From positions 254,121 through 318,120 of the forward strand of contig JAGVWE010000004.1 of the NCBI GenBank assembly GCA_018304425.1: DNA of 64,000 bases, in the 5' to 3' direction. How positions within the stretch are numbered: position 1 is the first letter of the stretch; each line of letters opens with the position of its first letter. The stretch is from Candidatus Iainarchaeum sp. GTDB taxonomy: Archaea > Iainarchaeota > Iainarchaeia > Iainarchaeales > UBA10219. The notes beneath the pieces are model-generated. The model saw nothing but the letters and a program-made list of their open reading frames with translations. It made no database searches and was not told the DNA's origin. The translations under genes were made by a program, and so were the position numbers. Below, piece after piece: positions 1-64,000 of this stretch.

Positions 1-3000
1 TCCACGCGCACGCGGATGTTTTTCAGCAACTGTTCTTGTTTCTCGTTCTGGGCCTTGGACTTCACGACCACGCCGTACTGGCCGGGAACCTCTTCACCGG
101 CGAAGACCTGCACCTGCTGCGAGCCATCGCCGTCCAACACGAATTCCTTGACGGAGAGTTCGAGGTCGGACTTCAACTCGAAGCCGGTTTTCCCGCCGCA
201 CTTCTTCGTGTTAATCGTGAAGGAGGCGTTGCCTTTCTCGGGCATGGCGATGAGGTGCCGGTCGAAGCTCACGCAGTCCTTGATGTTCACGATGTTGATT
301 TGCGTGCCCAGCTTGGATTCCAGCAACTGGTCCTTGTCTTCCTTGGGGTTGCGCGCCGAAAAGGAGACGTCGGCCTTTGCCTCGCCCATGGTGCCGCCGT
401 AGGGCGTGAAGGTCAAAATCGCGTTCAGCGTTTCCCCGGCCTTCACTTCGCTGACGATGGCCCGGCTGTACGCGGAGCGCAACTCGACTTCGGTCTGGCC
501 AATGGTGACCCGGTACTCGCCCAACTGGTTGCCTTGGAAGGCGAGCTGGGCTTCGAGCCTGCGCAGGGGCACGGGCTGGCCGTTAATCGTGCAATTGTTC
601 TGGATCTGGAACTCGACGTTCACGGGGTTGCCTTCGGTGGTTGTCTCCCACTTGTTGCGGGTCAGGGTCAGGCAACCCGGGCTGTCAACATCGCCGGACA
701 AGCCGATGCCGATTCTGGCCGGTATTTCGAACACCCATTCCTGGCCAAAGTTGGTCACGGTCACCAGGAACTTGCCGTCCAAGTCCACGCGGTCGGTCAA
801 GGCCTTGCCGTCATCGCTTAAGAACACCCGGAGGGTGCCGTCCAGGGTCTGGCCCGGCTGGATGACGTAGTTATTGTAGTTCGAGACCAGCCAGTTCCTC
901 GTCTGCTGCTCGTCCAAGAGGTTCTTGAAGTTGCCCACCAACTCGATGGACAGCACTTTCAAGGGGAAGTTGGCCACGTTCTTGGCGTGGAAGCCGGTCT
1001 CGGCTTCGGGCTTGGACTTCGCGTTCAGGCTCATGCCCAACTGGTTGGGCTGGATTTCCAGGATGTTGGAGGTAACGGTTATCTCGGCTTCCTCTTGGTC
1101 GAACTTTTCCTTCTCGCATTGGAGCACGAGTTGCACGCCCGGCAACTGCGCGGGCACGCGAATCACGGCCCTTCCCTTGGAATCGGTTTTCGCCTTGACG
1201 ATGACGTTGCCCCGCTTGTCTTCCAGGCGGCAGGTGGCGTTGTCCACTTCGAGGTTGGTGCCGGAGTCGACGAGGTTGAAGACCAGGTCGTTTTCGATGC
1301 CGGAGGACAGCGTGCTCCGCTCTAACTGGATGAGCAGCTGCTTGGAGGCCGCCACCGCGACGTTGATGAACCGGTCGAAGGCAATCTGCTGGTCGGACAC
1401 CAGGCGGAAGTTGATGACCCCGTTGATGGCGCGCTGGGTGGCGAACCGGAACCGGCCCGTTATCCGCTTGTTGGGGGCCAGGTTGCCGACGTCCAGCCGG
1501 GGGAACTCGGGGCCGTTGACGTTGCCCACGCGCGGCCTCCCGTCCGCGTCGTTGACCGTGTAGTCCAGGAAGATGAGCGACAGGTCGGGGTTGGTTACGC
1601 GGAGGTTGGCGTTGGTGTGGTACAAGGCCTTCGAGTTGTTGGTGAGCGTGAAAATCATCTCGTATTCCGTGAACACCTGGGCCTGGTAGGTGTCGGTTAC
1701 GTTCTCCAAGAGGTCTTCCTGGAGGTTCCGGATGGACGCGTCAAAGCAGAAGTCCTGGTCGCAGAGGGTGCTGGCCCCGACTTGGTAGGTCTGCTTGTAG
1801 GCGTTGTCATACAATTCCGTGGTCTCGATGAAGTCATCCGCCGGGTCCCTGACCACGACCCCGTCAACGGCCCAGGCCCGGTAATAGACGTTCAATTCGT
1901 CGCCCACGGAAGCCGTTTTCCGCACCTGCACCGTGGCCTCCAACTCGTAGATGCCGGGCTTGGGGTTCCGCCAGTAGGCGTTCAGCCACTTCGCGTCCCC
2001 GTTCGTGTAATCGTAGCCGGACTCGTCGAGGCCGCTGCGCTCGTCGAAGGCCGTTGACTTGATGAGGCTCGCGCCCGGGGCATTGACTCCCTTGAGGTAG
2101 AGGTCATCCTTTTCCATGATGAGGTCGTCGCCGGTGCGGATGTGGAGGCCGGCCTCCTTGTAGGGGAGCGCATCCGGCAGCCTCAACTGCCACCTCCCCG
2201 TGTACTCTTCGCCGGCCGCCAGGTTGGTGGCCAGCCTTTCTCCCTTGAACAAGCCCAGGAACTTGACTTCGGCCGGCCGGTCGATGATGCTGGGTTCGAG
2301 GACCGCGGTGAAACCCGTGTACCCGCTGGCCTGGATTTTCCGGCTCGGCGAAACATACGTTGAATAACCGTCCTTGGCCGCGCTTACATAGACTTCCTTG
2401 TCGGCCTTGGTTTCAATGGAGAACGAGCCGTTCGCGTCCGTGTACGAGGCGCCGATTTTGCCGTTGGTCAGCGTGCTGTACACCGTCACCAGGGCAAAGG
2501 GAATGGCCTTGTTGTCCTTGTTGACCGCGTTCACGTAGAGGGTGCCCTTGCCCACCTGCATGGCCACCGTCACGTCAATGCCTCCACCGCTAGTGGTTCC
2601 GCCCCCGAACCGGAAGTCGTTGCTCCGGCCGGCGCCGAACTCGCGGAAGGCAAACGCGTAGTACAAGCCGGGTTTCACGCCCGCGAACCTTGCCAAACCG
2701 TTGGCGTCCGAGGTCTCGCTTTCATAGCCGGCCACGAAATTGGTTTCCGGCACGTACAAGGCCACGCTGGCATTGTCCACCGGGCTCCCGTCCTCGTCCA
2801 AAACCTGCACGGACAGCAACCCGCACTTCTGGGCCGAGCACTTTTCCAACGCGATTTCGGGGGTGTTCGCGGAAATCCGCGCGCTCGCCACTTTTTCGAG
2901 GACATAGCCTGCGGCTTCCACGGTCACCCGGTAGTCCACGTCGTCCGAGACGTTGAACACCACGACGCCGTCCGCACCCGTTTCAAGGGACTTGAATTCG

Positions 3001-4115
3001 CTGTCATCCGCGGCCAGCCTCAAGGTCACCCGCGCGCCGGCAAGGGCCTGGCGCGTGGCCTTGTCCACGATTTTGAACGCGATTTTTCCCTTCACGTTCG
3101 AGGTCAGCTCGAGGTTGACGGTCGCGCTCTGCCCGGCGTACACCGTTATGCGCTCGGATTGCCGCAAGCCATAGTTGCCGGTGGAGTCATAGGCTTTCAC
3201 GAGGTAACTGCCCTGGGGCTTGTTGAACACGGCCTGGCCGTCATAAGCAACCGTCGAGTCCACGGGCCCGACTTCCGGGTTCGCCAGCAGGTCCTCGTAG
3301 CGGAACAAGTCCACGTCCACGCCGCTCAGGGGCTGGCCCCGCGCGGAAACGTTGACGATGATCCGGCCGGCTTCGGCCACCACGCCTTCGAGGTAAACGG
3401 TTTTCACGTCCGAGTCCACGCTCACCGAGGCCAGGTTGGCCCACCGCTCGGAGTCGGAGATCGTTGCAATCAATTGCCCGCAGCCGGCGGGTTCTTCCAC
3501 GACGGCTTTCCCGTTGGAGACGACCATGGCGTCAGGCGCCTTCACGTAGGGGCTCTTGCACCGGAATTCCACGCGCAGTTCATCCGTAATCGGCTGGCCC
3601 AACTCGTTGAGGAACCGCAGGGTGCGCGTGCTCGCGCTCCCCGCCGCTGCCCCGCTTTTTTCGAGGGCAATGGTCTCGGTTTGCTCGTCCGCCGTGGCCT
3701 CCACGGACTTGGTCTGGCTCTTGTAGCCCTCGCCTCCCACGGTCAGGGTGACCTTGCCGCCCTTCGGCACCCGCAACTGCACCTGGCCAAAGGCGTCCGT
3801 GGTCAGGGCCTCGGTTTTTCCGTCCGAGTAGGAGACGCTGACCAGCATGTTGGGCAAGCCAATGTCCTCCGTGTCCAGCACCCGCACCGTGAGGCTGGTG
3901 TTGAAGCCCTGGAAGGCCATCGTGAAAGCGAAGTTGGCGGCCACGGCCAGCGCCACCAGGAACAGCAGGGCCATGATGGGGAAGCTGGGCAGGATGCGGT
4001 CAATGGGGTCAATGATTTTGTAGACCGGGATGACCTTGTCTATCTTGTCGAGTAATGCGTAGTAGCCGTCCTCGAGCTGGAAATAAAACTCTTTCAATCC
4101 ATCCAGGAAACCCAT
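1..4115 (-). CDS. Giant membrane-anchored surface protein (carboxypeptidase-regulatory-like/Ig-like repeats), paralogue A; runs off the window start (>1370 aa)
   Basis: Not in the ORF track because its stop lies outside the window. ATG at 4115 gives MGFLDGLKEFYFQLEDGYYALLDKIDKVIPVYKIIDPIDRILPSFP plus a TM helix. The frame is open in the segments I translated and still in register at the edge (...QEQLLKNIRVRV). Shares EAGLHIRTG, YYRAW and TLCDQDFC motifs with the 2731-aa and 2803-aa proteins. Confidence 0.9.
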   Translation of the reverse strand, partial: MGFLDGLKEFYFQLEDGYYALLDKIDKVIPVYKIIDPIDRILPSFPIMALLFLVALAVAANFAFTMAFQGFNTSLTVRVLDTEDIGLPNMLVSVSYSDGKTEALTTDAFGQVQLRVPKGGKVTLTVGGEGYKSQTKSVEATADEQTETIALEKSGAAAGSASTRTLRFLNELGQPITDELRVEFRCKSPYVKAPDAMVVSNGKAVVEEPAGCGQLIATISDSERWANLASVSVDSDVKTVYLEGVVAEAGRIIVNVSARGQPLSGVDVDLFRYEDLLANPEVGPVDSTVAYDGQAVFNKPQGSYLVKAYDSTGNYGLRQSERITVYAGQSATVNLELTSNVKGKIAFKIVDKATRQALAGARVTLRLAADDSEFKSLETGADGVVVFNVSDDVDYRVTVEAAGYVLEKVASARISANTPEIALEKCSAQKCGLLSVQVLDEDGSPVDNASVALYVPETNFVAGYESETSDANGLARFAGVKPGLYYAFAFREFGAGRSNDFRFGGGTTSGGGIDVTVAMQVGKGTLYVNAVNKDNKAIPFALVTVYSTLTNGKIGASYTDANGSFSIETKADKEVYVSAAKDGYSTYVSPSRKIQASGYTGFTAVLEPSIIDRPAEVKFLGLFKGERLATNLAAGEEYTGRWQLRLPDALPYKEAGLHIRTGDDLIMEKDDLYLKGVNAPGASLIKSTAFDERSGLDESGYDYTNGDAKWLNAYWRNPKPGIYELEATVQVRKTASVGDELNVYYRAWAVDGVVVRDPADDFIETTELYDNAYKQTYQVGASTLCDQDFCFDASIRNLQEDLLENVTDTYQAQVFTEYEMIFTLTNNSKALYHTNANLRVTNPDLSLIFLDYTVNDADGRPRVGNVNGPEFPRLDVGNLAPNKRITGRFRFATQRAINGVINFRLVSDQQIAFDRFINVAVAASKQLLIQLERSTLSSGIENDLVFNLVDSGTNLEVDNATCRLEDKRGNVIVKAKTDSKGRAVIRVPAQLPGVQLVLQCEKEKFDQEEAEITVTSNILEIQPNQLGMSLNAKSKPEAETGFHAKNVANFPLKVLSIELVGNFKNLLDEQQTRNWLVSNYNNYVIQPGQTLDGTLRVFLSDDGKALTDRVDLDGKFLVTVTNFGQEWVFEIPARIGIGLSGDVDSPGCLTLTRNKWETTTEGNPVNVEFQIQNNCTINGQPVPLRRLEAQLAFQGNQLGEYRVTIGQTEVELRSAYSRAIVSEVKAGETLNAILTFTPYGGTMGEAKADVSFSARNPKEDKDQLLESKLGTQINIVNIKDCVSFDRHLIAMPEKGNASFTINTKKCGGKTGFELKSDLELSVKEFVLDGDGSQQVQVFAGEEVPGQYGVVVKSKAQNEKQEQLLKNIRVRV

Positions 4116-4125
4116 GTTCTCGACC

Positions 4126-7100
4126 CTAGTTTGCGGTAAGCGTTGCCTTCATTCCCCCGTGGATGCTGCAGCTGGCCTCGTGTTGGCCGGCGGGCAGCGT
4201 CACGCTCATGGACTGTGAAGCGCCCTTTTCGAGGATGACTTCACTGCCCCCTATGGCGAACGTATGCTTATTATTCCCGTTATTGGTGATATTAAACCTA
4301 ACCGTTCCCGCGTTCACCGTGGACGGGCTCAAGGCAATGGCGTTGTCGGTCAAAGTGGCGGTTACTTCCTGGACCTGCGCGGGCTGCGGGGGCTTTGGCT
4401 GCGCCGCCGTCCCCTGCTCGGTTTGCTTCAGCAGTTCCGCCTGGTTCCAGTAGAGGTTCATGCCGGGCCCCTTGACTTCCGAGCCCACTTTCACGGTCTG
4501 GTCTTCCTTCATTTCCACGCAGACCCTGCCCTGGCCCAGGAGCTTCACGAGGTTCTCGAACGTGTAATCCGAGTTCAGCCGCTCGCCGCGCTGGTTGAGG
4601 GTAATCGCTTGCTCGCCTTCAATGGACTTGGCCTGGCCCTCGTCCCAGGCCGTGAGCTTGAACTTGTCCTTGCCGCAGTACACCTGGAGTTCGCTGGCCG
4701 TTACCTCTCCCGAGCGCGTGGGCACGAAGGTTACCGCCTTCAACACGGCCCGTCCATTCTTTGGCTGGTCGTCGAACATGACGGCATGGTACTTGTCGCT
4801 GCCCTTGCCCTTGCACAGCCGGCCCACGGCTTCCACGGTTTCCAGGAACTTGCCGGTCTTCCCGGTGATGGTGTTTGCACTGGCTTCCCACTTGATGAAC
4901 TCGTTGCCGGGCGTGGCTCCCTTGACGTTGAACTGGTAGATGAGGCCGGCCGGGGTGAACAAGTCCTTGCTGGTTTTCTCGACTTCCAACTGCAGGGGCA
5001 CGGGATCCGAGGGCTGGTAGATTAGCGCGCCGGGCACGTACTGGTCGTTGACTTTGCCGGTCGGCAGCACCAGGCTCAAGATTTTTCCAGTCTTGGTGTC
5101 GTCATAGCGGTTCACGTAATCGAACAACACGTGCCGGTAACCAGGTTTGTCGCCGCCAATGGCTTTCGCGACCCTGGCGCTCTCGCTGTCGGCGTAGGAG
5201 AAGAACATCTTGTCCTGCTCACCCGAATCCACCTTGTACGTGGTGCCATAGCCTTCCCGCAGCAACTCCGCACCCTTCAACCCGACCAGGTTGTCCAAGG
5301 GCAAGCCGAACAAGGGGTTCGAGGCAAACCGTTCGCGGATGGCCTTGAGGGGCTTCTCGAATTTCATGCGCACGATAACCATCCCGTCCCGGTACACCTG
5401 GAGCCTGACCCGGTACAAGCCACTATCGAACTTCGTGATTTGCTTGGGGTTCTTCTCGCATTCCTCGGAGTCGTCGCAGAACAGCCATTCCTTGAAGGGC
5501 TTCAACTCGCCCTTGGTGCCGCCGGCCGTCTTGCCCAGCTTGTCCTTGAAGGCTTCCTGGAAGTCGTCCTTGAAGTCGCTGCTCAACCCGTCCTCTTTCA
5601 GGTACGCGTTGAACTCGATGTTGTCCTTGTACAGCTTGTAAATGCCTTCCGAAGCGAACTTGTACCGGTCCTTGTAAGCGCTGACTTCCGCGACCCGGTC
5701 CAGGGAACCATCCCGCATGAGCTTCAGCTTTTCTTCTTCGGTCAAGCCCAGCTTGTCGCGGATGCCCACCCGGAACTCCATGGAGTCCTTCAAGAGGTTC
5801 AAGGCCTTCAAGGTGAGGGCCTTCTGTTCCGCGGCCGGCCTGGACTTGAAGGTGTCGAACACGAAGGACTCCGGGTTCGGCAGGCTGGCAACCGTTTGCT
5901 GGAACCGCTGGTATTCTTCGAGCGTCAACAAGTAGAAGCCGCCCTCGACGTCCACTCCATTGTAGGAGCCGGTGAACGAGTAACCCGTTTCCTCGAACGA
6001 GTGCGCGCCCAACTGCTTGAGCACGGCCTGGTACTCGGCGGGCGTGATTTTCAAGCCAATGGCTTTCGTGGGCGCGAACGGAATCTGGATGACCATGTCC
6101 CGCTGGATGTTCTGGAACTCGTCCAGCAGCAACCGGTTCGCCATGATTTCCCTCGTGCGGTCGACCAGGTTCTTGGCCTTGGCCGGGTCCCTCAGGCTTT
6201 CAATGGGGGCCTTTGCGGCCTGCAAGAACTGCAAGGCCAGCTGCTCCATGCGCGTGGTCAGCACGCCCAGGCTCTCGCCCCGCAGCAGGACGTTGTCCTG
6301 GGTGCCATCCCTTCCCACGAAGTAGAGCCTGTTCTGCATCGGGCTCTTGGAATCCTTGTCCACGCCCTTGAGGGTAACCGCCTTGATGAGGTGCTTGTAC
6401 AAGTACAGGGAACTAATCCGTTCGCCCAACGCGTTCTCTTTGGGCAGGTTCTTCATGGCCTCGCTGACCAGGGAAGCCTTTTGCGCCACGGACTCGCCGA
6501 ACTGCACGGCGTCGCAGAACTTATAATTGGTTTCATCCGGCTTGGCCTTGCCCAGCTTTCCATCGGCTCCCGCCTCGTACTCGTACTGGCCGCACGTGAA
6601 GGGGTTCACGCCCTCCTTTTTCTCGCCGCCCCACCGCCAGTCGAACAACAGCTTGTCAAACCCGTAATCGGTTACCACGCCCTGGCCTGACTTGCCGTTC
6701 TCGCACGCGAACTGGTCGGTTGCCTTGACCTGCACCTTCCTCGGCTCGCCTTGGTTGATGCAGAAGTTCAGGGGCAGGATGACATTGCCCCGCTTGCCGT
6801 TGATGGCCCTTTCCACGGTTACCGTCACGGTCTCCGAGAACTTCGTGGCCCGGCCGTTCCAGCCCCCGGCCTCGTTGTCCTCGCTCGCGTCCACCCGCAT
6901 GATAATGTCGTGGCCGCCCTTCGGCATTTCGCCGCCCAACAGGCCGCCCAACGTGAAGATGGTCTGGCCCAGCGAGCGCAGGTTCTCTTCCAAGGAATAG
7001 CGGTTGATTTCAAAGCTCACCACGACGCCGTTCTTCTCGATGCGGTTGTCCTTGACCTGGATGCCGGTGATGCGGTCCATTCTCCCGCAGCCGCCGACTT

Positions 7101-10100
7101 CGCCTCCCGGGGTCTGCTTTGCGAACCGGAAGAAGGGCATCGGCATGTCCTTGGCCGTGTCGTACACGTACACCCCGCCGTTCTTTTCCAGGAGGTCAGC
7201 GGGAATGCAGTCGTTTTCGGTGCCCTTAAAGGTGTGGTTGCTCAGCTTGAAGGCGTCCGGGTTCAGGCAGGACTGGGGCGTCGCGTTGGGGTCTCCATAA
7301 CTCATCCAGCGCTCCGCGAACTCGCCCAATGCGAGCAGGTCCTGGATGGTGACGTGGAAGACCCTGGAAGACCTGGAGCCCAGCCGGTTCGAGAAGAACA
7401 CGACCAGGTCGGTGGGCGCGTTCACCCGGTAATAGCCGGCCGTGGCGAAGTAGCTGAGGTTGCCCAGCTTGGCCATGGGGCTGCCCTCGAAGGGGAAGGG
7501 CGGGGCGTTGTTCTGGTACTGCTGGGTGTTGGGAATCAAGTCAAAGGAAACGATTTGCGTGACCTTGCCCGTGGACTTGGTTTCAAGCCGCTCGCCTTTC
7601 ACGCTCCACGACAAAATCATGTCCCGGTTCGAGAAGCTGATGGACGAGGGCACGGGCTCCACGCGGATGCCTTCCGCGTAACACTTGTTGATGACCTCGA
7701 GTTTCTTGGGCTTGCCCACGAAGTTCTGCAGGCTGATGGTGCCGGCAGGGTCGATGTCGATGCAGTCGGAGTAGCTGCGGCTGAACTCGTTGTCCACCGT
7801 CACGGTGATGGTGCGCAGCGGCACGGAGGGCTCCTTCGAGTTCTTGAGCTTGCCCCTGGCCTCCACCGAGTAGTTGCCCAGCACGTAGGACGACTGCACG
7901 GAAACGGTTTGCTCGCTGTTGGGTTCGAGAACAACCGACCGCTGGGGGCTCACGAGCAGCCCGGCCTCGGGGTTGAAGTCGATGACCACCGCGGAAGCGC
8001 AGTTGTTTTTCACGCCGAAGTTGCTGCTGTTCCCCTTGGTCTGGCCCGTGGCCTGGCCGCCGTACACGTCGTAGTTGTAGTTGGGCGCGCGGTAGTCCGA
8101 GTACGGGTAAGCGCGGAGGTTGGCCGGGTAACTCGAATACTGGGAGTTATAGGTGGCCTGGTTATAGGGCTGGTTGTAGTAGCCGTAATTCGGGTTGTTG
8201 ACCTGGTCGGGGTAGTTCTGGGGATAGGGCTGCCGCGTGCCCGGGTCAATGGGCACGCCTTGCTCGTTCACCACGTACTGGGAGCTGGACACCGGCACGT
8301 TGGATTGCGGGTTCTGGTAACCGGAAAACGGCTGCGTGACCCCCGTGCTATACCCGTAGGAATTCCGGTACGCGTCGGGGATGGCGTAATTGAAGGGGTC
8401 ATACGTCGTGTTGGCATTGTATTGCCCGTAGCCGAGGTTGAAGGGGTTCGAGGAAACGACCAGCTTGTCGGCTCCAATGAATTCAACGCATTGCACGAGG
8501 TCGTTGATGCGGACCAGGGCCCGCACGTTCTGCGTCAGCCGTTCCTGGCCCGAAGCCGTGTTATGCGCCGCCGTGAACACGAGGGTCGGCTTCGACTCGC
8601 CGGAAGAAACCTCGGCCGGCTTGAATTCCAGGGTAAGCGGCACTTCCGCGTTCTCGGCCAACACGTTCAAGGCCTTGGCCGGCTGGTTGGTCAAGCGCAC
8701 CCGGTTCGCGCCGCCCTCGGAGGCGTCCACCGAGAGGAAGAACTCCCCCAAGGGGTTCTTGTTGGCTTCCACGACCTTGACTTCAACATTCGTCAAGGGA
8801 ATGGCCTGGCCGTTCACCGCACAGTTGTTTTTGAGCGTCAATTCATAGGTTTTCACGCCGGCGTTCGTGGAAATCTCGAGGTCCTGGGGGAAGACGCTGA
8901 AGCAGCCGGCCTCATCCACTTCGTCGCCGAACCCGATGCGCAACTCGACGGGGATGCTGGCCGTCCACTGCCGGTTGAACTCCCGGTTGGACACCACGAC
9001 GTCCAGGCTCCCGGAAACCTTCTTGGGCTCCAGGATGCGCGCAGCCGCGGGCGTCAAGCCGATGACGAACTGCAGGTTCTGGTCGCTGTTGGTGGGAAGC
9101 TCGGTGCCCGCATAGCTGTCCGCGAAAGTGAATTTGAAGAACTCCTTGAAGGCCGTGCTCTCCCGGACTTCTTCGACGACGAGGGGGATTTCGGTCTGGT
9201 TGCCGAGGAAGAGGGAGTGCTCTTTTTCGGGGTTCGAGCCGATGACCAGCAAGTCCTTTATCTGCCCGGGCCGCACCGTGAGGATGTTCTCCGAAACCGT
9301 GATGACCCTTTCCGTGGACCTATACCCCGGCTTTTCCACCAAAACCGTTATCTTGGAGCCGGCCCCGGTGGGGGTCAACTGGTAGACGAAGATGCCTTCC
9401 GAGTTCGTCTTCCCGCTGACGAGGGTAACGTCATTGCGCCGGATGGTCACGGTGGCATCCGAAATCGTGTTGTCGGTTCCCTTTTCCGTGACCTTGATGA
9501 GGAGGTTGTTGTTGATGAAGGGCACGATGATTTTCGGCAGCACTTCCAGCTCCATTTCGGCGGCGGCCAGGACGTTCAGCCTGATCCTCCGCTCGAACAC
9601 CCTCTGCCCCTGGGACACCAGCGAGACCACGACATCCGTTACCCCCTCGCGCTTGGTCCGGAGTTTCACGCTGCCGAACACGTCGTCGTCCCTTCCCATG
9701 TTCCCCACGGGAACCACCAGCTGCGAGCCGTCCAGGGTGCCCTTCTTCTCCATGCCCGAGACGTCCGTGACGCTGTACTCCGAGAACGAGACCGCGGAGG
9801 CCGCGTTCTCCACGTGGAGTTCCGTGCTGTTGAACTGCCGGTCCGAAATGCTGGTGACCGTGAAGCTCAGCTTGTAACTGCTCTGGATCCTGGCGGGATA
9901 GTCTTCGAGGACCGCCGTCTGGATGCCCGTGCCCAAATCCTCCAAGCCAAAGGTATAGCAGAAGGCGTCATCGCACAACGTGCTGGGGCCCGCGCTGAAC
10001 GACCGGGTCTTCGTGTTCGCGTAGAGGTCATACCTTCCCGCGACCGACACCTTGCTGCCCAGGATGTTGTCGGCCGGGAACCGGATGAAGCCTCCCCCAG

Positions 10101-12309
10101 TCTTGGCCCAGCCCCGGTAATGCAGGGGCAATACCGTGCCGAGGGGCACGGTGTCCCGCACCATCACGTCGGCTTCGGCCTCGTAAATGCCGCCCATCGC
10201 GTTGGGGAACACGATGTTCGCCCACTTCCCGTTGCCGGTGGTAAGGCGCGTGGAGTCAATCGAGTACCCGTCGTAGGGCGTGAACGACTGCCCCCTCGTA
10301 ATCTGGGAGGTCGCGGCCCGGACATTCGACAGGTACAGGCCATCGCTTTCAAACAAGTCGTTTTCCCCGGTCCGCAAGTGGATGCCGGCCTCTTCGAAGC
10401 TGCTGCCCGGCGGGAGCTTCAACCGCAGCCGCGCCGTGTACTTCTGCCCGGGGTTCAAGGCGTTCTTCACCGCGTCCGCCCCGGAGTAGAGGCCCATCAA
10501 CTCGATTTCGGTCTTTGAAACGGTTTTTCCCAGCATCACGGCAATCGTTTGCGTCACGTCCTTGACCGGCTGCACGGGAATCGTGGTGTACGGCAGATAG
10601 TCCTGCGCATTCACCACAAAGTAAACGGTCTTGTCGGCCCGCACTTCCACCCTGGCCACGCCGTCCGAGTCCGCCATCTGCTCGGCCAGGGACTCGTTCT
10701 TGGAAACCGACAGCGCGCGCACGGAGGCACCGGCCACGATTGCGCCCTCCTCGTTGGTCACCCTCACTTCGACGGCGCCCATGCCGATGGGCAAAACAAT
10801 GGAGGCGCGGTTGACCTGCCTCCGGCTCATCTGCACGGGCAGCGAGGTGGCCTCGCCAAAGCCCGGCTTGTAAGCGTAAACGTAGTAGGTGCCGTCCTCG
10901 ACCCGTGAAAACACGGCTTCGCCGTTCGCACCTGTTACTATCTCGCTGCCGATGGCCGTGCCATCCGCTTTCTTGAGCCGCAGCCTCGCGTCCTCGACCG
11001 GGTTGTTGCTTTCGTCCGCGACTGTTACCGTCAAGGAGCCCGCGTTCTGCGCCGTGGCCTTTTCCAGGCGCAGGTCCACGGCTTGTTCGCCGGGCATGAT
11101 TCCCGATTTCTTGAACAACAAGTACTCCGCGTGGTCCACCAAAATCTCGTAGGCCACGTTCTCCCCCACCGAGAACTCCGCGGAACCGTTGGCCGCGGTC
11201 AACTGGGAGGCAATGCTCTTGTCCCCCTTGGAAAGCGTGACCAGGGCGTTGGCGACGGGTTCCTGGCTCTGCGAGTCGCGGAGCACCAGCCGGATTTTCC
11301 CGACCGCTTTCTTCGCCAGCCGCACCGACAGGCCCGCGCTCTGCTTGGGCAGCACTTCCTTGACGTCTCCCGCGACCGAGGAATCGAATTCGGCGAAGGC
11401 CCCCGTGGGGTCATAAGTGGTAACGTAGTATTTGCCTGGGACGACGTCGTTGAAGACCACCGTTCCCGCCGACGTGGTCGTGGCCTCCGCGATTTGGCTG
11501 GTGGAACCGAAGGCCTTGAGGTAGACCGTGATGCCTGCCAGGGCCTGGCCGTCCGAGCTCAGCACGGAAACGGTTAACGCCCCGGCGTCCTGGGTTGGGG
11601 CGTCCAGGAAGACTTCCGCGGTCTCCGCCGTGCTCAAGTCAATGGAGTCGTTTTCCGTCTTGAAGCCGTTCAAGGGGCTCGCGTAGAGGATGCCGCAGTC
11701 CTTTGGAACCGACAGGTCCAGCCTTCCATTGGAAGTGGTCTTGGTCTGGTTGAAAGAGCTGTTGCCACCGCAGGAAAACCGGACCGTGATTTCCCCTGTC
11801 ACCAGCTCATTGGTCCCGGCCTTCAAGAACTTGACGGTTTTGAGGATTTCCTTGGCAGCGGACTTCAGGGTAATCGCATGGCTTGCCCGCGGCTCTTTCG
11901 CGGTGAACAATTCCTGCACGGTTTCGAACTCGTCTTTTTTCGCCGTCAACTCGACTGCCTGGTTGACCGGCACCCGCACTTCCACCAACCCCGTTTCACT
12001 GGTGTTGACCACAAAAGAATCCTTGCCCGCCACCTTCACGGTTACAATCGCGTTCCCCAACGGGTTGCCTTCCTCGTCCACCACGGAAAGCGAGAGCGTG
12101 GACTCGCCGGGAGCCACCGCGCCCAGCAAAAACCAGCCGGCCACGCCCAAGACGACGAGCAGCAAGCCGAGGACAATCGGGAAGGAAGGGATGTTCTGGG
12201 CTTCAATGGGGTCAATCAGCGAGTAAACCGGGATGCCGGCCTTGTCCAGCTTGTCCAGGAAACCATAGTAAGCGTCCTCCAGCTTATAGTAAAGGTCTTT
12301 CAGCCCCAT
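4126..12309 (-). CDS. Giant membrane-anchored surface protein, paralogue B (~2727 aa), with tandem beta-sandwich repeats, a Y/N/Q/P-rich tract and a C-terminal cupredoxin domain
   Basis: Long ORF; probable ATG at 12309 after GAGGT. N-terminal amphipathic helix plus TM. Repeated V.D..G.PV..A.V ... T...G.A.F motifs. C-terminal KHTF...CSIHGGM. Confidence 0.9.
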   Translation of the reverse strand: MGLKDLYYKLEDAYYGFLDKLDKAGIPVYSLIDPIEAQNIPSFPIVLGLLLVVLGVAGWFLLGAVAPGESTLSLSVVDEEGNPLGNAIVTVKVAGKDSFVVNTSETGLVEVRVPVNQAVELTAKKDEFETVQELFTAKEPRASHAITLKSAAKEILKTVKFLKAGTNELVTGEITVRFSCGGNSSFNQTKTTSNGRLDLSVPKDCGILYASPLNGFKTENDSIDLSTAETAEVFLDAPTQDAGALTVSVLSSDGQALAGITVYLKAFGSTSQIAEATTTSAGTVVFNDVVPGKYYVTTYDPTGAFAEFDSSVAGDVKEVLPKQSAGLSVRLAKKAVGKIRLVLRDSQSQEPVANALVTLSKGDKSIASQLTAANGSAEFSVGENVAYEILVDHAEYLLFKKSGIMPGEQAVDLRLEKATAQNAGSLTVTVADESNNPVEDARLRLKKADGTAIGSEIVTGANGEAVFSRVEDGTYYVYAYKPGFGEATSLPVQMSRRQVNRASIVLPIGMGAVEVRVTNEEGAIVAGASVRALSVSKNESLAEQMADSDGVARVEVRADKTVYFVVNAQDYLPYTTIPVQPVKDVTQTIAVMLGKTVSKTEIELMGLYSGADAVKNALNPGQKYTARLRLKLPPGSSFEEAGIHLRTGENDLFESDGLYLSNVRAATSQITRGQSFTPYDGYSIDSTRLTTGNGKWANIVFPNAMGGIYEAEADVMVRDTVPLGTVLPLHYRGWAKTGGGFIRFPADNILGSKVSVAGRYDLYANTKTRSFSAGPSTLCDDAFCYTFGLEDLGTGIQTAVLEDYPARIQSSYKLSFTVTSISDRQFNSTELHVENAASAVSFSEYSVTDVSGMEKKGTLDGSQLVVPVGNMGRDDDVFGSVKLRTKREGVTDVVVSLVSQGQRVFERRIRLNVLAAAEMELEVLPKIIVPFINNNLLIKVTEKGTDNTISDATVTIRRNDVTLVSGKTNSEGIFVYQLTPTGAGSKITVLVEKPGYRSTERVITVSENILTVRPGQIKDLLVIGSNPEKEHSLFLGNQTEIPLVVEEVRESTAFKEFFKFTFADSYAGTELPTNSDQNLQFVIGLTPAAARILEPKKVSGSLDVVVSNREFNRQWTASIPVELRIGFGDEVDEAGCFSVFPQDLEISTNAGVKTYELTLKNNCAVNGQAIPLTNVEVKVVEANKNPLGEFFLSVDASEGGANRVRLTNQPAKALNVLAENAEVPLTLEFKPAEVSSGESKPTLVFTAAHNTASGQERLTQNVRALVRINDLVQCVEFIGADKLVVSSNPFNLGYGQYNANTTYDPFNYAIPDAYRNSYGYSTGVTQPFSGYQNPQSNVPVSSSQYVVNEQGVPIDPGTRQPYPQNYPDQVNNPNYGYYNQPYNQATYNSQYSSYPANLRAYPYSDYRAPNYNYDVYGGQATGQTKGNSSNFGVKNNCASAVVIDFNPEAGLLVSPQRSVVLEPNSEQTVSVQSSYVLGNYSVEARGKLKNSKEPSVPLRTITVTVDNEFSRSYSDCIDIDPAGTISLQNFVGKPKKLEVINKCYAEGIRVEPVPSSISFSNRDMILSWSVKGERLETKSTGKVTQIVSFDLIPNTQQYQNNAPPFPFEGSPMAKLGNLSYFATAGYYRVNAPTDLVVFFSNRLGSRSSRVFHVTIQDLLALGEFAERWMSYGDPNATPQSCLNPDAFKLSNHTFKGTENDCIPADLLEKNGGVYVYDTAKDMPMPFFRFAKQTPGGEVGGCGRMDRITGIQVKDNRIEKNGVVVSFEINRYSLEENLRSLGQTIFTLGGLLGGEMPKGGHDIIMRVDASEDNEAGGWNGRATKFSETVTVTVERAINGKRGNVILPLNFCINQGEPRKVQVKATDQFACENGKSGQGVVTDYGFDKLLFDWRWGGEKKEGVNPFTCGQYEYEAGADGKLGKAKPDETNYKFCDAVQFGESVAQKASLVSEAMKNLPKENALGERISSLYLYKHLIKAVTLKGVDKDSKSPMQNRLYFVGRDGTQDNVLLRGESLGVLTTRMEQLALQFLQAAKAPIESLRDPAKAKNLVDRTREIMANRLLLDEFQNIQRDMVIQIPFAPTKAIGLKITPAEYQAVLKQLGAHSFEETGYSFTGSYNGVDVEGGFYLLTLEEYQRFQQTVASLPNPESFVFDTFKSRPAAEQKALTLKALNLLKDSMEFRVGIRDKLGLTEEEKLKLMRDGSLDRVAEVSAYKDRYKFASEGIYKLYKDNIEFNAYLKEDGLSSDFKDDFQEAFKDKLGKTAGGTKGELKPFKEWLFCDDSEECEKNPKQITKFDSGLYRVRLQVYRDGMVIVRMKFEKPLKAIRERFASNPLFGLPLDNLVGLKGAELLREGYGTTYKVDSGEQDKMFFSYADSESARVAKAIGGDKPGYRHVLFDYVNRYDDTKTGKILSLVLPTGKVNDQYVPGALIYQPSDPVPLQLEVEKTSKDLFTPAGLIYQFNVKGATPGNEFIKWEASANTITGKTGKFLETVEAVGRLCKGKGSDKYHAVMFDDQPKNGRAVLKAVTFVPTRSGEVTASELQVYCGKDKFKLTAWDEGQAKSIEGEQAITLNQRGERLNSDYTFENLVKLLGQGRVCVEMKEDQTVKVGSEVKGPGMNLYWNQAELLKQTEQGTAAQPKPPQPAQVQEVTATLTDNAIALSPSTVNAGTVRFNITNNGNNKHTFAIGGSEVILEKGASQSMSVTLPAGQHEASCSIHGGMKATLTAN

Positions 12310-12429
12310 ACCCGACCTCAACCCCTTAAATCACTAAATAATTTTACTCGATTAATATACTTTGTTGGGTGATTGTATATATATACTTATCCTCTATTTA
12401 AATTCTTCTTCTACCGCCTTTAACGCCCT

Positions 12430-12472
12430 AAAAAAGGGGGTTACGCGGGTTTCGGCTTCCCGCCCTTTTTTT
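12430..12472. terminator. Hairpin flanked by A- and T-runs, probable terminator
   Basis: AAAAAAGGG...GCGGG-loop-CCCGC-CCTTTTTTT just downstream of the 12486 stop. Confidence 0.55.
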
Positions 12473-12485
12473 GCCGGCTGCCTTG

Positions 12486-14213
12486 CTAGGGCTGCGTGAA
12501 ACAACCGCTTTGCGCGCTCCCCCCGGTTGGCAGGGCCGGCATCCCCCCGGTTGGCGAGGGAGGCACGTTCACCGAGTAGCACGTCCAATCCGTGGCCACC
12601 ACGGCCTGGCAATCGGCTTGCTCTTGGGGCGGGGCATCCAGGGCACAGGCATTGTCCTGGCCCATGAACCGGTGCGTGAACCCGCTCAAGCCCCCATCAT
12701 GTAACCGGATTACATACGTGTTTTCATTGTCCTTGTTGACCTTGTACTGGTCATCGTTTTCCACGAACGAAAGGAAAGCGTCAAACTCCTTGGCCTCCGT
12801 GCACTCCACGTGCTCGGCCGCGCCCCCCTCGATGCAGGAACCAATCGGGACATACTGGGTCTTGGGCTCCCAGTTTTCCTCCGCGTCCCGCTCAAAGTAG
12901 GCCCCCACCCCCTCGACCAGGTTCGGGCACATGCCTCCCGACAGCAGAGGCGAATTAGGATAACCCGAGCTGCCCGTGAACGTGCCCGTAGAAGCGGTGC
13001 CGCTTTGGGCGTACTCGATTTTCTTGGAAATCTCGGACGCGGTTCCCACGTCCACCTGCGACAACACGCCTGGACCAATCCGCTTCACGTCAAAGCCCTC
13101 GTCCTCCCCCACCCCGTACTCCGCGGCCAACGCGTTCGCGACAAAGTTCAGGCGCTGCTTGATGATTTCCCGCAACATATCCCCCATGCTCTGCCGGTCC
13201 TTCACCCCATAGTTTCCCGCGAAATCGATTCCCATGCTCGCCAACCCGCTCAAGTCCACGTGCACGGGCGGTATGCCCGGAGGCCGGCTATCCCCGGGAC
13301 AGGGGTCTCCCTGGCTGTGCCCCGCCGGCAGGTAGGGGTTGTTCCTTGCCCCGCAACTGCCGGGGTCGCACACGCCGAGCTTCAACTCCTCCAACTCATT
13401 GTGGATTCTGGCACTCAACAAGCCATAATCCGCCTCATTGCGGATGAAGTCGCTGTCCGTGGGCGCGGCGTCATTGGGCGTGTGCGCCAATGCCTTCGCC
13501 CCGGCCAGGGCCTTGAATATGCGGAGGGGCACGTAAATCCGGAAATTGCTGCGCGGCAGGATGGGCTCCTTGATTACGCGGCCCGTGTCCCGGTTGGTCA
13601 CCCGGATTTGGGGCAGCATCTCATAGTCTTCGTCGCTTATCCGGGACATGTTGAGGTTCACGTAAAACGTGCCCACGCACTCCTTGTACACGCCGTTCGG
13701 GCAGTCGATGACTTCGAAGAAGTCGTCCTGCTTCACGCTCTCCTGGAACAGTTTCTGCAGCACCACCCGCATCTGTTCGACGTTGCTCTCCAGGTCCAGG
13801 CGGAAGCTCTTGAAGTCCTGGCCCTTCCCCGAGCCCAGGATGTTCGTCAAGTGGTTCGCGGTGCGGTTCGCGAACTGTACCCCCGAGTCCGTTCCCCCAA
13901 AGTTAGCGATTGCGAAGTCCCTGACCAGCTCGTTCCAGGTCACGGTGTCCGGCGTAATCAAAATCGAGTTCTGGGGGTTCGTCAGGTACTGCTCGATCTG
14001 GTAGCGGATGCCGAAGTTGAACACCTGCATGGCGTCCGCCCGGGCCAAATCCGCCATGGCCTGCATTTCCTGCTGTTCCTGGATGTCCGAAATCGTGTCC
14101 GTGACGTTCCGCTCCGTCCGGATCATGGACTGCGCCAGCAGCACGGCCAACACGATGAGGATGATGGAGACCAGTGCCGTGAAAAGCGTGAAACCCTTTG
14201 CCGTGCCGCGCAT
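12486..14213 (-). CDS. Large pilin-like protein with class III (prepilin) signal peptide, 575 aa, Cys-rich C-terminal half
   Basis: MRGTAKG|FTLFTALVSIILIVLAVLLAQSM: basic-Gly cleavage site followed by a hydrophobic helix. Confidence 0.75.
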   Translation of the reverse strand: MRGTAKGFTLFTALVSIILIVLAVLLAQSMIRTERNVTDTISDIQEQQEMQAMADLARADAMQVFNFGIRYQIEQYLTNPQNSILITPDTVTWNELVRDFAIANFGGTDSGVQFANRTANHLTNILGSGKGQDFKSFRLDLESNVEQMRVVLQKLFQESVKQDDFFEVIDCPNGVYKECVGTFYVNLNMSRISDEDYEMLPQIRVTNRDTGRVIKEPILPRSNFRIYVPLRIFKALAGAKALAHTPNDAAPTDSDFIRNEADYGLLSARIHNELEELKLGVCDPGSCGARNNPYLPAGHSQGDPCPGDSRPPGIPPVHVDLSGLASMGIDFAGNYGVKDRQSMGDMLREIIKQRLNFVANALAAEYGVGEDEGFDVKRIGPGVLSQVDVGTASEISKKIEYAQSGTASTGTFTGSSGYPNSPLLSGGMCPNLVEGVGAYFERDAEENWEPKTQYVPIGSCIEGGAAEHVECTEAKEFDAFLSFVENDDQYKVNKDNENTYVIRLHDGGLSGFTHRFMGQDNACALDAPPQEQADCQAVVATDWTCYSVNVPPSPTGGMPALPTGGSAQSGCFTQP

Positions 14214-14245
14214 CGAGCAATTAAAGGAATAAGTCCTTTAAATAG

Positions 14246-15970
14246 CTATTTTTCCTTGCGCTCGGGCGCGGGCGCCCTTCCCTCGTCCAGGACGGCCTGC
14301 AGCTTCCGCCCCATCATGGCCAGGCACTCGGTAATGGTGAGGCAGGGCGCGTTTTCCGCGTCGCGCTTGAACGTCAAATGGATGGACTTGAACTCGCCGT
14401 CATCGTCGAGGACTCCCTCGGAGCCGTCGGCCTTGACGTCCGAGAACACGGTCAGGTACAGGTCCTTGGCCGCCACCAGGCTCGGCAACTCGATGTTGTT
14501 GAACTTGCCGACTTCCACGGGGCACTGTACTGCGGCAGAAACCGAACCCATGGTTCGGTTCACACAGTCGTTGGCCGTGACATAATAGTAGCCCGATGAA
14601 ATGCCCAAGTCTTTCCCGCTGTTGAGGTTCAACGGCATGGTGGCCTGGCCCGGCACCTTTGCCTTGTAGCCCGTGAGTTCCGGAATTTTCCGGCCGGCCT
14701 TGACCTCGATGTCCATGACGTCGTTGTGGAACAAGCCGGTTCCACTCTTCTTCGCGTTGAAGTACACGGGCTTGTTCTCGATCACGGACTCGAAGAAGAC
14801 CACGAAGTTCCGTGCGGAGAGCTCGCATTCCTTCTTGGCGTTGATGACCTCCGCGGAGCAAACGACGTCCGCGGGTTCCCCGTACACGCCCTGCTGCCAG
14901 ATGGAGACGTCCAAGGGCTTGGCCTCGCGTTTCCCGAACTTGAGCGTGATGACCGCAATCTCGTTGGCGGACAAGACGCCCTTGCCGTCCTCCCCTGGCT
15001 CGAAGTTGCTGAACACCAAAACCTGCATTGCGTCGTCCGTCAACTGGTTCAAAGGCTTGCCGTTCACGGTGTCCACCAGTACCGTGCAGTCCACGACCTC
15101 GCCCCTCGCCACGCAGTTCCTGCTGACATCGTTGACCACGTAATAGCCGCCGGTGTCCTTCAAGTCCATGGAAGTCGAAGTAAAGGGAATGGCTTTCCGC
15201 GCAATGGGGTCAAAGGGCGCGCCCGCGCCTGGCTGGCCCTGCAGGCCCTGCTGGAGGCGGTTGAGGTAAAAGTATACCCTCGGCGGCTTGGGGTTGGTCA
15301 TGGGCACGCCTTCCAGCACCAGCTTGAAGGGCGCGCGCTCCAAGGGCTTCTGCTTCAACGACAACTCGATGACTCCATCCGGCCCCAGCACAAAGGATTC
15401 GCTGCCCTGCTCGACTCCCTTGACCGTTACCTTGAGCCCCTTCTGGTTGAGCTGGGTGGCCTCCGGTTTGTTGGCCAGCTTGTTTTCGAGGAACGCCTTG
15501 CCCCGTGCGCTGACGATTATCCTCGCGCCATCGACGTCCACGGCATTGCCTTCCACGTCCAGGTCCAGCATGATTTTCGCGCTCTCCGTGCCCGGAACCA
15601 CGTTCCAGGCATCCATGTCGCGTTTCTCAAACGTCAAAAAGTATTCCGCTTCGTCGTCTTCCTTCCACGTCCGCATGGTGCCCCACAGGGCTTCCATTCC
15701 CGGGATGCCGAACGCGAAATCCCATTGGTCGGCTTTGTCGTAGACCCGCATGAGCGTGATGGACAACACGTCGCGGCCGCCATAGGTTGCCTTCAAGGCC
15801 TGGCCCTGCTGCAGGGTGCAGCCGCCCCCGCCATACCAGTTCGTGAAATCGGCTTGGCCTTCCAAACCACCCGCCGCCGACTGGTTCAAGGGCAACGCGC
15901 ACTCCGCGGCCGCGTTGGCCGCGAACAAGGCCAGGGCCAGGAACGCCACCCAAACCATGCGTGCCCTCAT
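14246..15970 (-). CDS. Secreted hypothetical protein, 574 aa
   Basis: Sec-type signal MRARMVWVAFLALALFAANAAA; beta-rich body with Cys pairs; C-terminal CLTITECL helix. Confidence 0.8.
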   Translation of the reverse strand: MRARMVWVAFLALALFAANAAAECALPLNQSAAGGLEGQADFTNWYGGGGCTLQQGQALKATYGGRDVLSITLMRVYDKADQWDFAFGIPGMEALWGTMRTWKEDDEAEYFLTFEKRDMDAWNVVPGTESAKIMLDLDVEGNAVDVDGARIIVSARGKAFLENKLANKPEATQLNQKGLKVTVKGVEQGSESFVLGPDGVIELSLKQKPLERAPFKLVLEGVPMTNPKPPRVYFYLNRLQQGLQGQPGAGAPFDPIARKAIPFTSTSMDLKDTGGYYVVNDVSRNCVARGEVVDCTVLVDTVNGKPLNQLTDDAMQVLVFSNFEPGEDGKGVLSANEIAVITLKFGKREAKPLDVSIWQQGVYGEPADVVCSAEVINAKKECELSARNFVVFFESVIENKPVYFNAKKSGTGLFHNDVMDIEVKAGRKIPELTGYKAKVPGQATMPLNLNSGKDLGISSGYYYVTANDCVNRTMGSVSAAVQCPVEVGKFNNIELPSLVAAKDLYLTVFSDVKADGSEGVLDDDGEFKSIHLTFKRDAENAPCLTITECLAMMGRKLQAVLDEGRAPAPERKEK

Positions 15971-16597
15971 TTAAACGCCTCCACAAGCCGTTTCAAGGCC
16001 TTTCACGGCTTCCAGTCGCTGGACGTGCCGGGCTTCCTCGGCCGCGACATCCAAGCCCAACTCCGCGAACCCCAATCGTTCGCTCTCGTTTGGGTACTCA
16101 GCCAAAAAGTTGCCGTACTGCAGGGCATAGCTTTTCAGCGCCTGCAACCGCTTCGCGCCAAAGCCATCGCGTTCCCTGAACAAGGCCAGGCTCGAACAGT
16201 AGTCGCTGAACGCGAGGCCATCGATTCGGGCCACGCGCGCGTTGTACGCTTCCTCGTTCAACCCAGCGTCCGCCATCGAAGCATACACCCCGGCCAGTTC
16301 AGCGGTTGCCTTGCTGTCCGCCTTGCCGGTTGCGGCCGAAAATTTTTCCTTCAACGCCTGCCACTCGCTTTCCGCCAAAGCGGCCGCCGAAAAGTCGAGG
16401 CCCACCGCCTGGATCCCTTTTTCCGACCAATAACCATTCAATTCATCCGTGGAAACGCTGCCCCCCACCCTTGGAAGGTTGATGTCAGTCTTCACGTTCG
16501 CGCCCGTTCCCCCCGTGTCCTGCCTGGGAGCCGTGTTGTACAGGTAGGCGGCCACGGCCAGCAACCCCACCACGAGCACGATTTTTCCCAGCTTCAT
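15971..16597 (-). CDS. Membrane-anchored helical hypothetical protein, 208 aa
   Basis: N-terminal TM KIVLVVGLLAVAAYLY; stop directly abuts the next ATG. Confidence 0.8.
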   Translation of the reverse strand: MKLGKIVLVVGLLAVAAYLYNTAPRQDTGGTGANVKTDINLPRVGGSVSTDELNGYWSEKGIQAVGLDFSAAALAESEWQALKEKFSAATGKADSKATAELAGVYASMADAGLNEEAYNARVARIDGLAFSDYCSSLALFRERDGFGAKRLQALKSYALQYGNFLAEYPNESERLGFAELGLDVAAEEARHVQRLEAVKGLETACGGV

Positions 16598-16666
16598 CGT
16601 TTTCCGCCTTTAATAACATTACTTGGTGAACTTATATAAATATACTTCGGCTTTGCCCCTTGCCCC

Positions 16667-19600
16667 TCACGTGGCCCGCGTGGCGTTCCACCGGGTATAC
16701 GTGTCATATAACTCGTCCAGGTCCGGCTCGGCAGGCGCGCGGTACTTCTTGCCATAGGCTTGCAGGACGCACGCAAACTGCTGGGCTTCTTCTCCGGGGC
16801 AAGCAGCCAGCAGGGACTTGACTTCCCCGGCCGCGCAGTCAAAGCTCTCGGCAAGGCCCTTGAACTTGGGGTCGGGCTTGCCGCACCCCGTGATGTACTC
16901 GTAATTGGTTTTCGCGCCCAGGTCCGTTTGCCAGATGCCGAGGACGATCAGCAGGGCCTCTGGCACCCCGGCTTTTGCCGCTATCTCCGTCGAGTGATGC
17001 CCAATGGCTTCGTAATAGGTTTTCACGTACCTTGCTTCCGTTTTTCCTTTTTCGCCCCACAACCCGGCGTTGGGCCGCAAATTGTGCAGGGCCTTGGAAA
17101 CGTCCTTGTCAAACGCCTTGCCCGTGCAGTCCTCGAGCTTCTTGCTCTGGTCCACCGCTGCTAGGTCCGTTACGAGTGAAATCTTTTTCTCGACGAAGTC
17201 GCCCACGCGCTTCATGGTCACCTTGTAGGTCTCGCCCCGCTTGAACTTCTCGTCCGGCATCTCCGCCGTCACAACCTTTCCGTCCGGCGTCTTCACGGTC
17301 GCGGACGCGACAATGCTTTCCGTGGGAGTAATGGGTTCGGCGGCGAACTGCCAGTACGCTTCCCAAGCCAGCAACCCCATGAACTGCGCGAACAACCCGG
17401 AAACCACGCCGCCCAACAACTTCAAGGCGCCCTTGCCGCTCGCCTTCAAGATAGTGTCAGTAAAGAATTTCTTGATGGCCCCCGAGCCCTTGCCCTTGAC
17501 TCCGGTCTTCCGCATTTCCTCGAGGATGTCTTTCATGATTTTTTCCTCTTTTTCGCCGAGGGCAACGGATTCCTTGGCTGAAAGGGTTTGAACACCGGCC
17601 AGCGCACTCCACACGGTTTTCTCGGCTTTCACCACATCAGCCACCCTTGCATTGACGGCGGCGGTGAGCTGGTTTTTGGCAATGCTGCCATTGCTGGTCC
17701 ACACCGCGTCGCGCAAGGCATGCTCTACTTCCTGCCTCACCGCTGCCCTAAAGGGCGTTGCGCCAGGCGTTGGAATAAGGCCCCCACCTGCCTTGGTTTC
17801 AATGGCATCCACAATCTTGGGCGCAAGTTCATCCGACCACTGCATAATCTGGGCATTGCCGCCTGGACTGAAATCGGTTACGTTCCAGCCACCCACGTTC
17901 CTTCCCGGCGTAAAAGTTCGCAGCATGTTCTTGGTGTTGATGTTGTCAGGAAGGATTGCACTCTTGAACGCCGCTTCCACGTTCTCGCTCGTCAGCTTTT
18001 TCAACGCGGCTTCGTCGGCTTCCGTGATGAGTTTCCTCGCCTCTGCCCTGAGCGCCGTGTCGAAGTGACCCGCCCTGAATGCGGGCCGGTTGAGAACCAC
18101 GGGGGCCACTTCCTGCCGCGCCTTCAACAAGGCTTCCTGCAACTCCGTTTCAGTCAACTGCTTGCCTTTCGTGTAATAGTTGTCGAACAAGTATTTCTCG
18201 AGTTCTTCCGCGTACTCCCTGTTGAAAGTTTTCCTGGCGGTTTTGTCCAATGAATCCAGTTGCGCGGTCCACCGGGCGTTGCTTTCAGCGGTGGCAAGCT
18301 CTTCCGATACCTGGCCAAAGATTTTTTTGGCGCTTTTTTCGGTCAACGGCTTCTTCAGCTCCGGGATGACCAATTCCTTGGCCGCGCCCTCGGCGCCAGC
18401 CAGTTTGGCCCCCTCTTCCACGGCTTCCTTGACCGCGGCCTCTCCGCCGCCGGCCGCAGCCGCCTTCTCCAATGCCGTGCCAGTAACCCTCCGGATGGTG
18501 GCCGGGATGGCCGGAATCACTACCTTGCCGGCCGAACTGCCAATGCCCACCGTCACCAGCATGTCCTCGGTCTTGCTCTTGAAGTCCTCCAAGTCCTTTC
18601 CGCTCGCCTTTCCGCTGGCAATCTGTTCGGCCTGCGCCTGGAAGTCCGCCACCTGTTTTTCGGTCACGGTTTCCGGCGAACCCAAACCAACGGTGCGCTT
18701 GGCAGTCGAGTAAACCCCGGAACCCGCCTTGGAAATCGTGGTTCCCACCTTGCCCAAGACGCCGGCGTAATCCAAGCCAGCGACGCCAACGGGAACTATG
18801 CAGTCCCAGAAGAAGCTAAAGGCCCCCACCGGGAAGCCGGCCGCAGCCGCAATGAACTTGGCGCTCCCGCACCCGACCAGGAAGACGCCCAGGCCGCCGA
18901 ACTTCTGCAACGTGAACTTCTTGTCATACGCAGTCTGCCCCTCGGCCGGCGCGTCCGCCAAAATCTTGGTGGCGTCGTCCATCCGCGCCTTGGCGTCCTC
19001 GAGGTTCTTCAAGTTGCTCAACGTGATTTCGTCGGGGCCGCCCTTCCAGCCCAGGGTGGCATACAATTCCTTGGTCTCGCCATCCGCTAGCGGTTCCTTG
19101 GCGATGCGGTCCATGAAGTCATAGGGGTGCAGGGCGCACACCTGCAGGGAAACGGTTCCGTCCTTCGCGGCCTTCTTGGCGTGCACCGCGGACTGCGCGC
19201 CCAACACGAGCTTCTTGCCCTGCACCATCTGCGCGTGCGCGTCGCCCAACGCGCACACCTGGAAGTTCTTGTAATAGCGGCCCTTCAAGTCCTTTTCCTT
19301 CAAGTCCATGGCGGAAAACGCCTGCGCGCCCACTTCTTCCTTCCGGGTTTCCTCAAAGGGCTTGCCGCGGTACACCCGTTGCTCGCGGTTCTCCACCTGG
19401 GCCTGCACGTAGAATTCCTTCAAGCCGTTGAACGCCGTTTCCTGCTTCACCGACACCTTGACCGGCTCGGAGACGTCGCTGAACACGTTGAAGTCACAGC
19501 ACGCGGTGTTCTGGCTGACCGTCAACGGGTTCGGGCAGGCGTTGAGCTCCAGTTGCCCGATTTTCTCGGTGGACTTCAACCAGAACGCGTTCTCGTTGTC

Positions 19601-22600
19601 CGTGATGCAGCCATCGATTTTGCGCTCGCTGAGCTCCCGCATGGCCAGCGCCGCGCTCTGCACGATTTGCTTTTCGACCTTGGCCTTCGCGGCCTCCTCG
19701 CCGCCCTCGAAGTCCTTCACCAACGCGTTAATCGTCATCTTCTGGCCGGCCTCCGTGGAGCGAATCAGGTCGAGTTTGACGAGGTAGCCCTGCGTGTCCC
19801 CGGTGGCCAAGCGCACCCGGTTGAATTCCGGCTCGCCTTTCCGGACCCGCTTGTCCGAGTTGAACAGGGAGGACGCGAACTCCTTGGCCAGGCCCTCCAT
19901 TTTGTCGTCCGCATAAGTCACCAGGCCGGGCCAGGCGTTCCGCGTGTTGTCCGCCGAGTAGCCCGCGTCCAGGGGCAGGAACGCCATCGCGTTCTGGATT
20001 TTGTTCTCGCATTGCTGGGTCAACTGCCGCACGTTTTCGCCTTCCTCCAATTCAGAGCGCAAATCCAGGTAAACATCCATGGCATCTGTAATCATTCTCC
20101 CGCCCTGCACCTTGACCGCGCCCGACAGCCGGGCCTTGTAGAGGCCGCAGCCCTCGAAGGCGTCGGAGAAGAAGAGCTGCTTGCCGTAGCCCGTGGCCAG
20201 GCTCTGCCGGTACTCGTCTTCCGTGGCCGGGAACTTGACGTTGTAGGCGTTCAACTCCGGGGCCTTCTTCGCGAAGCCGTCCTTCAACGCTTCCACGCTG
20301 AGCACGTCGTTCGCGAAATAGACTTCGAACTTGTCGGGCCGCAAGCCCAGGTTCTCGAACAGGCAATAGCCTTCGTTGAGGGCCGCGTTGTCCGCATAGC
20401 AACCCGTGTTCGCGACCTCGTTCTTGTAGTGCGCGGTAATCTGCTTCTGCGCGTCCCGCAGCTTTTCCTGGATGCGCTTGGCCAGGAACTGGCCCAACTG
20501 CTCGGCATCGCAGTAAGCCTTGTCGCAGTCCGCCTGCTTCGCGATTTTGGGGAAGGAAACCTTTTTCCGCTCGTTTTTGTCGCACACCGGGATTTCCTCG
20601 GGCTCGGTGGCGGCCTCGCCTTTGAGCGTGGCCGACTTGCCCAACTCCAGCTGCACGCTGATTGGCTGCGAGGAAACGAATTTGTTGCTGCGCACCAGCA
20701 ACGCGCGCAAGTACACCGGCACCGGGCTCGACGTGAAGTAGGCCTCGTTCTTCTTGAGCGTCAAATTGACCGTGGTCGAGGCCCCGGGGAAGAGCACCGT
20801 GTCCTTGACCGCCAAATCCAGTTCGTTGGCGCCAATCCGCTTGGGTTCCGCGCCCAAAACCCGGACCTCTTCCGCGCAACTGTTCTTGACGGTCAGGGCT
20901 TCCTGCAAGGCCCCTTCCGTGGCCCGCTTGGACTTGAACTCAATAAACGCGGGACTGACCACCAGGCATTGCTTGGGCGAGATGTGCACCGTGACAATTA
21001 TGGGGCCGAAGTCATGGGTTTTCCCGTTGATGATGCCCCGCATCCCGATCTCCTGGACGTCCAGGGGAGTGGTCTTCTCGGTCCGCTGCGCCCTCGCCAC
21101 CACGTAATAGGGGGGCATGAGGCTCTGGCCCCGCCGCAGCACCTGCACCGGGAACTTGGGCTCAATCTCGATCTTGGCGTTCCCGGACTGGAACCTTCCC
21201 CCCACCGAGAAGCTGAGGTTCTGGATGTCCGCGTACCCCACGTTGGTCGCATAAATGGGCACCGTGACCTTGGCCTCTCCCACGCCAGTATCCGACAGGT
21301 AAACGTCGATGTTCCTGGACACCTGCAAGGCAGAGTCCTTGTTCCACAACACGACTTCCAAGGGCAGGGACTTCGACAACAAGTCGCTCCTGAACCACAC
21401 GTCGTAGAGGAACCGCTGCTTTTCCGCGTAATTCCGTTCCAGTTCGTTGACCACGCTGACGTTGATGGTCCGGGTGTCGGTCTGGCTTCCCGCCGGCCCC
21501 AGCAAGAGGTTTTCAACGGCCACGCGGATGCTCTGGTCAGGCACCCCCACCGGCACCACGGCTGACTGCAACTCGACTTCCGTGGCGCACTTGTTTTTCG
21601 CCGTAATCTGCACGGCCTGCGTGCTCGCCGGCTCGGTCAACAGGTAGGTCACGAGCCGCGCCGAACTGAATTCCACGCAGTTGGGGTCCAGCGGCCGGTT
21701 GTAGTCCAGCACCACCCGCGTCTGCGCTTCGACGCGGAACTTGCCAAAAATCCGTCCCCTGAAAATCACGTCGGCTTCGCCGTGCGCGCGCTCGGCCTTG
21801 CCGCTGTACTCGCCTGCCACCGTCACCTTGCCACTGGCATTGGGTTCAATCGCGTTCGGCGGCGTAACCCGCAGGTCCAGGTCCTCCGGGAAGTCCCCTA
21901 TCTTCACGACTTCAACGGTGAGGTCCTGCACGCGGTCCGAAGAGGTATTCCGCAAGTCGAACCGCTCGTCCGCGTTCTTCTGCCCCTTGGGGATGTTGAC
22001 TTCCACGGCTTGCGGCGCCGTTAACACCCCGTCCCGGCCTATTTCGACCACGCCTTCCAGGGGCTTATAGTCGGCCGCGTTGGCCGTGAACCGCAGGGTT
22101 CCCGCGGGAAAAGCGTTCTTGACTAGGTACAAGCCGTTCAAGCCCTTGTTCACGGTGCCCGTGCCCTGGATGACCCGCAGGGGCGCGTTGCCTTCGCCGT
22201 AGAACGTCAGGACCGCCCGCTCAACAAAGGAACCGTCCCCGGCCTTCAACAAGACCGTGAAGTCCTGTCCGACCAGGACGCGGTCGGGCGAGACCGTGGC
22301 CGTCATGCCCTGGTCCTGGCTGACCTCGAAGTTGAAGTTCTGCGTCACCGCGCTCACGGCCGAAATCAATTGCACGGTCAAGGCCGCCGAACCCTTTTCC
22401 ACGGCCTTGAAGTAGAGCCGCACCTGGACCGGGCCGCCCGGCAAGACCTTCAAGTCCTTGGCCGTGAGGTCCGTGTCCGTCGAATCCTTATCCGGGAAGT
22501 CCGCGAACTGTTCCACGCCGTAACCCGTGAAGAAAATCTTGGGCGCGTTCCTCGAAGTCGCGCCCTTGACCGTGACGCTGACTTCCCGTGCGGGCGCGAC

Positions 22601-25078
22601 CTCGACTTCCAAGGCATACTTGTTCCCCACCACCGCGTGGAAGTTGCCGGCCTCGAACACGGTCCCGTCTTCGGCGAGGAACCGGTAGGTCGCGCAGAAC
22701 TCGTCCTTGCAGGTGGGCCGGGCGTTGAACACCGGCACGTCGACGCGGTTGGTTTCCGCGTACAAGCCCGTGCGCTGGGCGGAGAACTCCAGGCCCTCCA
22801 ACAACGGATCCCTGGGCAGCCTATAATAGGCCGAGCCAATCCGGGTCCAGGCCCGGTAATACAGGGGATACGAGCTGCTGGCAGCGGTTTCCTTGGCTTT
22901 CAACCGCACCTTGTACACGCGTTCCGCCGCGCCTCCCTCGTGATACAATTCCAGCCACCGGTTGTATTCCCCGGGCAAGCCCCGGTTCCGCAAGTCAATG
23001 CCTTCGAAGCCGGGACTCGGCTGCGGCGTGTAACTGCGTCCATACGCGAACCTGGGAGCCAGGCCCGTGAAGCCAATGATGCCCGCATCGCTGGAGTCCG
23101 CGAACCTGATTTCGTCGGGCCCGAACCGGAAGTGCATGCCGCCCACGTATTTCCCGTCCGGCCACGCCGTCTTGAACACCGCGTAATAGTCCTGGCCCTT
23201 GACGATTCCCTCCACCTTGTTCCCGTTGGGGTCCTCGAAGCCCATGAACTGGACTTCGGGGGCCAGGCCCGTGACCTTCTGCTCGCCAATCGTGAGGCTC
23301 AAGGCATTCTTGCCTTCCACGAAGACCTCTTCCTCGAACAACGCGCCATCCCGGCCCGTGTAACTCACTTTCACGGTCTTCAAGCCGCCGGGGTTGAAGT
23401 ACACCGTGCCGCCCGTTACCGGGCCCGAGTAGAGGACGTTGCCGCTCGTGGACGACACCACGATGTTGCCCGCCGCCATCGGCTGGCCCTGCGCGTCCAC
23501 CAAGGACAAGGCGAACACGCCTCGGTCGGTTTTCATGAAGATTTCAAGCCGGTTCTCGGCCCTCGCATCCGTTGCCAGGGAGGCCTCGCCTTTCTCGTTT
23601 TCCTTGACGGCCGTGACCAACAGCGTTTTGCCGACGGGAACCACCGCCTTGGCGTAGCCCGTGATGTCGGTCCTCGTCTGGGAAACGCCTAACGGCAACT
23701 CGCCCCCCGCCACGGACTCGTAGAAGGTCAGCACCGCGTCGTTGGCGGCATCGCCCTTGGAGTCGGAGACGAACACGCTCAGGGTAGTCGAGTTGTCAGG
23801 CGCGGCCCGCGCCAACGGAAGGGTGTACTCGGTTTGCTGTTGGGCGTTGACCTCGATTCGGGCCGGCAGATACCGTTCCGCGTTGGCCGTGACGTAGTAC
23901 TTTTGCTGCGCGTCCAGGTTCCGGAAGTAAACGTCTCCACCGAACTGGGTCAAGCCCGAGTCCATGAACTCGGCTTGCGCGTCATACAATTCCACGGCCG
24001 CGTTGGACAACACGAGGCTGCTGTCCTGCGCCGTGACCGTGACGTGAATGGATGCGCCGCCCTTGCGGAGCTCGACTTGCACGACCTCGCTGTCGTCCCG
24101 CAGGGTCTTGCTGATGAGTTCAACCGAGGAGTCGAAGGCAATGTAGCCCTCCGCGGATACCACGTACCGGATGCTCGTGCCCTTGGCTATCTTCGTGAAG
24201 TATTCCCCGTCCTCGTCCACGTCGTCCAGGATGAGCTCGCCGCTCTTGGCGTCATACACCTTGACCGAGACCTCGGGCACCAGGGTCTTCGAGTCCGCGT
24301 CGAACACCCTGAAAATCGCGTTGGACAAGCCGATGGTGGCGCTGGCCTTGGGCGGAACCTCCAGTTCCGAGGTCGAGCCCTCGGAGAACCGCAGGACGAA
24401 CGCCTTTTCCTCGTAGTTGTCCGCGTAGACCTTCAATTCCACGTCCTCGCCTTCGGGAACGCCGAGGCAGGACACCAGGCCGTTGCCTTCGACTTCGCAG
24501 GAGATTTCCTCGCCCGTGGAAAGCCGTGCCACGACCTTCGCGTTCTTTATCTGGTCCTTGGTCTGCGAGTCAACCAGGGAGAGCCTTCCCAGGATGGTGC
24601 TGACTTCCTTCTGCAACTGCACGGCCACGCTGGCAGACTTCTCGTTGACCTTGACTTCGCCGGAACCCGACAGGTAACCTTCCTTGGCGCCCACGACTAT
24701 CAGGGTCGCGCCAATCGGCACGCCCTTAACGGCAACCGTTTCCCCGTCGCGTAGCACGTCTTTTTCGAGGGCAAACCGTTTGCCGTCCTCGCCCTTGACC
24801 TGGACTTGCACGCCGCTGACCGGCTGGCTGAACTGGTCCACGAAATGAGTGGTCAATTGCACGTCATAGCTGGTGCCCACGAAGACCAGGCCCAGCACCA
24901 GGCCCAACACCACCAAGAACAAGGCGGTGAACACGGGGAAGGCGGGAATGCCGCGTTGTTCCAACGCGTCAATCAAGCCGTAGACCGGGAGCCCCTTGCC
25001 GTCCAGGAAGTCGGCGAAGCCAAAGAACCGCTCCTCCAAGGCCGAGTAAAAGCCGCCTAACATCTCCGACAAACCCAT
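16667..25078 (-). CDS. Giant membrane-anchored surface protein, paralogue C (2803 aa), with internal hydrophobic helices and a C-terminal lysozyme/SLT-like domain
   Basis: Same N-terminus as A/B (FYSALEERFFGFADFLDGKGLPVYGLIDALEQRGIPAFP plus TM), the same repeats and GMHFRFG/YYRAW/CKDEFC motifs. Confidence 0.9.
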   Translation of the reverse strand: MGLSEMLGGFYSALEERFFGFADFLDGKGLPVYGLIDALEQRGIPAFPVFTALFLVVLGLVLGLVFVGTSYDVQLTTHFVDQFSQPVSGVQVQVKGEDGKRFALEKDVLRDGETVAVKGVPIGATLIVVGAKEGYLSGSGEVKVNEKSASVAVQLQKEVSTILGRLSLVDSQTKDQIKNAKVVARLSTGEEISCEVEGNGLVSCLGVPEGEDVELKVYADNYEEKAFVLRFSEGSTSELEVPPKASATIGLSNAIFRVFDADSKTLVPEVSVKVYDAKSGELILDDVDEDGEYFTKIAKGTSIRYVVSAEGYIAFDSSVELISKTLRDDSEVVQVELRKGGASIHVTVTAQDSSLVLSNAAVELYDAQAEFMDSGLTQFGGDVYFRNLDAQQKYYVTANAERYLPARIEVNAQQQTEYTLPLARAAPDNSTTLSVFVSDSKGDAANDAVLTFYESVAGGELPLGVSQTRTDITGYAKAVVPVGKTLLVTAVKENEKGEASLATDARAENRLEIFMKTDRGVFALSLVDAQGQPMAAGNIVVSSTSGNVLYSGPVTGGTVYFNPGGLKTVKVSYTGRDGALFEEEVFVEGKNALSLTIGEQKVTGLAPEVQFMGFEDPNGNKVEGIVKGQDYYAVFKTAWPDGKYVGGMHFRFGPDEIRFADSSDAGIIGFTGLAPRFAYGRSYTPQPSPGFEGIDLRNRGLPGEYNRWLELYHEGGAAERVYKVRLKAKETAASSSYPLYYRAWTRIGSAYYRLPRDPLLEGLEFSAQRTGLYAETNRVDVPVFNARPTCKDEFCATYRFLAEDGTVFEAGNFHAVVGNKYALEVEVAPAREVSVTVKGATSRNAPKIFFTGYGVEQFADFPDKDSTDTDLTAKDLKVLPGGPVQVRLYFKAVEKGSAALTVQLISAVSAVTQNFNFEVSQDQGMTATVSPDRVLVGQDFTVLLKAGDGSFVERAVLTFYGEGNAPLRVIQGTGTVNKGLNGLYLVKNAFPAGTLRFTANAADYKPLEGVVEIGRDGVLTAPQAVEVNIPKGQKNADERFDLRNTSSDRVQDLTVEVVKIGDFPEDLDLRVTPPNAIEPNASGKVTVAGEYSGKAERAHGEADVIFRGRIFGKFRVEAQTRVVLDYNRPLDPNCVEFSSARLVTYLLTEPASTQAVQITAKNKCATEVELQSAVVPVGVPDQSIRVAVENLLLGPAGSQTDTRTINVSVVNELERNYAEKQRFLYDVWFRSDLLSKSLPLEVVLWNKDSALQVSRNIDVYLSDTGVGEAKVTVPIYATNVGYADIQNLSFSVGGRFQSGNAKIEIEPKFPVQVLRRGQSLMPPYYVVARAQRTEKTTPLDVQEIGMRGIINGKTHDFGPIIVTVHISPKQCLVVSPAFIEFKSKRATEGALQEALTVKNSCAEEVRVLGAEPKRIGANELDLAVKDTVLFPGASTTVNLTLKKNEAYFTSSPVPVYLRALLVRSNKFVSSQPISVQLELGKSATLKGEAATEPEEIPVCDKNERKKVSFPKIAKQADCDKAYCDAEQLGQFLAKRIQEKLRDAQKQITAHYKNEVANTGCYADNAALNEGYCLFENLGLRPDKFEVYFANDVLSVEALKDGFAKKAPELNAYNVKFPATEDEYRQSLATGYGKQLFFSDAFEGCGLYKARLSGAVKVQGGRMITDAMDVYLDLRSELEEGENVRQLTQQCENKIQNAMAFLPLDAGYSADNTRNAWPGLVTYADDKMEGLAKEFASSLFNSDKRVRKGEPEFNRVRLATGDTQGYLVKLDLIRSTEAGQKMTINALVKDFEGGEEAAKAKVEKQIVQSAALAMRELSERKIDGCITDNENAFWLKSTEKIGQLELNACPNPLTVSQNTACCDFNVFSDVSEPVKVSVKQETAFNGLKEFYVQAQVENREQRVYRGKPFEETRKEEVGAQAFSAMDLKEKDLKGRYYKNFQVCALGDAHAQMVQGKKLVLGAQSAVHAKKAAKDGTVSLQVCALHPYDFMDRIAKEPLADGETKELYATLGWKGGPDEITLSNLKNLEDAKARMDDATKILADAPAEGQTAYDKKFTLQKFGGLGVFLVGCGSAKFIAAAAGFPVGAFSFFWDCIVPVGVAGLDYAGVLGKVGTTISKAGSGVYSTAKRTVGLGSPETVTEKQVADFQAQAEQIASGKASGKDLEDFKSKTEDMLVTVGIGSSAGKVVIPAIPATIRRVTGTALEKAAAAGGGEAAVKEAVEEGAKLAGAEGAAKELVIPELKKPLTEKSAKKIFGQVSEELATAESNARWTAQLDSLDKTARKTFNREYAEELEKYLFDNYYTKGKQLTETELQEALLKARQEVAPVVLNRPAFRAGHFDTALRAEARKLITEADEAALKKLTSENVEAAFKSAILPDNINTKNMLRTFTPGRNVGGWNVTDFSPGGNAQIMQWSDELAPKIVDAIETKAGGGLIPTPGATPFRAAVRQEVEHALRDAVWTSNGSIAKNQLTAAVNARVADVVKAEKTVWSALAGVQTLSAKESVALGEKEEKIMKDILEEMRKTGVKGKGSGAIKKFFTDTILKASGKGALKLLGGVVSGLFAQFMGLLAWEAYWQFAAEPITPTESIVASATVKTPDGKVVTAEMPDEKFKRGETYKVTMKRVGDFVEKKISLVTDLAAVDQSKKLEDCTGKAFDKDVSKALHNLRPNAGLWGEKGKTEARYVKTYYEAIGHHSTEIAAKAGVPEALLIVLGIWQTDLGAKTNYEYITGCGKPDPKFKGLAESFDCAAGEVKSLLAACPGEEAQQFACVLQAYGKKYRAPAEPDLDELYDTYTRWNATRAT

Positions 25079-25191
25079 TACCTATTTCACCCGCTATAAT
25101 TAATGGCTGACGAAGTAGTATATTAAAGTATTTAATAAACCCTTTGCCTGCCTGCTGCCTTGCTTTTGAGCCCCCAACGAATGCCCCGCTT

Positions 25192-26370
25192 TTAGTCCAG
25201 TTGCGCCGGGATTTCGTCCGCGGTTATCACGCTTATCTCGCATCCATTGAGGACCGTTTTCACTTTTTCACCTTCGTATGCCACGACCAGCGCTTTTTTG
25301 GGCTTGTATTTTTCGATGAACGAGCGGAGGCTTCTTTCGATTTTTCCGGCCGCAAACGTTTTGACTTCAATGGGGATGAGGCGTCCCTCTTTCTGCACGA
25401 CGAAGTCGACTTCGGCCTTGCTCTTGCTTTTCCAGTAGTTTGGGGTGAAGCCGGCCTTCCGGATTTCGTTGAGCACGTAGTTTTCGAACATCTTTCCCTC
25501 GTTTTCGAGTTCGTTCGGGAAGGCATCCATGATCGCGTTTCTCATGCCAGTGTCGTTGAAGTAGAGCTTGGGTTGTTTGGCCAGCTCGAGGCCCTTGTTC
25601 GTGAAATAGGGCCTTACCCGCGTGATGAGGTAGCTTTTTTCGAGTGCATCCATGTATTTTTGGAGCGTGGGCGTGCTGATGCCGAGTTTTTTGGAGATGG
25701 CGCCATAGTTTATCTCCGTGCCGATGTTCGCGGCCAGGTATTTGGCGAGCCGTTCGAGTTTTTCCTGGTCGTTGATGCCGAATGCCATGAAAGTGTCCTT
25801 TAGAAGAGCCGTGGTGAAGAGGTTCTTCAGGAGGGTCTTCTTGGCTTCCGGCGATTCCGCCAGCACCACCGCCGGGTAACCGCCGTACACCGCGTGCTCC
25901 CACACGTGCCGCCGAAGGATGTCGGCGACGAATGCTTTCTGGCCTTTCGCGGAGAGGAACTCGCCGAGGCTGAAGTTGGGAAGCGTGAGGATTCCGACCC
26001 GTCCCGTGAGGTGGGAAAGCACGCTTGCCTCCAAAAGCGCTTGCGAGGAGGCGCTCACCCAGAGCTTGTAACCCGCATCCGCCAGGTACTTCAGCTTGAT
26101 TCCTGCTTCCTTCCCATATTGCACTTCGTCAATGATGGTTGGGCGGTCCTTGGCCAAGTACTGTTGCTCGAACCTTTTCACGTCGCCGTCGAACAGGGAT
26201 TTGGCGCTTGGGTCGTCGAGGCTGACGTAAGACACGTCCCTCCCCTTGGCCATTTGCTCCCGGAGGAAAGTGGTTTTTCCGGCCTGCCGGGGGCCGATGA
26301 CGGCCACTATCTTGTACAGCGCGTCCAACTGCCTGAAGCCAGGGCCTGCTTGCCTTTCAACCCACATCAA
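25192..26370 (-). CDS. AAA+ ATPase with DUF4143 C-terminal domain (AAA_14 family)
   Basis: Walker A GPRQAGKT, Walker B IIDEVQY, GGYP, KLYFNDTG, and nuclease-like EVDFV...IPIEVK. Confidence 0.9.
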   Translation of the reverse strand: MMWVERQAGPGFRQLDALYKIVAVIGPRQAGKTTFLREQMAKGRDVSYVSLDDPSAKSLFDGDVKRFEQQYLAKDRPTIIDEVQYGKEAGIKLKYLADAGYKLWVSASSQALLEASVLSHLTGRVGILTLPNFSLGEFLSAKGQKAFVADILRRHVWEHAVYGGYPAVVLAESPEAKKTLLKNLFTTALLKDTFMAFGINDQEKLERLAKYLAANIGTEINYGAISKKLGISTPTLQKYMDALEKSYLITRVRPYFTNKGLELAKQPKLYFNDTGMRNAIMDAFPNELENEGKMFENYVLNEIRKAGFTPNYWKSKSKAEVDFVVQKEGRLIPIEVKTFAAGKIERSLRSFIEKYKPKKALVVAYEGEKVKTVLNGCEISVITADEIPAQLD

Positions 26371-26532
26371 CTACTACTAAACCCAAAGCATTATTTAAAT
26401 TTAACCCTGCCGTTTTTAAAAAAGCCTGTTTTTCTCGCCTTTGGCTGGGGGTTGAATTCCACGGGCATTTCCTTGACGCTTTGAGGTATCCGGCCGCATG
26501 GACTTAGAATGGGCCGTACCCCCTTCCAGCAA

Positions 26533-29500
26533 TCAGTTGGTGTACACGCCGGCGTTGTTCTCGAGGTGGCCTCCCGCGCACATGACGCCGTTGCCGAGTT
26601 TCTTGTACCAGGCCTCGTGCTGGTTCTGGTAGCCGCACTTCCAGGCAAACCAGTAGTCCTGGTCCTCCGGCAGCTTGACCAGCGAGAGGTAAGGATAGCC
26701 CTTGGGGTCGGGAGCTGCCGGGACATGGTAGACCTTGGTGAGCACGACCTTGGTGGCGGGCACACTCCAGTCACCCGGCATGTCCGTGAGGTTCTGGTTA
26801 AACCAGGCCGAGGGGTCCTTCAGCGTGATGCTCATCTCCATGGCATTGGTTCCATTGTAAATTCCATAGGTTGGGCTAAAGACAATGCCGTGGTTTTTCA
26901 GGACGTCGTCAATGACGGTGCCGACATCGGGGTCCAACTTCTTGAATTCTGCCAGCAATGTATAGAACGACTGGTTGTTGCCTTGTTCACCGCCATCCAC
27001 TTTGTCGTATTCCCTATCAAAGCCCTCGTCGAGTAGCCTTAACAGCTTGTACTCGTCTTTGAGTTTCACCATTGCATCGCTGATGCGTTTCGTGTCGCTG
27101 TCCCTGCCCATGACATAGGCTTCCACGGCGTTCTTGTACTCGCCGTAGCTCGGCAAGCCGAAGTTGCTGCCAATCCATTCGTCGTCCGAGCCGGGGTTGA
27201 CCTGCTTGTCGAGTTCGAGGTGGTAGGTCATGGACTTTTCGGGGTCATCGCCGTCCACTTCCAGGTCGTAAATGGCGAGGGTCGTGCAGGTGCCGTTGCC
27301 CATGCACGTGATGGGGTCGTTGCGTTCCTTGTCTATGAAGTAGTCCGCGTTCTCCTTGTAGAAGTCCGCGCAGTACGCGTAGGCCGGGTCCTTGTCCTTG
27401 CCCTCGTCAAAGGCTTCCGAGCAGGCAATCATTTTCCGGGCCTCGTCCAACCCATAGGAGTCGCCGCCGTTGCCGGCCTCGAGTTTCACGGACTTCTTGT
27501 TCAACGCGTAGTAGAACGGCTTATAGCAGTCCTCTGCATAGGCTTTGCCGTTGCATAAATCGTACAGGCCTTCGAACCGTGTGGGGCTCGCATTCTTTTG
27601 GCCTTGTGCGGGCGGCCTCAGTTTGAGGCTGTGGTCAATGGTTTTGCCGTCCAAGGCAGTGGCCTGCCGCTTCAAGGACAACGCGTCCAAGTAACCCGGG
27701 TCAGCCGCGTACGGTCGGCCGCTGAACGTATAGTACAGGGTCCGGCCCAGTTTCTCGGCTTCCTTGGCCCCGGCCTGGAACAACACGGTGTTGCCCGAGA
27801 ACACGGTGGCATCCTCGTCGTTCAAGGGCATGGAGGGTTCTTTTTCCAGGGGGCGGAGGCCCGGGTGGATGATTAAGTATGCGTTGCCTGCATTGACTCC
27901 ATAGCTGGCCGCTACCTCGACCTGGTTGCCCCGGCCTCCCTTGAGGCCCGCAATCAAGTCATTGGCTTCGCTGCTGAACTGCCACCAGGCAATGCCTTGC
28001 TGGATGACTTCGCCTGCTGCCAGCGCCCATCCCACGAAGGGAACGGCTTTCACCAGCACCGAACCCGTCTTCGTGGTAGCGAATGCGCCAAACTTGCCTG
28101 CCACCCTCACCGCGGCAACGGCTCCGGCCTTGGCGCCCTTGGCGGCCCGGAATGCCTTCCAAGCCGTGTTTACCGTCTTCCAGTCCTGCGCCGTCTTAAA
28201 CCATTTCGCGGCCGGCGCGAACTTGGCAGCTACTGCCTTGCCAGCCGCCTGAATCGGTTCGGCTACGCCAATCTTGTCCGCGCTCCAGGCAATGCCCTTG
28301 CCAGTGGCTCTCAGCATGTGGCCAATGCCTACCGCCACCCAGGTCGCGGGGTGCGCGTGGGCAATGAGTTGCGTGGCCCGTAACGCGCCCGCCCAGCCCT
28401 TGAAGTTGCTGAGCAATCGGGCCATGCTACCCCGCAACCGCGCCCAGGACCAGAACCGCACGGCGTCTCCCGTGGTCTTGGCCGCTGCCGCGGCGCCTGG
28501 AGCTGCACCCGTGCCTGGTGCCACGGTCGTGCCGCCGGTCGCCGGTGCTCCCCCTCCCACAGCAGCCCCGCCTTCCTTGGCCCCTCCGGGTTCCGCAAGC
28601 CTCGCGAGGGGCGGACCAATTGGTTCTGCAACGACTGGTTTGCTAGTGCCCGTCCACCAGTCAATGATTCCCTGGTTTTCTACCGCTCGCGCGCGTGCCG
28701 CTTTCAAGTCGTCTTCAATTCTTGCCACGTTGCGTCGCGCGTTAGCCAGTTGCTCGGCCGAAGCCTTGGGGTCGTTGAGCCTTGCTTGGGCCGCCTTGAG
28801 GTCTCCGTCGAGTTTTGCGATTTCCTTTTGGTCTTCTGCCAGCCACTTCCTTGCCTCCGTGACCCCGGATGGTTCCGCGCCGGCGCCCGGCATGGTTGCC
28901 GCCGGAGTTGCAGCCGCTTTCGCAGTCAATGCAGCAATTTCCTTTTCAAGGTCATCGATTTGCCTTGCCAGTGCCTGTTGTGCCCTTCTTGCTTCTGGGA
29001 TAAGCTTTTGTTCGAGTTCCGGCACTTTTGCGCCACCCGAAGCCCGCAAGCTGTTCAATTCATCGGTCAGGTCAGCTATCTTCTTGGCCTGCGCTTCCGC
29101 TTGTTTCTTCAGGGCAGCCAACTGGGTCTTCGCGGCCTCGAGTCTTGTTGCTACCTCGACCGCCTCAGCTGAGCCTGCAGCCGCCTTCGGCGGCTCGGTA
29201 ATCTTTTCCCTGTCAAGGGGCCGAATTTGGCCGTCCTGGGTTGATGTTAGGGGCTTGTCCACGGCGGCGGCCTGCAACCGGGCCAGCGTGGCCTCGGCAT
29301 CAGCCACTTCCCTCATGGATTTAATGATTTGCGTGCCTCGTTCCGCGCCGTAAACTTGTTTGATGTCGGCCTCCATTCTCTCAATGCCTTTCTGTAGGGC
29401 CGCCTTTCGCCCGTCGACGACGGGTCGCTCTGGCTGGGAGATGATGGGTTGTTGCGTGAGTTCCCGGGTCTCCAAGGCCTTGAGTCTACGCAGCGTCTGC

Positions 29501-32500
29501 TGGTAAAAATTAATCAATGGGGCATTCAATCGCGCGGCGTCCTCGGCGCCCTGGGCCACGGCCTGCCTCAGCTTGGCCACGTAATCTGCTTCTGCTACCA
29601 CGTCCTTGGCGGCGCCGGTAACGGCTTTCTCGGCTTCTGCGAGTCTGGTGGCCGCACCCCGTCCAATGGCGTCTTTCCTCATCGCTTGGATGCCCATTTC
29701 TTTGGCCAGAATTTCGTCGTCCAATTCAGCCAGCCTCTTCTGAAATTGTGCAATTCCTTTGTCATATTCTTCCAGGGTGCCGGTGCGGGGCCAGTCTATC
29801 TCGCCCCTAAACGCATCGAATTCCTTCTGCAAAGCATTCCGTGCCTCAACCAATTTATTGAGCTCGGCTTCCCGTTGGCTGATTCTAGCCAACAAGTCAT
29901 CCACGCCAGTAACCGCTTTCGCTTCCGCCGCGGCCTTGGCTTCAAGGTCGGCCAAGCGCTTGGCGTAGGCCGCGACCTCCTTGCCTTCCGCGTTCAGGAT
30001 GGCCTCGAATTCGTCGAGTTTGCCCATCGCGGCAAACCGGCCGCGGGCCCGTGCAATGCGGGCCTCGACCTTCTGGATTTGCTCGTCAAGCATGGCCAGG
30101 ATGCGTTGGCTCTCGGCTTTCTCGGCAGCAGACCATTCGACGCTGGCAATGCGTTGCTGGTGCACGGCCTTCCGCTCGTAGAGGTAACGCAACTGCAAGG
30201 CGTCGCCCCGCAACGCAGCGGATTCACGCGCCAAGGTAGTGGCAAGCGTTTCCGTTGCCGCTTTGACCGCTCCAGGTGCCACGCCTTTTATCTTGCCCAG
30301 CAAATCGTCCAAGAACGCTTTCACGCGCGAGTGGAGGCCCTTGGGGGCCAGCACTTCGTCGACGACTTCTTTGTTACCGGTTTTCAGCAACGCAGCTTCG
30401 GCGCTATCGCCTGCATCCAAGTACTTCCTTATAGTGCCAGTTGAGTCCTTGGCGGCCTCTCTTTCCGCGGCTTCCTGCATGGCCTTGCTGATATCAGCAG
30501 GCTTGACCGGCCTTTTCGCGATTTCCCCGAGTTGTGCCAACGCGTTTTGCTGGCCGAGTTCGTCTGCCAGCATGCCCACGCGCCGCTGGCCTTGTGCGAT
30601 GGAAGCCTCGAGGTCCTTGATTTCGGCTTCAAGACTCGTAATCTTGCCCCGGTCTCCGGCGGACAACGGTCCACGAGGTCCTTTTCCCTCGTAAAGCGCC
30701 AACTCGCTTCTAGCCGAGTCCAACCGGGTCTCCAACTGGTTGAGGTTCTTTATCTCGCCTTCCAAGTCATCCAGGAGTTTTTGGGGTGTTTTTGCCGGGG
30801 GCGCGGGCACCTTCACTGTATCGGGTTCCACGGGTGCCGGAATAGGGGTGGGGGTTGGCACTGGTGTGGGTGTGGGGGTCGGAGTAGGAACAGGAGTTGG
30901 GGTGGGCACGGGTGTGGGAGTGGGCACAGGTGTTGGGACTGGAGTAGGAACGGGAGTGGGTACGGGTGTTGGAACCGGAGTAGGAACCGGGGTGGGAACC
31001 GGCGTGGGCAACGGTGGTATGGGTTCCACGGCCCTCCATTTCAGGGGCGCGAGCGTGGTCCAGGGAATCATGATGATGGGGATGAGGGCCTTCTTGTACT
31101 TGCTGAGCTCGGCTTGCTGGAAGTAGCTTGACACGCTCGTGGCGTTTTCGCCGATGTAGTAGGTGACGCCGTCTTGCACAACGGTTTGCCCGACGACTAC
31201 TTGGCCGCTGGCCGGCGGCCAGTTCGCGACCGTGCTTTCCACGGTGAAGCAGTACACGGCCTCATGGTTGCCGATGGCAGCATAGCAGTTGCCGCCCGCG
31301 TCCAGCAATTGCTGGATGGGTTCGGGCAATTTCATGCCCTTGATTTTCGCGAGTTCCTCGTCGATGGGCTGGAAATTGTCCACGTACATTTCGTTGAGCA
31401 AGGGGTTGTTGCCCGCGACGTCTTTTAATTCGCTGAAGCTGATGCGCAGCTTGGAGGCCAAGGCCGCGGTTTCCCCGAACTTTCCGGCGGTCAAGGCGGT
31501 CTCGAGTTTGGTCGCGTCCGCCATCATGGAAGCCGACTTGGCGTCCAAGGCATCGCGTTTGGACATGGCTTCCTTGTATTCCTTGGCGTTGGCCGCCGTG
31601 TCTCCGACGAAGAGTTTTTCGAGGAACCGGTTATACCAGTCAACCGAGTTGAACAACATGGTCATGAAAGCCGTTGGATGCGTGGCGGCGTCGGTGGCCG
31701 GGATGGGGTTGCCGCTGTCGTCCTTGGCCTCGACTTTCGCGAAGGGCAGGGCCTGCACCGGGCTATAGCCATAGAGGCAGCCGAGCTTGGTGCCAATCAT
31801 GCGCGCGAACATGTTTTGGACGCGCCAGTTCTTGATGGGTATGAAGTAGTCCATGCTTCCATAGAATTTCCGCTTGCCTTGCGCGGCGTTGTCAACGACT
31901 TGGTTGAGGACTTCCTCGAACTGGATGTTTTCCACCGAGCCCACGCAGACTTCCTTGGACAGGATGCTGGAATACATGGTGTCAAGGTTGACCGCATCCG
32001 GCCACAGGTCTTCGCGGATGATTCTCGCCACCGGTCCCAGGTACGCCGAGGCGTCCGGGGTAAAGCGTTGTGCGAACGTGTAAATCGTGGCCTGCTGGGC
32101 GTCTACCTTCACGCCTTCCGTGGAAGCATAGAGCCAGGCCTCGTTCATGGTCTTGCCCAAGTCCTTTTGCTTGGTTTCGTCGGCTGTGGGGGCCTCGACT
32201 TTCACGGTGTAGGGCGCCTGCTGGTCTGCCGCCACGCCTGGCGCGACTTCTTGCACGAACCGCACGTAACTGGTCTTGCCCTGGGGCACCACCGTGTCTC
32301 CGAGGAAGGGCTTCAAGTCACAGGCCTCGGGCTTGCCATAGTCGGCCGCGTTCACGAGGACGCCGAAGCTGAAGGGCTTGCCTGGGAACGAGTCCACGTA
32401 GTTCTGGGAGTCCTCGAACACGATGCCGCGGTATTTTTCGAAGGTTTGCCGGAGTTCGGCCAGGGAACCCGTCAAGGCCGGGCACGCGCAGTAACTGTCC

Positions 32501-34026
32501 ATGCAGGGCTGGAACGGCGCGTCAAGGTCGTTCTGGATGTCAGGGTAATTATAGAGCGTGCCCTGGATGGCGTCTCCCTTGTAGAGTTCCTTCAACTGGT
32601 CTCTTTCTTCTTTGGGGGTTGCCTCCGTCAATTCGATGAAATCGTTTTGCACGTCAACGGTGCGGATGGGTTGCACGGTGCTTTCCCGCAGGCGCGTGGG
32701 CGTGGTCACGGGACAGTTGTAACTATTGTGGGGGATGTCGTTCGGTGCCGACTCAATTTTTTGCCGGCTTGCGCGGGCGAACTCGGGTTGGATGAGGCCA
32801 GCCAAGGCGCTCTGGGCGTCCACGTCCACGTTGTCGAATGCGTCGCAGGTGTTGTCCCCGGTAGCCTTCGTGGTGAGGGTCAAGGGCACGCCCAGGTTGT
32901 TGACCACCAGTAGAGGCTTTTGAACGGGGTTCACGGTGTCCTCGGTGAACACCACTTTTTCCGTCACCAGATCGCCTTTGCCGAACACGACCATGGGGTG
33001 CTTGAAGTGGAACAGCCTGGACACCAAAAAGAAGTCTTGTTTCCTGACGTCGGGGTCGCGCTTGGCTTCCAAGGCCAGGTTAATGGGGCCCCCGTACTGG
33101 TTGATGATGGGCTCGTTGTTCGGCCCAAGGAAGGTGAGGCTGCCGCGCATGTCGTTGTCGAGGGCGGCCGCGTCCCGCTTCATTTTCTCGCGGAAGTCAA
33201 TCGTTACCCGCAACAAGTACGGTTGTTCGTCCGGGTAATGGGGGTCGGCGTCCCTGACTTCCACTTTCACGTAGTCTGTGAGGTCGCCCTGAACCGTGTA
33301 GTGCTTGAACCATCCTTTGGAGAGCTTTATTTCCTCGTCCTTGATGTCCTGTTGTGCCTTCGACTGGTCAATGCAAATCAACCGCTCGTGCACGCGCATG
33401 GGGTGCAGTTCCGACATCTCGTCAAAGACAATGGGTGCCTTCATTTCCTCGGGCGGGGGGCATAGAACCGTCTTGGGTGGCTTCACGGTTTCAGCCGGCG
33501 GGCCGCCTGGCGGAGTTCCCGGTTCGGTCCCAGGCAGGGGGGGCGTGCCGTCCTTGCGTTCTTCTTCCAGAGGCGTGCATTCTTCGTCGGTGGCTTTTTT
33601 GTGTTCTTTAGGAGTCACGCGTTCTTCTGGAGGGCATTCCTTGCGTGGCTTGCCGTCCTTGTCGGGCTGGCAAGGGCACACCGGGGGTTTCTTGGCTCCT
33701 GCTCCGGGGGCCTTCTCCTCTTGAGTGTCCTCGGTGGCTTCCGCAGCGGTTTTCTCGACTGCCTTTTTTACCGCGACTGCCGCGTCCGCGGGCGCGCCCC
33801 CCACGATAATCGTTGCGCTGCCGCCTGAACTGGCAATCGCTTTCTGTCCCGCGTCTTCGCCGGCCTTTTTTTCGGCGGCCTTTTCCGCGTCCTTCGTGGT
33901 GCAGGCCTTGCTCCAAATCTGTTTGCTGGGTTGGCCGTTGGTGGGCGAGCAAAGCAGTTGGCCGGCCAGGAAGCCGATGGCCAGGATGCCGATGATGCCC
34001 AACATCAGGCCGTACTTGCGTTTCAT
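26533..34026 (-). CDS. Giant exported protein (~2497 aa) with Pro-Thr linker, long coiled-coil region and internal hydrophobic helices
   Basis: Probable ATG at 34026 (ATGA overlap with the upstream stop); MKRKYGLMLGIIGILAIGFLAG signal/anchor; (PVPT)n; heptad-rich Ala/Glu/Lys region; KAVPFVGWALAAG. Confidence 0.88.
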   Translation of the reverse strand: MKRKYGLMLGIIGILAIGFLAGQLLCSPTNGQPSKQIWSKACTTKDAEKAAEKKAGEDAGQKAIASSGGSATIIVGGAPADAAVAVKKAVEKTAAEATEDTQEEKAPGAGAKKPPVCPCQPDKDGKPRKECPPEERVTPKEHKKATDEECTPLEEERKDGTPPLPGTEPGTPPGGPPAETVKPPKTVLCPPPEEMKAPIVFDEMSELHPMRVHERLICIDQSKAQQDIKDEEIKLSKGWFKHYTVQGDLTDYVKVEVRDADPHYPDEQPYLLRVTIDFREKMKRDAAALDNDMRGSLTFLGPNNEPIINQYGGPINLALEAKRDPDVRKQDFFLVSRLFHFKHPMVVFGKGDLVTEKVVFTEDTVNPVQKPLLVVNNLGVPLTLTTKATGDNTCDAFDNVDVDAQSALAGLIQPEFARASRQKIESAPNDIPHNSYNCPVTTPTRLRESTVQPIRTVDVQNDFIELTEATPKEERDQLKELYKGDAIQGTLYNYPDIQNDLDAPFQPCMDSYCACPALTGSLAELRQTFEKYRGIVFEDSQNYVDSFPGKPFSFGVLVNAADYGKPEACDLKPFLGDTVVPQGKTSYVRFVQEVAPGVAADQQAPYTVKVEAPTADETKQKDLGKTMNEAWLYASTEGVKVDAQQATIYTFAQRFTPDASAYLGPVARIIREDLWPDAVNLDTMYSSILSKEVCVGSVENIQFEEVLNQVVDNAAQGKRKFYGSMDYFIPIKNWRVQNMFARMIGTKLGCLYGYSPVQALPFAKVEAKDDSGNPIPATDAATHPTAFMTMLFNSVDWYNRFLEKLFVGDTAANAKEYKEAMSKRDALDAKSASMMADATKLETALTAGKFGETAALASKLRISFSELKDVAGNNPLLNEMYVDNFQPIDEELAKIKGMKLPEPIQQLLDAGGNCYAAIGNHEAVYCFTVESTVANWPPASGQVVVGQTVVQDGVTYYIGENATSVSSYFQQAELSKYKKALIPIIMIPWTTLAPLKWRAVEPIPPLPTPVPTPVPTPVPTPVPTPVPTPVPTPVPTPTPVPTPTPVPTPTPTPTPVPTPTPIPAPVEPDTVKVPAPPAKTPQKLLDDLEGEIKNLNQLETRLDSARSELALYEGKGPRGPLSAGDRGKITSLEAEIKDLEASIAQGQRRVGMLADELGQQNALAQLGEIAKRPVKPADISKAMQEAAEREAAKDSTGTIRKYLDAGDSAEAALLKTGNKEVVDEVLAPKGLHSRVKAFLDDLLGKIKGVAPGAVKAATETLATTLARESAALRGDALQLRYLYERKAVHQQRIASVEWSAAEKAESQRILAMLDEQIQKVEARIARARGRFAAMGKLDEFEAILNAEGKEVAAYAKRLADLEAKAAAEAKAVTGVDDLLARISQREAELNKLVEARNALQKEFDAFRGEIDWPRTGTLEEYDKGIAQFQKRLAELDDEILAKEMGIQAMRKDAIGRGAATRLAEAEKAVTGAAKDVVAEADYVAKLRQAVAQGAEDAARLNAPLINFYQQTLRRLKALETRELTQQPIISQPERPVVDGRKAALQKGIERMEADIKQVYGAERGTQIIKSMREVADAEATLARLQAAAVDKPLTSTQDGQIRPLDREKITEPPKAAAGSAEAVEVATRLEAAKTQLAALKKQAEAQAKKIADLTDELNSLRASGGAKVPELEQKLIPEARRAQQALARQIDDLEKEIAALTAKAAATPAATMPGAGAEPSGVTEARKWLAEDQKEIAKLDGDLKAAQARLNDPKASAEQLANARRNVARIEDDLKAARARAVENQGIIDWWTGTSKPVVAEPIGPPLARLAEPGGAKEGGAAVGGGAPATGGTTVAPGTGAAPGAAAAAKTTGDAVRFWSWARLRGSMARLLSNFKGWAGALRATQLIAHAHPATWVAVGIGHMLRATGKGIAWSADKIGVAEPIQAAGKAVAAKFAPAAKWFKTAQDWKTVNTAWKAFRAAKGAKAGAVAAVRVAGKFGAFATTKTGSVLVKAVPFVGWALAAGEVIQQGIAWWQFSSEANDLIAGLKGGRGNQVEVAASYGVNAGNAYLIIHPGLRPLEKEPSMPLNDEDATVFSGNTVLFQAGAKEAEKLGRTLYYTFSGRPYAADPGYLDALSLKRQATALDGKTIDHSLKLRPPAQGQKNASPTRFEGLYDLCNGKAYAEDCYKPFYYALNKKSVKLEAGNGGDSYGLDEARKMIACSEAFDEGKDKDPAYAYCADFYKENADYFIDKERNDPITCMGNGTCTTLAIYDLEVDGDDPEKSMTYHLELDKQVNPGSDDEWIGSNFGLPSYGEYKNAVEAYVMGRDSDTKRISDAMVKLKDEYKLLRLLDEGFDREYDKVDGGEQGNNQSFYTLLAEFKKLDPDVGTVIDDVLKNHGIVFSPTYGIYNGTNAMEMSITLKDPSAWFNQNLTDMPGDWSVPATKVVLTKVYHVPAAPDPKGYPYLSLVKLPEDQDYWFAWKCGYQNQHEAWYKKLGNGVMCAGGHLENNAGVYTN
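30844..31010 (-). repeat. Coding tandem repeat for a (PT/PV)n linker
   Basis: Translates as PTPVPTPVPTPVPTPVPTPVPTPVPTPTPVPTPTPVPTPTPTPTPVPTPTP with varied synonymous codons. Confidence 0.9.
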
Positions 34027-34601
34027 GCGGTCAACGCCCCTGACACGCGGGTGGCCAGTTTTTCTTCGGTGGCCCGCATTTCTTCGACTGGCAGCCACAC
34101 CAGTTCAAAGCCCTTCAACTCGGTGAAGAGCGCGGTGCGCTGTTCTTCGGAAAGCGATTCGTAAAAGGGAGTGGGCAAGGCGAGGGTAACCGTTGAGAGG
34201 TTGCGGTGGGTGTTGGGCAAGCGCATGGACAGGGAGACCTGTCGGCCTTCCTTGGGTTTCACGACCACGAGGCTGTATTCTTCGAGTTTCTCGACTTCGC
34301 CGGTGGCAGAGACCTCTGCCGTGGCAAGGGAGTCGGCCAAGGCGTTCGGGACCACCGTCAACAGCACCAGGTCCGCGTTTTCCGGGGCCAAAATCCGTTC
34401 CTCGTGTCCTTTCGCGGAAATCGAGACGTCCTTGTTGACTTGCAGGCCCGCATAGTCGATGGCATAGGAAGCGTTCAAGTTGAGGGGTTGCACGTACTGG
34501 CTCTGCGACCACAGGAAGGCGAGCACGCCTCCCCCGATGACGACCGCAACCACCAGCAATGCCAGGTCCCGCTTGGATATTTCCCCCTCTAAATTAGGCA
34601 T
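34023..34601 (-). CDS. Membrane-anchored hypothetical protein, 192 aa; first gene of the giant-gene block
   Basis: N-terminal TM LALLVVAVVIGGGVLAFLW; overlaps the start of the next gene; TATA-like sequence upstream. Confidence 0.8.
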   Translation of the reverse strand: MPNLEGEISKRDLALLVVAVVIGGGVLAFLWSQSQYVQPLNLNASYAIDYAGLQVNKDVSISAKGHEERILAPENADLVLLTVVPNALADSLATAEVSATGEVEKLEEYSLVVVKPKEGRQVSLSMRLPNTHRNLSTVTLALPTPFYESLSEEQRTALFTELKGFELVWLPVEEMRATEEKLATRVSGALTA

Positions 34602-34672
34602 ATCTATTCTATACCAGCAGGAGCTATATTAACCTTTTCATGGGCCGGCGTTATTTAAACTGGTTTGTCGCC

Positions 34673-34701
34673 CGCCTGAACCACCACGCGTAGTAGCCCG
34701 C
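34673..34701. repeat. 29-bp direct repeat, copy 1 (duplicate of the archaeosortase 3' end)
   Basis: CGCCTGAACCACCACGCGTAGTAGCCCGC is identical to 36005-36033. Confidence 0.9.
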
Positions 34702-34747
34702 CACGTCTCCAAAGACTATATAAAACTGCCGACCCATATTTTTCCAT

Positions 34748-34972
34748 ATGCTTAGAAAATTCAATGTCGTGGTTGAGCAAGGAGAAGACGGTTACCTTAT
34801 TTCAGAGGTCGTGGAGCTTCCGGGCTGTCATACCCAGGCCAAGACTTATGATGCGTTAATCAAGAGAACCAAGGAAGCCATTTCCCTGTACTTGAACGCC
34901 GGAAAAGATCTGTCCCTTCCTGTGCCCATCGGATCCATTTTTGCGGGGCCCAACGTTAGTGATTTGGGTTAA
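34748..34972 (+). CDS. hicB: HicB-family antitoxin (short form; no hicA seen nearby)
   Basis: FNVVVEQGEDGYLISEVVELPGCHTQAKTYDALIKRTKEAISLYL is a typical HicB core; TATA box at ~34717. Confidence 0.85.
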   Translation: MLRKFNVVVEQGEDGYLISEVVELPGCHTQAKTYDALIKRTKEAISLYLNAGKDLSLPVPIGSIFAGPNVSDLG

Positions 34973-35630
34973 TCGATTTGATTGCCTGTTGGATGGCCGT
35001 CGTCAGTTTTTCGAGGTTCTCATTGATTTTGTCCAGTGAACCCGAAACCGTGCCGTACTTGACGTCCAACGAGGAAAAGTTTCCAACGGTTTGGTCCTTG
35101 AACCTGGTCATGGTCTGGTTTACATCGTCCAATTTCTGGTTTGCCTGGTTCTTGAACTCGGTGAGCGTGTGATCAACGCCGTGCATGGTTTTTTCCAGTT
35201 TTTCAAAGCTTGTTTTTGATTCGCCTTTGAATTCGTGCAGTGTGTTATTCATCCCGTGGAGGATGAGCCCACCTATTTCCGTTTTTTCGAGTATTTCTCT
35301 TTGAATGTCTGCCTTGCCGTAGTCGATCCAGAAGCCTTTGAAGGCGTTTTTGCCTGGCTTGAATTCTTTTGTTTTTTCTGAAAATTCCTGGATTCGTTCA
35401 ACGTGCAATGAGAAAGGGTCTTCTGGGTTTCCTTTTAAGTCTATTTTTTTCTTGAATTCTTCGAGGGCTTTCTTGTTTGGAGCCTCACAGTAGATTTCAA
35501 CGCCGCCATCGTCGAGGTTTCTGGCGTGCCCCCTAATGCCAAGGTTTCTGGCCACTTGTTTTACGTAGGCCCTATAGCCAACTCCCTGGACGTTGCCCCT
35601 CATCACCAGTCTGACTATAATACCCTCCAT
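34956..35630 (-). CDS. Acylphosphatase domain fused to a C-terminal coiled coil, copy 1
   Basis: GNVQGVGYR and RNLDDGGVE acylphosphatase motifs; heptad tail. Confidence 0.85.
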   Translation of the reverse strand: MEGIIVRLVMRGNVQGVGYRAYVKQVARNLGIRGHARNLDDGGVEIYCEAPNKKALEEFKKKIDLKGNPEDPFSLHVERIQEFSEKTKEFKPGKNAFKGFWIDYGKADIQREILEKTEIGGLILHGMNNTLHEFKGESKTSFEKLEKTMHGVDHTLTEFKNQANQKLDDVNQTMTRFKDQTVGNFSSLDVKYGTVSGSLDKINENLEKLTTAIQQAIKSINPNH

Positions 35631-35718
35631 GCCAACCCCTTAATGTCAAAACCCCTTTAAAAGCATTGCCTTCAGCCAAACCGACAAAAGCCACTGCCTT
35701 TAGCCTTATTAATGATTT

Positions 35719-35971
35719 TTGGCACTATATGAATATTTGAACAACCAGCGGCTCGCCATTGAAGACAACCCGAAAAACGCTACCGTGCTTTTAGGTATAC
35801 GCGGGCATTATTGTTCCGACAACGAAATCAGGGAGTGGATACAACACGGCAAAAGCAGGGAACTCAAAAGACAGTAGTTTGCGGTGCAAAATTGTTTGCG
35901 AAGAACTGGAAGAATTCGGCAGACTGGTCAAAGGGCACGAAAAACTCTTGGAAGCAATAGGAAAATTGTGA
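35719..35971 (+). pseudogene. Two short ORF remnants, possibly fragments of a Fic/Doc-type TA pair
   Basis: 35719-35877 LALYEYLNNQRLAIEDNPKNATVLLGIRGHYCSDNEIREWIQHGKSRELKRQ* and 35879-35971 LRCKIVCEELEEFGRLVKGHEKLLEAIGKL*. The family resemblance is from memory only. Confidence 0.3.
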
Positions 35972-35979
35972 AAAGCCAG

Positions 35980-36504
35980 TCAACCCGTCCGTTGCCGTGT
36001 GCTTCGCCTGAACCACCACGCGTAGTAGCCCGCGATGGAGAGGAACAGGAAGGCGCGGAAGAAGAGGTCATGCGTCAACTCTCCGAGGACGAGGCCCTGC
36101 GCCTTAATCATCAGGATAGTCCCATCAATCCTTATTATATTAAATATAAATGAAATAAGGATGCCCAGGCCAGCGCCCTTGACCCGCTCCCGCCACGGGA
36201 TGCCAAAGCTGGCGAGGACGGCGGACACCAGCACAATCGTTTCCAGGAGGCCCGTGCACAAGTAGCTTATCGCCACGGGCAAGGCCAGGCCCTCGACCTG
36301 GAGGAGGACCGGTTCACCGGCCAAGAGCACGCCGTTCACTCCGAAAAAATTCAGGCCCGCCAATGCCGCCCCTGCCACCAGGCCTTCGATGGCTTCCAAG
36401 GGCACGAGCCGCGCCAAAAAGTTCAAGGCAAAGAAGGCCGCGACGAACCCGGCCAAGAACTTGCCGGCCTTCCGGAGTTCGGCCTTCGAGAAACGGAACT
36501 GCAT
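35980..36504 (-). CDS. Exosortase/archaeosortase family membrane protease
   Basis: Multi-TM protein with the Cys-Arg-His triad pattern ISYLCTG...NIIRI...THDLF; probable ATG at 36504. Confidence 0.85.
   Translation of the reverse strand: MQFRFSKAELRKAGKFLAGFVAAFFALNFLARLVPLEAIEGLVAGAALAGLNFFGVNGVLLAGEPVLLQVEGLALPVAISYLCTGLLETIVLVSAVLASFGIPWRERVKGAGLGILISFIFNIIRIDGTILMIKAQGLVLGELTHDLFFRAFLFLSIAGYYAWWFRRSTRQRTG
36005..36033. repeat. 29-bp direct repeat, copy 2 (inside the archaeosortase 3' end)
   Basis: Identical to 34673-34701. Confidence 0.9.
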
Positions 36505-36562
36505 ACCCCTTTCCTGCACCAAACAATTAAATACTTCGTCGCCGTTAGTGTTTCGGGTAAGC

Positions 36563-37441
36563 ATGGGCAAAATCTGGTCGGCCTACGAGGCCATCATCGA
36601 CAACTGCTTCAACGTCGAGTTAATCATTGGCGTGCTCGTGTTGTCGGTGGTGCAGCTCATCGCCTTCGGCGTCCTGTTCTTCCTCGGCCTGTTGTTGCTG
36701 GGGGTTTCCGCGTTCCTGGGCCCGCTGGCCCTGTTGCTGGCCGTCGTGGTCGCAGGCCTGGGCCTGGTCCTGTCCATGGCATTCTTCGGCGGCCTCTACT
36801 TCAACCTCGGCTACGCCAAACTCGAGCAAAACAAGGTGGACTTCGGTTCCGCATTCCAGAACACCCTGGCCCACCTCTTCCAGGCCTTCAAGCTGTGGCT
36901 GGCGTGGTGGGTGCTGCTGAGCCTCGTCGTAGGGGTTTTCGCACTCGTCGTCGGCCTGTCCTTCCTTCCAAGCCTGGCCTCCCTGGGCCAGCAAATCCAG
37001 GGAGGGGCCGCGCCCTCCGAGGAAGCCGTGTTGGGTTCCTTGGGCGGCGGCCTGGCCGTGTTCTTCTTGTTGTTCTTCGCCTTCCTCGTGTTGCTCATCG
37101 TGATAGCCCCCTTCACCACGGTCTTGTTCTCGTTGCCGTTCGTGGAAGGAACCGGGGTCAGGGCATCCCTTGCCCGCGCCCTCGAGTTGGGCAAGAAAAA
37201 CTATTGGCCGAACTTCAAGCTCATGGTGTTGCACATGCTGGTCAGCTCGGCCACCTTTTCCGCTTTTTACCTGGTGGCCTTGCTGCTCATGATTCCAGTC
37301 CTGGCCCTGGGCGGCGTGGCCGCGATGGGGTTCGGCTTCATGCTGGTCTACTATCTCTCCATGCTCTTGGCCAGCGTGTTCCTCGCCGTCCTGAGCGCCT
37401 TGTACCAGGCCCGCGTCTACTTGTACGACGTGCACGGCTGA
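36563..37441 (+). CDS. Polytopic membrane protein, ~292 aa
   Basis: ATG at 36563 (MGKIWSAY); about 6 hydrophobic segments; GVRASLARALELGKKNYW motif. Confidence 0.8.
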   Translation: MGKIWSAYEAIIDNCFNVELIIGVLVLSVVQLIAFGVLFFLGLLLLGVSAFLGPLALLLAVVVAGLGLVLSMAFFGGLYFNLGYAKLEQNKVDFGSAFQNTLAHLFQAFKLWLAWWVLLSLVVGVFALVVGLSFLPSLASLGQQIQGGAAPSEEAVLGSLGGGLAVFFLLFFAFLVLLIVIAPFTTVLFSLPFVEGTGVRASLARALELGKKNYWPNFKLMVLHMLVSSATFSAFYLVALLLMIPVLALGGVAAMGFGFMLVYYLSMLLASVFLAVLSALYQARVYLYDVHG

Positions 37442-37480
37442 ATCTCCCGTGCACGGCTGAATTTTCCGTGCACGGCTGAA
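37429..37480. repeat. Three copies of CGTGCACGGCTGAA at a 19-bp period
   Basis: Copies start at 37429, 37448 and 37467; the first contains the stop codon of the membrane-protein gene. Confidence 0.9.
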
Positions 37481-37529
37481 AGCCCCAAACCCGAAAGCCT
37501 TAAATATAGCTTTCTATATGTACCTATAG

Positions 37530-37802
37530 GTGATTATATTGGCTGCTACCACGACCATCATGGTTCCCGTGAAACTCAAGAAGGAACTCGACGCCCTCAA
37601 AGCGCATCACCGCGAGAGCTATGCGGAAGTCATTTCGAAGCTCGTCCACCCAACGAAGGAAGGCACCCGGTCGCTCTCCAGGAAGGCCCGGGACGCGCTC
37701 ATGGTGGAAGGCTACAAGAAGATGGCCAAGTTGAGCCTCGAGTTGGCGGAGGAAGGCGCTGCGGCGGATGCCGAAGTGGACAGGTTATTGGATGATTATT
37801 AA
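37530..37802 (+). CDS. Putative antitoxin (RHH-like N-terminus)
   Basis: TTIMVPVKLKKELDALKAHHRESYAEVISKL; overlaps the downstream MazF gene; TTTAAATA upstream at ~37499. Confidence 0.75.
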   Translation: MIILAATTTIMVPVKLKKELDALKAHHRESYAEVISKLVHPTKEGTRSLSRKARDALMVEGYKKMAKLSLELAEEGAAADAEVDRLLDDY

Positions 37803-38136
37803 ACGTGGCGACGTGGTTTTGGCCGATTTCGACCCGGTGCAGGGCTCTGAGCAAGGGAAGCGCCGCCCTGCCCTGGTTATCCAGAGCGATTTTGGAAATG
37901 CGTCCAGCCCGACCACCATTGTCGCGTTGTTTACTTCGCAGACAAAAAAGGAATATCCGTTTACGGTCTTTGTCAGAACCGGGGAGGGCGGCCTCACCAA
38001 GGACAGCTTGTTATTGCTGAACCACATCCGTACCGTGTCCATTCAGCACCGGTTCGTAAAAAAACTCGGTTTCCTTACGGAAGCCACCATGCAGAAAGTG
38101 GACGCCGCCCTCAAGGCGAGTCTCGGCCTGGATTGA
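37792..38136 (+). CDS. mazF: MazF/PemK family endoribonuclease toxin
   Basis: [34 protein letters not shown] signature. Confidence 0.92.
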   Translation: [114 protein letters not shown]

Positions 38137-38145
38137 GGTGTTTTC

Positions 38146-38394
38146 ATGGTTAAAGTGGCTGTGCAGGTGACGAACCCCGAACTGGATGCATTGGAGGACC
38201 AAATAGTTGCCTGGAATCTGTGCAAAAAGCACCAGGCCGTTTGGCGTGCTTCCGAGGACGACCGCTGGCGCTTCACTCAAACGTGCAAAGCCTGCATTAA
38301 AGTTGGCAAGGAAATCCGCCGCAAATCCCTGCACTTGTGGACCAAGCTCGTAACCGCCTATGAGAAGGCCCGCAAACCCGCCAGCCGGCGATGA
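38146..38394 (+). CDS. Small hypothetical protein with CxxH...CxxC (possible Zn finger)
   Basis: GAGGTG ribosome-binding site; LCKKH...TCKAC. Confidence 0.6.
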   Translation: MVKVAVQVTNPELDALEDQIVAWNLCKKHQAVWRASEDDRWRFTQTCKACIKVGKEIRRKSLHLWTKLVTAYEKARKPASRR

Positions 38395-38442
38395 GTATTA
38401 ATATAACATTAGCCTAATTTAATCGCGAAAAGCCTTCCAGGG

Positions 38443-40752
38443 GTGGAAGGGATTGGGCAAGGGGTTGTTGGCGTGAAGATTGGCGGGTTTGAGGTCGGGC
38501 CCTACGTGGTCAAGGAGTCGGGGGGAAAGAAGCACCTGCTGATTGACTGCCGGGACTGCGTGTACAGTTCGAACATCGCCGGGGACTGGGCGTGCCGGAA
38601 CCACGTCCTGCGGGTGTTCGCGGAAGTCGAGGCCGACCTGATCGTCTTGGCCGAAGTCTATGAGCGGGTGTACAACGAGGACCAGACGAAGATGCTCCTC
38701 GAAGTCAGCCAGCTCATCCAGAAGTTCGAGGTCGAAAGCATCTGGGGCCCGCAGCACCTCGGGGACGCGAAAGTGGAAGGCGAGTCGGCTTTCGGCTTGC
38801 GCCATGACGCCATCGTCACCATTTCCCACGAGTTGCTGGCCATCGACCCCATCGCGGCCTACATCCGCTGCCTCCAGGAATTGAAGCGCGAAAAGGAGGA
38901 ACTCGAGAAGCGGCCCCCGGCCCAGCAATGCGAGGTCTACCTCAAGACCCTCCTGCACCTCAAGGACGGGTTGGAGGCCACCACCCTCATCCGGAAGGCC
39001 AAAAACATTCTGTTGCAACTCAAGAAGACCCCGGAGACCGCTGAAGTCTACCGCGTCTTCTTCGAGGCCCAGGTGAAGCCCAGCTTCATCGGCTCGCGGC
39101 TCCTCTTCGAGGAAACCGAGAAGCTCGAGTTGTTGGACGAGTACCAGGTCGCCGACTCCGTCGTCCAGATTTTCTCGCACCCCGCGAAGACCGAGAAGAT
39201 GTACGTCATCAACCCCCCCGAATACTCGCTCCCGCCCGAAAAATACTTCGTCCTGAGCAAGACGCGCGAAATCGTCGCCACGTACAAGCCCGGCAAGACC
39301 TCCCTGAGCGCGCTGGCGAAGAGCCGGAAATACTTCGAACGCGTGTACCAGGCCACCATCCGGGAAATCGCGCGCGCCAGCAACATCGCGCTCTCCACCG
39401 AGGAAATCATCGAGTTGAGCCAGCTCGTCGCGCGGTACACGGTGGGCTATGGAATCCTCGAAATCCTGTTGAACGACCGGCGGCTGACCGACATCTATCT
39501 GGACGCGCCCATCGGCCGCAAACCCATTTACGCCGTGCACTCGGACTTCGGCAGCTGCCAGACCAACGTCATTTACACCGAGGAAGAAGCGGACTCCCTG
39601 ATTTCCAAGATGCGCGCCATGTCCGGCCGGCCGTTCGACGAAGCCCACCCCGTGCTCGACTTCGACTTGCCGGACCTGGAAACCAGGGTCGCGGTCATCG
39701 GGCCCCCGTTGAGTCCGGATGGACCTGCCTTTGCCTTCCGCCTCCACAAGACGACTCCTTGGACCCTGCCCCAGTTCATTGACGTGAAAATGCTTTCCCC
39801 GTTGTGCGCCGGCCTCCTGTCCTTTTTCATCGACAACCAAGCCACCATGCTGGTGACGGGTTCCAGGGGCTCCGGAAAGACCTCGCTGATGACGGCCTTG
39901 ATGCTGGAAATCCCCCAGAACTCCCGCATCCTCGTCCAAGAGGACACCCTGGAAATCCCGGTGCCCTACCTGAAGGACATCGGCTTCAACATCCAGCGGC
40001 TTAAAACCAGGTCCCCCATCGGCGTGAGCATGACCGAGTCCGAGGTGGCCCCCGAGGAATCGCTGCGCACCGCGTTGCGCCTCGGCGATTCCGCGTTGAT
40101 TCTGGGAGAGGTCCGGAGCAAGGAGGCAAAAGTCTTGTACGAGGCCATGCGGGTGGGCGCGGCCGGAAACATCGTCATGGGCACCATCCACGGCGACTCG
40201 GCGTACAGCGTCTGGGATAGGGTGGTGAACGACTTGGAGGTTCCGAACACGTCCTTCAAGGCAACCGACATCGTGGTCGTGGCGCGGCCCATCCGCTTCG
40301 CCGGCTCCCTGAAGCGGAACCGCCGCGTCGTGCAGCTCACCGAAGTCAAGAAGCACTGGACGCATGACCCCGAGGAAGAGAATGCCCTGCTGGACCTGAT
40401 GCTGTTCGACGCCAAGAAAGACGAACTCGAGTTGCTGGAGGACAGCCTCAAGGAATCCGAGTTGTTCTCCAAAATCGGGGCCACCAGTGGCCTGACCATG
40501 AAGCAGATGTGGGAGCAAATCAAGATGGACGCGTCCTCCAAGGCGTTCCTCGTGGAGATGAAGAACAAGTACTCCCTTCCCGAGCTCCTGGAAGCCGAGA
40601 ACGCCATCATCGCCAAGAACAAGCTGCTGCTCATCAAGGAAAAACAGCTCGAAGAAGAGGGGAGCGCGGACTGCGAGGCCGCGCTCGGCCAGTGGAAGAA
40701 CTGGCTCCAGCAGCAGTTCATCAAGCGGCTGCTGGCGAGGAAGAAAAGTTGA
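38443..40752 (+). CDS. Type IV pilus assembly ATPase (VirB11/TadA/FlaI superfamily) with long N-terminal domain
   Basis: Walker A GSRGSGKT, EDTLE Asp box, ALRLGDSALILGEVR, MGTIHG His box; the start may be the GTG at 38473. Confidence 0.92.
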   Translation: MEGIGQGVVGVKIGGFEVGPYVVKESGGKKHLLIDCRDCVYSSNIAGDWACRNHVLRVFAEVEADLIVLAEVYERVYNEDQTKMLLEVSQLIQKFEVESIWGPQHLGDAKVEGESAFGLRHDAIVTISHELLAIDPIAAYIRCLQELKREKEELEKRPPAQQCEVYLKTLLHLKDGLEATTLIRKAKNILLQLKKTPETAEVYRVFFEAQVKPSFIGSRLLFEETEKLELLDEYQVADSVVQIFSHPAKTEKMYVINPPEYSLPPEKYFVLSKTREIVATYKPGKTSLSALAKSRKYFERVYQATIREIARASNIALSTEEIIELSQLVARYTVGYGILEILLNDRRLTDIYLDAPIGRKPIYAVHSDFGSCQTNVIYTEEEADSLISKMRAMSGRPFDEAHPVLDFDLPDLETRVAVIGPPLSPDGPAFAFRLHKTTPWTLPQFIDVKMLSPLCAGLLSFFIDNQATMLVTGSRGSGKTSLMTALMLEIPQNSRILVQEDTLEIPVPYLKDIGFNIQRLKTRSPIGVSMTESEVAPEESLRTALRLGDSALILGEVRSKEAKVLYEAMRVGAAGNIVMGTIHGDSAYSVWDRVVNDLEVPNTSFKATDIVVVARPIRFAGSLKRNRRVVQLTEVKKHWTHDPEEENALLDLMLFDAKKDELELLEDSLKESELFSKIGATSGLTMKQMWEQIKMDASSKAFLVEMKNKYSLPELLEAENAIIAKNKLLLIKEKQLEEEGSADCEAALGQWKNWLQQQFIKRLLARKKS

Positions 40753-40757
40753 TGTAG

Positions 40758-43064
40758 ATGCCCCGGCCCAACCCCAACGCCTTGCGGGACATGACGCCCG
40801 GCCAGATGTACCGCGAGATAAAGGTGTCCATGCCGGAATTCGAGGCAGGGGAGACCGCGCTGGTCAGGGAAAAACAGGTCCCCTTCGTGTTGTTCTGCAA
40901 GCGCATGCATGCCTTGGCCCCGGGCCTTGGCCGGGGGGCCGTGCTGCAGCCCGTTTACAAGGAAGCCATCGAATTCCTGGGGTGGAAGCTCTCCGCCGAG
41001 GAGTTCACGGCCGCCATCAAGGTTTCGCTCTACGCCAGCCTCTTCGTGGGCCTCATCCTGGGAGCCGCACTCTACTTCAGCCCCCTCGCGCCCCTCGTTG
41101 ACGGCTTTTTCGGCGTGGCCTACCTGACCCCCGTGCTGTTGTTCGCGCCCTTTGTCCTGGTCGGCATGGGCATCGGCTCGTTCATCCAGAACTTTCCCCT
41201 GGAAGCGGCCAAGGAAGAGCAGCTGCGCGCCCTGACCTACGTTCCGGACATCGTGGGCTACATGATCATGTCCATGAAACTCGTGCCCAACCTCGAAAAA
41301 GCCGTCGAGTTCGCGGCCAACCACGGCCGCGGAAAAATCGCGGACGACTTCCGCCGCGTGCTCTGGGAAGTCCAGCTCGGCGTTCACGGCTCGCTGTCCG
41401 AGGCCCTCGACGAACTCGCCTACCGCTGGGGCAAGTTCAGCGACGAGTTCAAGCACGCCCTCATGATGATCCGCGCCTCCGTGCTCGAAAACACGGAAGC
41501 CAAGCGCTATGCGTTGCTGGACAAGACCATGCAGGACATCCTGGACTCCATCAAGCTCAAGATGGAGAACTACGCGCGCGCCCTCTCGCAGCCCACCACC
41601 ATGCTGTTCTACATCGGCGTGCTGTTGCCCCTCATCCTCATCATTGTCTTGCCCGTGGGCTCGACCTTCAGCGGCGCGCCCCTTGCCAACCCCATTGCCC
41701 TGTTCTTAATCTACAACGTATTCATCCCCCTGCTCACCATCGTGTTCGCCTCCGGCCTCATCCGGCAACGGCCCCCGACTTACATTTCGCCGGTCATCCC
41801 GGACAACTTTCCAGGGCTCCCCCCCAAGGGAGTCATCCGCACCAAGGGCGGGCAAATCAGCATTTACTTCGTGATGGCCCTGGTCCTGGTCCTCGGCATC
41901 GCCTTCTCCTACTTCCTTTCCGTGGAAGGCATTCCCCCCCTGAGCCTGGTCAAGGAACGGCCGCTGCAGGTGCTCAAGGCAGACCTCTCCGAGGCGGTGG
42001 CCCTCCAAAAAGACGGCAAGGCCCTGGACTACTTCGCGGAAGGCGGAACCCGTTACCGGGAACTGGTCGCGCTCGGCATCCGCAGGGAAAAGATTCCCAC
42101 GCAATTGTCCGTCGAAAAGCAGACCTTCTTCTCGCGCTCGGAATTCGACGTCACGCCCTACAACTTCATCTTCGGCATGCTGTTGACGTTCTCCCTCCTG
42201 GTCTACGTTTACTTGCACTACACGAGCATCTACAAGCGCCAGGCCCAGGAAACCATCGAGCGCATGGAATCCGAGTTCAAGGACGCCCTGTACGTCCTTG
42301 CCTCCCGCATGGGGGAAAACAAGCCAGTCGAGGACGCGATGCGGCACACCCGCGAGTTCCTCCCCCAGTACGCGATCAGCGAAGCCGTGTTCGGAAAGGC
42401 CATCGACAACATCTCCCTGCTCGGCATGCCCCTGGAAGCCGCCGTCTTCGACTCAGGATACGGCGCGCTGAAGAACAACCCCAGCAGCCTCATCCGGGGC
42501 GGCATGCAGCTGCTCATCGACTCCGTGCAATTGGGCGTGAACGTGGCCGCGCGCACCCTGATTTCGCTGTCCATCCAGATGGACAACGCCGACAAGGTCA
42601 ACCGCACCCTCACCCAGCTCGTGCAAGACGTTACCGGCGTCATGCGGAGCATGAGCACGTTCATCGCGCCCATCGTATTGGGAATAACCACCACCCTGCA
42701 AAAAATCGTCATCATCACCCTATTCAGCATTTCCTCTTCCAGCATCCTCCGCCAGACCCAGGAATCCGGTTCCGAGGCCGGGGCAGGCGGCCTTGGCTCG
42801 AGTTTTTCGGGCGTGAACCTCAATGCCTTGATAAACGCGGAAGCCATCGGCCAGATAGCCTCGCCCACCCAATTCGTTTTCATCGTCGCCTTTTACATCA
42901 TCGAACTGGTGTTCATCATGACCTACTTCACCACGCGCATCGAGCAGGACAACGAGTTGCTGGTGAGGCTGAACATCGCGAAAGCCATGCCCATCGCGGT
43001 CGTGGTGTTCGTGGGCAGCATGATTGCCAGCAACGCCTTGACCGGGGGATTCATCGGGGGTTGA
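40758..43064 (+). CDS. Pilus membrane platform protein with two T2SSF domains (TadB/TadC/FlaJ-like)
   Basis: Two repeats of a cytoplasmic domain plus TM helices (PNLEKAVEF...; GENKPVEDAM...); directly follows the ATPase. Confidence 0.85.
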   Translation: MPRPNPNALRDMTPGQMYREIKVSMPEFEAGETALVREKQVPFVLFCKRMHALAPGLGRGAVLQPVYKEAIEFLGWKLSAEEFTAAIKVSLYASLFVGLILGAALYFSPLAPLVDGFFGVAYLTPVLLFAPFVLVGMGIGSFIQNFPLEAAKEEQLRALTYVPDIVGYMIMSMKLVPNLEKAVEFAANHGRGKIADDFRRVLWEVQLGVHGSLSEALDELAYRWGKFSDEFKHALMMIRASVLENTEAKRYALLDKTMQDILDSIKLKMENYARALSQPTTMLFYIGVLLPLILIIVLPVGSTFSGAPLANPIALFLIYNVFIPLLTIVFASGLIRQRPPTYISPVIPDNFPGLPPKGVIRTKGGQISIYFVMALVLVLGIAFSYFLSVEGIPPLSLVKERPLQVLKADLSEAVALQKDGKALDYFAEGGTRYRELVALGIRREKIPTQLSVEKQTFFSRSEFDVTPYNFIFGMLLTFSLLVYVYLHYTSIYKRQAQETIERMESEFKDALYVLASRMGENKPVEDAMRHTREFLPQYAISEAVFGKAIDNISLLGMPLEAAVFDSGYGALKNNPSSLIRGGMQLLIDSVQLGVNVAARTLISLSIQMDNADKVNRTLTQLVQDVTGVMRSMSTFIAPIVLGITTTLQKIVIITLFSISSSSILRQTQESGSEAGAGGLGSSFSGVNLNALINAEAIGQIASPTQFVFIVAFYIIELVFIMTYFTTRIEQDNELLVRLNIAKAMPIAVVVFVGSMIASNALTGGFIGG

Positions 43065-43068
43065 ATGC

Positions 43069-43515
43069 ATGGCCCTGCTCTTCCACGTCGGCCAGCGCGG
43101 GCAGGCCTTCGAGGCCTTCAAGCTGCTCATCGGCGCCATCCTGGCCCTGCTCATCCTCATGATTATCTTGGGCGCGGTCCAGCAGTTGCGTGGCCTCGAA
43201 GACAAGATCAGTTACGACAAGCTCGTGCAGGCCGCGCAGTCAGCGAGAAAGCAGCCCAACGGCCAGGTGCTGAAGGTGGAGGACATCATCCTCAAGGAAG
43301 GGGGCTACTCGAGCGCGAGCTTCGCCGATAAGATGAATCTGCGGCCGGAATGCGTTTCCCTGGACGCCTTTGGCCAGGCCTTTTCCTCGAACGCCCCGGT
43401 CGCCGTCACCGTCAACCAACGCATGCTCACCTCGGTTTACTACCGTTGCTCGATTGCCGGCTCCCAGGACTGCGAAGTCGAGTGCGAGATAAAGTTCGGC
43501 AAGGGCTTCGACTAG
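43069..43515 (+). CDS. Archaeal pilin (class III signal peptide)
   Basis: QRG|QAFEAFKLLIGAILALLILMIILG. Confidence 0.85.
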   Translation: MALLFHVGQRGQAFEAFKLLIGAILALLILMIILGAVQQLRGLEDKISYDKLVQAAQSARKQPNGQVLKVEDIILKEGGYSSASFADKMNLRPECVSLDAFGQAFSSNAPVAVTVNQRMLTSVYYRCSIAGSQDCEVECEIKFGKGFD

Positions 43516-43583
43516 CCGCCCGAAAGAAGCCCGCCGGAAGAAGGTTTATATATACCTTTGGCTTATCTATTAGCGTGAAATCC

Positions 43584-44102
43584 ATGCGTTTCCTGGGTCA
43601 GTCCGGTCAGGCCTTCGATGTCTTCAAGCTGCTCATCGCGGCCGTGGTTGCCTTGGCCATCCTCGGCATCCTGTTCGGCATCCTCCGCAACGTCATGGTG
43701 GGCGTGCAAACCGAGCCCCAGGCCAAGGCCATTGAGTTCGTCAAGAGTTCCATCAACTCCATCGGCGAATTGAAGGTGACGGACACGGTCACGTTTTCGG
43801 CTGGCAAGTCCCTGAACGCGAGGACGATTGCCATTGAGACCCGGCAGCTCGCCGAAGACCAGGTCTGCGTTTCCGGGGGAGACTTTGCGGACGACGAGAG
43901 CTTCAAGGTCGTGGGCCAGGGCATCGTCGTTTACTCGGGGAAATCTGACCGCACCACCAAGCTCGCGGTGGTCTGCGATTACGGCGACCGGATTGAGAAG
44001 ACCCTCACCGAGGACTACGGCAAGGACTCCAGCTGGCTCGGCGAATGCGGTTGCTCGGGCCAGGAAGACCGCTGCTGCTTGGTTGCCATCGTCCGCAACT
44101 AA
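43584..44102 (+). CDS. Archaeal pilin (class III signal peptide)
   Basis: ATG at 43584: MRFLGQSG|QAFDVFKLLIAAVVALAILGIL; TTTATATA upstream. Confidence 0.85.
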   Translation: MRFLGQSGQAFDVFKLLIAAVVALAILGILFGILRNVMVGVQTEPQAKAIEFVKSSINSIGELKVTDTVTFSAGKSLNARTIAIETRQLAEDQVCVSGGDFADDESFKVVGQGIVVYSGKSDRTTKLAVVCDYGDRIEKTLTEDYGKDSSWLGECGCSGQEDRCCLVAIVRN

Positions 44103-44118
44103 GGTCGCGCTTACGCGT

Positions 44119-44616
44119 ATGCGCTTTCGCTCCCTGCTAGTCCCTGTGGTGGTCGGGCTTGTCCTCCTTGGCCTGCTGTTCTTTAGCCGCTTGCTGATAT
44201 GTTGCTTCACGCCCGAGGACTTTACCCCCACTCAACATGCCATGGGGGCCGTGAAGAACTTGCTCAACTCCATCGGCGAGTTGAAGGTAACGGACATGGT
44301 CCGGTTTTCGGTCGGCGAATCGTTGAATGCGAGGACGATTGCCATTGAGACCCGGCAGCTCGCCGAAGACCAGGTCTGCGTGTCCCCAGGGGACTTCGCG
44401 GGAGACAAAAACTTCAACGTCGTTGAGGACGGCAAAGTCATTGAGTACCAGGGGGAACCGGGTCGGGCCGCCAGACTGGCGGTGCTCTGCGACTATGGCT
44501 CTAGGCTGGGGGACACGCTCAAAGCATATGGCAGGGACCCGGGTTGGGCCGCCCAGTGCGGCTGCGCCAGGGAAGAAGACCGTTGTTGCCTGGTGGCCCT
44601 TGCCAGGAACGCTTGA
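44119..44616 (+). CDS. Tandem paralogue of the preceding pilin, lacking the class III cleavage motif
   Basis: ATG at 44119 MRFRSLLVPVVVGLVLLGLLFF; shares NSIGELKVTD, LNARTIAIETRQLAEDQVCVS, CDYG and EDRCCLVA. Confidence 0.8.
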   Translation: MRFRSLLVPVVVGLVLLGLLFFSRLLICCFTPEDFTPTQHAMGAVKNLLNSIGELKVTDMVRFSVGESLNARTIAIETRQLAEDQVCVSPGDFAGDKNFNVVEDGKVIEYQGEPGRAARLAVLCDYGSRLGDTLKAYGRDPGWAAQCGCAREEDRCCLVALARNA

Positions 44617-44623
44617 CTCGTTT

Positions 44624-45451
44624 TCACGCCGACAGGATTTTGGCCGCGATTCGCTTGAGGATCCCGTTCAATGCTTCTAATTGCGCATTGATTTTGTCCA
44701 GTGAACCCGAAACCGTGCCGTACTTGACGTCCAACGAGGAAAAGTTTCCAACGGTTTGGTCCTTGAACCCGGTCATGGTCTGGTTTACATCGTCCAATTT
44801 CTGGTTTGCCTGGTTCTTGAACTCGGTGAGCGTGTGATCAACGCCGTGCATGGTTTTTTCCAGTTTTTTGAAGCTTGCCTTGGACTCGTCCTTGAACTCG
44901 GTGAGCACCTGCTTGGACTCGGACAGCGTTTTGTCGACGCCTTTCACGCCCGCGCCCACGCCTTTCACGTCCATGCCCACACCTTTCACGTCTGCGCTCA
45001 GACCTTTCACGTCCATGCCCACGCCTTTCACATCTGCGCTCAGACCTTTCACGTCCGAGCCAACCCCCAAGAGCATGAGCCCAGCTATCTCCGTCTTTTC
45101 AATCATTTCCCGTTCCGCTAGGGAAAGCTTAGCCCCGAAGTCAATCCAAAAAGTCTTGAACACGTTTGCCTTGGGCTTGAATGCCTGGTCTCTTTCAGTG
45201 AAAACCGTGATGGCGGCCACGTGCGCGCTGAACGGGTTTTCGGCGTCGCCCTTGACGTATAGTTTCCTCTTGAAGGCGTCCAAGGCCTCCCTGGAAGGCG
45301 CCTCACAATAGGCTTCCACCGTGCCGTCATCCAGGTTCTTGGAACACCCTTTTATGCGGAGGCCCCGTGCCACCTGCTTGACGTAGGCGCGATAGCCTAC
45401 TCCCTGCACGTTGCCTTCCACTACCAGCCGCACCCTAATAGGCAAGGTCAT
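44624..45451 (-). CDS. Acylphosphatase domain fused to a coiled coil, copy 2, antisense within the pilin cluster
   Basis: GNVQGVGYR and KNLDDGTVE; probable ATG at 45451. Confidence 0.85.
   Translation of the reverse strand: MTLPIRVRLVVEGNVQGVGYRAYVKQVARGLRIKGCSKNLDDGTVEAYCEAPSREALDAFKRKLYVKGDAENPFSAHVAAITVFTERDQAFKPKANVFKTFWIDFGAKLSLAEREMIEKTEIAGLMLLGVGSDVKGLSADVKGVGMDVKGLSADVKGVGMDVKGVGAGVKGVDKTLSESKQVLTEFKDESKASFKKLEKTMHGVDHTLTEFKNQANQKLDDVNQTMTGFKDQTVGNFSSLDVKYGTVSGSLDKINAQLEALNGILKRIAAKILSA
44938..45056 (-). repeat. 21-bp coding tandem repeat (heptads DVKGLSA/DVKGVGM)
   Basis: CCTTTCAC recurs every 21 bp. Confidence 0.85.
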
Positions 45452-45568
45452 GTCGTTTCCCCGTCCAAACACTTATGCGTGAACCCATTTAAATGCCTTT
45501 CTGAACCGCATTTCCGGTGCGGGTTTGCCAGCAAACCTTTAAATAATTCTTCGGCCGTCTAACTGTAC

Positions 45569-45787
45569 ATGGCACGGGTTTCAGGGGCTCAGGCCCCCCA
45601 TTTTCCGCAAACGCTTTTGCCCGCAGGCAAAAGGGTTTTGGGACTCGACGAGAAAGGCCAAAGCGAGTGGAGCTCCATTTACCTGCTGATTGTCTTCATG
45701 ATCGCGGCCCTGCTCCTCATTACCCTCGTCAAGCAGATGTTCCGCAGGAGCCAGCCCATCCGGCAGAGCGCCGAAAAAATCCTGTGA
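45569..45787 (+). CDS. Very short Flp-like pilin (class III signal; little beyond the hydrophobic helix)
   Basis: DEKG|QSEWSSIYLLIVFMIAALLLITLVKQMF; TATA box at ~45538. Confidence 0.7.
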   Translation: MARVSGAQAPHFPQTLLPAGKRVLGLDEKGQSEWSSIYLLIVFMIAALLLITLVKQMFRRSQPIRQSAEKIL

Positions 45788-45831
45788 AGCCGGCGCGCAC
45801 GTTTAAATACCTGAATGCCCTTCTACTTACC

Positions 45832-46392
45832 ATGCGTTCCTTTGGCCAAAAGGGGCAGGAGTCAGCTCCCTTCGAGTTGCTCGTGGCTGTCGTCATCATG
45901 ACGTTCGTCATCCTCTTGGGTTACCGCGCGCTCGACCAGGTCGCGGAAATCAAGTGCAAGGGCGAAGTCGAGGGCGAGATGGAGAAGCTCAAGACGACGC
46001 TGGAGAACATCGTCAAGCAGAAGGGCAAGGAAAACCTGGGCCTGTATTTTCCCGCCTGCCAGGGGGAGAAGGACACCTCGGTGCGGATAAAGGGCTTTGA
46101 AGACGAACGCATCTGCGCGGCCTTCTGCGGCGGCTCGCGCAAGAGCTGCACGCTTTTGAGCTATTCGAGCCCCAAGTTCTCCATCAGCAAGTGCCTGCGC
46201 ATCTCCATCAACACCACCTTCGGCTTGGGCGAGACCTGCACCGGCCAAGAGGTTTCCGACCCCGAAAAATACGAGGCCCAGGACTTCAAGGCAGACATCG
46301 GCATCGACAATGGCAACTATGTCCTGGTCAGCAAATTCGATTTGACGGGGAGTTACCCCATTCTCTGCGCGTACAAGCGGAAGGCAGGGTGA
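45832..46392 (+). CDS. Archaeal pilin-like protein (class III signal peptide), Cys-rich
   Basis: ATG at 45832 MRSFGQKG|QESAPFELLVAVVIMTFVILLG; TTTAAATA upstream. Confidence 0.85.
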   Translation: MRSFGQKGQESAPFELLVAVVIMTFVILLGYRALDQVAEIKCKGEVEGEMEKLKTTLENIVKQKGKENLGLYFPACQGEKDTSVRIKGFEDERICAAFCGGSRKSCTLLSYSSPKFSISKCLRISINTTFGLGETCTGQEVSDPEKYEAQDFKADIGIDNGNYVLVSKFDLTGSYPILCAYKRKAG

Positions 46393-46396
46393 AGGC

Positions 46397-47038
46397 ATGC
46401 TGGGCTTCACGTTGAGCAAACTCAACCTCCTCATCTTCGTCACGGCCATCTTCGCCATCGTGGCCTTCTTTTCCTTCGTGCTCGTCAAGATAGTGACCAC
46501 CAACGAGTTGAACCTCCTGCTGGACCGCGTCAAGGTGAAGTCCGAGGCCCTGGTGAACTCCCCCACCTACTGCGACAGCACCTTCTACTATTTTCCCGCC
46601 GAGCTCCGGGTCTCCGGGGACACGTTTTTTTACACCGTGAAAATCTCGCAGCAGGCCACGGAAGTCAACGGCAAAAACCTCAACTACCTCATCTTCAGCG
46701 CGTTCGCCCGCCGCGACAAGGAGTTCAAGAACTCCCTGGCAGCGAACTCCCTGAAAACCGACGCCGACGTCGTGATTTTCTCCTCCGAGCCCCTGTTGCG
46801 CATCCTGGGCGACGAGGAGGGCGCGGTCATTGACCCCCAGGCCCGGCCCCCCATCAACGCCATCGCCATGGTCAAGGAAATAGTGGGCGGCAAGGCCACC
46901 CTCTACATCGTTCCCTGCCTGGCCGAAGCCAACCAGTGCCTGGTCAGGCTCGAACAAGCCGGCTGCTACGCGAAAGCCAACCGCGACCTCACCTGCGACA
47001 ACGGAGACAAGAAGGGCTTCCTATGCCTGCCGGGATAA
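46397..47038 (+). CDS. Pilin-like protein with N-terminal hydrophobic helix
   Basis: MLGFTLSKLNLLIFVTAIFAIVAFFSF; lies within the pilin operon; no basic leader visible. Confidence 0.7.
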   Translation: MLGFTLSKLNLLIFVTAIFAIVAFFSFVLVKIVTTNELNLLLDRVKVKSEALVNSPTYCDSTFYYFPAELRVSGDTFFYTVKISQQATEVNGKNLNYLIFSAFARRDKEFKNSLAANSLKTDADVVIFSSEPLLRILGDEEGAVIDPQARPPINAIAMVKEIVGGKATLYIVPCLAEANQCLVRLEQAGCYAKANRDLTCDNGDKKGFLCLPG

Positions 47039-47550
47039 AGACCGCCAAGGGATTCATTGGCCCGCTGGGGGACGACCTGCCCTCGTTGATTCCCATCCTG
47101 GTCGGCCTCATCATCTTCTTTTCGTCGTTCACGTTCGCCTTCAACGCCTTCGACAAGCGGAACAGCGACCTGGCCTCTGACCGTGCCGTCCTCGAAGTGG
47201 CGAGGGTCCTGCAGTCCAACGGCTACATCGTGGGCGTCGAAGACTTCGAACGGCTTTGCGCCAGCCTGAACATCGCGGAAGTCCAGTACCTGGCCGGCAT
47301 CACCAACGCGTTCACGGCCCCCAACGGAAGCAGGCAAATCAACCCCTTCAACCTCGAATTCCACAAAATGCCGGCCCTGGACGGCTCCAGGCAAAAGCTC
47401 TCCTGCCTGGCCCAGGGCATGGACCCCGACTTCGAGCTTTCGCCGGCCTTCGTCAAGGACAAGCGGTTGCTGCTCAAGGTCTTTCCCGTGGTCGTGGAAG
47501 AAGACAAAATCGTGAAACCCATGCACTTGGTGGTGGCGGCGTGGAAGTGA
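47023..47550 (+). CDS. Pilin-like protein (class III signal peptide)
   Basis: ATG at 47023 MPAGIKTAKG|FIGPLGDDLPSLIPILVGLIIFFSSFTFAF. Confidence 0.75.
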   Translation: MPAGIKTAKGFIGPLGDDLPSLIPILVGLIIFFSSFTFAFNAFDKRNSDLASDRAVLEVARVLQSNGYIVGVEDFERLCASLNIAEVQYLAGITNAFTAPNGSRQINPFNLEFHKMPALDGSRQKLSCLAQGMDPDFELSPAFVKDKRLLLKVFPVVVEEDKIVKPMHLVVAAWK

Positions 47551-48371
47551 TGCAACGACAGCGAGCGCAGCGAGCGCAGCGAGCGGAGCGAGGGCAGCGG
47601 GGGCAGGCCGCCATCACGGACGCCTTGTTCTTCCTGGTCATCATCACCGGGCTTTCCTCGTTCCTCTACTTCGTGGCCAACGGCTACGGCAACTCCGTGG
47701 CCGCCCAGCTCTCCAGGCAGTTCAGCATGGACTACTCGACCGCGGCGCTCAAGACCATCCTCTACAGCAGCACGCCCCGCAACCCCAACCAAAACCTCTA
47801 CGACCCCAACGCGGAAATCGACCACCTCCTGGCCTTCGTCAAGGAAGACTACGCGGATGACGCGCAAATCGATTTGATCACCCAAAAAGTCCTCTACGAG
47901 AACGTGCGCGACATCCTGGCCCCCATCGCGGACTCCTATGACTACGTCTTTTACCTCGCGAAATCCAATGTCTCCAGCCTGGACAGCCCCTACCTATACG
48001 TCTTGATGCACTTCAGCAAGACGACTGCGGTGGCCACGGGCCGCACCAGCAAATTCACGCCCGGACAACCGCCCCACGAAGACCTGATTTGCAACGTGCC
48101 CTTGCAGGCCACCGGCGAGCCCCCCCTGAAGGCGGACATGATTTCAAGGCTCATCAACACGGTGGGCGACAGCGCGCAAAGCCAGGGCAACCTCATCCTC
48201 ATGGAACAGGCGCCCGGCGAAGACCCCATCCAGGTCTCGGCGTTCGCGGAACTCATCCTATGGCAGGCCACCATGCTGGACCCCGAGGTCTTCAACTACG
48301 TGGACTGGGGCTGCAAGCCCGTGGACGACCTGTTCTCCAGCCTGGCCACTGGCTCGACCGGGGCACCCTAA
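47550..48371 (+). CDS. Pilin-like protein (class III signal peptide with repeated leader)
   Basis: ATG at 47550 (TGATG overlap) MQRQRAQRAQRAERGQRG|QAAITDALFFLVIITGLSSFLYF. Confidence 0.8.
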   Translation: MQRQRAQRAQRAERGQRGQAAITDALFFLVIITGLSSFLYFVANGYGNSVAAQLSRQFSMDYSTAALKTILYSSTPRNPNQNLYDPNAEIDHLLAFVKEDYADDAQIDLITQKVLYENVRDILAPIADSYDYVFYLAKSNVSSLDSPYLYVLMHFSKTTAVATGRTSKFTPGQPPHEDLICNVPLQATGEPPLKADMISRLINTVGDSAQSQGNLILMEQAPGEDPIQVSAFAELILWQATMLDPEVFNYVDWGCKPVDDLFSSLATGSTGAP

Positions 48372-49348
48372 CCCTTTCCGGCCTTCGCCTTCACCTTGAA
48401 CTGGGCCCTGCACTTGGGGCAGGTCCACTTGACCTGGTCCAGCAACTTCACGCGCTCGGGCGCGCATTGCTCGCACAGGCCGCTGCCACAATTCGGGCAA
48501 TAAGCGATGTCCTTGGCCTGGCGCCGGCAATGCGGGCACGGCTGCGTCAACAACTCTTCTCCGCCGAGGCTCTCCAAGTCCTCCCCTTCCTCCCCGCCCA
48601 AGTCTTCTTCGCCGGCCAATTCATCCAGGCTTCCTTCGCCTTCTTCGCCGCCAAGCTCTTCCCCGCTCAAGTCCTCTTCGTCCAGGTCATCCACTGATTC
48701 AGCCGCTGCCTTGCCCTTCTTTTTCTTCTTGCCCGTGGACAACAAGTCGCCCACATCCAGGCCCGCCAGTTCCCCGGGTGATTCCGCGGCCGGCTGCGCT
48801 CCCCCCGATTGCGGGCCCACGGCCTGCGCGGTCCCCGGCTGTTTTTCTCTTTCCGCGAGCCGCTGCTGCCGACGCGTCAACCGCTGCGAGCCCGCAGGCG
48901 AGCCCGCAGGCGAGCCCACCGGCAAGCCAGGTGGCAAGCCCTCCGATGGAGCCGGTCCACCCGCCACCGGTTGCCCGGTCAACGGCGGCTTGCCCTCGCG
49001 TTCAAGCCTTCTCCGCTCGTGGTACGTCATGCCCTCGGCGGTCTGACCCGTTGCAGGCGTTGCCACCTGCTGGTCTTTTTTTCCGCCCTTCCTGGGCTTT
49101 GGCTCTGCCTCGGGCTCCATCTGCTCAAACAGTTCCTCGACTTCTTCTTCGAGCTCGGGTTTCACGGCCGGCTTTTTTTTGCCGAACCCGGAGCCAAACA
49201 AGGATTCAAGGAAGCCCGGCTTTTTCCCCGCTGCTGCCGGCGCAGCCCCTGCGGCAGGCGCGGCCGTGGAAGCCGGTGCTTCGGCCACCGGCTGCCCGCC
49301 CATCTTGCGTCGCAGCCTCCGCGGAATTTCTTCAGTCACCCAAACCAC
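48368..49348 (-). CDS. Low-complexity protein with acidic tract and C-terminal double zinc ribbon
   Basis: CPHC..CPNC..CEQC..CPKC at the C-terminus; Ala/Pro/Gly-rich and Glu/Asp-rich segments; start uncertain. Confidence 0.75.
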   Translation of the reverse strand: MVWVTEEIPRRLRRKMGGQPVAEAPASTAAPAAGAAPAAAGKKPGFLESLFGSGFGKKKPAVKPELEEEVEELFEQMEPEAEPKPRKGGKKDQQVATPATGQTAEGMTYHERRRLEREGKPPLTGQPVAGGPAPSEGLPPGLPVGSPAGSPAGSQRLTRRQQRLAEREKQPGTAQAVGPQSGGAQPAAESPGELAGLDVGDLLSTGKKKKKGKAAAESVDDLDEEDLSGEELGGEEGEGSLDELAGEEDLGGEEGEDLESLGGEELLTQPCPHCRRQAKDIAYCPNCGSGLCEQCAPERVKLLDQVKWTCPKCRAQFKVKAKAGKG

Positions 49349-49446
49349 ACACCATTAACGCTTTCCCGCAATTAAAGGTTTTGCCTTCCGGCCTCCCCCC
49401 CACGGCCTCAATACCTATATATATTAGTTTCACCGTACATGATTTC

Positions 49447-49986
49447 ATGGCCCTGGAACTGGTTCCCCTGGTCGTAAACACGGTTTTCGACCTGTTGAGG
49501 CTGAGTGCCCTCACGGTTTTGCCTGCCTTTGTTTTGGCCCTGCTCACCAACGCCTTGCGCAAGCGGTTGGCCGCGGGCTTCCAGTGGACCTGGCTCAAGT
49601 CAGCCTTGGTTGCCCTCTTCCTCGTGGCCTTTGCTTTAATCAACCTCGTGTACTGGCCGGACTGGTTGTCCACCCTGGGCAAGGCCACCTATGGAGAGAT
49701 TCCCCCCGAGTTCAGGCCCACGCTCCCTGAAACGGTTTTCGGCTATGTCATGGTGGAGGCCCGGCTCTTGTTTGTGGCCCTGGTCCTGGCCTTGCTGGCC
49801 CTGCCCCTGGCCTTCACGGCCTTGTACTGGAAGGAGCACTGCCAACGGAAGTGGGGTCTGCGGGGCTGGCTGTCCACCCTGGCCGGGCTTTATTGCACGC
49901 TGTTCCTGGCCTGGGCCGTGGTCTTGCTGGTGTTCCCCTGGAGCATTACGGGAATCCTTTACCTGGTGTACTTTGGCTTGGGCTAG
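49447..49986 (+). CDS. Integral membrane protein (~4 TM), 179 aa
   Basis: ATG at 49447 after a TATATAT box; hydrophobic segments. Confidence 0.8.
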   Translation: MALELVPLVVNTVFDLLRLSALTVLPAFVLALLTNALRKRLAAGFQWTWLKSALVALFLVAFALINLVYWPDWLSTLGKATYGEIPPEFRPTLPETVFGYVMVEARLLFVALVLALLALPLAFTALYWKEHCQRKWGLRGWLSTLAGLYCTLFLAWAVVLLVFPWSITGILYLVYFGLG

Positions 49987-50066
49987 GCGTATTTTGGCTA
50001 GGCGTAGGATTAAATAACCGGAATCAACGCAGTAATAGTAAGGGGTTTGCAAATAATATAAGGGGT

Positions 50067-53000
50067 ATGGGAATGCAGTCCGGCAAAAAACACGTTCAAG
50101 CCCTGTTCCTGGCTTGCCTGTTACTCAACACTGTTTTCGCGCCCCTCGCGTTCGCCGACCGTTCGGCGCCTTCCGCCGCGTCTCCCCCCGGAACCACGGT
50201 GCCTTCCTCTCCCCTGGCGAGGGCCGGCAACCTCGAACTCTTCTTCCAGGCCGCGCCTCCAGCCAAGGCCGCTGCGGTTCCTACTACTTCGCCGCAGCCT
50301 TCTGCTTCCGGAGCCACCACGCCACCGGGAGCCACCACCCAGTTTGCCTGCAAAACCGATTCCCTCTCGGCTCAGGAAACCCAGGCCATCCAGGAACTCC
50401 TACGCGAGGGAGTGGTCGGCAGCGAACTCTCCGCAGGAACCCCCAAGGACAAGGACCGCGACAAGCTCGACGCCAACCAATTGATTGTCACCAACCCCAG
50501 CCAGGACGAGAACGTGGCCGTGGCCGTGAAAATCCCCACCCAAAAAGTCGAGCCCATGGCCGTCGGCTTTCTCTTGAACCGCACCATTGCCGGGCCCTTC
50601 GCCTTTGGCTTGAGCCTCCAGGACAGCGTGCGCACGGCCCGCTGCGAGAGCCTGACCGGCAACTGCGCGGTGAACGCGGTCAACCTCCAGTACCGCAACT
50701 CGGGCGCGGGGGTCGTGGCCGACTTCAAGAACGTGGCCAACGACTTCCAGGAATTCATGGACGGCAACCGGCACTTCCGCAACCTGACCGCCGAAGAAGA
50801 CGACACGCTGCGCGGCTACATGAGCCTCGAAGACCGCAACGAGTTCCAGTACAAGGGCGGAGAGCGAAAGGAAATGGCCTTGATTCCCAACAGCATCCTG
50901 GCCGAGGACTTCGACGCCCGCATGCAGACCAATTGCATGAACTCCAAGTGCGTGATAAACACCTATTCCTTGTTCGACAAGTACTTCAACAGCTGGTATT
51001 CCGCGCAACTGGTCGTTGGAACGGCCGCGCCCACCCTGGTCGCGGAGTCCAGGCGTCTATGGGCCGTCGGCCAGACGAGGGGCTATCTGCCCAAGTTCGA
51101 GGACTTCCCCTTCATGCAAGCCATCCGCAAGTCCAGGCTCTTCCAGCCCTCTTCGTGGCTGACCCTGACCCGCATGAAGGCGGCCACCAAGCGCATCCAG
51201 GACGCGGGCTACTTCGAGTCCCTTGTCCAGCCCATGACCAGCTGGGACCCGGTCAATCCCGCCATGGGCCGTTACCTGTCCAAGTCCGAGGTCTCCTACA
51301 ACTGGTGGGGCAAGCTATGGGCCAAGGACGGGCTCCTCACCAAGGTCACGAGCGTCGAGGACCAGCGCGCCATCGTGAACTACATGAACGAGGCGCGGAA
51401 GTTCTCCAAGTCCATGAAGCTCCTCGAAGACGAGGCCGAGGATTCCATGCAGCAAGCCATCAAGCAATTCGGCAATGGCAGCCCCGAGCACAAGGCGGCC
51501 CTCGTCGAGTACGGCCGCGTGGCTTCGAGCAACGCCTTGGAGTACGACGATGTGCTGGGCTATGACTGGCCCGACGAGTGGAGCCATAACAACCCCAACT
51601 TCAGCTGGCGCGACTTCGCAATGAAGGACGCCTTGACGGGAAAATACAGGCCGTTCCTCCAAGAGCACCGGTATTACAGGGAAGTCATGCGCAAGTTCCG
51701 GAACGACGGGCACTGGGCGAACTGGAATGAGGCGCTCACGGATGGCTCGCGGATGGAGACCAGGGGAAGGAACCTCCTCATCTACGAGCCAAAGCCCACC
51801 GGCAAGGAGGTTGGGTACGTGGACGTGGCCAGCCTCCACAACGAGATACAGAAATACGAGACTGGGGAGTTCACGGTCCGGTTAAACGATGGAACGTTCA
51901 TCCAACTCGACCACACCACCCTGCCCCTCATCCAGGAAAAGGCTTCCGGCCAGGTTCCCTATTACCGCATGGGCTGGGCGGAAGCCCAGGAGATTACCCC
52001 GGAAATGTTCGCCGCCGACCTCACGGGCACGCGTGCCAGGTACTTCCGGGCAGACCGGGCGGCCCGGAACTCCGAGGAATGGTATAGGGATTTGCTGACC
52101 AAGGGATACGGCGGCCGCCGCTACACCAGCATTTTAAGCAAGGCCCTGCAAGAAGAAGAGGACCTGCTCAAGACCTATTTCACGTTGAAGGGCGGCTTCA
52201 AGTGGACCGCGATTCCCTTTGCCTACAACTGGGCCAAGCGCGGCCTCGGCTCGGAGGACTTCTCCGTGTACATGCTTCCCGATGAGTGGAAGGACCTCCT
52301 GATTTATACCAAGGATGCGGCCATCTACAAGGACGCCTACATCGACTTCTTCGCCAACGAGGGCAGCGACCAGGGAGACATCTTCAACCAGGTCCTGCAA
52401 AAGCTGCCCTGGAAGTTCGTGTACGACGAGGTCTCCCAGAAGTTCAATCCCTTGAAGGACCTCTACAACGCGATTACCAGGCAGGAACTGCGCAGCGAAA
52501 CCGAGAACCTCGCCTTTTTCCTGCACACCCAGGAGAACTGCCCGGGCTGCCTGGTCAGCATCAACCCCGGCAACCGGGAAGCGCCGCCCGAGCAATGGGA
52601 GTTCTCGCCCTACTTTTACCTCAACGAGCGCGCGAACTCGTATTTCCTGGAAGACCTGCAGACCCAGCGCGCGCGCGAGAAAGGCCAGACCCTGATTGCG
52701 TTCGCGCACCACACCAACCTCAAGGGAAAAACCGGGGACATCGACGGGGGCACCATTGACCTGGTCAAGGCCAAGAAGGACGAAACGACCTGCAGCCAGG
52801 TCATTTCCAAGAACTTCTTCGGCTTGGGCAAGGACTCCCTGTTCGGGGAGAGCCGCATCGGCCTCGCCTTGGGCACCATGGAGACCCTGTCCTATTTCAC
52901 GTTCTTCTGGGCCGGGGTCTTCGTTTCCGCCGTCCAGCAAATCGTCTTGGCCCCCATACTGCAGGACTGCGTGGACGACGAGGAAGGCTACTACATCCAC

Positions 53001-54698
53001 TACTTTGCCCCCACCGCGTCCGAGAAAAAGAAGGACGCCGCCAGCGAAAACGAGTTGTCCACCGAGAAAGTGGCCCACAAAATCGATGAATTCAAGGACA
53101 AGTACCTGGACGCCTTGAAGAGCGACACCAATTCCTTCACCCGCGAGGCCTTTGACGAGATAGGCGACCAGGTCAGCGACTTCGTCGAGAAGGGCCTGAA
53201 GTACGACATCCTGCAGGCCACCCTGGCCCTGAAGACCGAGGCCCAGGGCCAGCTCCACGGCTCCAAGCTGTTCTCCTTCTGGTGTGGCAAGGGCTGCGAA
53301 ATCCTGCCCAGCGAGTACATCATGGACGGGAAGAAGATCGTGAAGGATGATAAGACGGGTGCCGCCCTGGAATTCGACTTCGAGAAAGGCAAGCTGTCGT
53401 ACACGGACAAGGACGGGAAGACCAGAGACCTGGTCACCAGCGAGGACCACGTGCGGCTCGAGGAAACCAACACGAAAATCCCGGCCGAGGAAATCCCGCA
53501 AACCATCACCAAGGTCACGGTGCCGGACAACAACAAGCTCCTCTTGGAAGTCAACGTGGACGGCATGGCCTACGTAAAACTCGACAACGTCTTGGACTGC
53601 ATCCAGAAGGGCGTGGAAGAACAGACCGGGCTCGGCCTGAGCTCCAACAACCTCTACGACGCCTTCGGCCGCGTGCAACTGGTGGTAAGCGACTCGCACC
53701 CGGTCATCAAGCCCGTCAAGGACAGCAGGGAGCCGCGCATCATCGCCGAGGGCACCCCGCGGAAAATCGCGGAAGGCGCGGACGCCAGGCTCGAGGTCTA
53801 CACCCCGGTCCCGGGCTCGAAGCTCTTGCCCGTCAAGCTGCCCCAGTCCTCGGATGGGCTGCCCAGCCTTGGAAACCTCAAGTCCATCCAGTTCGAGAAC
53901 GGTTCGATTACCTATAAGACCACGACGGGAGAACTGCTGGTCTACCTCAAGCACCACAAGCAGGCCGTGCTCGAGCAAAACGACGTGGCCGGCTTGAAAG
54001 CCAAGCTCGAAACCACGCAGAACCCGGAGACCGGCTGCGAGGAACCCGCAGTCCAGTTCGAGGTGCAGGGCAACCCGGACTCGGATAGGGCCATGGCCGC
54101 GGCCGCGAACTTCAACAAGTCCCTGGACAAGCTGGGGCCCTTCCAGGTCTTCGAAACCGAGGAACACCGTTACATCCTTTACGCGGACAAGGACTGCAAG
54201 CAGCACCTGAAAGTCATCGACAAGAAGACCGGCAAGGCCCAGGACTTCGTCGGCAAAGCCATCCAGACCCCGGATGGACTGAAGTTCGTGACCGACGATG
54301 GAAAAGAGCACACCCTCAAGTTCAGCGAAAAGGACGGCGTGCCTCAAATCCAGTTCGACAAGGAAAAGCCGGAAACCCTCAAAGCCGCGCAGGGCCGCAA
54401 TGGCGCCTTCTACTATGACCCCGAGACCGGCTTATGGTACGCGGAAAACGGCCAATTGATTCCCTTGTTGGAGGCCTTCAAGCAGAACGGCATCAACGTC
54501 CAGGGCCGGGACGATGGCTCGGCGACCGCGAAAGCCGAGGGCAATGTCTTGAACGTCAGCCTCGGCGACAAGGGAACAGGCGGAAGCCTCTTGAACCTGC
54601 CCTCGCTCCCCGAAGAGCCGCTGGCCCTGGCCTTGTTCGTGCTGGGCCTCTTAGCCGTTTTCGTGTGCGTGCGCGGGACGCGCGTCAACCGGGCCTGA
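50067..54698 (+). CDS. Large secreted protein (~1543 aa) with C-terminal LPSLPE-TM-basic anchor
   Basis: Signal peptide KKHVQALFLACLLLNTVFAPLAFA; C-terminus NLPSLPEEPLALALFVLGLLAVFVCVRGTRVNRA. Confidence 0.88.
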   Translation: MGMQSGKKHVQALFLACLLLNTVFAPLAFADRSAPSAASPPGTTVPSSPLARAGNLELFFQAAPPAKAAAVPTTSPQPSASGATTPPGATTQFACKTDSLSAQETQAIQELLREGVVGSELSAGTPKDKDRDKLDANQLIVTNPSQDENVAVAVKIPTQKVEPMAVGFLLNRTIAGPFAFGLSLQDSVRTARCESLTGNCAVNAVNLQYRNSGAGVVADFKNVANDFQEFMDGNRHFRNLTAEEDDTLRGYMSLEDRNEFQYKGGERKEMALIPNSILAEDFDARMQTNCMNSKCVINTYSLFDKYFNSWYSAQLVVGTAAPTLVAESRRLWAVGQTRGYLPKFEDFPFMQAIRKSRLFQPSSWLTLTRMKAATKRIQDAGYFESLVQPMTSWDPVNPAMGRYLSKSEVSYNWWGKLWAKDGLLTKVTSVEDQRAIVNYMNEARKFSKSMKLLEDEAEDSMQQAIKQFGNGSPEHKAALVEYGRVASSNALEYDDVLGYDWPDEWSHNNPNFSWRDFAMKDALTGKYRPFLQEHRYYREVMRKFRNDGHWANWNEALTDGSRMETRGRNLLIYEPKPTGKEVGYVDVASLHNEIQKYETGEFTVRLNDGTFIQLDHTTLPLIQEKASGQVPYYRMGWAEAQEITPEMFAADLTGTRARYFRADRAARNSEEWYRDLLTKGYGGRRYTSILSKALQEEEDLLKTYFTLKGGFKWTAIPFAYNWAKRGLGSEDFSVYMLPDEWKDLLIYTKDAAIYKDAYIDFFANEGSDQGDIFNQVLQKLPWKFVYDEVSQKFNPLKDLYNAITRQELRSETENLAFFLHTQENCPGCLVSINPGNREAPPEQWEFSPYFYLNERANSYFLEDLQTQRAREKGQTLIAFAHHTNLKGKTGDIDGGTIDLVKAKKDETTCSQVISKNFFGLGKDSLFGESRIGLALGTMETLSYFTFFWAGVFVSAVQQIVLAPILQDCVDDEEGYYIHYFAPTASEKKKDAASENELSTEKVAHKIDEFKDKYLDALKSDTNSFTREAFDEIGDQVSDFVEKGLKYDILQATLALKTEAQGQLHGSKLFSFWCGKGCEILPSEYIMDGKKIVKDDKTGAALEFDFEKGKLSYTDKDGKTRDLVTSEDHVRLEETNTKIPAEEIPQTITKVTVPDNNKLLLEVNVDGMAYVKLDNVLDCIQKGVEEQTGLGLSSNNLYDAFGRVQLVVSDSHPVIKPVKDSREPRIIAEGTPRKIAEGADARLEVYTPVPGSKLLPVKLPQSSDGLPSLGNLKSIQFENGSITYKTTTGELLVYLKHHKQAVLEQNDVAGLKAKLETTQNPETGCEEPAVQFEVQGNPDSDRAMAAAANFNKSLDKLGPFQVFETEEHRYILYADKDCKQHLKVIDKKTGKAQDFVGKAIQTPDGLKFVTDDGKEHTLKFSEKDGVPQIQFDKEKPETLKAAQGRNGAFYYDPETGLWYAENGQLIPLLEAFKQNGINVQGRDDGSATAKAEGNVLNVSLGDKGTGGSLLNLPSLPEEPLALALFVLGLLAVFVCVRGTRVNRA

Positions 54699-54706
54699 CG
54701 GCAAGC

Positions 54707-55651
54707 CTAGTGTTCGCTGCCCATGGCCACGTGGGCCATTCGCGGGTCTTGTTCCAGGATTCGGCGCTTGCGCTCCGCTATTTCCATCTTTCTTCTCGCC
54801 TGTTCGTCGGAGATGCCGAGATACCGCATCGCATCGGTGTCCTGGTAGGAGGGCGCAAGGTATCCCGGTGACCGCAATCCGAACTGTCCCTGCCATTTGC
54901 CGCCGAATGCTTCCTCCATGCTGAGGGGTGCCATCCCGGTCACCTTGTTTAGCCACCGGGACGGGAAGGTTAGGAGGTTGTAGAGCGGTTTGCCAATGAA
55001 GGGAACTGATTTGAGGTGGAGGCGGTCCAGGATTGTTTCTGGAAGCTTCAAAAGGGAGCGGACCCCGGTCAGGTACATGAACCGGTTCTTCCACGCGGTC
55101 AACCGCATGTTCCTCCGGACTTCCGGCGGAAGGTTCTGCATCTCTCCCGCCATGGCTTGCCGTTGGGCGCGCACGTTCAAGTCGTACACTCTTTTAATCA
55201 ATTCGGCCCTGCGCGGGTCGGTGGGGGACATGCGCCTGAGTTGCCTCCAGGCGGCTTCAAATTCCTTATTGGTTATTCCATACTGGTACGAGCCCCCGTA
55301 CGAGCCAGGCTCGTCCTGCAACATGAACTTGATGGGAGCCACCCGCTCCATCTCCCCGGTCACAGGATTTCTTCGTATCCCCATGGTAAGGTTCTTTCTG
55401 GCCTCGAATGCCTGGAGCGCGGCTGGTTGGTCAGCGGCGAGCCGGTCCAGTTCGTGGGCCAGCTTGTGTTCTTCTCTGGTGAGCTCCTTCCACTCGGAGG
55501 CGAGATGGATTTCTTCGGGCGTGTGCGGTTCCCAGTACTGGTGCGCGCCGTGCGCCCCGCTTGGCTGTCCGTGCGGTCGTGCTCTCCCTGTCCCGCGGGC
55601 GCGGACCGTGGCGCGGGCAGCCGGTGAAGGCCTGGTAGCAGTAGCAGTCAA
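54707..55651 (-). CDS. Hypothetical protein, 314 aa, Arg-rich
   Basis: Long ORF with a TTG start and TTTAAATA upstream; no family recognised. Confidence 0.7.
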   Translation of the reverse strand: MTATATRPSPAARATVRARGTGRARPHGQPSGAHGAHQYWEPHTPEEIHLASEWKELTREEHKLAHELDRLAADQPAALQAFEARKNLTMGIRRNPVTGEMERVAPIKFMLQDEPGSYGGSYQYGITNKEFEAAWRQLRRMSPTDPRRAELIKRVYDLNVRAQRQAMAGEMQNLPPEVRRNMRLTAWKNRFMYLTGVRSLLKLPETILDRLHLKSVPFIGKPLYNLLTFPSRWLNKVTGMAPLSMEEAFGGKWQGQFGLRSPGYLAPSYQDTDAMRYLGISDEQARRKMEIAERKRRILEQDPRMAHVAMGSEH

Positions 55652-55714
55652 GTGAATCCCTGATTAACTATGCGCGGTTCAGGTATTTAAAGGTAAGGGG
55701 AAACTGTGTTATTG

Positions 55715-56002
55715 TTATTGCCCGCCTTGCCGGGCCTTGCGCTGGTCCTCGAGGTACTTATACTCCCATGCCAGCCGTTTGTCCTCGATGGCCCGCAATT
55801 CCGAAGAGCTCGTCAGCCACATCCACAACTTGGCCCAAAAACCGATTTTGTGCGGGTTTTGCGGGTGGAACTGGCTTTCCCGCTCCCGGAGACCGCCACC
55901 AACCAGGCTGTGGCCCATTCTGGCACCGGTCTGCTTCCATCCCCGGGCGCGCTCGCGCACGAAGTCAATGGGCCGGCGCAAACGCCTGCCTAGTGCACTC
56001 AT
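55715..56002 (-). CDS. Hypothetical basic protein, 95 aa
   Basis: ATG start with TTAAATA upstream; fills the gap between neighbours. Confidence 0.6.
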   Translation of the reverse strand: MSALGRRLRRPIDFVRERARGWKQTGARMGHSLVGGGLRERESQFHPQNPHKIGFWAKLWMWLTSSSELRAIEDKRLAWEYKYLEDQRKARQGGQ

Positions 56003-56084
56003 CTGAATCCAAAAGAATTAAGGCCTTCCGACTATTTAAGGCTTGCTTTTTTGGGGGGCTTTTCGGGGGCGTTTGCCGGCCCGT

Positions 56085-56831
56085 TCAGGTAATCAGGGGG
56101 GGCTTGCCTTCGAACTTTTCGGAGGCGTCGTGGGCGTCCTTCATGCGCTCCATTTGCACGCGGAGTTCCTGCTCGGTTTCCTTGGCTTCCTTGAGCAGGG
56201 GGCTCACGTCGATGTCCAGGCCCAGGATTTCGTCGAGTTTCTTGACGAGTTCCGCGGAAGCCCGGTAGTCGGCCGCGATGTTGACGTTGCCCATGATGGA
56301 AAACGCTTCAATCTCCGAGTTCTTGAGTTGCAGTAAAATCATGGCGGTAACGCCCGTCGTAATCCCGTCCTCGATGATTTCCACGCCGTGTTGTTTGAGC
56401 AGCGCCTTGGTCTTGTCGCTGGTCGCAATGCCGTAAATGATGTTCTTCGCGTTCGCGTCGGGTTCCGTGTGGATGCCGGACAAGGAGATGATGCGCTTGA
56501 TGCCCTTCTTGCGCACCCAGTCGACGACGGCTTTCGCGATTTTCGTGGTGTAGGCCTTGGGAATGATTTGCTCGGAGATGAGGATGATGAGTTTCAGCTT
56601 GTCGTGGACGTAAATCCGCGAGGGGTTGACCGGCATGCCTTCGTGGATGCGGATGACGGGCACGAAGATGTCGGAGTCGAGGTAGCCGTGTTCCCGGAAC
56701 TTCAACCGCTCGATGAGGTACTTGGCCCCGATGGTGCCAATCAAGCCCATGCCGGGGAAGCCCTCGATGAGCGTGAAATCGCTGAAGTTCCGCGGCTCGG
56801 ATTCCACGAGGTCGATCCGGATATCGGGCAT
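56085..56831 (-). CDS. PAC2 family (proteasome assembly chaperone-like) protein
   Basis: LIEGFPGMGLIGTI, PSRIY, IISLSG, GITTGV and IDVSPLLKEA motifs; probable ATG at 56831. Confidence 0.9.
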   Translation of the reverse strand: MPDIRIDLVESEPRNFSDFTLIEGFPGMGLIGTIGAKYLIERLKFREHGYLDSDIFVPVIRIHEGMPVNPSRIYVHDKLKLIILISEQIIPKAYTTKIAKAVVDWVRKKGIKRIISLSGIHTEPDANAKNIIYGIATSDKTKALLKQHGVEIIEDGITTGVTAMILLQLKNSEIEAFSIMGNVNIAADYRASAELVKKLDEILGLDIDVSPLLKEAKETEQELRVQMERMKDAHDASEKFEGKPPLIT

Positions 56832-56878
56832 GCAGTCCAATAAAGCGCTGACTTGTTTTTAAGGGTTGCGGCAGGCCA

Positions 56879-57774
56879 GGCTCTGTTGAAAAAGTATTAT
56901 TAACCACCCCAGCCGTTATTGGGCTGGGGTGGGGAAACCAATGGTGGTGGTTTCCGTATGCGGGATGGGCGTATAGTTAGAAAAATCAAGCGTTTGTTGT
57001 GGTTGGCGCGGGTGCCGCGGTTTTTGCATCGTTTTGGGCCCAAGAAGTACGCGTTTTGGCGGCATGCGTTGGCGTTGTTGTTGAAGCAGGAACTCCGCTT
57101 ATCGTATAGGCGCGTGGCCGCGCTGTTGCGCGGCCTCGGTTTTAAAGTGCCAACGTATAGTGCGTTGGCGAAGATGTCAATGCGCTTGCCGTTGCGTTTG
57201 TGGCAGTGGTTGCTGCGTGTTGCCGCTGGACAACCCCTGTTCCGTGTGGGCGCCATGGACGGCACCTATTTCTCGTTGACGAACCCGTCCTACCATTACT
57301 TGCACCGAATCGATGGAAAGATGCCGCGCGTGCCCGTGCAAGCTACCGTGTTGGTTGACGCGCGTTCCAAGCGCGTCATGAGTTTACGAGTGCGCGTGCG
57401 GCCACGCCGCGACTTTGTAGACACAGAGTACTTGCTGCGGCACGCGTACCGGTTCCCTTGCGTCCTCGTGGCCGACGCGGACTATGACGTGGAACGCGTG
57501 TACGCGTTTGCCAAACACCACGGGCTGACCGCCATGGTTCCCCGACGCAAAGGCACTGTCAAAGGCATTAACCGCAAGTACATGCAACGCCAGTTCAACG
57601 AACGCGTGTACCACCAACGCTCCAACGTCGAAGCCGTGTTCTCCGCCATCAAACGCCGCAGCGGCAGCCACGTCCTCGCCCGCTCGGCCCGCAGCCAGCG
57701 GGCCGAACTCCACGCCCGCTACACCACCCACAACCTCAAACTAACCAAAAAAACACGAGATTTTCAACAGAGCC
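56879..57774 (+). mobile_element. IS5-family insertion sequence (IS903-like ends), 896 bp
   Basis: Perfect 14-bp TIRs GGCTCTGTTGAAAA (56879-92) and TTTTCAACAGAGCC (57761-74); 9-bp TSD GGCAGGCCA at 56870-78 and 57775-83. Confidence 0.95.
56958..57774 (+). CDS. DDE transposase (IS5 family); no stop inside the element
   Basis: MDGT, VADADYD and YHQRSNVEAVFSAIKR catalytic motifs. Confidence 0.92.
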
Positions 57775-57830
57775 GGCAGGCCAGCGGCCACGTAAACCTT
57801 AAATTAACTACTATATCAACTGATATAGGT

Positions 57831-58151
57831 ATGAAATCGGCTAAAACCCTGACCGTCTTCAAGCCCTCCAACGTTTTGCGTTACCCCCGGCTTGACACCG
57901 TTTTAATGGTCGAGGAAGCCATCCAGAAAGCCGAGGACTACCCGACCAAGGCCGCGCTCTACCGCAGCCTGCCCAAGAAGATGATGTACCAGACCTTCAA
58001 CCTCATCCTCGACTATTTGGAGCACGCGGGAAAGATTCATATGGCCGAAACTGGAGGCATTATCTGGCTCTGGAACCCAAAACTGGTCGACTATTACATG
58101 AAGCACCCGGAATTACATTGGGATACCATCAAGCGCAAAATCAATACTTGA
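57831..58151 (+). CDS. Small winged-helix-like protein (possible antitoxin/regulator), in frame with the transposase
   Basis: Own ATG at 57831 with TTAAAT upstream; YPRLDTVLMVEEAI...LPKKMMYQTFNLILDYLE. Confidence 0.7.
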   Translation: MKSAKTLTVFKPSNVLRYPRLDTVLMVEEAIQKAEDYPTKAALYRSLPKKMMYQTFNLILDYLEHAGKIHMAETGGIIWLWNPKLVDYYMKHPELHWDTIKRKINT

Positions 58152-58496
58152 ACCGTCGTTCATAATTTTTGTGGTCTAACCATTCAAGAATGGTGCTTAC
58201 CGTGACAGCTTCGTTCTTCCCTATGAAGTAAATCAGACGCCAACCGTTCGGCAAATTGATTTTCCGCAGATTTTCCGCGCCATAAGTCTTGTACTTCCGT
58301 GGAATTAATCTTTTGAGGAGTTGGATGCCGCGCCAGGCATTTTCCTGTATGGCATCCATTGCCCGGCTGATTGCGCTCTGGAGCTCTTTGTCCTCCGTCG
58401 TCCCATGCCCCAATTTTTGAAAGGCCGATGCCCCAATTTTTGAAAGGCCGCCAGCAGTTTCGGGTCAGTTAAAACGGCTTTGCAGGGAAGTTTCAT
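58141..58496 (-). pseudogene. RelE-like toxin gene frameshifted by a 23-bp tandem duplication
   Basis: Removing one ATGCCCCAATTTTTGAAAGGCCG copy (58405-27 / 58428-50) joins MKLPCKAVLTDPKLLAAFQKLGH to GTTEDKEL...NLRKINLPNGWRLIY...LDHKNYERRFKY. Confidence 0.75.
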
Positions 58497-58504
58497 GGTG
58501 GGCC

Positions 58505-59404
58505 TCACGCCAAATTGTACACGGCGAGGCTCAGGGGCAGCAAGAACAACGCGTAGAGGACTGCTTTCCGCAGGTTGTTTTCCTGGTTGGCGATGAACAG
58601 GGAGGCGATGAGGGCATACTCCGCGATGTAGCCCTGGTTGCCCAGCAGGGCCGCGTTCAGCAATTCCTTTCTCGACCGCGCGTCCAGGCCGAGGTCGAGG
58701 CCGGTGAGGGCGTCAAAGTTGAGGCCCGAGACAATGCCCGAAATGAGGGCCAGCACCAGGGGAACGATGACGCCGCCCGCCAGCAGCAACGTGTATTTTT
58801 CGACGACCAGGCTGGAAACCCGTTCGCGGAGGATGGACTGGGTTTCCAGCAGGTCCTCCGCGGCCTCCTTGAAGGTCTGGCTCATGTCGGCCCCCGAATT
58901 GTAGCCCTGCACCAGCAGGTTCAGGGCCCTGGAAAGGCTCTGGGAGCCGACTCGTTTGGCCATCCCGCCCAGGGCCTCCTCCACGGACGAGCCCAACAGC
59001 AACTCGGTGTGCGCCTTCCGAAACTCCTGGGAGAGTTCGCCGTAACTGGCTTCCCCCAGGTATTTCACGATGCGCGTCATGGGCGTGCCCGAAGGAAAAA
59101 CCGATGCCTGCAACAGGACGTCCGGCACCAGCCGCTCGATGCCGCGCTTCCGCTGTTCTTCCAGGTAGAGGCGCAGGGAGTAATGCAGGACGGGAGGCAA
59201 GAGGAAGGAAGCCAACGCCAAACAGATTATGTAGAGTTCCTTGAGCTGGAAGTAGAGGGCCGCCAGCAACGCCAGCACGGAGAGCCCGGCGCCCTGCACG
59301 AGGGCCTTGCGCAGCAGTTCCCTGAAGGCGGCCCGCTGCTCCCTTTCCACGAGCCGTTCCTCGAATGACTCCCTTTTCCTTCCAATGGCAATCCATTTCG
59401 GCAT
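58505..59404 (-). CDS. T2SSF-domain pilus platform protein (TadC-like)
   Basis: IERLVPDVL...YGELSQEF...GSSVEEAL...SGADMSQTF plus TM helices; ATG at 59404. Confidence 0.88.
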   Translation of the reverse strand: MPKWIAIGRKRESFEERLVEREQRAAFRELLRKALVQGAGLSVLALLAALYFQLKELYIICLALASFLLPPVLHYSLRLYLEEQRKRGIERLVPDVLLQASVFPSGTPMTRIVKYLGEASYGELSQEFRKAHTELLLGSSVEEALGGMAKRVGSQSLSRALNLLVQGYNSGADMSQTFKEAAEDLLETQSILRERVSSLVVEKYTLLLAGGVIVPLVLALISGIVSGLNFDALTGLDLGLDARSRKELLNAALLGNQGYIAEYALIASLFIANQENNLRKAVLYALFLLPLSLAVYNLA

Positions 59405-59597
59405 CTCATTCCCCAAACTGCCACAGCCAGTTTACATCTGTGGACTGGTCCCGTCTCCCTTCGGTCGACGGGACGAGGCCTGCCTTCGACAGGCCCAACT
59501 GGCCGAAGGCGTCTGTGGACGTGCCCTGTTTCGCCCCGAAGGGGCTCAACAGGGCGGTAGTTCGAATGTGGACTGGATTTGGTGTCATCTCATTCCC
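59402..59597. other. 172-bp multi-hairpin insert flanked by the 12-bp direct repeat CATCTCATTCCC
   Basis: Repeats at 59402-13 and 59586-97. Stems: GTCCCGTC/GACGGGAC, GGCCTG/CAGGCC, GCCCTGTT/AACAGGGC, GCCCC/GGGGC; imperfect outer stem 59427-37/59566-76. Confidence 0.8.
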
Positions 59598-60410
59598 TCA
59601 TGAAGGCCGGAGTCTTGGCCTTGATGACCGCGAGCACGGCCAGGTCCACCGCCGGAAACAACACCAGGGCAATGACGAGGATTTGCGCGGCCTGACGAGG
59701 ATTTGCGCGGCCGTGAACTTCATCTTCAAGAACATGGAGCCGATGACGACGTAGGCCTGGAAGAACGCGGGAATGATGGCGGAAACCGCGATGAACAGCA
59801 GCGAGAACACCACGAGTTTGCCGGAGAACTCCTTGGACTCGGCCTTCTGCTTCAGCAACAGCTCCTTGGCCAGCTGCCGGATGGGCTCGCCGTTCTTGTT
59901 CCGGCTTCCCTGCTCGTACACGCTCACCAACTGCGAGACCGCGCGCTTCAACATGCTGGAGTCAATGCGTTCGCTCAAGTGGAACAAGGCTTCCTGGATG
60001 CTGGCACCGCTTTCCCGTATCTCGCGCAGGACTTTCCTGAACTCCCGGGCCAGCAAACCATAGCTCCCGGTCTCGATGCTTTCCAGGGTTTTCTCGAAGG
60101 GCACGTTCATGTTCAATTCCACGCTGACCTGCATGAGCGCGAAGGGCAGGTCCTTCTCCACCTGGCCGGCCAGTTCCTTCTTCTTCAGCACCGGCAAATA
60201 GAGGAAGACGCCCAACGCGAGAACCATTGAAAGGAAGGCGTATAACAGCCCGGAAGCCATTTTTGCGGATGCGATGCTTCCCACGAACCACACCAGCAGG
60301 CCCACCAGGGCAGCCGCTTTCAGGGCCTGCTCGGCATACCTTTCCGCTTCCACGTTCATGCCCGCCACCTTCAGGTTGGCGCGCAGCCAGTCCAGCTCGT
60401 TTTCAAACAA
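59590..60410 (-). pseudogene. T2SSF-domain platform protein (TadB-like), last TM helix frameshifted by a 20-bp tandem duplication
   Basis: VEKDLPFAL...YGLLAREF...SGASIQEAL. TGACGAGGATTTGCGCGGCC is duplicated (59673-92 / 59693-712); without it the gene ends AQILVIALVLFPAVDLAVLAVIKAKTPAFMRE*. Confidence 0.8.
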
Positions 60411-61926
60411 GGACTGTCGCCTCCACGGCCGCGTTCTTGTCGGCTGTTTCCAGCAGGAGTCTTTCCCGCCGCGCGAGTTCCTCGCCCAACGCGGCCTCGC
60501 TCAAGCCGAACGTCCGGCACAGTTTCTCGCGGAGGCGCGTGCTCTCGTTCTTCTTCTGCAGGGTTTTCCCGGCGTAATCGAATTCGAACAAGGTGTTCAG
60601 GCCCGCGCGGCCCTGCTGCATGACCACCTCGCTCAACTCGATGACGCGCCGGACTTCGGTGCGTGCATTCGAGGCGAGGTCGATGCTGTTCCACCGCTTC
60701 TGCACCAGGATGAGGTCAATGGAGGCCAGGTCCATTTCGAGGACTCCGAGTTTCTTGAGCCGCGTCAGCGCCTCGCTCCCCGACTGCGCGTGGAAGGTGG
60801 CGTAGCTGCCCTTGCCCTGCCCGGCCAGCAGGGTGTCCACGAAGGCGGAAACCTCTTCCGGGTTCCGGATTTCCCCCACCACGATGCGGTCGGGCCGCAT
60901 CCGCAAGGTGTCCACGATGAGTTCCTTCATGCCGATGCCGAGGTTGTCCACGACGTTGAGTTTGACGAGGTGTCGGTGGGGGAGGTTGATTTCCGGGGTT
61001 TCCTCCACCACGATGATGCGCTCGTCTTTTGGCACGAACTCGAACAAGGCGTTCAAAGTACTCGTCTTGCCGGAACCCGTGTTTCCCCCTATTAGCAGGC
61101 TGAAATCGGTTTCCATGAGCATCCAGAGAAAGGCCAGCGCCTCTGCGGAAACAGTGCCTTGCCGCACCAGGTCCTGGGGCGTGAAGGGCTTGGCCCTGAA
61201 CTTCCGGATGGTGGCGTTGGGCCCGGTGAAGGCAATGGGCTCCATGCTGGCGTTCAGCCGCGCCCCGCCCGGCAGCGTGGCGTTGAGTTTCGGCGTCTGC
61301 AGGGTCAGTCTCCGCCCGATTTTGCGGCTCATCTTGTTGATTAGGTTGCGGACCACGGTTTCGTCGGTGAAGCAGACGTTGGAGCGCAGCCAGCCCATGC
61401 CGACGTAATACACTTGCACGGGTTTTTCCCGGCCGAGGCCGATGATGGCAATCTCTTCCAGGTGCTCGTCGCGCAACATCCAGCTGATGGGGCCGAAGTC
61501 GAAGATGAGCGAGTCCAGCACCCGGGACAGGTAATCCCGTTGGTCGGCGTCCAGCTTCAGGAAGTTCTTGCGGCAGTAGGCTTCCAGGGTGTTCTCGATG
61601 AGGGCGTGCTGTTCTTTCTCGATTTCGCGTTCCCGGAATTCCTGGAGGACTTCCTTGACCAGCAAGGCTTCCTGCTTGCTGAGTTCGGGGATGTTTTTCA
61701 CGGCGTAAATCAGTTCGCCGCGCGCGTTCTTCATCAAGTCGAATTCGTCGGCTGACTTGAGCACGCGCGCGTTTTCCTCCTTCGAGGGGTCGAAGGCAAT
61801 CCATCCGAGGATTTGCTCGGCTTCGGCCCGCTCCCGGAACGGGGTTCTTGCCTGGTGAGCCTTTCTTTCCTGGAGCGCAGCCCCGCACTCCCGGCACTGC
61901 TGCAAAGCCTGCACGTTATTCGACAA
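60403..61926 (-). CDS. Second pilus assembly ATPase (TadA/CpaF/VirB11 family)
   Basis: GNTGSGKT, EETPE, LRMRPDRIVVGEIR and ATFHA motifs. Confidence 0.92.
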   Translation of the reverse strand: MSNNVQALQQCRECGAALQERKAHQARTPFRERAEAEQILGWIAFDPSKEENARVLKSADEFDLMKNARGELIYAVKNIPELSKQEALLVKEVLQEFREREIEKEQHALIENTLEAYCRKNFLKLDADQRDYLSRVLDSLIFDFGPISWMLRDEHLEEIAIIGLGREKPVQVYYVGMGWLRSNVCFTDETVVRNLINKMSRKIGRRLTLQTPKLNATLPGGARLNASMEPIAFTGPNATIRKFRAKPFTPQDLVRQGTVSAEALAFLWMLMETDFSLLIGGNTGSGKTSTLNALFEFVPKDERIIVVEETPEINLPHRHLVKLNVVDNLGIGMKELIVDTLRMRPDRIVVGEIRNPEEVSAFVDTLLAGQGKGSYATFHAQSGSEALTRLKKLGVLEMDLASIDLILVQKRWNSIDLASNARTEVRRVIELSEVVMQQGRAGLNTLFEFDYAGKTLQKKNESTRLREKLCRTFGLSEAALGEELARRERLLLETADKNAAVEATVLV

Positions 61927-61975
61927 TCGACGTAAATTCTTTTAAATGCTTCGGTGCCATCTGTATACGAGCAAA

Positions 61976-62248
61976 ATGGATGTAGAAGACGCTATAGTGG
62001 AATTGAACCAACTTGGTACCGAAAAATTAAAGGGCTTCCACTACCCTATTGTTGCCGTGGTTGCACAAAATTCACCCCGTGGTGATCCGGAGGTTGCTGG
62101 CATCACCGTCAGCAACATTGACGCAAAGCCGTCTTTTTCCGTGGTGCGCCAGGTGTTGAGCCACGCCGTGACACAATTCAATGTCTTTCTTAAATGGTAC
62201 CATGCTGCGCCGCCCCTTTTTGGCGGGTTAAAAGGGGGGAATCCATGA
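61976..62248 (+). CDS. Small hypothetical protein
   Basis: ATG after TTTTAAAT; ATGA overlap with a following 49-aa ORF; lower GC. Confidence 0.4.
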   Translation: MDVEDAIVELNQLGTEKLKGFHYPIVAVVAQNSPRGDPEVAGITVSNIDAKPSFSVVRQVLSHAVTQFNVFLKWYHAAPPLFGGLKGGNP

Positions 62249-62394
62249 AACCAAAGATTGTTTATGTGCAGGAAAAACCGGCGTATGCCATCACTTCTTC
62301 TTGCGTGGACATGAATTCTATTTGGCTGCAAACTTTTACCCGCCTACGCGTAACTTCGCTGCCCTTCCAGCCGATAGCGAAAAAGAAAAAATAA
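62245..62394 (+). CDS. Very small hypothetical protein (49 aa)
   Basis: GGGGGA before the ATG; ATGA coupling to the upstream ORF. Confidence 0.3.
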   Translation: MKPKIVYVQEKPAYAITSSCVDMNSIWLQTFTRLRVTSLPFQPIAKKKK

Positions 62395-62440
62395 AGTGGC
62401 GGGCCAATGCTTGCCGCGACCACGGCATGGCTTAACCTTT

Positions 62441-62863
62441 TTACCCCGTCTGCTTTCCCAGGTTCCACCAGGTTCTCTTCACGAATCCAGGCGGCCGGAT
62501 CAGCCCGCCATGGAATTCGTAGTCGGGTTCCTTCACGTTCTTCCGCAACCGCACCGGCAGCCCGCGTGTCTGCAGCGTGTCCACGGCCCGTTGCATGCGC
62601 ACCCTTACGGGGTGGTCAGCGCGCATGAACCGCAGAGTCCAGGTCTGGGGGCCTGAAAGCAGCAGAATGCCTCCGCCTTTCGTGCGGGCGAACCTGGCGC
62701 CGTTGAATACAAGGCCCCTGAAGAAGCCAATCGTCGGACGGTGGGGTTTTCCGCCCTCGAAGAACAGGTCTGGGAATGCGATGCTGGCCTTCCGGTAAAA
62801 CGTGGAAGTAGCCACTTTTGGCGGTCGCCTGGCCTTTGGGTTGGGGTTCCGGTAGGTGCCCAT
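62441..62863 (-). CDS. Basic hypothetical protein
   Basis: AGGA before the ATG at 62863 (MGTYRNPNPKARRPPK). Confidence 0.55.
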   Translation of the reverse strand: MGTYRNPNPKARRPPKVATSTFYRKASIAFPDLFFEGGKPHRPTIGFFRGLVFNGARFARTKGGGILLLSGPQTWTLRFMRADHPVRVRMQRAVDTLQTRGLPVRLRKNVKEPDYEFHGGLIRPPGFVKRTWWNLGKQTG

Positions 62864-62895
62864 ACTAATTCCTTTCCACACGCCGCTATTTTAAT

Positions 62896-63870
62896 CTATT
62901 GCCTTTGCACTCCGTTCCGGCCCAGCAACTGGCTGACCTTCATGCCTTCCCGGTGCACCGAATAATAACCGAGGCCCGTAATCACCGCCACCTGCAGGAG
63001 ATGGGTGATGACCGCGAAGGCCAGGCCCTGGCTGACGTCCAGGCCATAGGCGACGAAGAAGGCCGTGATGGCGGCTTCATAGGTGCCGATGTAACCGGGC
63101 GCTGCCGGAACCATGACTGCGAAGCTGGCCAGGGCCGTCATCAAGCCGATGTCCAGCAGGCCCAGGCCCAGGTTCATTTGCTGTGCCACGTAATAAAAGG
63201 ACACGACATGCAGGGCCCAAACCATGGCCGAGCTCCCCCAAATCACGGCCTTGCGTTTCTGGTTGCCGCGCAAGGCCTTTCCCCCGACAATGGTTTCCTC
63301 GAACAGGAAATCGATTTTTTCGCGCAAAAGCGGCAGGCGCCGGATGAAGGGCTTGAATGCCTGCCGCGCCTTCTGCGGGAACAGGAAGGCCACGAACAAC
63401 ACGGCGAACACCGCGGCCGGCAGCACCACGAGCTGGTCAACCCCTTCCGGCACGCGCTCGGACAAGAAGAAGGCCAACGCAAACAATCCGATGAGCGCCG
63501 TTCCGTCCGTGACGCGGTCCACGATGACGGTGGCGAACGACTTGACTTTGCCCAAGCCGGTTTTCTTGCTCAACGCATAGGCGCGCACGAGTTCCCCGAT
63601 GCGGGCCGGCAAGAGGTTGTTGGCGAAGAACCCAATCATGGTGAAGTGATACGAATCCGAAAGGCTGACTTCGGCGAAGGGCTTGAGCAGGTACTTCCAT
63701 TTCACGGCCCGGAAAAAGAAGTTGGCGGCGTAGATGGCCATGAAAACCAGCGAAGGAATTGCCCCAAAGGAAGCCGCCTGCCGCCAGACCTCGCCGAGGT
63801 CCACGAAGTAGAGGAGGGCCGCGAGCAGGGCCGCGCTAAACACGTAAGCGGCAATAACTTTGGCGTTCAT
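62896..63870 (-). CDS. Lysylphosphatidylglycerol synthase TM-domain / flippase-like membrane protein
   Basis: RAVKWKYLL, GFFANNLLPARIGELVR, DRVTD and PAAPGYIGTYE motifs. Confidence 0.9.
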   Translation of the reverse strand: MNAKVIAAYVFSAALLAALLYFVDLGEVWRQAASFGAIPSLVFMAIYAANFFFRAVKWKYLLKPFAEVSLSDSYHFTMIGFFANNLLPARIGELVRAYALSKKTGLGKVKSFATVIVDRVTDGTALIGLFALAFFLSERVPEGVDQLVVLPAAVFAVLFVAFLFPQKARQAFKPFIRRLPLLREKIDFLFEETIVGGKALRGNQKRKAVIWGSSAMVWALHVVSFYYVAQQMNLGLGLLDIGLMTALASFAVMVPAAPGYIGTYEAAITAFFVAYGLDVSQGLAFAVITHLLQVAVITGLGYYSVHREGMKVSQLLGRNGVQRQ

Positions 63871-63901
63871 TCAATCAGCGTAACCTGTGGGTCGCAAGTA
63901 A

Positions 63902-64000
63902 CTACAATTCCATGTATTTTTCCTTGCAAAGCTGGCTGCAGAACCGCTGGAAGTAGAGGTGCGAGCCGTCGTTTTCAAGGACTTTGCCGCACTGCATGCA
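63902..64000 (-). CDS. 3' end of a small Zn-ribbon (TRASH-like) protein; start lies outside the window
   Basis: CMQCGKVLENDGSHLYFQRFCSQLCKEKYMEL*. Confidence 0.6.
   Translation of the reverse strand, partial: CMQCGKVLENDGSHLYFQRFCSQLCKEKYMEL

Follow-up and report, generated by a model that had tools for sequence, protein, structure and literature searches.

We found that the window, by which we mean the whole 64-kb stretch of DNA analysed here, is the final part of a 318-kb contig in a Candidatus Iainarchaeum genome (1.48 Mb, 60% GC) and belongs to a super-locus of ~76 kb, or ~5% of that genome. Module A of the locus comprises four anchored giant proteins, a 575-aa pilin-like protein (p575), a mini archaeosortase, a divergently placed filament ATPase (ATPase1) with its platform, and seven small pilins. 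Module B comprises another giant, G5, together with a Tad-like ATPase (ATPase2) and two platform proteins. Based on sequence comparisons, we consider it reasonably probable that this two-module envelope super-locus is conserved across the Iainarchaeota (Diapherotrites, DPANN) and that the two modules together form the main outward-facing contact structure of the cell. This reading rests on the collinearity of the core genes, the linkage counts, the spread of a shared N-terminal leader, the separation of the four giants into four clades, and the conservation of the G5 tag and of the sortase motifs; linkage in a sister order, the end of synteny at the block edge, the pilin-like model of p575 and the presence of two Peptidase_A24 genes also support it. 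No description of such a super-locus was found in the literature searched.

Layout of the Locus

The conserved order is ATPase2, two platform genes, a PAC2 gene, G5, seven pilins, platform 1, ATPase1, the divergent mini-sortase and four giants, with p575 after the first of these four. G1–G5 denote the giant ORFs of the window, while labels such as G002, G010 and G016 denote genomes of relatives. The features are as follows.

3..4115, minus strand: G1, anchored giant of positional class 3, of which the first 1,371 aa lie here; the gene runs past the window start
4126..12309, minus strand: G2, 2,727-aa anchored giant of positional class 2 whose C-terminal domain is cupredoxin-like
12486..14213, minus strand: p575, pilin-like, 575 aa, class-III-like N-terminus, conserved between giants 1 and 2
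14246..16597, minus strand: two variable accessory genes for small proteins (574 aa and 208 aa), secreted or anchored
16667..25078, minus strand: G3, anchored giant, positional class 1, 2,803 aa, the giant nearest the sortase
25192..34601, minus strand: variable hotspot with an AAA_14/DUF4143 ATPase (Pfam), G4 and a 192-aa anchored protein
26533..34026, minus strand: G4, orphan coiled-coil giant, 2,497 aa, no conserved counterpart
35980..36570, minus strand: mini exosortase/archaeosortase-family protein, 196 aa (TIGR04178), divergent from ATPase1
38443..40752, plus strand: ATPase1, machine 1 ATPase, 769 aa (T2SSE PF00437, 60.8 bits)
40758..43064, plus strand: machine 1 platform, 768 aa (T2SSF PF00482, 27.9 bits)
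43069..43515, 43584..44102, 44119..44616 and 45832..46392, plus strand: first four of seven small pilin-like genes
44624..45472, minus strand: acylphosphatase/coiled-coil gene inserted among the small pilins
46397..47038, 47023..47550 and 47550..48371, plus strand: last three small pilin-like genes
48368..49348, minus strand: acidic protein ending in a zinc ribbon, position conserved
49447..49986, plus strand: membrane protein of ~180 aa, encoded immediately ahead of G5
50067..54698, plus strand: G5, secreted protein, 1,543 aa, with signal peptide, LPSLPE motif, membrane helix and basic tail
56085..56840, minus strand: PAC2-family protein (Pfam), position conserved
58505..59416, minus strand: machine 2 platform, TadB/C-like (T2SSF PF00482, 50.5 bits)
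59598..60410, minus strand: machine 2 second platform gene, TadB/C-like, weak ArlJ/UpsF match
60403..61926, minus strand: ATPase2, machine 2 ATPase, 507 aa (T2SSE PF00437, 130.8 bits)

The original prediction that five large ORFs fill over half of the window was borne out (51–52%): ORFs of 1,371–2,803 aa cover 33,135 nt, which is 51.8%, or 51.3% with trimmed starts. Its treatment of the five as one class was not, since they are of three kinds, namely the anchored paralogues G1, G2 and G3, the orphan G4, and G5, which belongs to a separate, unrelated family lacking Ig repeats. Three ORFs were longer as called: G2 at 4126–12321 (minus strand; 2,731 aa), G4 at 26533–34098 (minus strand; 2,521 aa) and G5 at 49851–54698 (plus strand; 1,615 aa), for which the ATG at 50067 is the likeliest start. 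G1, cut by the window edge, has a full length of 2,659 aa, and a fourth paralogous giant (2,375 aa) lies just upstream, beyond the window.

Conservation of Gene Order

The comparison set consisted of 40 related genomes, all of other families, and three of them (G016, G015 and G010) were mapped gene by gene. Scattering of the genes among relatives, which had been named beforehand as evidence against a single apparatus, was confined to exceptions. The core genes were collinear across the 40 genomes apart from G002 and G033 (one genus with 0.8-Mb genomes), where all parts were kept but scattered, and G029, where modules A and B were split into two blocks 195 kb apart. The three mapped loci came from different families with 31–53% GC, and their order was retained at 24–45% protein identity. 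Linkage was counted by hand from coordinates over the 40 relatives. The sortase and ATPase1 shared a contig in 27 genomes, and in 25 of these no more than 6 kb separated them; a leader-bearing giant lay no farther than 25 kb from the sortase in at least 22 genomes, counted on 150 of 183 leader matches. The distance from G5 to ATPase2 was at most 12 kb in 20 genomes, and that to ATPase1 at most 25 kb in 18. The sister-order genome G041 likewise has G5 and a giant linked to the sortase/ATPase1 pair, and TIGR04178 places the sortase gene beside ATPase1 in three further sister-order genomes (G172, G046 and G047). Synteny ended at the block edge, with the flanking flippase-like gene 160 kb away in G016. 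The ~180-aa membrane protein kept its position, with similar N-termini, in all three mapped loci by reading of the translations, which BLAST did not confirm.

Several slots of the locus were variable. The hotspot at 25192..34601 falls outside the conserved system; this slot held different genes in G016 and G010 and was empty in G015. G4 had one weak 64-residue match in 1 of the 40 genomes and, as judged from the sequences compared, is an orphan insertion, like the TA, IS5 and AAA_14 genes. Of the two accessory proteins, the 574-aa one had no match in the three mapped loci, and the 208-aa one matched G016 only, at another slot.

These distributions bear on the strongest alternative, an envelope gene island in which independent modules (pili, a sortase with its substrate, and adhesins) are adjacent through co-regulation, chromosomal context or low recombination and make up no single machine. 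The modules can evidently work unlinked, because they are split in G029 and scattered in G002 and G033; the insertions of G4, TA modules and IS5 into variable slots would also be expected of such an island. The PAC2 gene, one of two copies in the genome, is probably a passenger, and because this likely housekeeping gene keeps its place no less than the others do, order alone is no proof of function. On the other hand, the divergent sortase/ATPase1 pair persists even into the sister orders, p575 keeps its place between the first two giants, and the order survives from 31% to 60% GC, while the flank is not kept. We regard the gene island as possible but rather unlikely.

Filament Machines and Pilins

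The two ATPase/platform sets foreseen in the original prediction were upheld by their Pfam T2SSE and T2SSF scores. Both ATPases and both T2SSF platforms exceeded the cut-offs (24.9 bits for PF00437 and 25.2 bits for PF00482), and class III pilins and prepilin peptidases, by which type IV filament systems are likewise recognised, were also present, the latter as two Peptidase_A24 (PF01478) genes elsewhere in the genome. Residues 303–691 of ATPase1 resembled afGspE, CpaF and FlaI in a PDB sequence search, which returned no match for its N-terminal extension (residues 1–300). Platform 1 has nine hydrophobic segments. Orthologues of ATPase1 were 56–75% identical and those of ATPase2 41–56%. No pilins of its own were found near machine 2 in the mapped loci. 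Two known machines were considered and rejected: the archaellum, whose FlaI equivalog model NF058587 gave 154.8 and 205.4 bits against a cut-off of 550 and whose archaellin families were absent from the window ORFs in Pfam and NCBIfam scans, and the bindosome, whose BasE-type ATPase model NF053672 gave 71.4 bits for ATPase1 and 120.1 bits for ATPase2 against a cut-off of 1000.

Pilin-like genes had been put at about nine; they are present, and we counted eight, seven at 43069–48371 and one at 12486–14213. Class-III-like N-termini, with (K/R)GQ or KGF before a hydrophobic helix, were read in the translations of seven of the eight and in those of orthologues, while the gene at 44119–44616, a paralogue of the one beside it, lacks the (K/R)GQ site. 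Six of the seven small genes had collinear orthologues in G016 and G015, and no pilin family model of Pfam or NCBIfam matched any of the eight.

The expected pilin-like gene inside the block of giants, p575, occupied the same position in all three loci mapped gene by gene. It showed a weak N-terminal match to ComGF (E 9e-4), and every one of its 128 homologues is named hypothetical. Its AF2 model (pLDDT 86) has a 71-residue N-terminal helix and a globular head, and the chain is cysteine-rich (12 Cys). The best nontrivial whole-chain fold matches were PilX (Z 5.6) and GspK (Z 5.2), weak matches over 85–90 residues that tied with trivial helix matches. In its long helix and globular head p575 resembles the large minor pilins (GspK, PilX) of those T2SS/T4P tip complexes that also involve the PilY1 adhesin, but it is larger, has 12 cysteines and is encoded among the giants, apart from the other pilins.

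The Mini Sortase and G5

The earlier archaeosortase assignment proved correct at the level of the superfamily, with a TIGR04178 score of 39.7 bits against a cut-off of 23. Named subfamilies were rejected on their own cut-offs (ArtD 20.1 against 125 bits, XrtX 39.6 against 170, XrtG 30.2 against 102.75 and XrtH 28.4 against 86), and the NCBIfam models for ArtA, ArtB, ArtC and ArtE did not match the protein at E ≤ 0.01. Exosortases and archaeosortases carry conserved Cys, Arg and His-type residues with a catalytic role in their membrane helices. Orthologues of the enzyme, which is ~185–200 aa long, were found in 36 of the 40 relatives, and the LCTG, FN..RI and H..FR motifs were invariant in all seven orthologues aligned.

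G5 had a single-copy orthologue in 39 of the 40 relatives (33–46% identity). Its LPSLPE-type tripartite C-terminal tag was kept in all 19 complete orthologues, and G5 is the sole bearer of this tag in the source genome. Neither Pfam nor NCBIfam contained a family matching the whole protein, and the 55-aa tail found no NCBIfam family even at E ≤ 10, a level at which HMMER filters may drop very weak matches. A fold search with the whole 1,200-residue AF2 model gave no clear match. The tag and the sortase both diverge in the sister order. From these sequence features G5 is likely the sortase substrate, and there appears to be one candidate substrate per genome. Both proteins resemble the archaeosortase A/PGF-CTERM system, which acts on the Haloferax volcanii S-layer glycoprotein, and the bacterial exosortase/PEP-CTERM system, in the signature match and invariant Cys, Arg and His motifs of the enzyme and in the tripartite motif, membrane helix and basic tail of G5. 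Unlike in those systems, the enzyme is small and falls below every named subfamily cut-off, the LPSLPE-like motif matches no catalogued sorting domain, and the sortase gene pairs with a pilus ATPase and not with its substrate.

In Haloferax, a sortase reportedly lipid-anchors the S-layer protein (10.1101/2023.06.07.544157). By analogy, G5 could be a lipid-anchored S-layer or main envelope protein, the giants ordinary envelope or sheath proteins and the locus one for general cell-wall biogenesis. A single-copy protein of ~1,500 aa in nearly all relatives, with a signal peptide and a tripartite tag unique to it in the genome, would suit this explanation, which we nevertheless think unlikely. No Ig-like or other S-layer family of Pfam or NCBIfam matched G5, and its AF2 model (pLDDT 79) is mixed alpha/beta with long helices, 16 cysteines and no Ig repeats. 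S-layer proteins generally evolve fast, unlike G5, whose identity among relatives is about level with that of cytoplasmic parts of the locus. Moreover, in the hand counts its tightest linkage was to ATPase2, not to the sortase.

Four Families of Anchored Giants

Sequence relationships identify G1, G2, G3 and the fourth giant as ancient paralogues. All four share an N-terminal leader of ~45 aa, acidic/aromatic with an IPSFP-type junction and followed by one membrane helix; it is uncatalogued and has no Pfam model. The leader occurred in 195 of the 201 genomes of the phylum and in 1,099 representative clusters, always at about residues 1–68, and the copy number of leader-bearing giants was stable, mostly 3–7 per genome. 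A sortase-type C-terminal tag was looked for in the anchored giants and was absent. A (K/R)(G/N) pair precedes the helix in only two of the four classes, which makes cleavage of the giants by prepilin peptidase doubtful. The fourth giant carries a hydrophobic hairpin of ~40 residues.

The Ig-like stalks of the original prediction stood in part. Each anchored giant has tandem beta-sandwich domains, but in its first ~700 aa only, and the Pfam matches (CarboxypepD_reg, SpaA, Big_1 and bMG3; in G1 the first, second and fourth) were confined to this part. The remaining 1,700–2,100 aa had no Pfam match except the end of G2, which matched Cupredoxin_1 (E 2e-7), and 20 of 31 350-aa segments of the giants had none.

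In the tree each positional class makes up a clade of its own, with support of 99–100 (99 for that of G1 and 100 for that of G3), and the four are 1:1 orthologue groups. Within the source genome the giants are mutually 22–29% identical; the positional orthologues of G1 show 28–42% identity. The "variable tips" of the original prediction applied to some quarters that fail to align (the last of G3, the third of G1 and, in the most distant genome, the last of G2), while positional orthologues otherwise align over most of their length. A diversifying adhesin repertoire, comparable with polymorphic surface proteins and arising by recent tandem duplication, is therefore very improbable and largely refuted: the same-strand tandem array of paralogues and those nonaligning quarters would fit it, but the classes are ancient, strongly diverged from one another and stable in number.

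Comparison with Known Systems

Large proteins, secreted or anchored by their C-termini, have been described in the type IV pilus-like loci of Methanococci and Thermoproteales (Makarova, Koonin and Albers 2016, PMC4858521). Archaeal loci of this kind share with ours a FlaI/GspE-class ATPase, a TadC/FlaJ-class platform, several fast-evolving class III pilins and large proteins; ours differs in its four ancient giants of 2,400–2,800 aa with a shared uncatalogued leader, its sortase, its second Tad-like motor and the 300-aa N-terminal extension of the ATPase. The terms "DPANN", "Diapherotrites" and "archaeosortase" are absent from the text of that paper.

Two other systems are comparable in concept. 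The Sulfolobus bindosome (Bas) is a type-IV-filament machine with small pilin-like proteins that places large surface proteins with class-III-like N-termini. The idea of a filament machine placing large nonpilin surface proteins is common to both, but the Bas leader is short, basic and of class III, whereas that of the giants is ~45 aa and acidic/aromatic. SPEARE proteins of Nanohaloarchaeota, very large surface proteins of small-genome DPANN, reportedly have a proposed role in host contact. They resemble the giants in size and in occurring in small-genome archaea; the giants differ in their specific leader, their fixed set of four paralogues and their pilus/sortase locus, and no shared family was found.

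A Proposed Contact Structure

From this gene content, the super-locus probably builds the contact surface of the cell. Machine 1, with the prepilin peptidases encoded elsewhere, would build the small pilins into a short pilus or pseudopilus, in which p575 may serve as a large minor pilin or as a tip pilin. Through their shared leader the giants, each held in the membrane by its N-terminal helix, would be inserted beside or onto it, as four fixed subunits and not an assortment of variable adhesins. G5 would lose its tag to the mini sortase and thereby become anchored at the surface. All parts would then make up the main outward-facing contact structure, probably adhering to partner cells or surfaces. 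The system might further serve to attach to hosts or to bridge cells, with capture, docking and payload delivery, as the original prediction had it. Weighing against the model are the missing sortase-type tag of the giants, the (K/R)(G/N) pair in only two of their classes, the weak pilin-fold matches of p575, the lack of pilins near machine 2, the synteny of the PAC2 gene, and the split or scattered modules of G029, G002 and G033.

A more specific version is quite doubtful: the giants, p575 and the small pilins could be one membrane-anchored contact organelle with a type-IV-filament motor, the leader with its IPSFP-type junction a new targeting signal that this machine reads, and G5 or the hairpin the element that engages the partner membrane. 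If this were true, surface complexes of megadalton size would be assembled in the manner of the bindosome, and the Iainarchaeota would carry a previously undescribed class of archaeal cell–cell contact apparatus.

The surface structures with which DPANN archaea meet other cells are poorly defined, and the super-locus offers a phylum-wide parts list: two motors, one large pilin of its own, a mini sortase together with a single candidate substrate, and giants in four orthologous families that a diagnostic leader marks out. It adds an uncatalogued sorting tag, a minimal archaeosortase subfamily and a leader family to those on record, and the leader profile and the LPSLPE-type tag are handles for finding these proteins in metaproteomes.

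Conservation and Gene Order of the Locus

A collinear super-locus of two modules was found across the phylum. Module A comprises the giant proteins, the 575-aa pilin-like protein p575, an archaeosortase, filament machine 1 (ATPase1 and platform 1) and the pilins; module B comprises the giant G5 and filament machine 2 (ATPase2 and platforms 2a and 2b). The source genome (1.48-Mb, 7 contigs, about 59% GC) carries them in the terminal 64 kb of a 318-kb contig, with one more giant just upstream. Homologues of the window proteins are named "Candidatus Diapherotrites archaeon," "archaeon GW2011_AR10," and "Candidatus Iainarchaeum archaeon." The sequencing runs with DNA matches were groundwater or soil metagenomes, and no RNA runs were among the runs listed.

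Much of the inventory in the original prediction was borne out. Its five long open reading frames (ORFs) occupy 51-52% of the window by ORF coordinates, Pfam and NCBIfam agree on its two type-IV-filament ATPase/platform sets, and its archaeosortase (35980-36570) reached 39.7 bits with the exosortase/archaeosortase family model TIGR04178, whose cut-off is 23. Pilin-like genes are present as well, although reading the N-termini gave eight instead of the claimed number of about nine. The giants, which had been taken as one class, are of three kinds: the anchored giants G0-G3, G4, and G5. Accessory genes recognized by Pfam and NCBIfam include an AAA_14/DUF4143 ATPase, a MazEF pair, an IS5 transposase, a PAC2-family protein and two acylphosphatase/coiled-coil paralogues; no tRNA genes were found in the window.

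Features of the locus (window coordinates unless another contig is named)
L007:8917-16044 (contig C3:243119-250243, just upstream of the window): G0, fourth anchored giant, 2,375 aa, leader and membrane helix
3-4115: G1, anchored giant, leader and membrane helix
4126-12309: G2, anchored giant, leader and membrane helix
12486-14213: p575, N-terminus read
16667-25078: G3, anchored giant, leader and membrane helix
25192-26370: AAA_14/DUF4143 ATPase, in a variable slot
26533-34026: G4, signal-anchored, Pro/Thr-linker, coiled-coil
34748-34972: HicB-like ORF, in a variable slot
37530-38136: MazE/MazF pair, in a variable slot
43069-48371: seven small pilin-like genes, N-termini read
50067-54698: G5, 1,543 aa, signal peptide, C-terminal LPSLPE motif, membrane helix, basic tail

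The comparison set consisted of 40 related genomes of the same order, all of other families and without close kin. Among these 40, 36 yielded the sortase, 38 the giants' N-terminal leader (2-7 copies per genome), and 39 a full-length, single-copy G5 orthologue. Thirty genomes had a full-length ATPase1 orthologue (56-75% identity) and 8 a split or partial one, while none was found in 2; ATPase2 orthologues showed 41-56% identity. Linkage was counted by hand from coordinates. The sortase lay within 6 kb of ATPase1, in divergent orientation, in 25 of the 27 genomes with both genes on one contig; the two genes were on different contigs in 8 of the remaining relatives, and one of them was not found in 5. 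A leader-bearing giant lay within 25 kb of the sortase in at least 22 genomes. For G5, the distance to ATPase1 was at most 25 kb in 18 genomes, and that to ATPase2 at most 12 kb in 20.

Gene-by-gene BLAST maps of three loci, from genomes G016 (45% GC), G015 (53%) and G010 (31%), gave a single gene order: ATPase2, platform 2a, platform 2b, PAC2, small genes, G5, a ~180-aa membrane protein, a Zn-ribbon protein, pilins, platform 1, ATPase1, a variable slot, the sortase, a second variable slot, giant 1, p575, giant 2, giant 3, and giant 4. The positional classes 1 to 4, numbered from the sortase outward, correspond to G3, G2, G1, and G0. By reading, two small membrane proteins beyond the last giant are also shared. 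As a flank control, the flippase-like gene beside ATPase2 here was separated from the block by 160 kb in G016, and in four other genomes it was elsewhere or unmatched. In a sister order, one contig of genome G041 carries a giant, the sortase, ATPase1 and G5 with their relative order retained. In three genomes from another sister family, the family model detects a sortase as the immediate, divergent neighbor of ATPase1.

The genes are thus not scattered in the relatives, with the exception of G002 and G033 (one genus), where sortase and ATPase1 are apart, and of G029, where 195 kb separates the two halves of the locus. These scattered and split arrangements, together with the PAC2 passenger gene within the locus, favor the main rival explanation, an island of independent envelope modules.

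Anchored Giants and Their Leader

The large pilin-like gene is embedded among four leader-bearing giants. G0, G1, G2 and G3 have one architecture in common: a conserved, Tyr/Asp/Glu-rich leader of about 45 aa, an IPSFP-like junction and a single membrane helix. Their Pfam-recognized beta-sandwich domains (CarboxypepD_reg, SpaA, Big_1, bMG3) are confined to the first ~700 aa; of 31 segments of 350 aa each, 20 had no Pfam match, and the distal halves of G2 and G3 had 0 matches among PDB sequences, while the C-terminal end of G2 is a cupredoxin-like domain (Pfam). The leader itself matches no Pfam family. Its profile matched 195 of the 201 sampled genomes of the phylum and, among 1.84 billion representatives, 1,099 clusters, with an N-terminal position in every one. 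A word-indexed search with residues 1-70 of G2 returned 8 matches and was uninformative on taxonomic breadth. Leader-bearing open frames in the relatives were mostly 2,100-3,450 aa and arrayed on the same strand.

In a quick maximum-likelihood tree of 16 giants from four genomes, built from the first ~1,300 aa and with long branches flagged, the positional classes formed four clades with support of 99-100. Positional orthologues shared 24-42% identity and aligned across most of their length when all high-scoring segment pairs (HSPs) were counted, which ruled out the view from top HSPs that they are alignable only in their N-terminal halves; paralogues inside the source genome shared only 22-29%. 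Alignment was lost in one quarter each of class 1 (the last), class 3 (the third) and, in the most distant genome only, class 2 (the last). The "variable tips" proposed earlier therefore hold for some quarters of these proteins, but over most of their length the four classes are fixed orthologue groups. Judged from the tree and these alignments, the four leader-bearing giants are ancient and apparently fixed subunits, not a variable repertoire.

A fifth leader carrier of the source genome lies outside the super-locus, at C1:37541-37693 (profile E 5e-22; region C1:37214-45000, L008). Its ORF has at most 762 aa and contains CarboxypepD_reg domains, and the next ORF (1,686 aa) has no family match. 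Further giant ORFs occur at C1:493709-502162 (2,818 aa) and C5:92889-103574 (3,562 aa); the former abuts the end of its contig and has another T2SSE-type ATPase (C1:485479-486765) 7 kb away. G0 contains a hydrophobic stretch of ~40 residues, hairpin-sized, near residues 1,476-1,514, in the middle of a Cys-rich, otherwise extracellular-looking protein; a similar stretch is found in the G016 and G015 orthologues and is below threshold in that of G010. Beyond G0, a 475-aa Cys-rich protein with a lipobox-like start (L007:7440-8867, minus strand) and a PIN-like ORF (L007:6649-7086, plus strand) are insertions separating the last giant from the two conserved small membrane proteins.

G4 and the Variable Slots

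The only match to G4 in the 40 relatives was one weak 64-residue stretch. Within the locus, the variable slots look like hotspots of insertion. The IS5-family transposase (56919-58151, plus strand) splits PAC2 from platform 2b, which are adjacent in all three mapped loci. The acylphosphatase/coiled-coil paralogues (34956-35630 and 44624-45472, both minus strand) have nearly identical C-terminal halves and no counterpart in the mapped loci; one of them sits within the pilin operon.

Sortase and G5

The mini sortase is paired with pilus motor 1, and a single tagged protein, G5, lies near motor 2; the linkage of G5 is tighter to ATPase2 than to the sortase. The LCTG, FN..RI and H..FR motifs of the sortase are kept in seven aligned orthologues, and its scores against named subfamily models were all below cut-off. 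The tail of G5 has the form P-x-(L/M/T)-P-(E/Q/T), followed by a hydrophobic helix and basic residues, in 19 of the 19 orthologues with a complete end (a count that leaves out one locus with an interrupted frame), and is exactly LPSLPE in 11 of them. It has diverged in the sister orders, is carried by no other real ORF of the source genome, and matched none of the catalogued sorting-domain models. From a tail that is conserved, unique in the genome and uncatalogued, we infer that the mini sortase and G5 form a putative one-enzyme, one-substrate pair. An apparent absence of the sortase from one sister family with diverged G5 tags was rejected, since the family model finds it beside ATPase1.

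G5 had no family match in Pfam or NCBIfam and no usable match in the Protein Atlas. The model of residues 91-1290 (51 sequences; pLDDT 79, pTM 0.62) is mixed alpha/beta; its helices are long, and beta structure dominates toward the C-terminus. Foldseek found nothing in the PDB at E ≤ 0.001 (best E 0.17), and the best hit among viral structures had E 0.15. The best result of the VIA wide search (Z 7.8, 77 residues of helical repeat) was inside the tool's stated noise range.

A P-S-(L/F)-x-P-like motif stands right before the membrane helix in three protein sets of the locus: IPSFP at the giants' N-termini, LPSLIP in the pilin-like pil6 (47023-47550) and LPSLPE in the G5 tail (54590-54698).

p575 and the Filament Machines

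The p575 model (50 sequences; pLDDT 86, pTM 0.83) has an N-terminal helix of 71 residues and a globular head. Foldseek against the PDB gave nothing at E ≤ 0.001 (best E 0.15). In a Foldseek-independent search, the two best nontrivial rows were PilX, a minor pilin (Z 5.6, rmsd 2.8, 85 aligned), and GspK, a pseudopilin of the tip (Z 5.2, rmsd 2.8, 90 aligned); these matches are weak but agree with a pilin fold.

Residues 303-691 of ATPase1 are similar to afGspE, CpaF and FlaI, and the first ~300 residues had no PDB sequence match. Within the first ~55 residues (38473-38650), a Cys-x2-Cys ... Cys-x2-His pattern is conserved, being lost in a few orthologues (G037, G023, G009, G041); the pattern points to a small domain of the motor that binds metal. 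A complex prediction for the N-terminal domain (residues 11-330) and the giants' leader (1-46), with alignments of 24 and 16 rows, respectively, returned "no answer" (score 0.01). In five orthologues (G008, G025, G035, G034, G031), ~500 aa inserted in frame near query residue 500 interrupt the ATPase1 match, with open frames of 1,225-1,361 aa; the insertion may be an intein. Two prepilin peptidase genes are located elsewhere in the genome. In machine 2, the last ~29 residues of platform 2a (59598-59690, minus strand) are Arg/Cys/Trp-rich and unalignable to orthologues, and its gap to platform 2b is 182 nt here versus 16 nt in G016; both may reflect a frameshift or an assembly error.

Relation to Described Systems and Proposed Function

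Archaeal type IV pilus (T4P) loci with large proteins have been described (Makarova et al. 2016, PMC4858521), in a paper whose text never mentions "DPANN," "Diapherotrites" or "archaeosortase." Some DPANN T4P islands have unrecognizable pilins, according to the accessible part of Makarova 2019 (PMC6393860), and in groundwater, pili-like appendages were imaged between ultrasmall cells and hosts, with their genes unassigned in the part of He et al. (2021) that was available. The "novel secretion system" of Makarova 2015 (arCOG01314, MoxR, vWA; PMC5898192), as far as its available text describes it, is a different system. In the literature on DPANN/Iainarchaeota surface proteins, pili and archaeosortases, no description of this locus was found in the main texts.

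We propose, in preference to an island of independent modules, that the two modules serve one assembly. Machine 1 would assemble the small pilins into a short filament in which p575 serves as minor or tip pilin, and the giants would be placed along with it via their leader. The mini sortase would process G5, as the tail comparison suggests. The whole assembly would then form the contact surface of the cell.

Follow-up and report, generated by a model that had tools for sequence, protein, structure and literature searches.

Giant surface proteins conserved across an archaeal phylum, with a fast-evolving, cysteine-free stretch between weakly hydrophobic helices

Large proteins of DPANN archaea that contain lytic transglycosylase domains of the murein type have been suggested to attack the walls of bacteria (2021, PMC8204110; PMC9723730, PMC10936187). 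The family is described from small-genome DPANN archaea as reaching up to about 3000 aa, with a peptidoglycan-hydrolase-type domain and a proposed role in binding or degrading bacterial walls. The 64,000-nucleotide stretch of DNA analysed here (the window) encodes giant proteins of comparable size, and the organism from which it comes is a tiny symbiotic archaeon. A preliminary description had drawn attention to two of these giants, here called A and B, in which long Cys-free segments appeared to be bracketed by hydrophobic helices. The frames, hydrophobic stretches and Cys-free runs are all present in both proteins where it placed them, and the flanks do carry Cys, with 28 in those of A and 26 in those of B. 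The features are collected in Table 1.

Table 1. Features of the window, with strand and residue ranges.
Feature	Residues or length	Window positions	Strand	Remark
Paralogous giant C	2731 aa	4126..12321	(-)	conserved operon partner without tip module
Pilin-like protein g575, class III signal		12486..14213	(-)	downstream neighbour of A
Giant protein A	2803 aa	16667..25078	(-)	open reading frame; anchor, ~2000-aa ectodomain, C-terminal tip module
A lysozyme-like / lytic-transglycosylase-like domain (predicted)	~2668-2803	16670..17077	(-)	AF2, VIA, Foldseek
A small beta unit after closing helix	~2592-2635	17174..17305	(-)	AF2 strands, model positions 553-596
A closing element	~2551-2579	17342..17428	(-)	alignment A5; basic amphipathic lead-in and Gly/Ala-rich helix
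A inner segment	~2106-2550	17429..18763	(-)	Cys-free, helical, fast-evolving
A opening patch, helical hairpin	~2049-2105	18764..18934	(-)	AF2 helices, invariant Cys
A N-terminal TM anchor	49-67	24878..24934	(-)	best 19-mer -4.0 kcal/mol
Giant protein B	2521 aa	26533..34098	(-)	near-orphan between archaeosortase-like gene and A
B Cys-containing C-terminal region	2042-2521	26536..27975	(-)	
B Ala/Gly/Lys/Trp-rich basic segment, plus closing helix	1851-2015, plus 2016-2041	27976..28548	(-)	
B coiled-coil-like region	1096-1850	28549..30813	(-)	heptad pattern
B Pro/Thr-rich linker	1013-1095	30814..31062	(-)	P 42%, T 24%, V 16%
B 'opening' ALIPIIMIPW	1003-1012	31063..31092	(-)	not TM-like
Small exosortase/archaeosortase-family gene g196		35980..36570	(-)	TIGR04178, 39.7 bits

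Protein A is a member of a giant surface-protein family conserved across the phylum. Its residues 2001-2803 were matched in 35 of the phylum's 215 genomes, and the 20 orthologues that were fetched (2402-3444 aa after trimming to the first Met) can be aligned over their full length, with 27-39% identity over residues 1-2100; together with A they form the set of 21 proteins used below. A Pfam CarboxypepD_reg domain lies at residues 343-421, and A shares the ~48-aa N-terminal motif ahead of the anchor with three paralogous giants. On the Hessa scale, which derives from eukaryotic ER experiments (best 19-residue window, kcal/mol), the anchor has a family median of -3.7 and scores 0 or less in 20 of the 21 members. 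The internal helices are not strong constitutive membrane spans, in keeping with the weak hydrophobicity first ascribed to them: the opening hairpin has a median of +4.0, with no member at or below 0, and the closing helix a median of +7.1, with 16 of 21 above +5. The +2.6 of A's own closing helix is due to a 7-aa insertion, and the closing element is mostly too polar for a TM helix. The ectodomain, taken in 60-aa windows, gives a median of 13.9 on the same scale, with the first percentile at 6.9, and over 99% of these windows are less hydrophobic than the opening hairpin.

The hydrophobic patch of this hairpin spans residues 2059-2102 (about 18773-18904). For the hairpin, AF2 predicts helices at model positions 10-40 and 47-66 with pLDDT of about 70-79. 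C2070 and C2093 are invariant in all 21 proteins, and the hairpin carries a conserved [FL]x[DN]CxxP motif. The closing helix (residues 2549-2578; 17345-17434) is of a Gly/Ala/Asn type, about 15-17 residues long in most members and with a conserved Asn; its family consensus is KGxxxGxxxNAxGxxxY. As claimed earlier, the closing helices of both A and B end in WQF. This ending is not conserved in relatives, being absent from the site in all 20 A orthologues and from the one homologue of B, and there is no sign of gene conversion between the two WQF sites, since only 29 of 66 surrounding DNA positions are identical. Several A orthologues have an acidic Cys motif, DNDGDG...CDG...DEDC, directly after the closing helix, and the beta unit is followed by the invariant C2651 (17126-17128); in alignment A1, Y579 is nearly invariant and C612 invariant.

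Between these conserved helices the sequence is hypervariable, an outcome that the preliminary description had anticipated. In the three closest pairs, the inner segments are 29-33% identical, against 58-74% for the ectodomain, 65-69% for the closing region and 56-70% for the C-terminal region (56-74% over the flanks as a whole), so that the segment evolves at least twice as fast as its surroundings. Identity to A over residues 2101-2500 is 0.05-0.11 with about 40% gaps, compared with 0.21-0.49 before the segment (roughly 0.3 in the ectodomain) and 0.15-0.25 after it. Its length ranges from 90 to 450 aa across the family, with 346-451 aa in 18 of 21 proteins. AF2 models it as helices, mostly at pLDDT 30-75, and a strong heptad pattern was not found in that of A. 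Searches of the 21 family proteins returned no Pfam or PHROG domain in the inner segment. Fold comparison gave it no match that exceeded the background to be expected of helical bundles.

Protein A lacks Cys for 557 aa between C2093 and C2651, a length that is unexceptional by itself because the run from C204 to C790 is longer (585 aa). The absence is significant only at the level of the family, whose 21 inner segments contain 0 Cys in 7831 residues. The family's ectodomains hold 410 Cys in 42,272 aa, of which 355 lie in conserved columns and 18 are sporadic (0.043 per 100 aa), whereas ORFs of the genome without TM-like segments contain about 1.33% Cys, a baseline from crudely called ORFs, some of which may be spurious. 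The Cys-free pattern thus matches the ectodomain's rarity of sporadic Cys and not the ORF level, which is more in line with an exposed, oxidising location than with the cytoplasm; the earlier proposal that these segments fold in a reducing compartment is not supported. The segment probably lacks Cys because unpaired Cys is not tolerated outside the cell, the rule seen in the ectodomain. The 20 near-invariant Cys columns divide by region as 17 + 2 + 1, the last being C2651, so at least one conserved Cys either pairs across regions or stays free.

For the last ~135 residues of A, the predicted model (pLDDT 80-96) has a lysozyme/lytic-transglycosylase fold, in which the catalytic motif, WQTD, is degenerate. 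The best 22 VIA rows for this end are all peptidoglycan-hydrolase entries, 21 of them lysozyme-like, SLT or GH73 and one an amidase, with MltF at Z 10.8, MltC at 10.2 and g-type lysozyme at 9.5, and Foldseek matches it to GH73 and Tge2 with a probability of at least 0.9. In a weak alignment with MltC (E 0.22-0.43), A has Q or T at the position of E217; QES..NP is kept in only 1 of 16 aligned orthologues, most of which read WKS... Given this degeneracy, A may not cut anything. There is no Pfam SLT match to A and no sequence-level family assignment for its end. At the same position, one of the 20 orthologues carries Amidase_2 (6e-29) and another NlpC/P60, Amidase_3 (4.7e-20) and Glucosaminidase (3.4e-10), and PHROG endolysin families match these two amidase/GH73-bearing proteins.

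The neighbourhood of A is also conserved. In 19 of the 20 fetched loci, the A orthologue has a homologue of g575 next to it or close by; g575 itself has the N-terminus MRGTAKGFTLFTALV... and a weak ComGF pilin match. In g196, LCTG, NIIR and THD motifs are visible, and its TIGR04178 score lies above the cut-off of 23. A gene of this type adjoins the A orthologue in 12 of 20 loci and is the usual upstream neighbour of A-type giants. Synteny suggests that protein B was inserted between this archaeosortase-like gene and A.

Protein B, a near-orphan unrelated to A, has a layout convergent on that of A, and no homology between the two was detected. Its tail was matched in one other genome of the 215; among 1.84 billion representatives it has 4 matches, and 2 of these are B itself. 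The one homologue keeps the ectodomain and tail and not the interior. The order of parts is an anchor, a Cys-containing ectodomain, the Pro/Thr linker, a coiled-coil stalk, basic Trp-rich helices, a weak hydrophobic helix and a Cys-containing end, the last with no Pfam family or PDB sequence match. B has no Cys between C950 and C2182 (1231 aa). The stretch ALIPIIMIPW, taken earlier for a hydrophobic opening helix, turned out not to be TM-like: it spans 10-16 residues with three Pro, every 19-residue window there scores above 6 kcal/mol on the Hessa scale, and the Pro/Thr linker follows immediately. The interior had also been called largely coiled-coil, which holds for residues 1096-1850, where the heptad pattern is strong in 19% of windows, compared with 1% after shuffling, and not elsewhere. 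The basic segment has a net charge of +18 and 8 Trp, and the closing helix after it (27976-28053) reaches +6.3.

Because the variable stretch of A adjoins a cell-wall-enzyme-like end, it looks like part of an outward device for a bacterial partner and not like an intracellular piece. We infer, with about even confidence, that the tip module is extracellular and engages the wall of a bacterium, and perhaps also a membrane. One strong helix at the N-terminus would hold the A-type giant in the cell's own membrane, followed by a ~2000-residue ectodomain and a tip module of five parts, namely the two-Cys hairpin, the Cys-free helical segment (usually 350-450 residues), the basic stretch with its glycine-zipper-like helix, the beta unit with its Cys and the lysozyme-like end. 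That end would bind the partner's peptidoglycan and, in some relatives, might cut it. The variable segment may serve as an exposed spacer or as a surface under pressure to change, and the small-residue hydrophobic helices could either form one three-helix core or engage a membrane on contact. Insertion into a host membrane is possible. The AF2 model of the tip module, poor overall (mean pLDDT 56), counts against this reading.

Some of the evidence points elsewhere. The closing element has a strongly basic N-flank (K+R 3.5 vs D+E 0.5) and an acidic C-flank (0.6 vs 2.0) in 19 of 21 proteins, which fits the positive-inside rule and speaks against an extracellular location; an in-to-out TM helix with a cytoplasmic inner segment would give the same charge pattern. 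One hairpin arm and the closing helix might then cross the cell's own membrane, with both Cys-containing parts outside and the inner segment forming a cytoplasmic loop that could couple the giant to internal partners. We consider this polytopic arrangement unlikely, if by no means negligible. N-glycosylation sequons are about half as dense in the inner segment as in the ectodomain (0.43 vs 0.82 per 100 aa), A's closing helix and, in B's homologue, both of the more TM-like bracketing helices (+2.7 and +3.6) are borderline cases for membrane insertion, and in low-scoring VIA rows (Z about 4.5) the hairpin together with the closing helix aligns with membrane-protein TM helices, all of which would suit it. 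However, most closing helices are too polar, short and Asn-bearing for this role, and a hairpin of two helices means that the even or odd number of crossings must be forced. A cytoplasmic loop would be expected neither to contain so little Cys, far below the level of the genome's ORFs, nor to change at more than twice the rate of exposed domains, and B's interior opens with a Pro/Thr linker after a stretch that is not TM-like.

GxxxG-like spacing in Gly/Ala-rich helices is a classic motif of helix packing, and the helices of the tip module share this character. The hairpin and closing helix might accordingly be the buried core of a soluble extracellular helical domain with no membrane role, perhaps a disulfide-locked oligomerisation unit, with the inner segment as a tolerated variable excursion or spacer. 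The two hairpin arms, on either side of a loop at model positions 41-46, carry their invariant Cys residues at equivalent depths (positions 31 and 54), Cys parity requires a cross-region partner for C2651, and the inner segment largely keeps its length while its sequence diverges. We nevertheless regard this as rather improbable, as the hairpin's hydrophobicity would be unusual for a soluble domain, the basic amphipathic lead-in to an aromatic-ended helix looks membrane-interfacial, and the module adjoins a wall-enzyme-like end. The effector suggested earlier, delivered through or together with pore-forming helices and folding in the host cytoplasm, seems very improbable. Weak helices and a hypervariable interior between conserved motifs formally recall a polymorphic-toxin layout, but none of the 21 inner segments carries an enzymatic or toxin domain or any other marker of a payload, and downstream lies the conserved pilin-like gene and no immunity-like gene. 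The segment lies within the chain, and Cys parity makes it probable that a disulfide closes it off as a loop; the conserved wall-enzyme-like domain comes after it, not before, and the Cys pattern does not require a reducing compartment.

The colicin pore domain and the diphtheria toxin T domain each have a roughly 40-residue, Ala/Gly-rich, marginally hydrophobic hairpin beside amphipathic helices. The module of A shares this hairpin type and the adjacent amphipathic helices, but its hairpin bears an invariant Cys pair and its neighbouring helices are not conserved; Foldseek and VIA gave no match that exceeded the noise of helical bundles (pyocin S5 at Z 5.1, SmhB at Foldseek E 1.7). Tape-measure proteins such as phage T5 pb2 resemble A, which combines a hydrophobic hairpin of ~44 residues with a helical part and an end that is lysozyme-like. 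They differ in that A's helical part lies between hairpin and enzyme-like end, the pb2 enzyme is a metallopeptidase, and A is anchored to the cell and is not a virion component; PHROG tail and tape-measure families gave no match to the tail of A and no sequence relationship to pb2 was found, so the comparison is solely one of how they might work. The fold of residues ~2668-2803 matches MltF, MltC, Slt, goose-type lysozyme and GH73 glucosaminidases over 106-136 residues (Z 10.8 to 6.4), and the helix leading to the catalytic Glu of MltC aligns with the 'GVPEALL...' helix of A, although the Glu-Ser motif of lytic transglycosylases is not kept. The published DPANN family (fam00969) is sequence-recognised and comes from Pacearchaeota and Woesearchaeota, whereas A has no match to Pfam SLT and a catalytic motif that is degenerate, and the hairpin, variable Cys-free segment and glycine-zipper helix of A do not appear in the excerpted descriptions of that family. 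Compared by description only, A, with its 2803 aa and lysozyme/SLT-like end, resembles that family.

Giant protein A appears to carry an extracellular tip module, made up of a hydrophobic hairpin (residues ~2049-2105), an inner segment (~2106-2550), a closing element (~2551-2579), a beta unit and a C-terminal domain (~2668-2803). It is encoded in a genome of 1.48 Mb (7 contigs, with an archaeal SSU rRNA) that holds several such giants in tandem (Table). Four of these, namely A, C, D and the fifth giant, have in common an N-terminal motif of ~48 residues, then a strong transmembrane (TM) helix and then arrays of carboxypeptidase-regulatory-like domains. The shared segment follows the pattern MGL..FY..LED.YY..LDK....IPVY..IDP... 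and ends in [IL]P[AS]FP immediately before the TM anchor. It looks like a putative dedicated recognition or sorting element.

The gene order around A is conserved and runs from a small archaeosortase-family gene (g196 in this genome) to an A-type giant, a gene for a pilin-like protein bearing a class III signal (g575) and a C-type giant, with genes for a long type IV pilus-type ATPase and a platform protein adjoining the operon. Among the 20 fetched loci, 12 have a g196-type gene immediately upstream of the A-type giant, and most have a g575-type gene immediately downstream of it; g575 may be a large modular pilin. Here, g196 is separated from A by two small genes, an ATPase gene (AAA_14/DUF4143) and B, so that B seems to have been inserted into the conserved operon. 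One other fetched locus (L026) also contains a homologue of the AAA_14/DUF4143 gene. The first pilus-type gene set, whose synteny with the giant operon extends to other genomes, encodes an unusually long ATPase (769 aa, with a FlaI-like core) and a platform protein of 768 aa.

The translation of g196 contains LCTG, NIIR and THD motifs, which we take to hold the catalytic Cys, Arg and His residues, and a second member of the exosortase/archaeosortase family is encoded elsewhere in the same genome. Co-occurrence of g196 with A was set aside as a link between the two, since g196 homologues are found in 173 of the 215 genomes of the phylum, far above the number of matches to the tail of A, and are thus non-discriminating. 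The end of a 1615-aa protein in the window resembles a PEP-CTERM-like three-part tag, making this protein a plausible candidate substrate for an archaeosortase.

Table. Position, strand and main characteristics of the giant genes, their neighbours and the parts of protein B (positions within the window unless indicated).
Feature	Position	Strand	Characteristics
Giant D	cut by window edge	-	2659 aa in genome
Giant C	4126-12321	-	2731 aa; in tandem with other giants
Giant A	16667-25078	-	2803 aa; in tandem with other giants
Giant B	26533-34098	-	2521 aa; in tandem with other giants
Fifth giant	just outside window	-	2375 aa
Shared ~48-residue N-terminal segment	24935-25078, 12178-12321, about 3996-4115; also G000:C3:243119-250243	-	from comparison of 4 giants
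g575, pilin-like	12486-14213	-	575 aa, Cys-containing, class III (type IV pilin-like) signal, N-terminus MRGTAKGFTLFTALV...
AAA_14 + DUF4143 ATPase gene	25192-26370	-	between A and B; within apparently inserted stretch
Acylphosphatase-domain paralogue	34956-35630	-	N-terminal acylphosphatase domain, C-terminal coiled-coil-like part
g196, exosortase/archaeosortase family	35980-36570	-	196 aa; TIGR04178 39.7 bits (cut-off 23)
Type IV pilus/archaellum-type gene set 1	38443-43064	+	includes ATPase and platform protein
Acylphosphatase-domain paralogue	44624-45472	-	N-terminal acylphosphatase domain, C-terminal coiled-coil-like part
1615-aa protein, last ~35 residues	49851-54698 (whole protein)	+	...LPSLPEEP, then hydrophobic helix, then RGTRVNRA
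DDE transposase (PF01609)	56919-58151	+	between both pilus-type gene sets
Type IV pilus/archaellum-type gene set 2	58505-61926	-	
B Pro/Thr-rich linker			83 aa
B heptad-pattern region			~750 aa
B Ala/Gly/Lys/Trp-rich segment			165 aa, net charge +18
B closing helix			weak, +6.3
B tail			480 aa, Cys-containing

Residues 2001-2803 of A match 35 of the 215 genomes of the phylum. Each of the 20 fetched loci contains an open frame of 2500-3450 aa, or 2402-3444 aa when started at its first Met, and these frames align with A beginning at the N-terminus. The anatomy of the tip module was drawn from three alignments (A1, A4 and A5) and an AF2 model. In the 21 proteins (A and its 20 orthologues), the inner segment is 91-451 residues long (346-451 in 18 of them) and helical by AF2, at low to moderate confidence. 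By 50-residue block, identity to A is 0.21-0.49 up to residue 2100, drops to 0.05-0.11 with ~40% gaps over residues 2101-2500 and is 0.15-0.25 thereafter; the interior of A is thus hypervariable. The same holds for the three closest pairs, which are 29-33% identical in the inner segment and 58-74%, 65-69% and 56-70% identical in the ectodomain, closing region and C-terminal region, respectively. Sequence-cluster members of A are near-identical and carry no strain-level signal; in one 111-aa fragment among them, 8 of 10 differences fall in the inner part. A word-indexed homologue search with the tail of A as query returned A itself as the sole match. A likeness of the inner segment to apolipoprotein A-I (11 of 34 PDB sequences found with the A1 profile, including the top 8; best E 0.025) was read as amphipathic-helix composition, not homology.

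The hairpin consists of two Gly/Ala-rich helices (model positions 10-40 and 47-66, pLDDT about 70-79) with a conserved [FL]x[DN]CxxP motif and two invariant cysteines, C2070 and C2093. The loop joining the helices is about 10 residues away from C2070 and 8 from C2093, so the two could face each other, as deduced from the secondary-structure string of the AF2 model. The first of them has a lipobox-like look ([LFM]-x-[GA]-C after basic residues), but this was not accepted as a signal, since it would place the n-region outside the cell. The closing element comprises a basic amphipathic lead-in and a short helix of consensus KGxxxGxxxNAxGxxxY, longer in A by a 7-residue insertion, and is followed by the small beta unit and the invariant C2651. 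In five orthologues (L024, L033, L031, L023 and L025), the closing helix is separated from the beta unit by an acidic repeat, DNDGDGxxDEExCDGxDNDGDxxVDEDC, a putative calcium-binding insert.

Hydrophobicity was summed over 19 residues on the Hessa biological scale, taking the best 19-mer in each of the 21 proteins. The N-terminal anchors had a median of -3.7 and scored no higher than 0 in 20 of the 21 proteins, the exception being an artefact of one ORF trimmed to its first Met. Medians were +4.0 for the hairpin (0 of 21 at 0 or below) and +7.1 for the closing helix (above +5 in 16 of 21), against an ectodomain background, in 60-residue windows, of 13.9 (first percentile 6.9). The hairpin is therefore strikingly hydrophobic for an exposed protein, though well short of a TM helix that inserts by itself. 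In most members, the closing helix is too short and too polar for a TM helix. Neither scores as a self-integrating internal TM segment on this scale; cooperative insertion could still occur.

All of the elements listed in the preliminary description of A and B were found at the stated coordinates. The Cys-free runs measure 557 aa in A and 1231 aa in B. The latter is well above any other run in B, yet that of A is surpassed by the 585 aa between C204 and C790 of the same protein. The interpretation of these runs as segments that fold in a reducing compartment was not supported. The inner segment contains 0 Cys in 7831 residues across the 21 proteins, compared with densities of 0.97 per 100 aa in the ectodomain and 2.26 per 100 aa in the C-terminal region. 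Genome ORFs without TM-like segments contain 1.33% Cys (crude ORF calls, some frames perhaps spurious), a rate that predicts about 100 Cys for the inner segments if they were cytoplasmic. In the ectodomain, however, 355 of 410 Cys fall in conserved columns and just 18 are sporadic (0.043 per 100 aa), a rate at which about 3 would be expected. The inner segment thus resembles exposed parts of the same proteins that lack a conserved disulfide and gives no pointer to a reducing compartment. On these statistics, the absence of Cys here is best taken as a mark of extracellular exposure, correcting the tempting rule of thumb that Cys-free means a reducing compartment. Of 20 near-invariant Cys columns, the ectodomain has 17 and the hairpin 2, and the last is C2651. 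The Cys count is odd in the C-terminal region of 21/21 proteins and the ectodomain of 18/21 (one protein's count depends on the choice of boundary), so at least one conserved Cys pairs across regions or stays free. An upstream partner for C2651 would make the inner segment a disulfide-closed loop.

Protein B has a strong N-terminal helix and a Cys-containing ectodomain followed by a linker, a heptad region, a basic segment, a closing helix and a tail (Table). Pro/Thr-rich linkers are of a type met in secreted proteins. The coiled-coil character ascribed to the interior of B holds for residues 1096-1850 and fails for the remainder, and ALIPIIMIPW, proposed as the opening hydrophobic helix, is too short and too rich in Pro for a TM helix. 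Against PHROG, the interior gave weak coiled-coil-type matches only (SbcC-like, 8e-5; minor tail protein, 1.4e-3). The tail of B matched no Pfam family and nothing meaningful among PDB sequences. Its four matches among 1.84 billion representatives were B itself twice, a weak repeat protein and a 2232-aa homologue of the G153 type, identical in C-terminal sequence to the G153 ORF. The only homologue found among the 215 genomes, a protein of 2253 aa in one other genome, aligned in the ectodomain and in everything from the basic segment onward, leaving the interior unaligned; a Pfam search of this homologue found no family.

A and B showed no significant similarity by BLASTP. The WQF ending that they were said to share is present in both, and in this genome W[QE]F, with 14 occurrences in the crude proteome, follows a hydrophobic 20-mer only in these two proteins; it is not kept in the relatives of either, and the surrounding DNA is unrelated. 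We treat it as coincidence or species-specific convergence.

The C-terminal domain of A was modelled with pLDDT 80-96. Foldseek returned GH73 and Tge2-type hydrolases at a probability of 0.9 or higher, with poor whole-model E-values, and the top 22 rows from VIA-align were all peptidoglycan-hydrolase entries (21 lysozyme-like/SLT/GH73 domains and 1 amidase entry). Z-scores were 10.8 for MltF, 10.2 for MltC, 9.0-9.5 for goose-type lysozymes, 9.0 for Slt, 8.6 for GH73 Auto and 7.6 for Tge2, the best row aligning 123 residues at an rmsd of 3.5. The end of A is thus predicted to adopt a lysozyme-like alpha-helical fold, as in lytic transglycosylases and g-type lysozymes (GH23). Pfam detected no SLT domain in A and no match at all in its tail, and PF01464 gave no match at E 0.01 or better in the whole genome; the sole sequence-level hint was a weak profile match to MltC (E 0.22-0.43). 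In this alignment, whose register is uncertain by 1-2 residues, Lys in the family and Gln in A stand at MltC E217. Where the first long helix ends, and the catalytic Glu of a Glu-Ser motif would be expected, A reads WQTD and most orthologues read W-K-S-x; QES..NP is retained in one aligned orthologue only (L029, Q-E-S-K-C-N-P). Because this motif is degenerate, the end of A may bind peptidoglycan rather than cut it. Recognisable hydrolases follow the closing helix in two orthologues, one with Amidase_2 (6e-29) and a weak Glucosaminidase match and the other with NlpC/P60 (1.6e-6), Amidase_3 (4.7e-20) and Glucosaminidase (3.4e-10); PHROG endolysin families also match both.

Were A a multi-pass protein anchoring itself through the hairpin and closing helix, the inner segment would be a cytoplasmic loop, and both the in-to-out charge pattern flanking the closing element (19/21) and the lower sequon density of the inner segment speak for such a topology. 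The charge flanks are mixed, however, since in 14/21 the more basic flank of the hairpin is the one that would face outward, and the hydrophobicity of both helices lies far from that of the true anchors. We keep this alternative alive as a somewhat unlikely one. An extracellular tip module is favoured instead, with middling confidence, by the low hydrophobicity of the helices, the Cys pattern, the rapid divergence of the inner segment, the acidic Cys-containing motifs and hydrolase domains right behind the closing helix and the Pro/Thr-rich linker of B. Entry of the hydrophobic helices into the cell's own or a host membrane, if it ever takes place, is a candidate role. The preliminary description suggested a resemblance to pore-former and translocator helices; with regard to colicin, diphtheria-T, ClyA and Smh-type folds, the scores were low (pyocin S5, Z 5.1; SmhB, Foldseek E 1.7), in a region modelled at low confidence.

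How DPANN archaea attach to and feed on their partners is largely unknown in mechanism, and Iainarchaeota are outlined in PMC10936187 as possibly free-living, with an unknown host. The conserved operon described here brings together a small archaeosortase, two giants, one of them ending in a bacterial-wall-enzyme fold, a pilin-like protein, and an ATPase and platform of type IV pilus type. Together with the wall-hydrolase ends of some relatives (amidase, NlpC/P60, GH73), its gene content points to bacterial partners. Within it, any engagement of a membrane could be explained by the arrangement of hairpin, variable loop and glycine zipper. Neither this module nor its operon with a small archaeosortase was found in the literature searches, which covered main texts.

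The literature already describes large proteins of DPANN archaea that carry a murein-type lytic transglycosylase domain and for which an attack on bacterial walls has been proposed (PMC8204110, PMC9723730 and PMC10936187). Compared by published description, A, with its 2803 aa and strong N-terminal TM helix, is like these giants (fam00969) in being a very large membrane-anchored or secreted protein but differs in having no sequence-detectable SLT/GH23 domain, such that the likeness is mainly at the level of the fold. For the tip module as a whole, the closest working parallel is the phage T5 tape-measure protein, although no PHROG family matched residues 2040-2803 and there is no sequence relationship to the T5 protein. 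On this analogy, the tip module would be a cell-borne penetration device, the archaeal counterpart of a phage tape-measure tip: its lysozyme-like end would dock on, or cut, the wall of a bacterial host, the disulfide-held hairpin and glycine-zipper helix would unpack, enter the host membrane and open or stabilise a conduit, and the enclosed hypervariable loop would track host diversity. The G-[ILV]-G-x-[YFW] motif heading the hairpin might, in addition, be the site at which the neighbouring mini-archaeosortase processes the giant; if true, the archaeosortase family would gain its first known internal sorting signal. Taken together, these steps make up a scenario that we consider unlikely in its entirety. 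The T5 protein, as outlined in its published description, combines a coiled coil, 46 hydrophobic residues proposed to enter the host membrane and a muralytic end.
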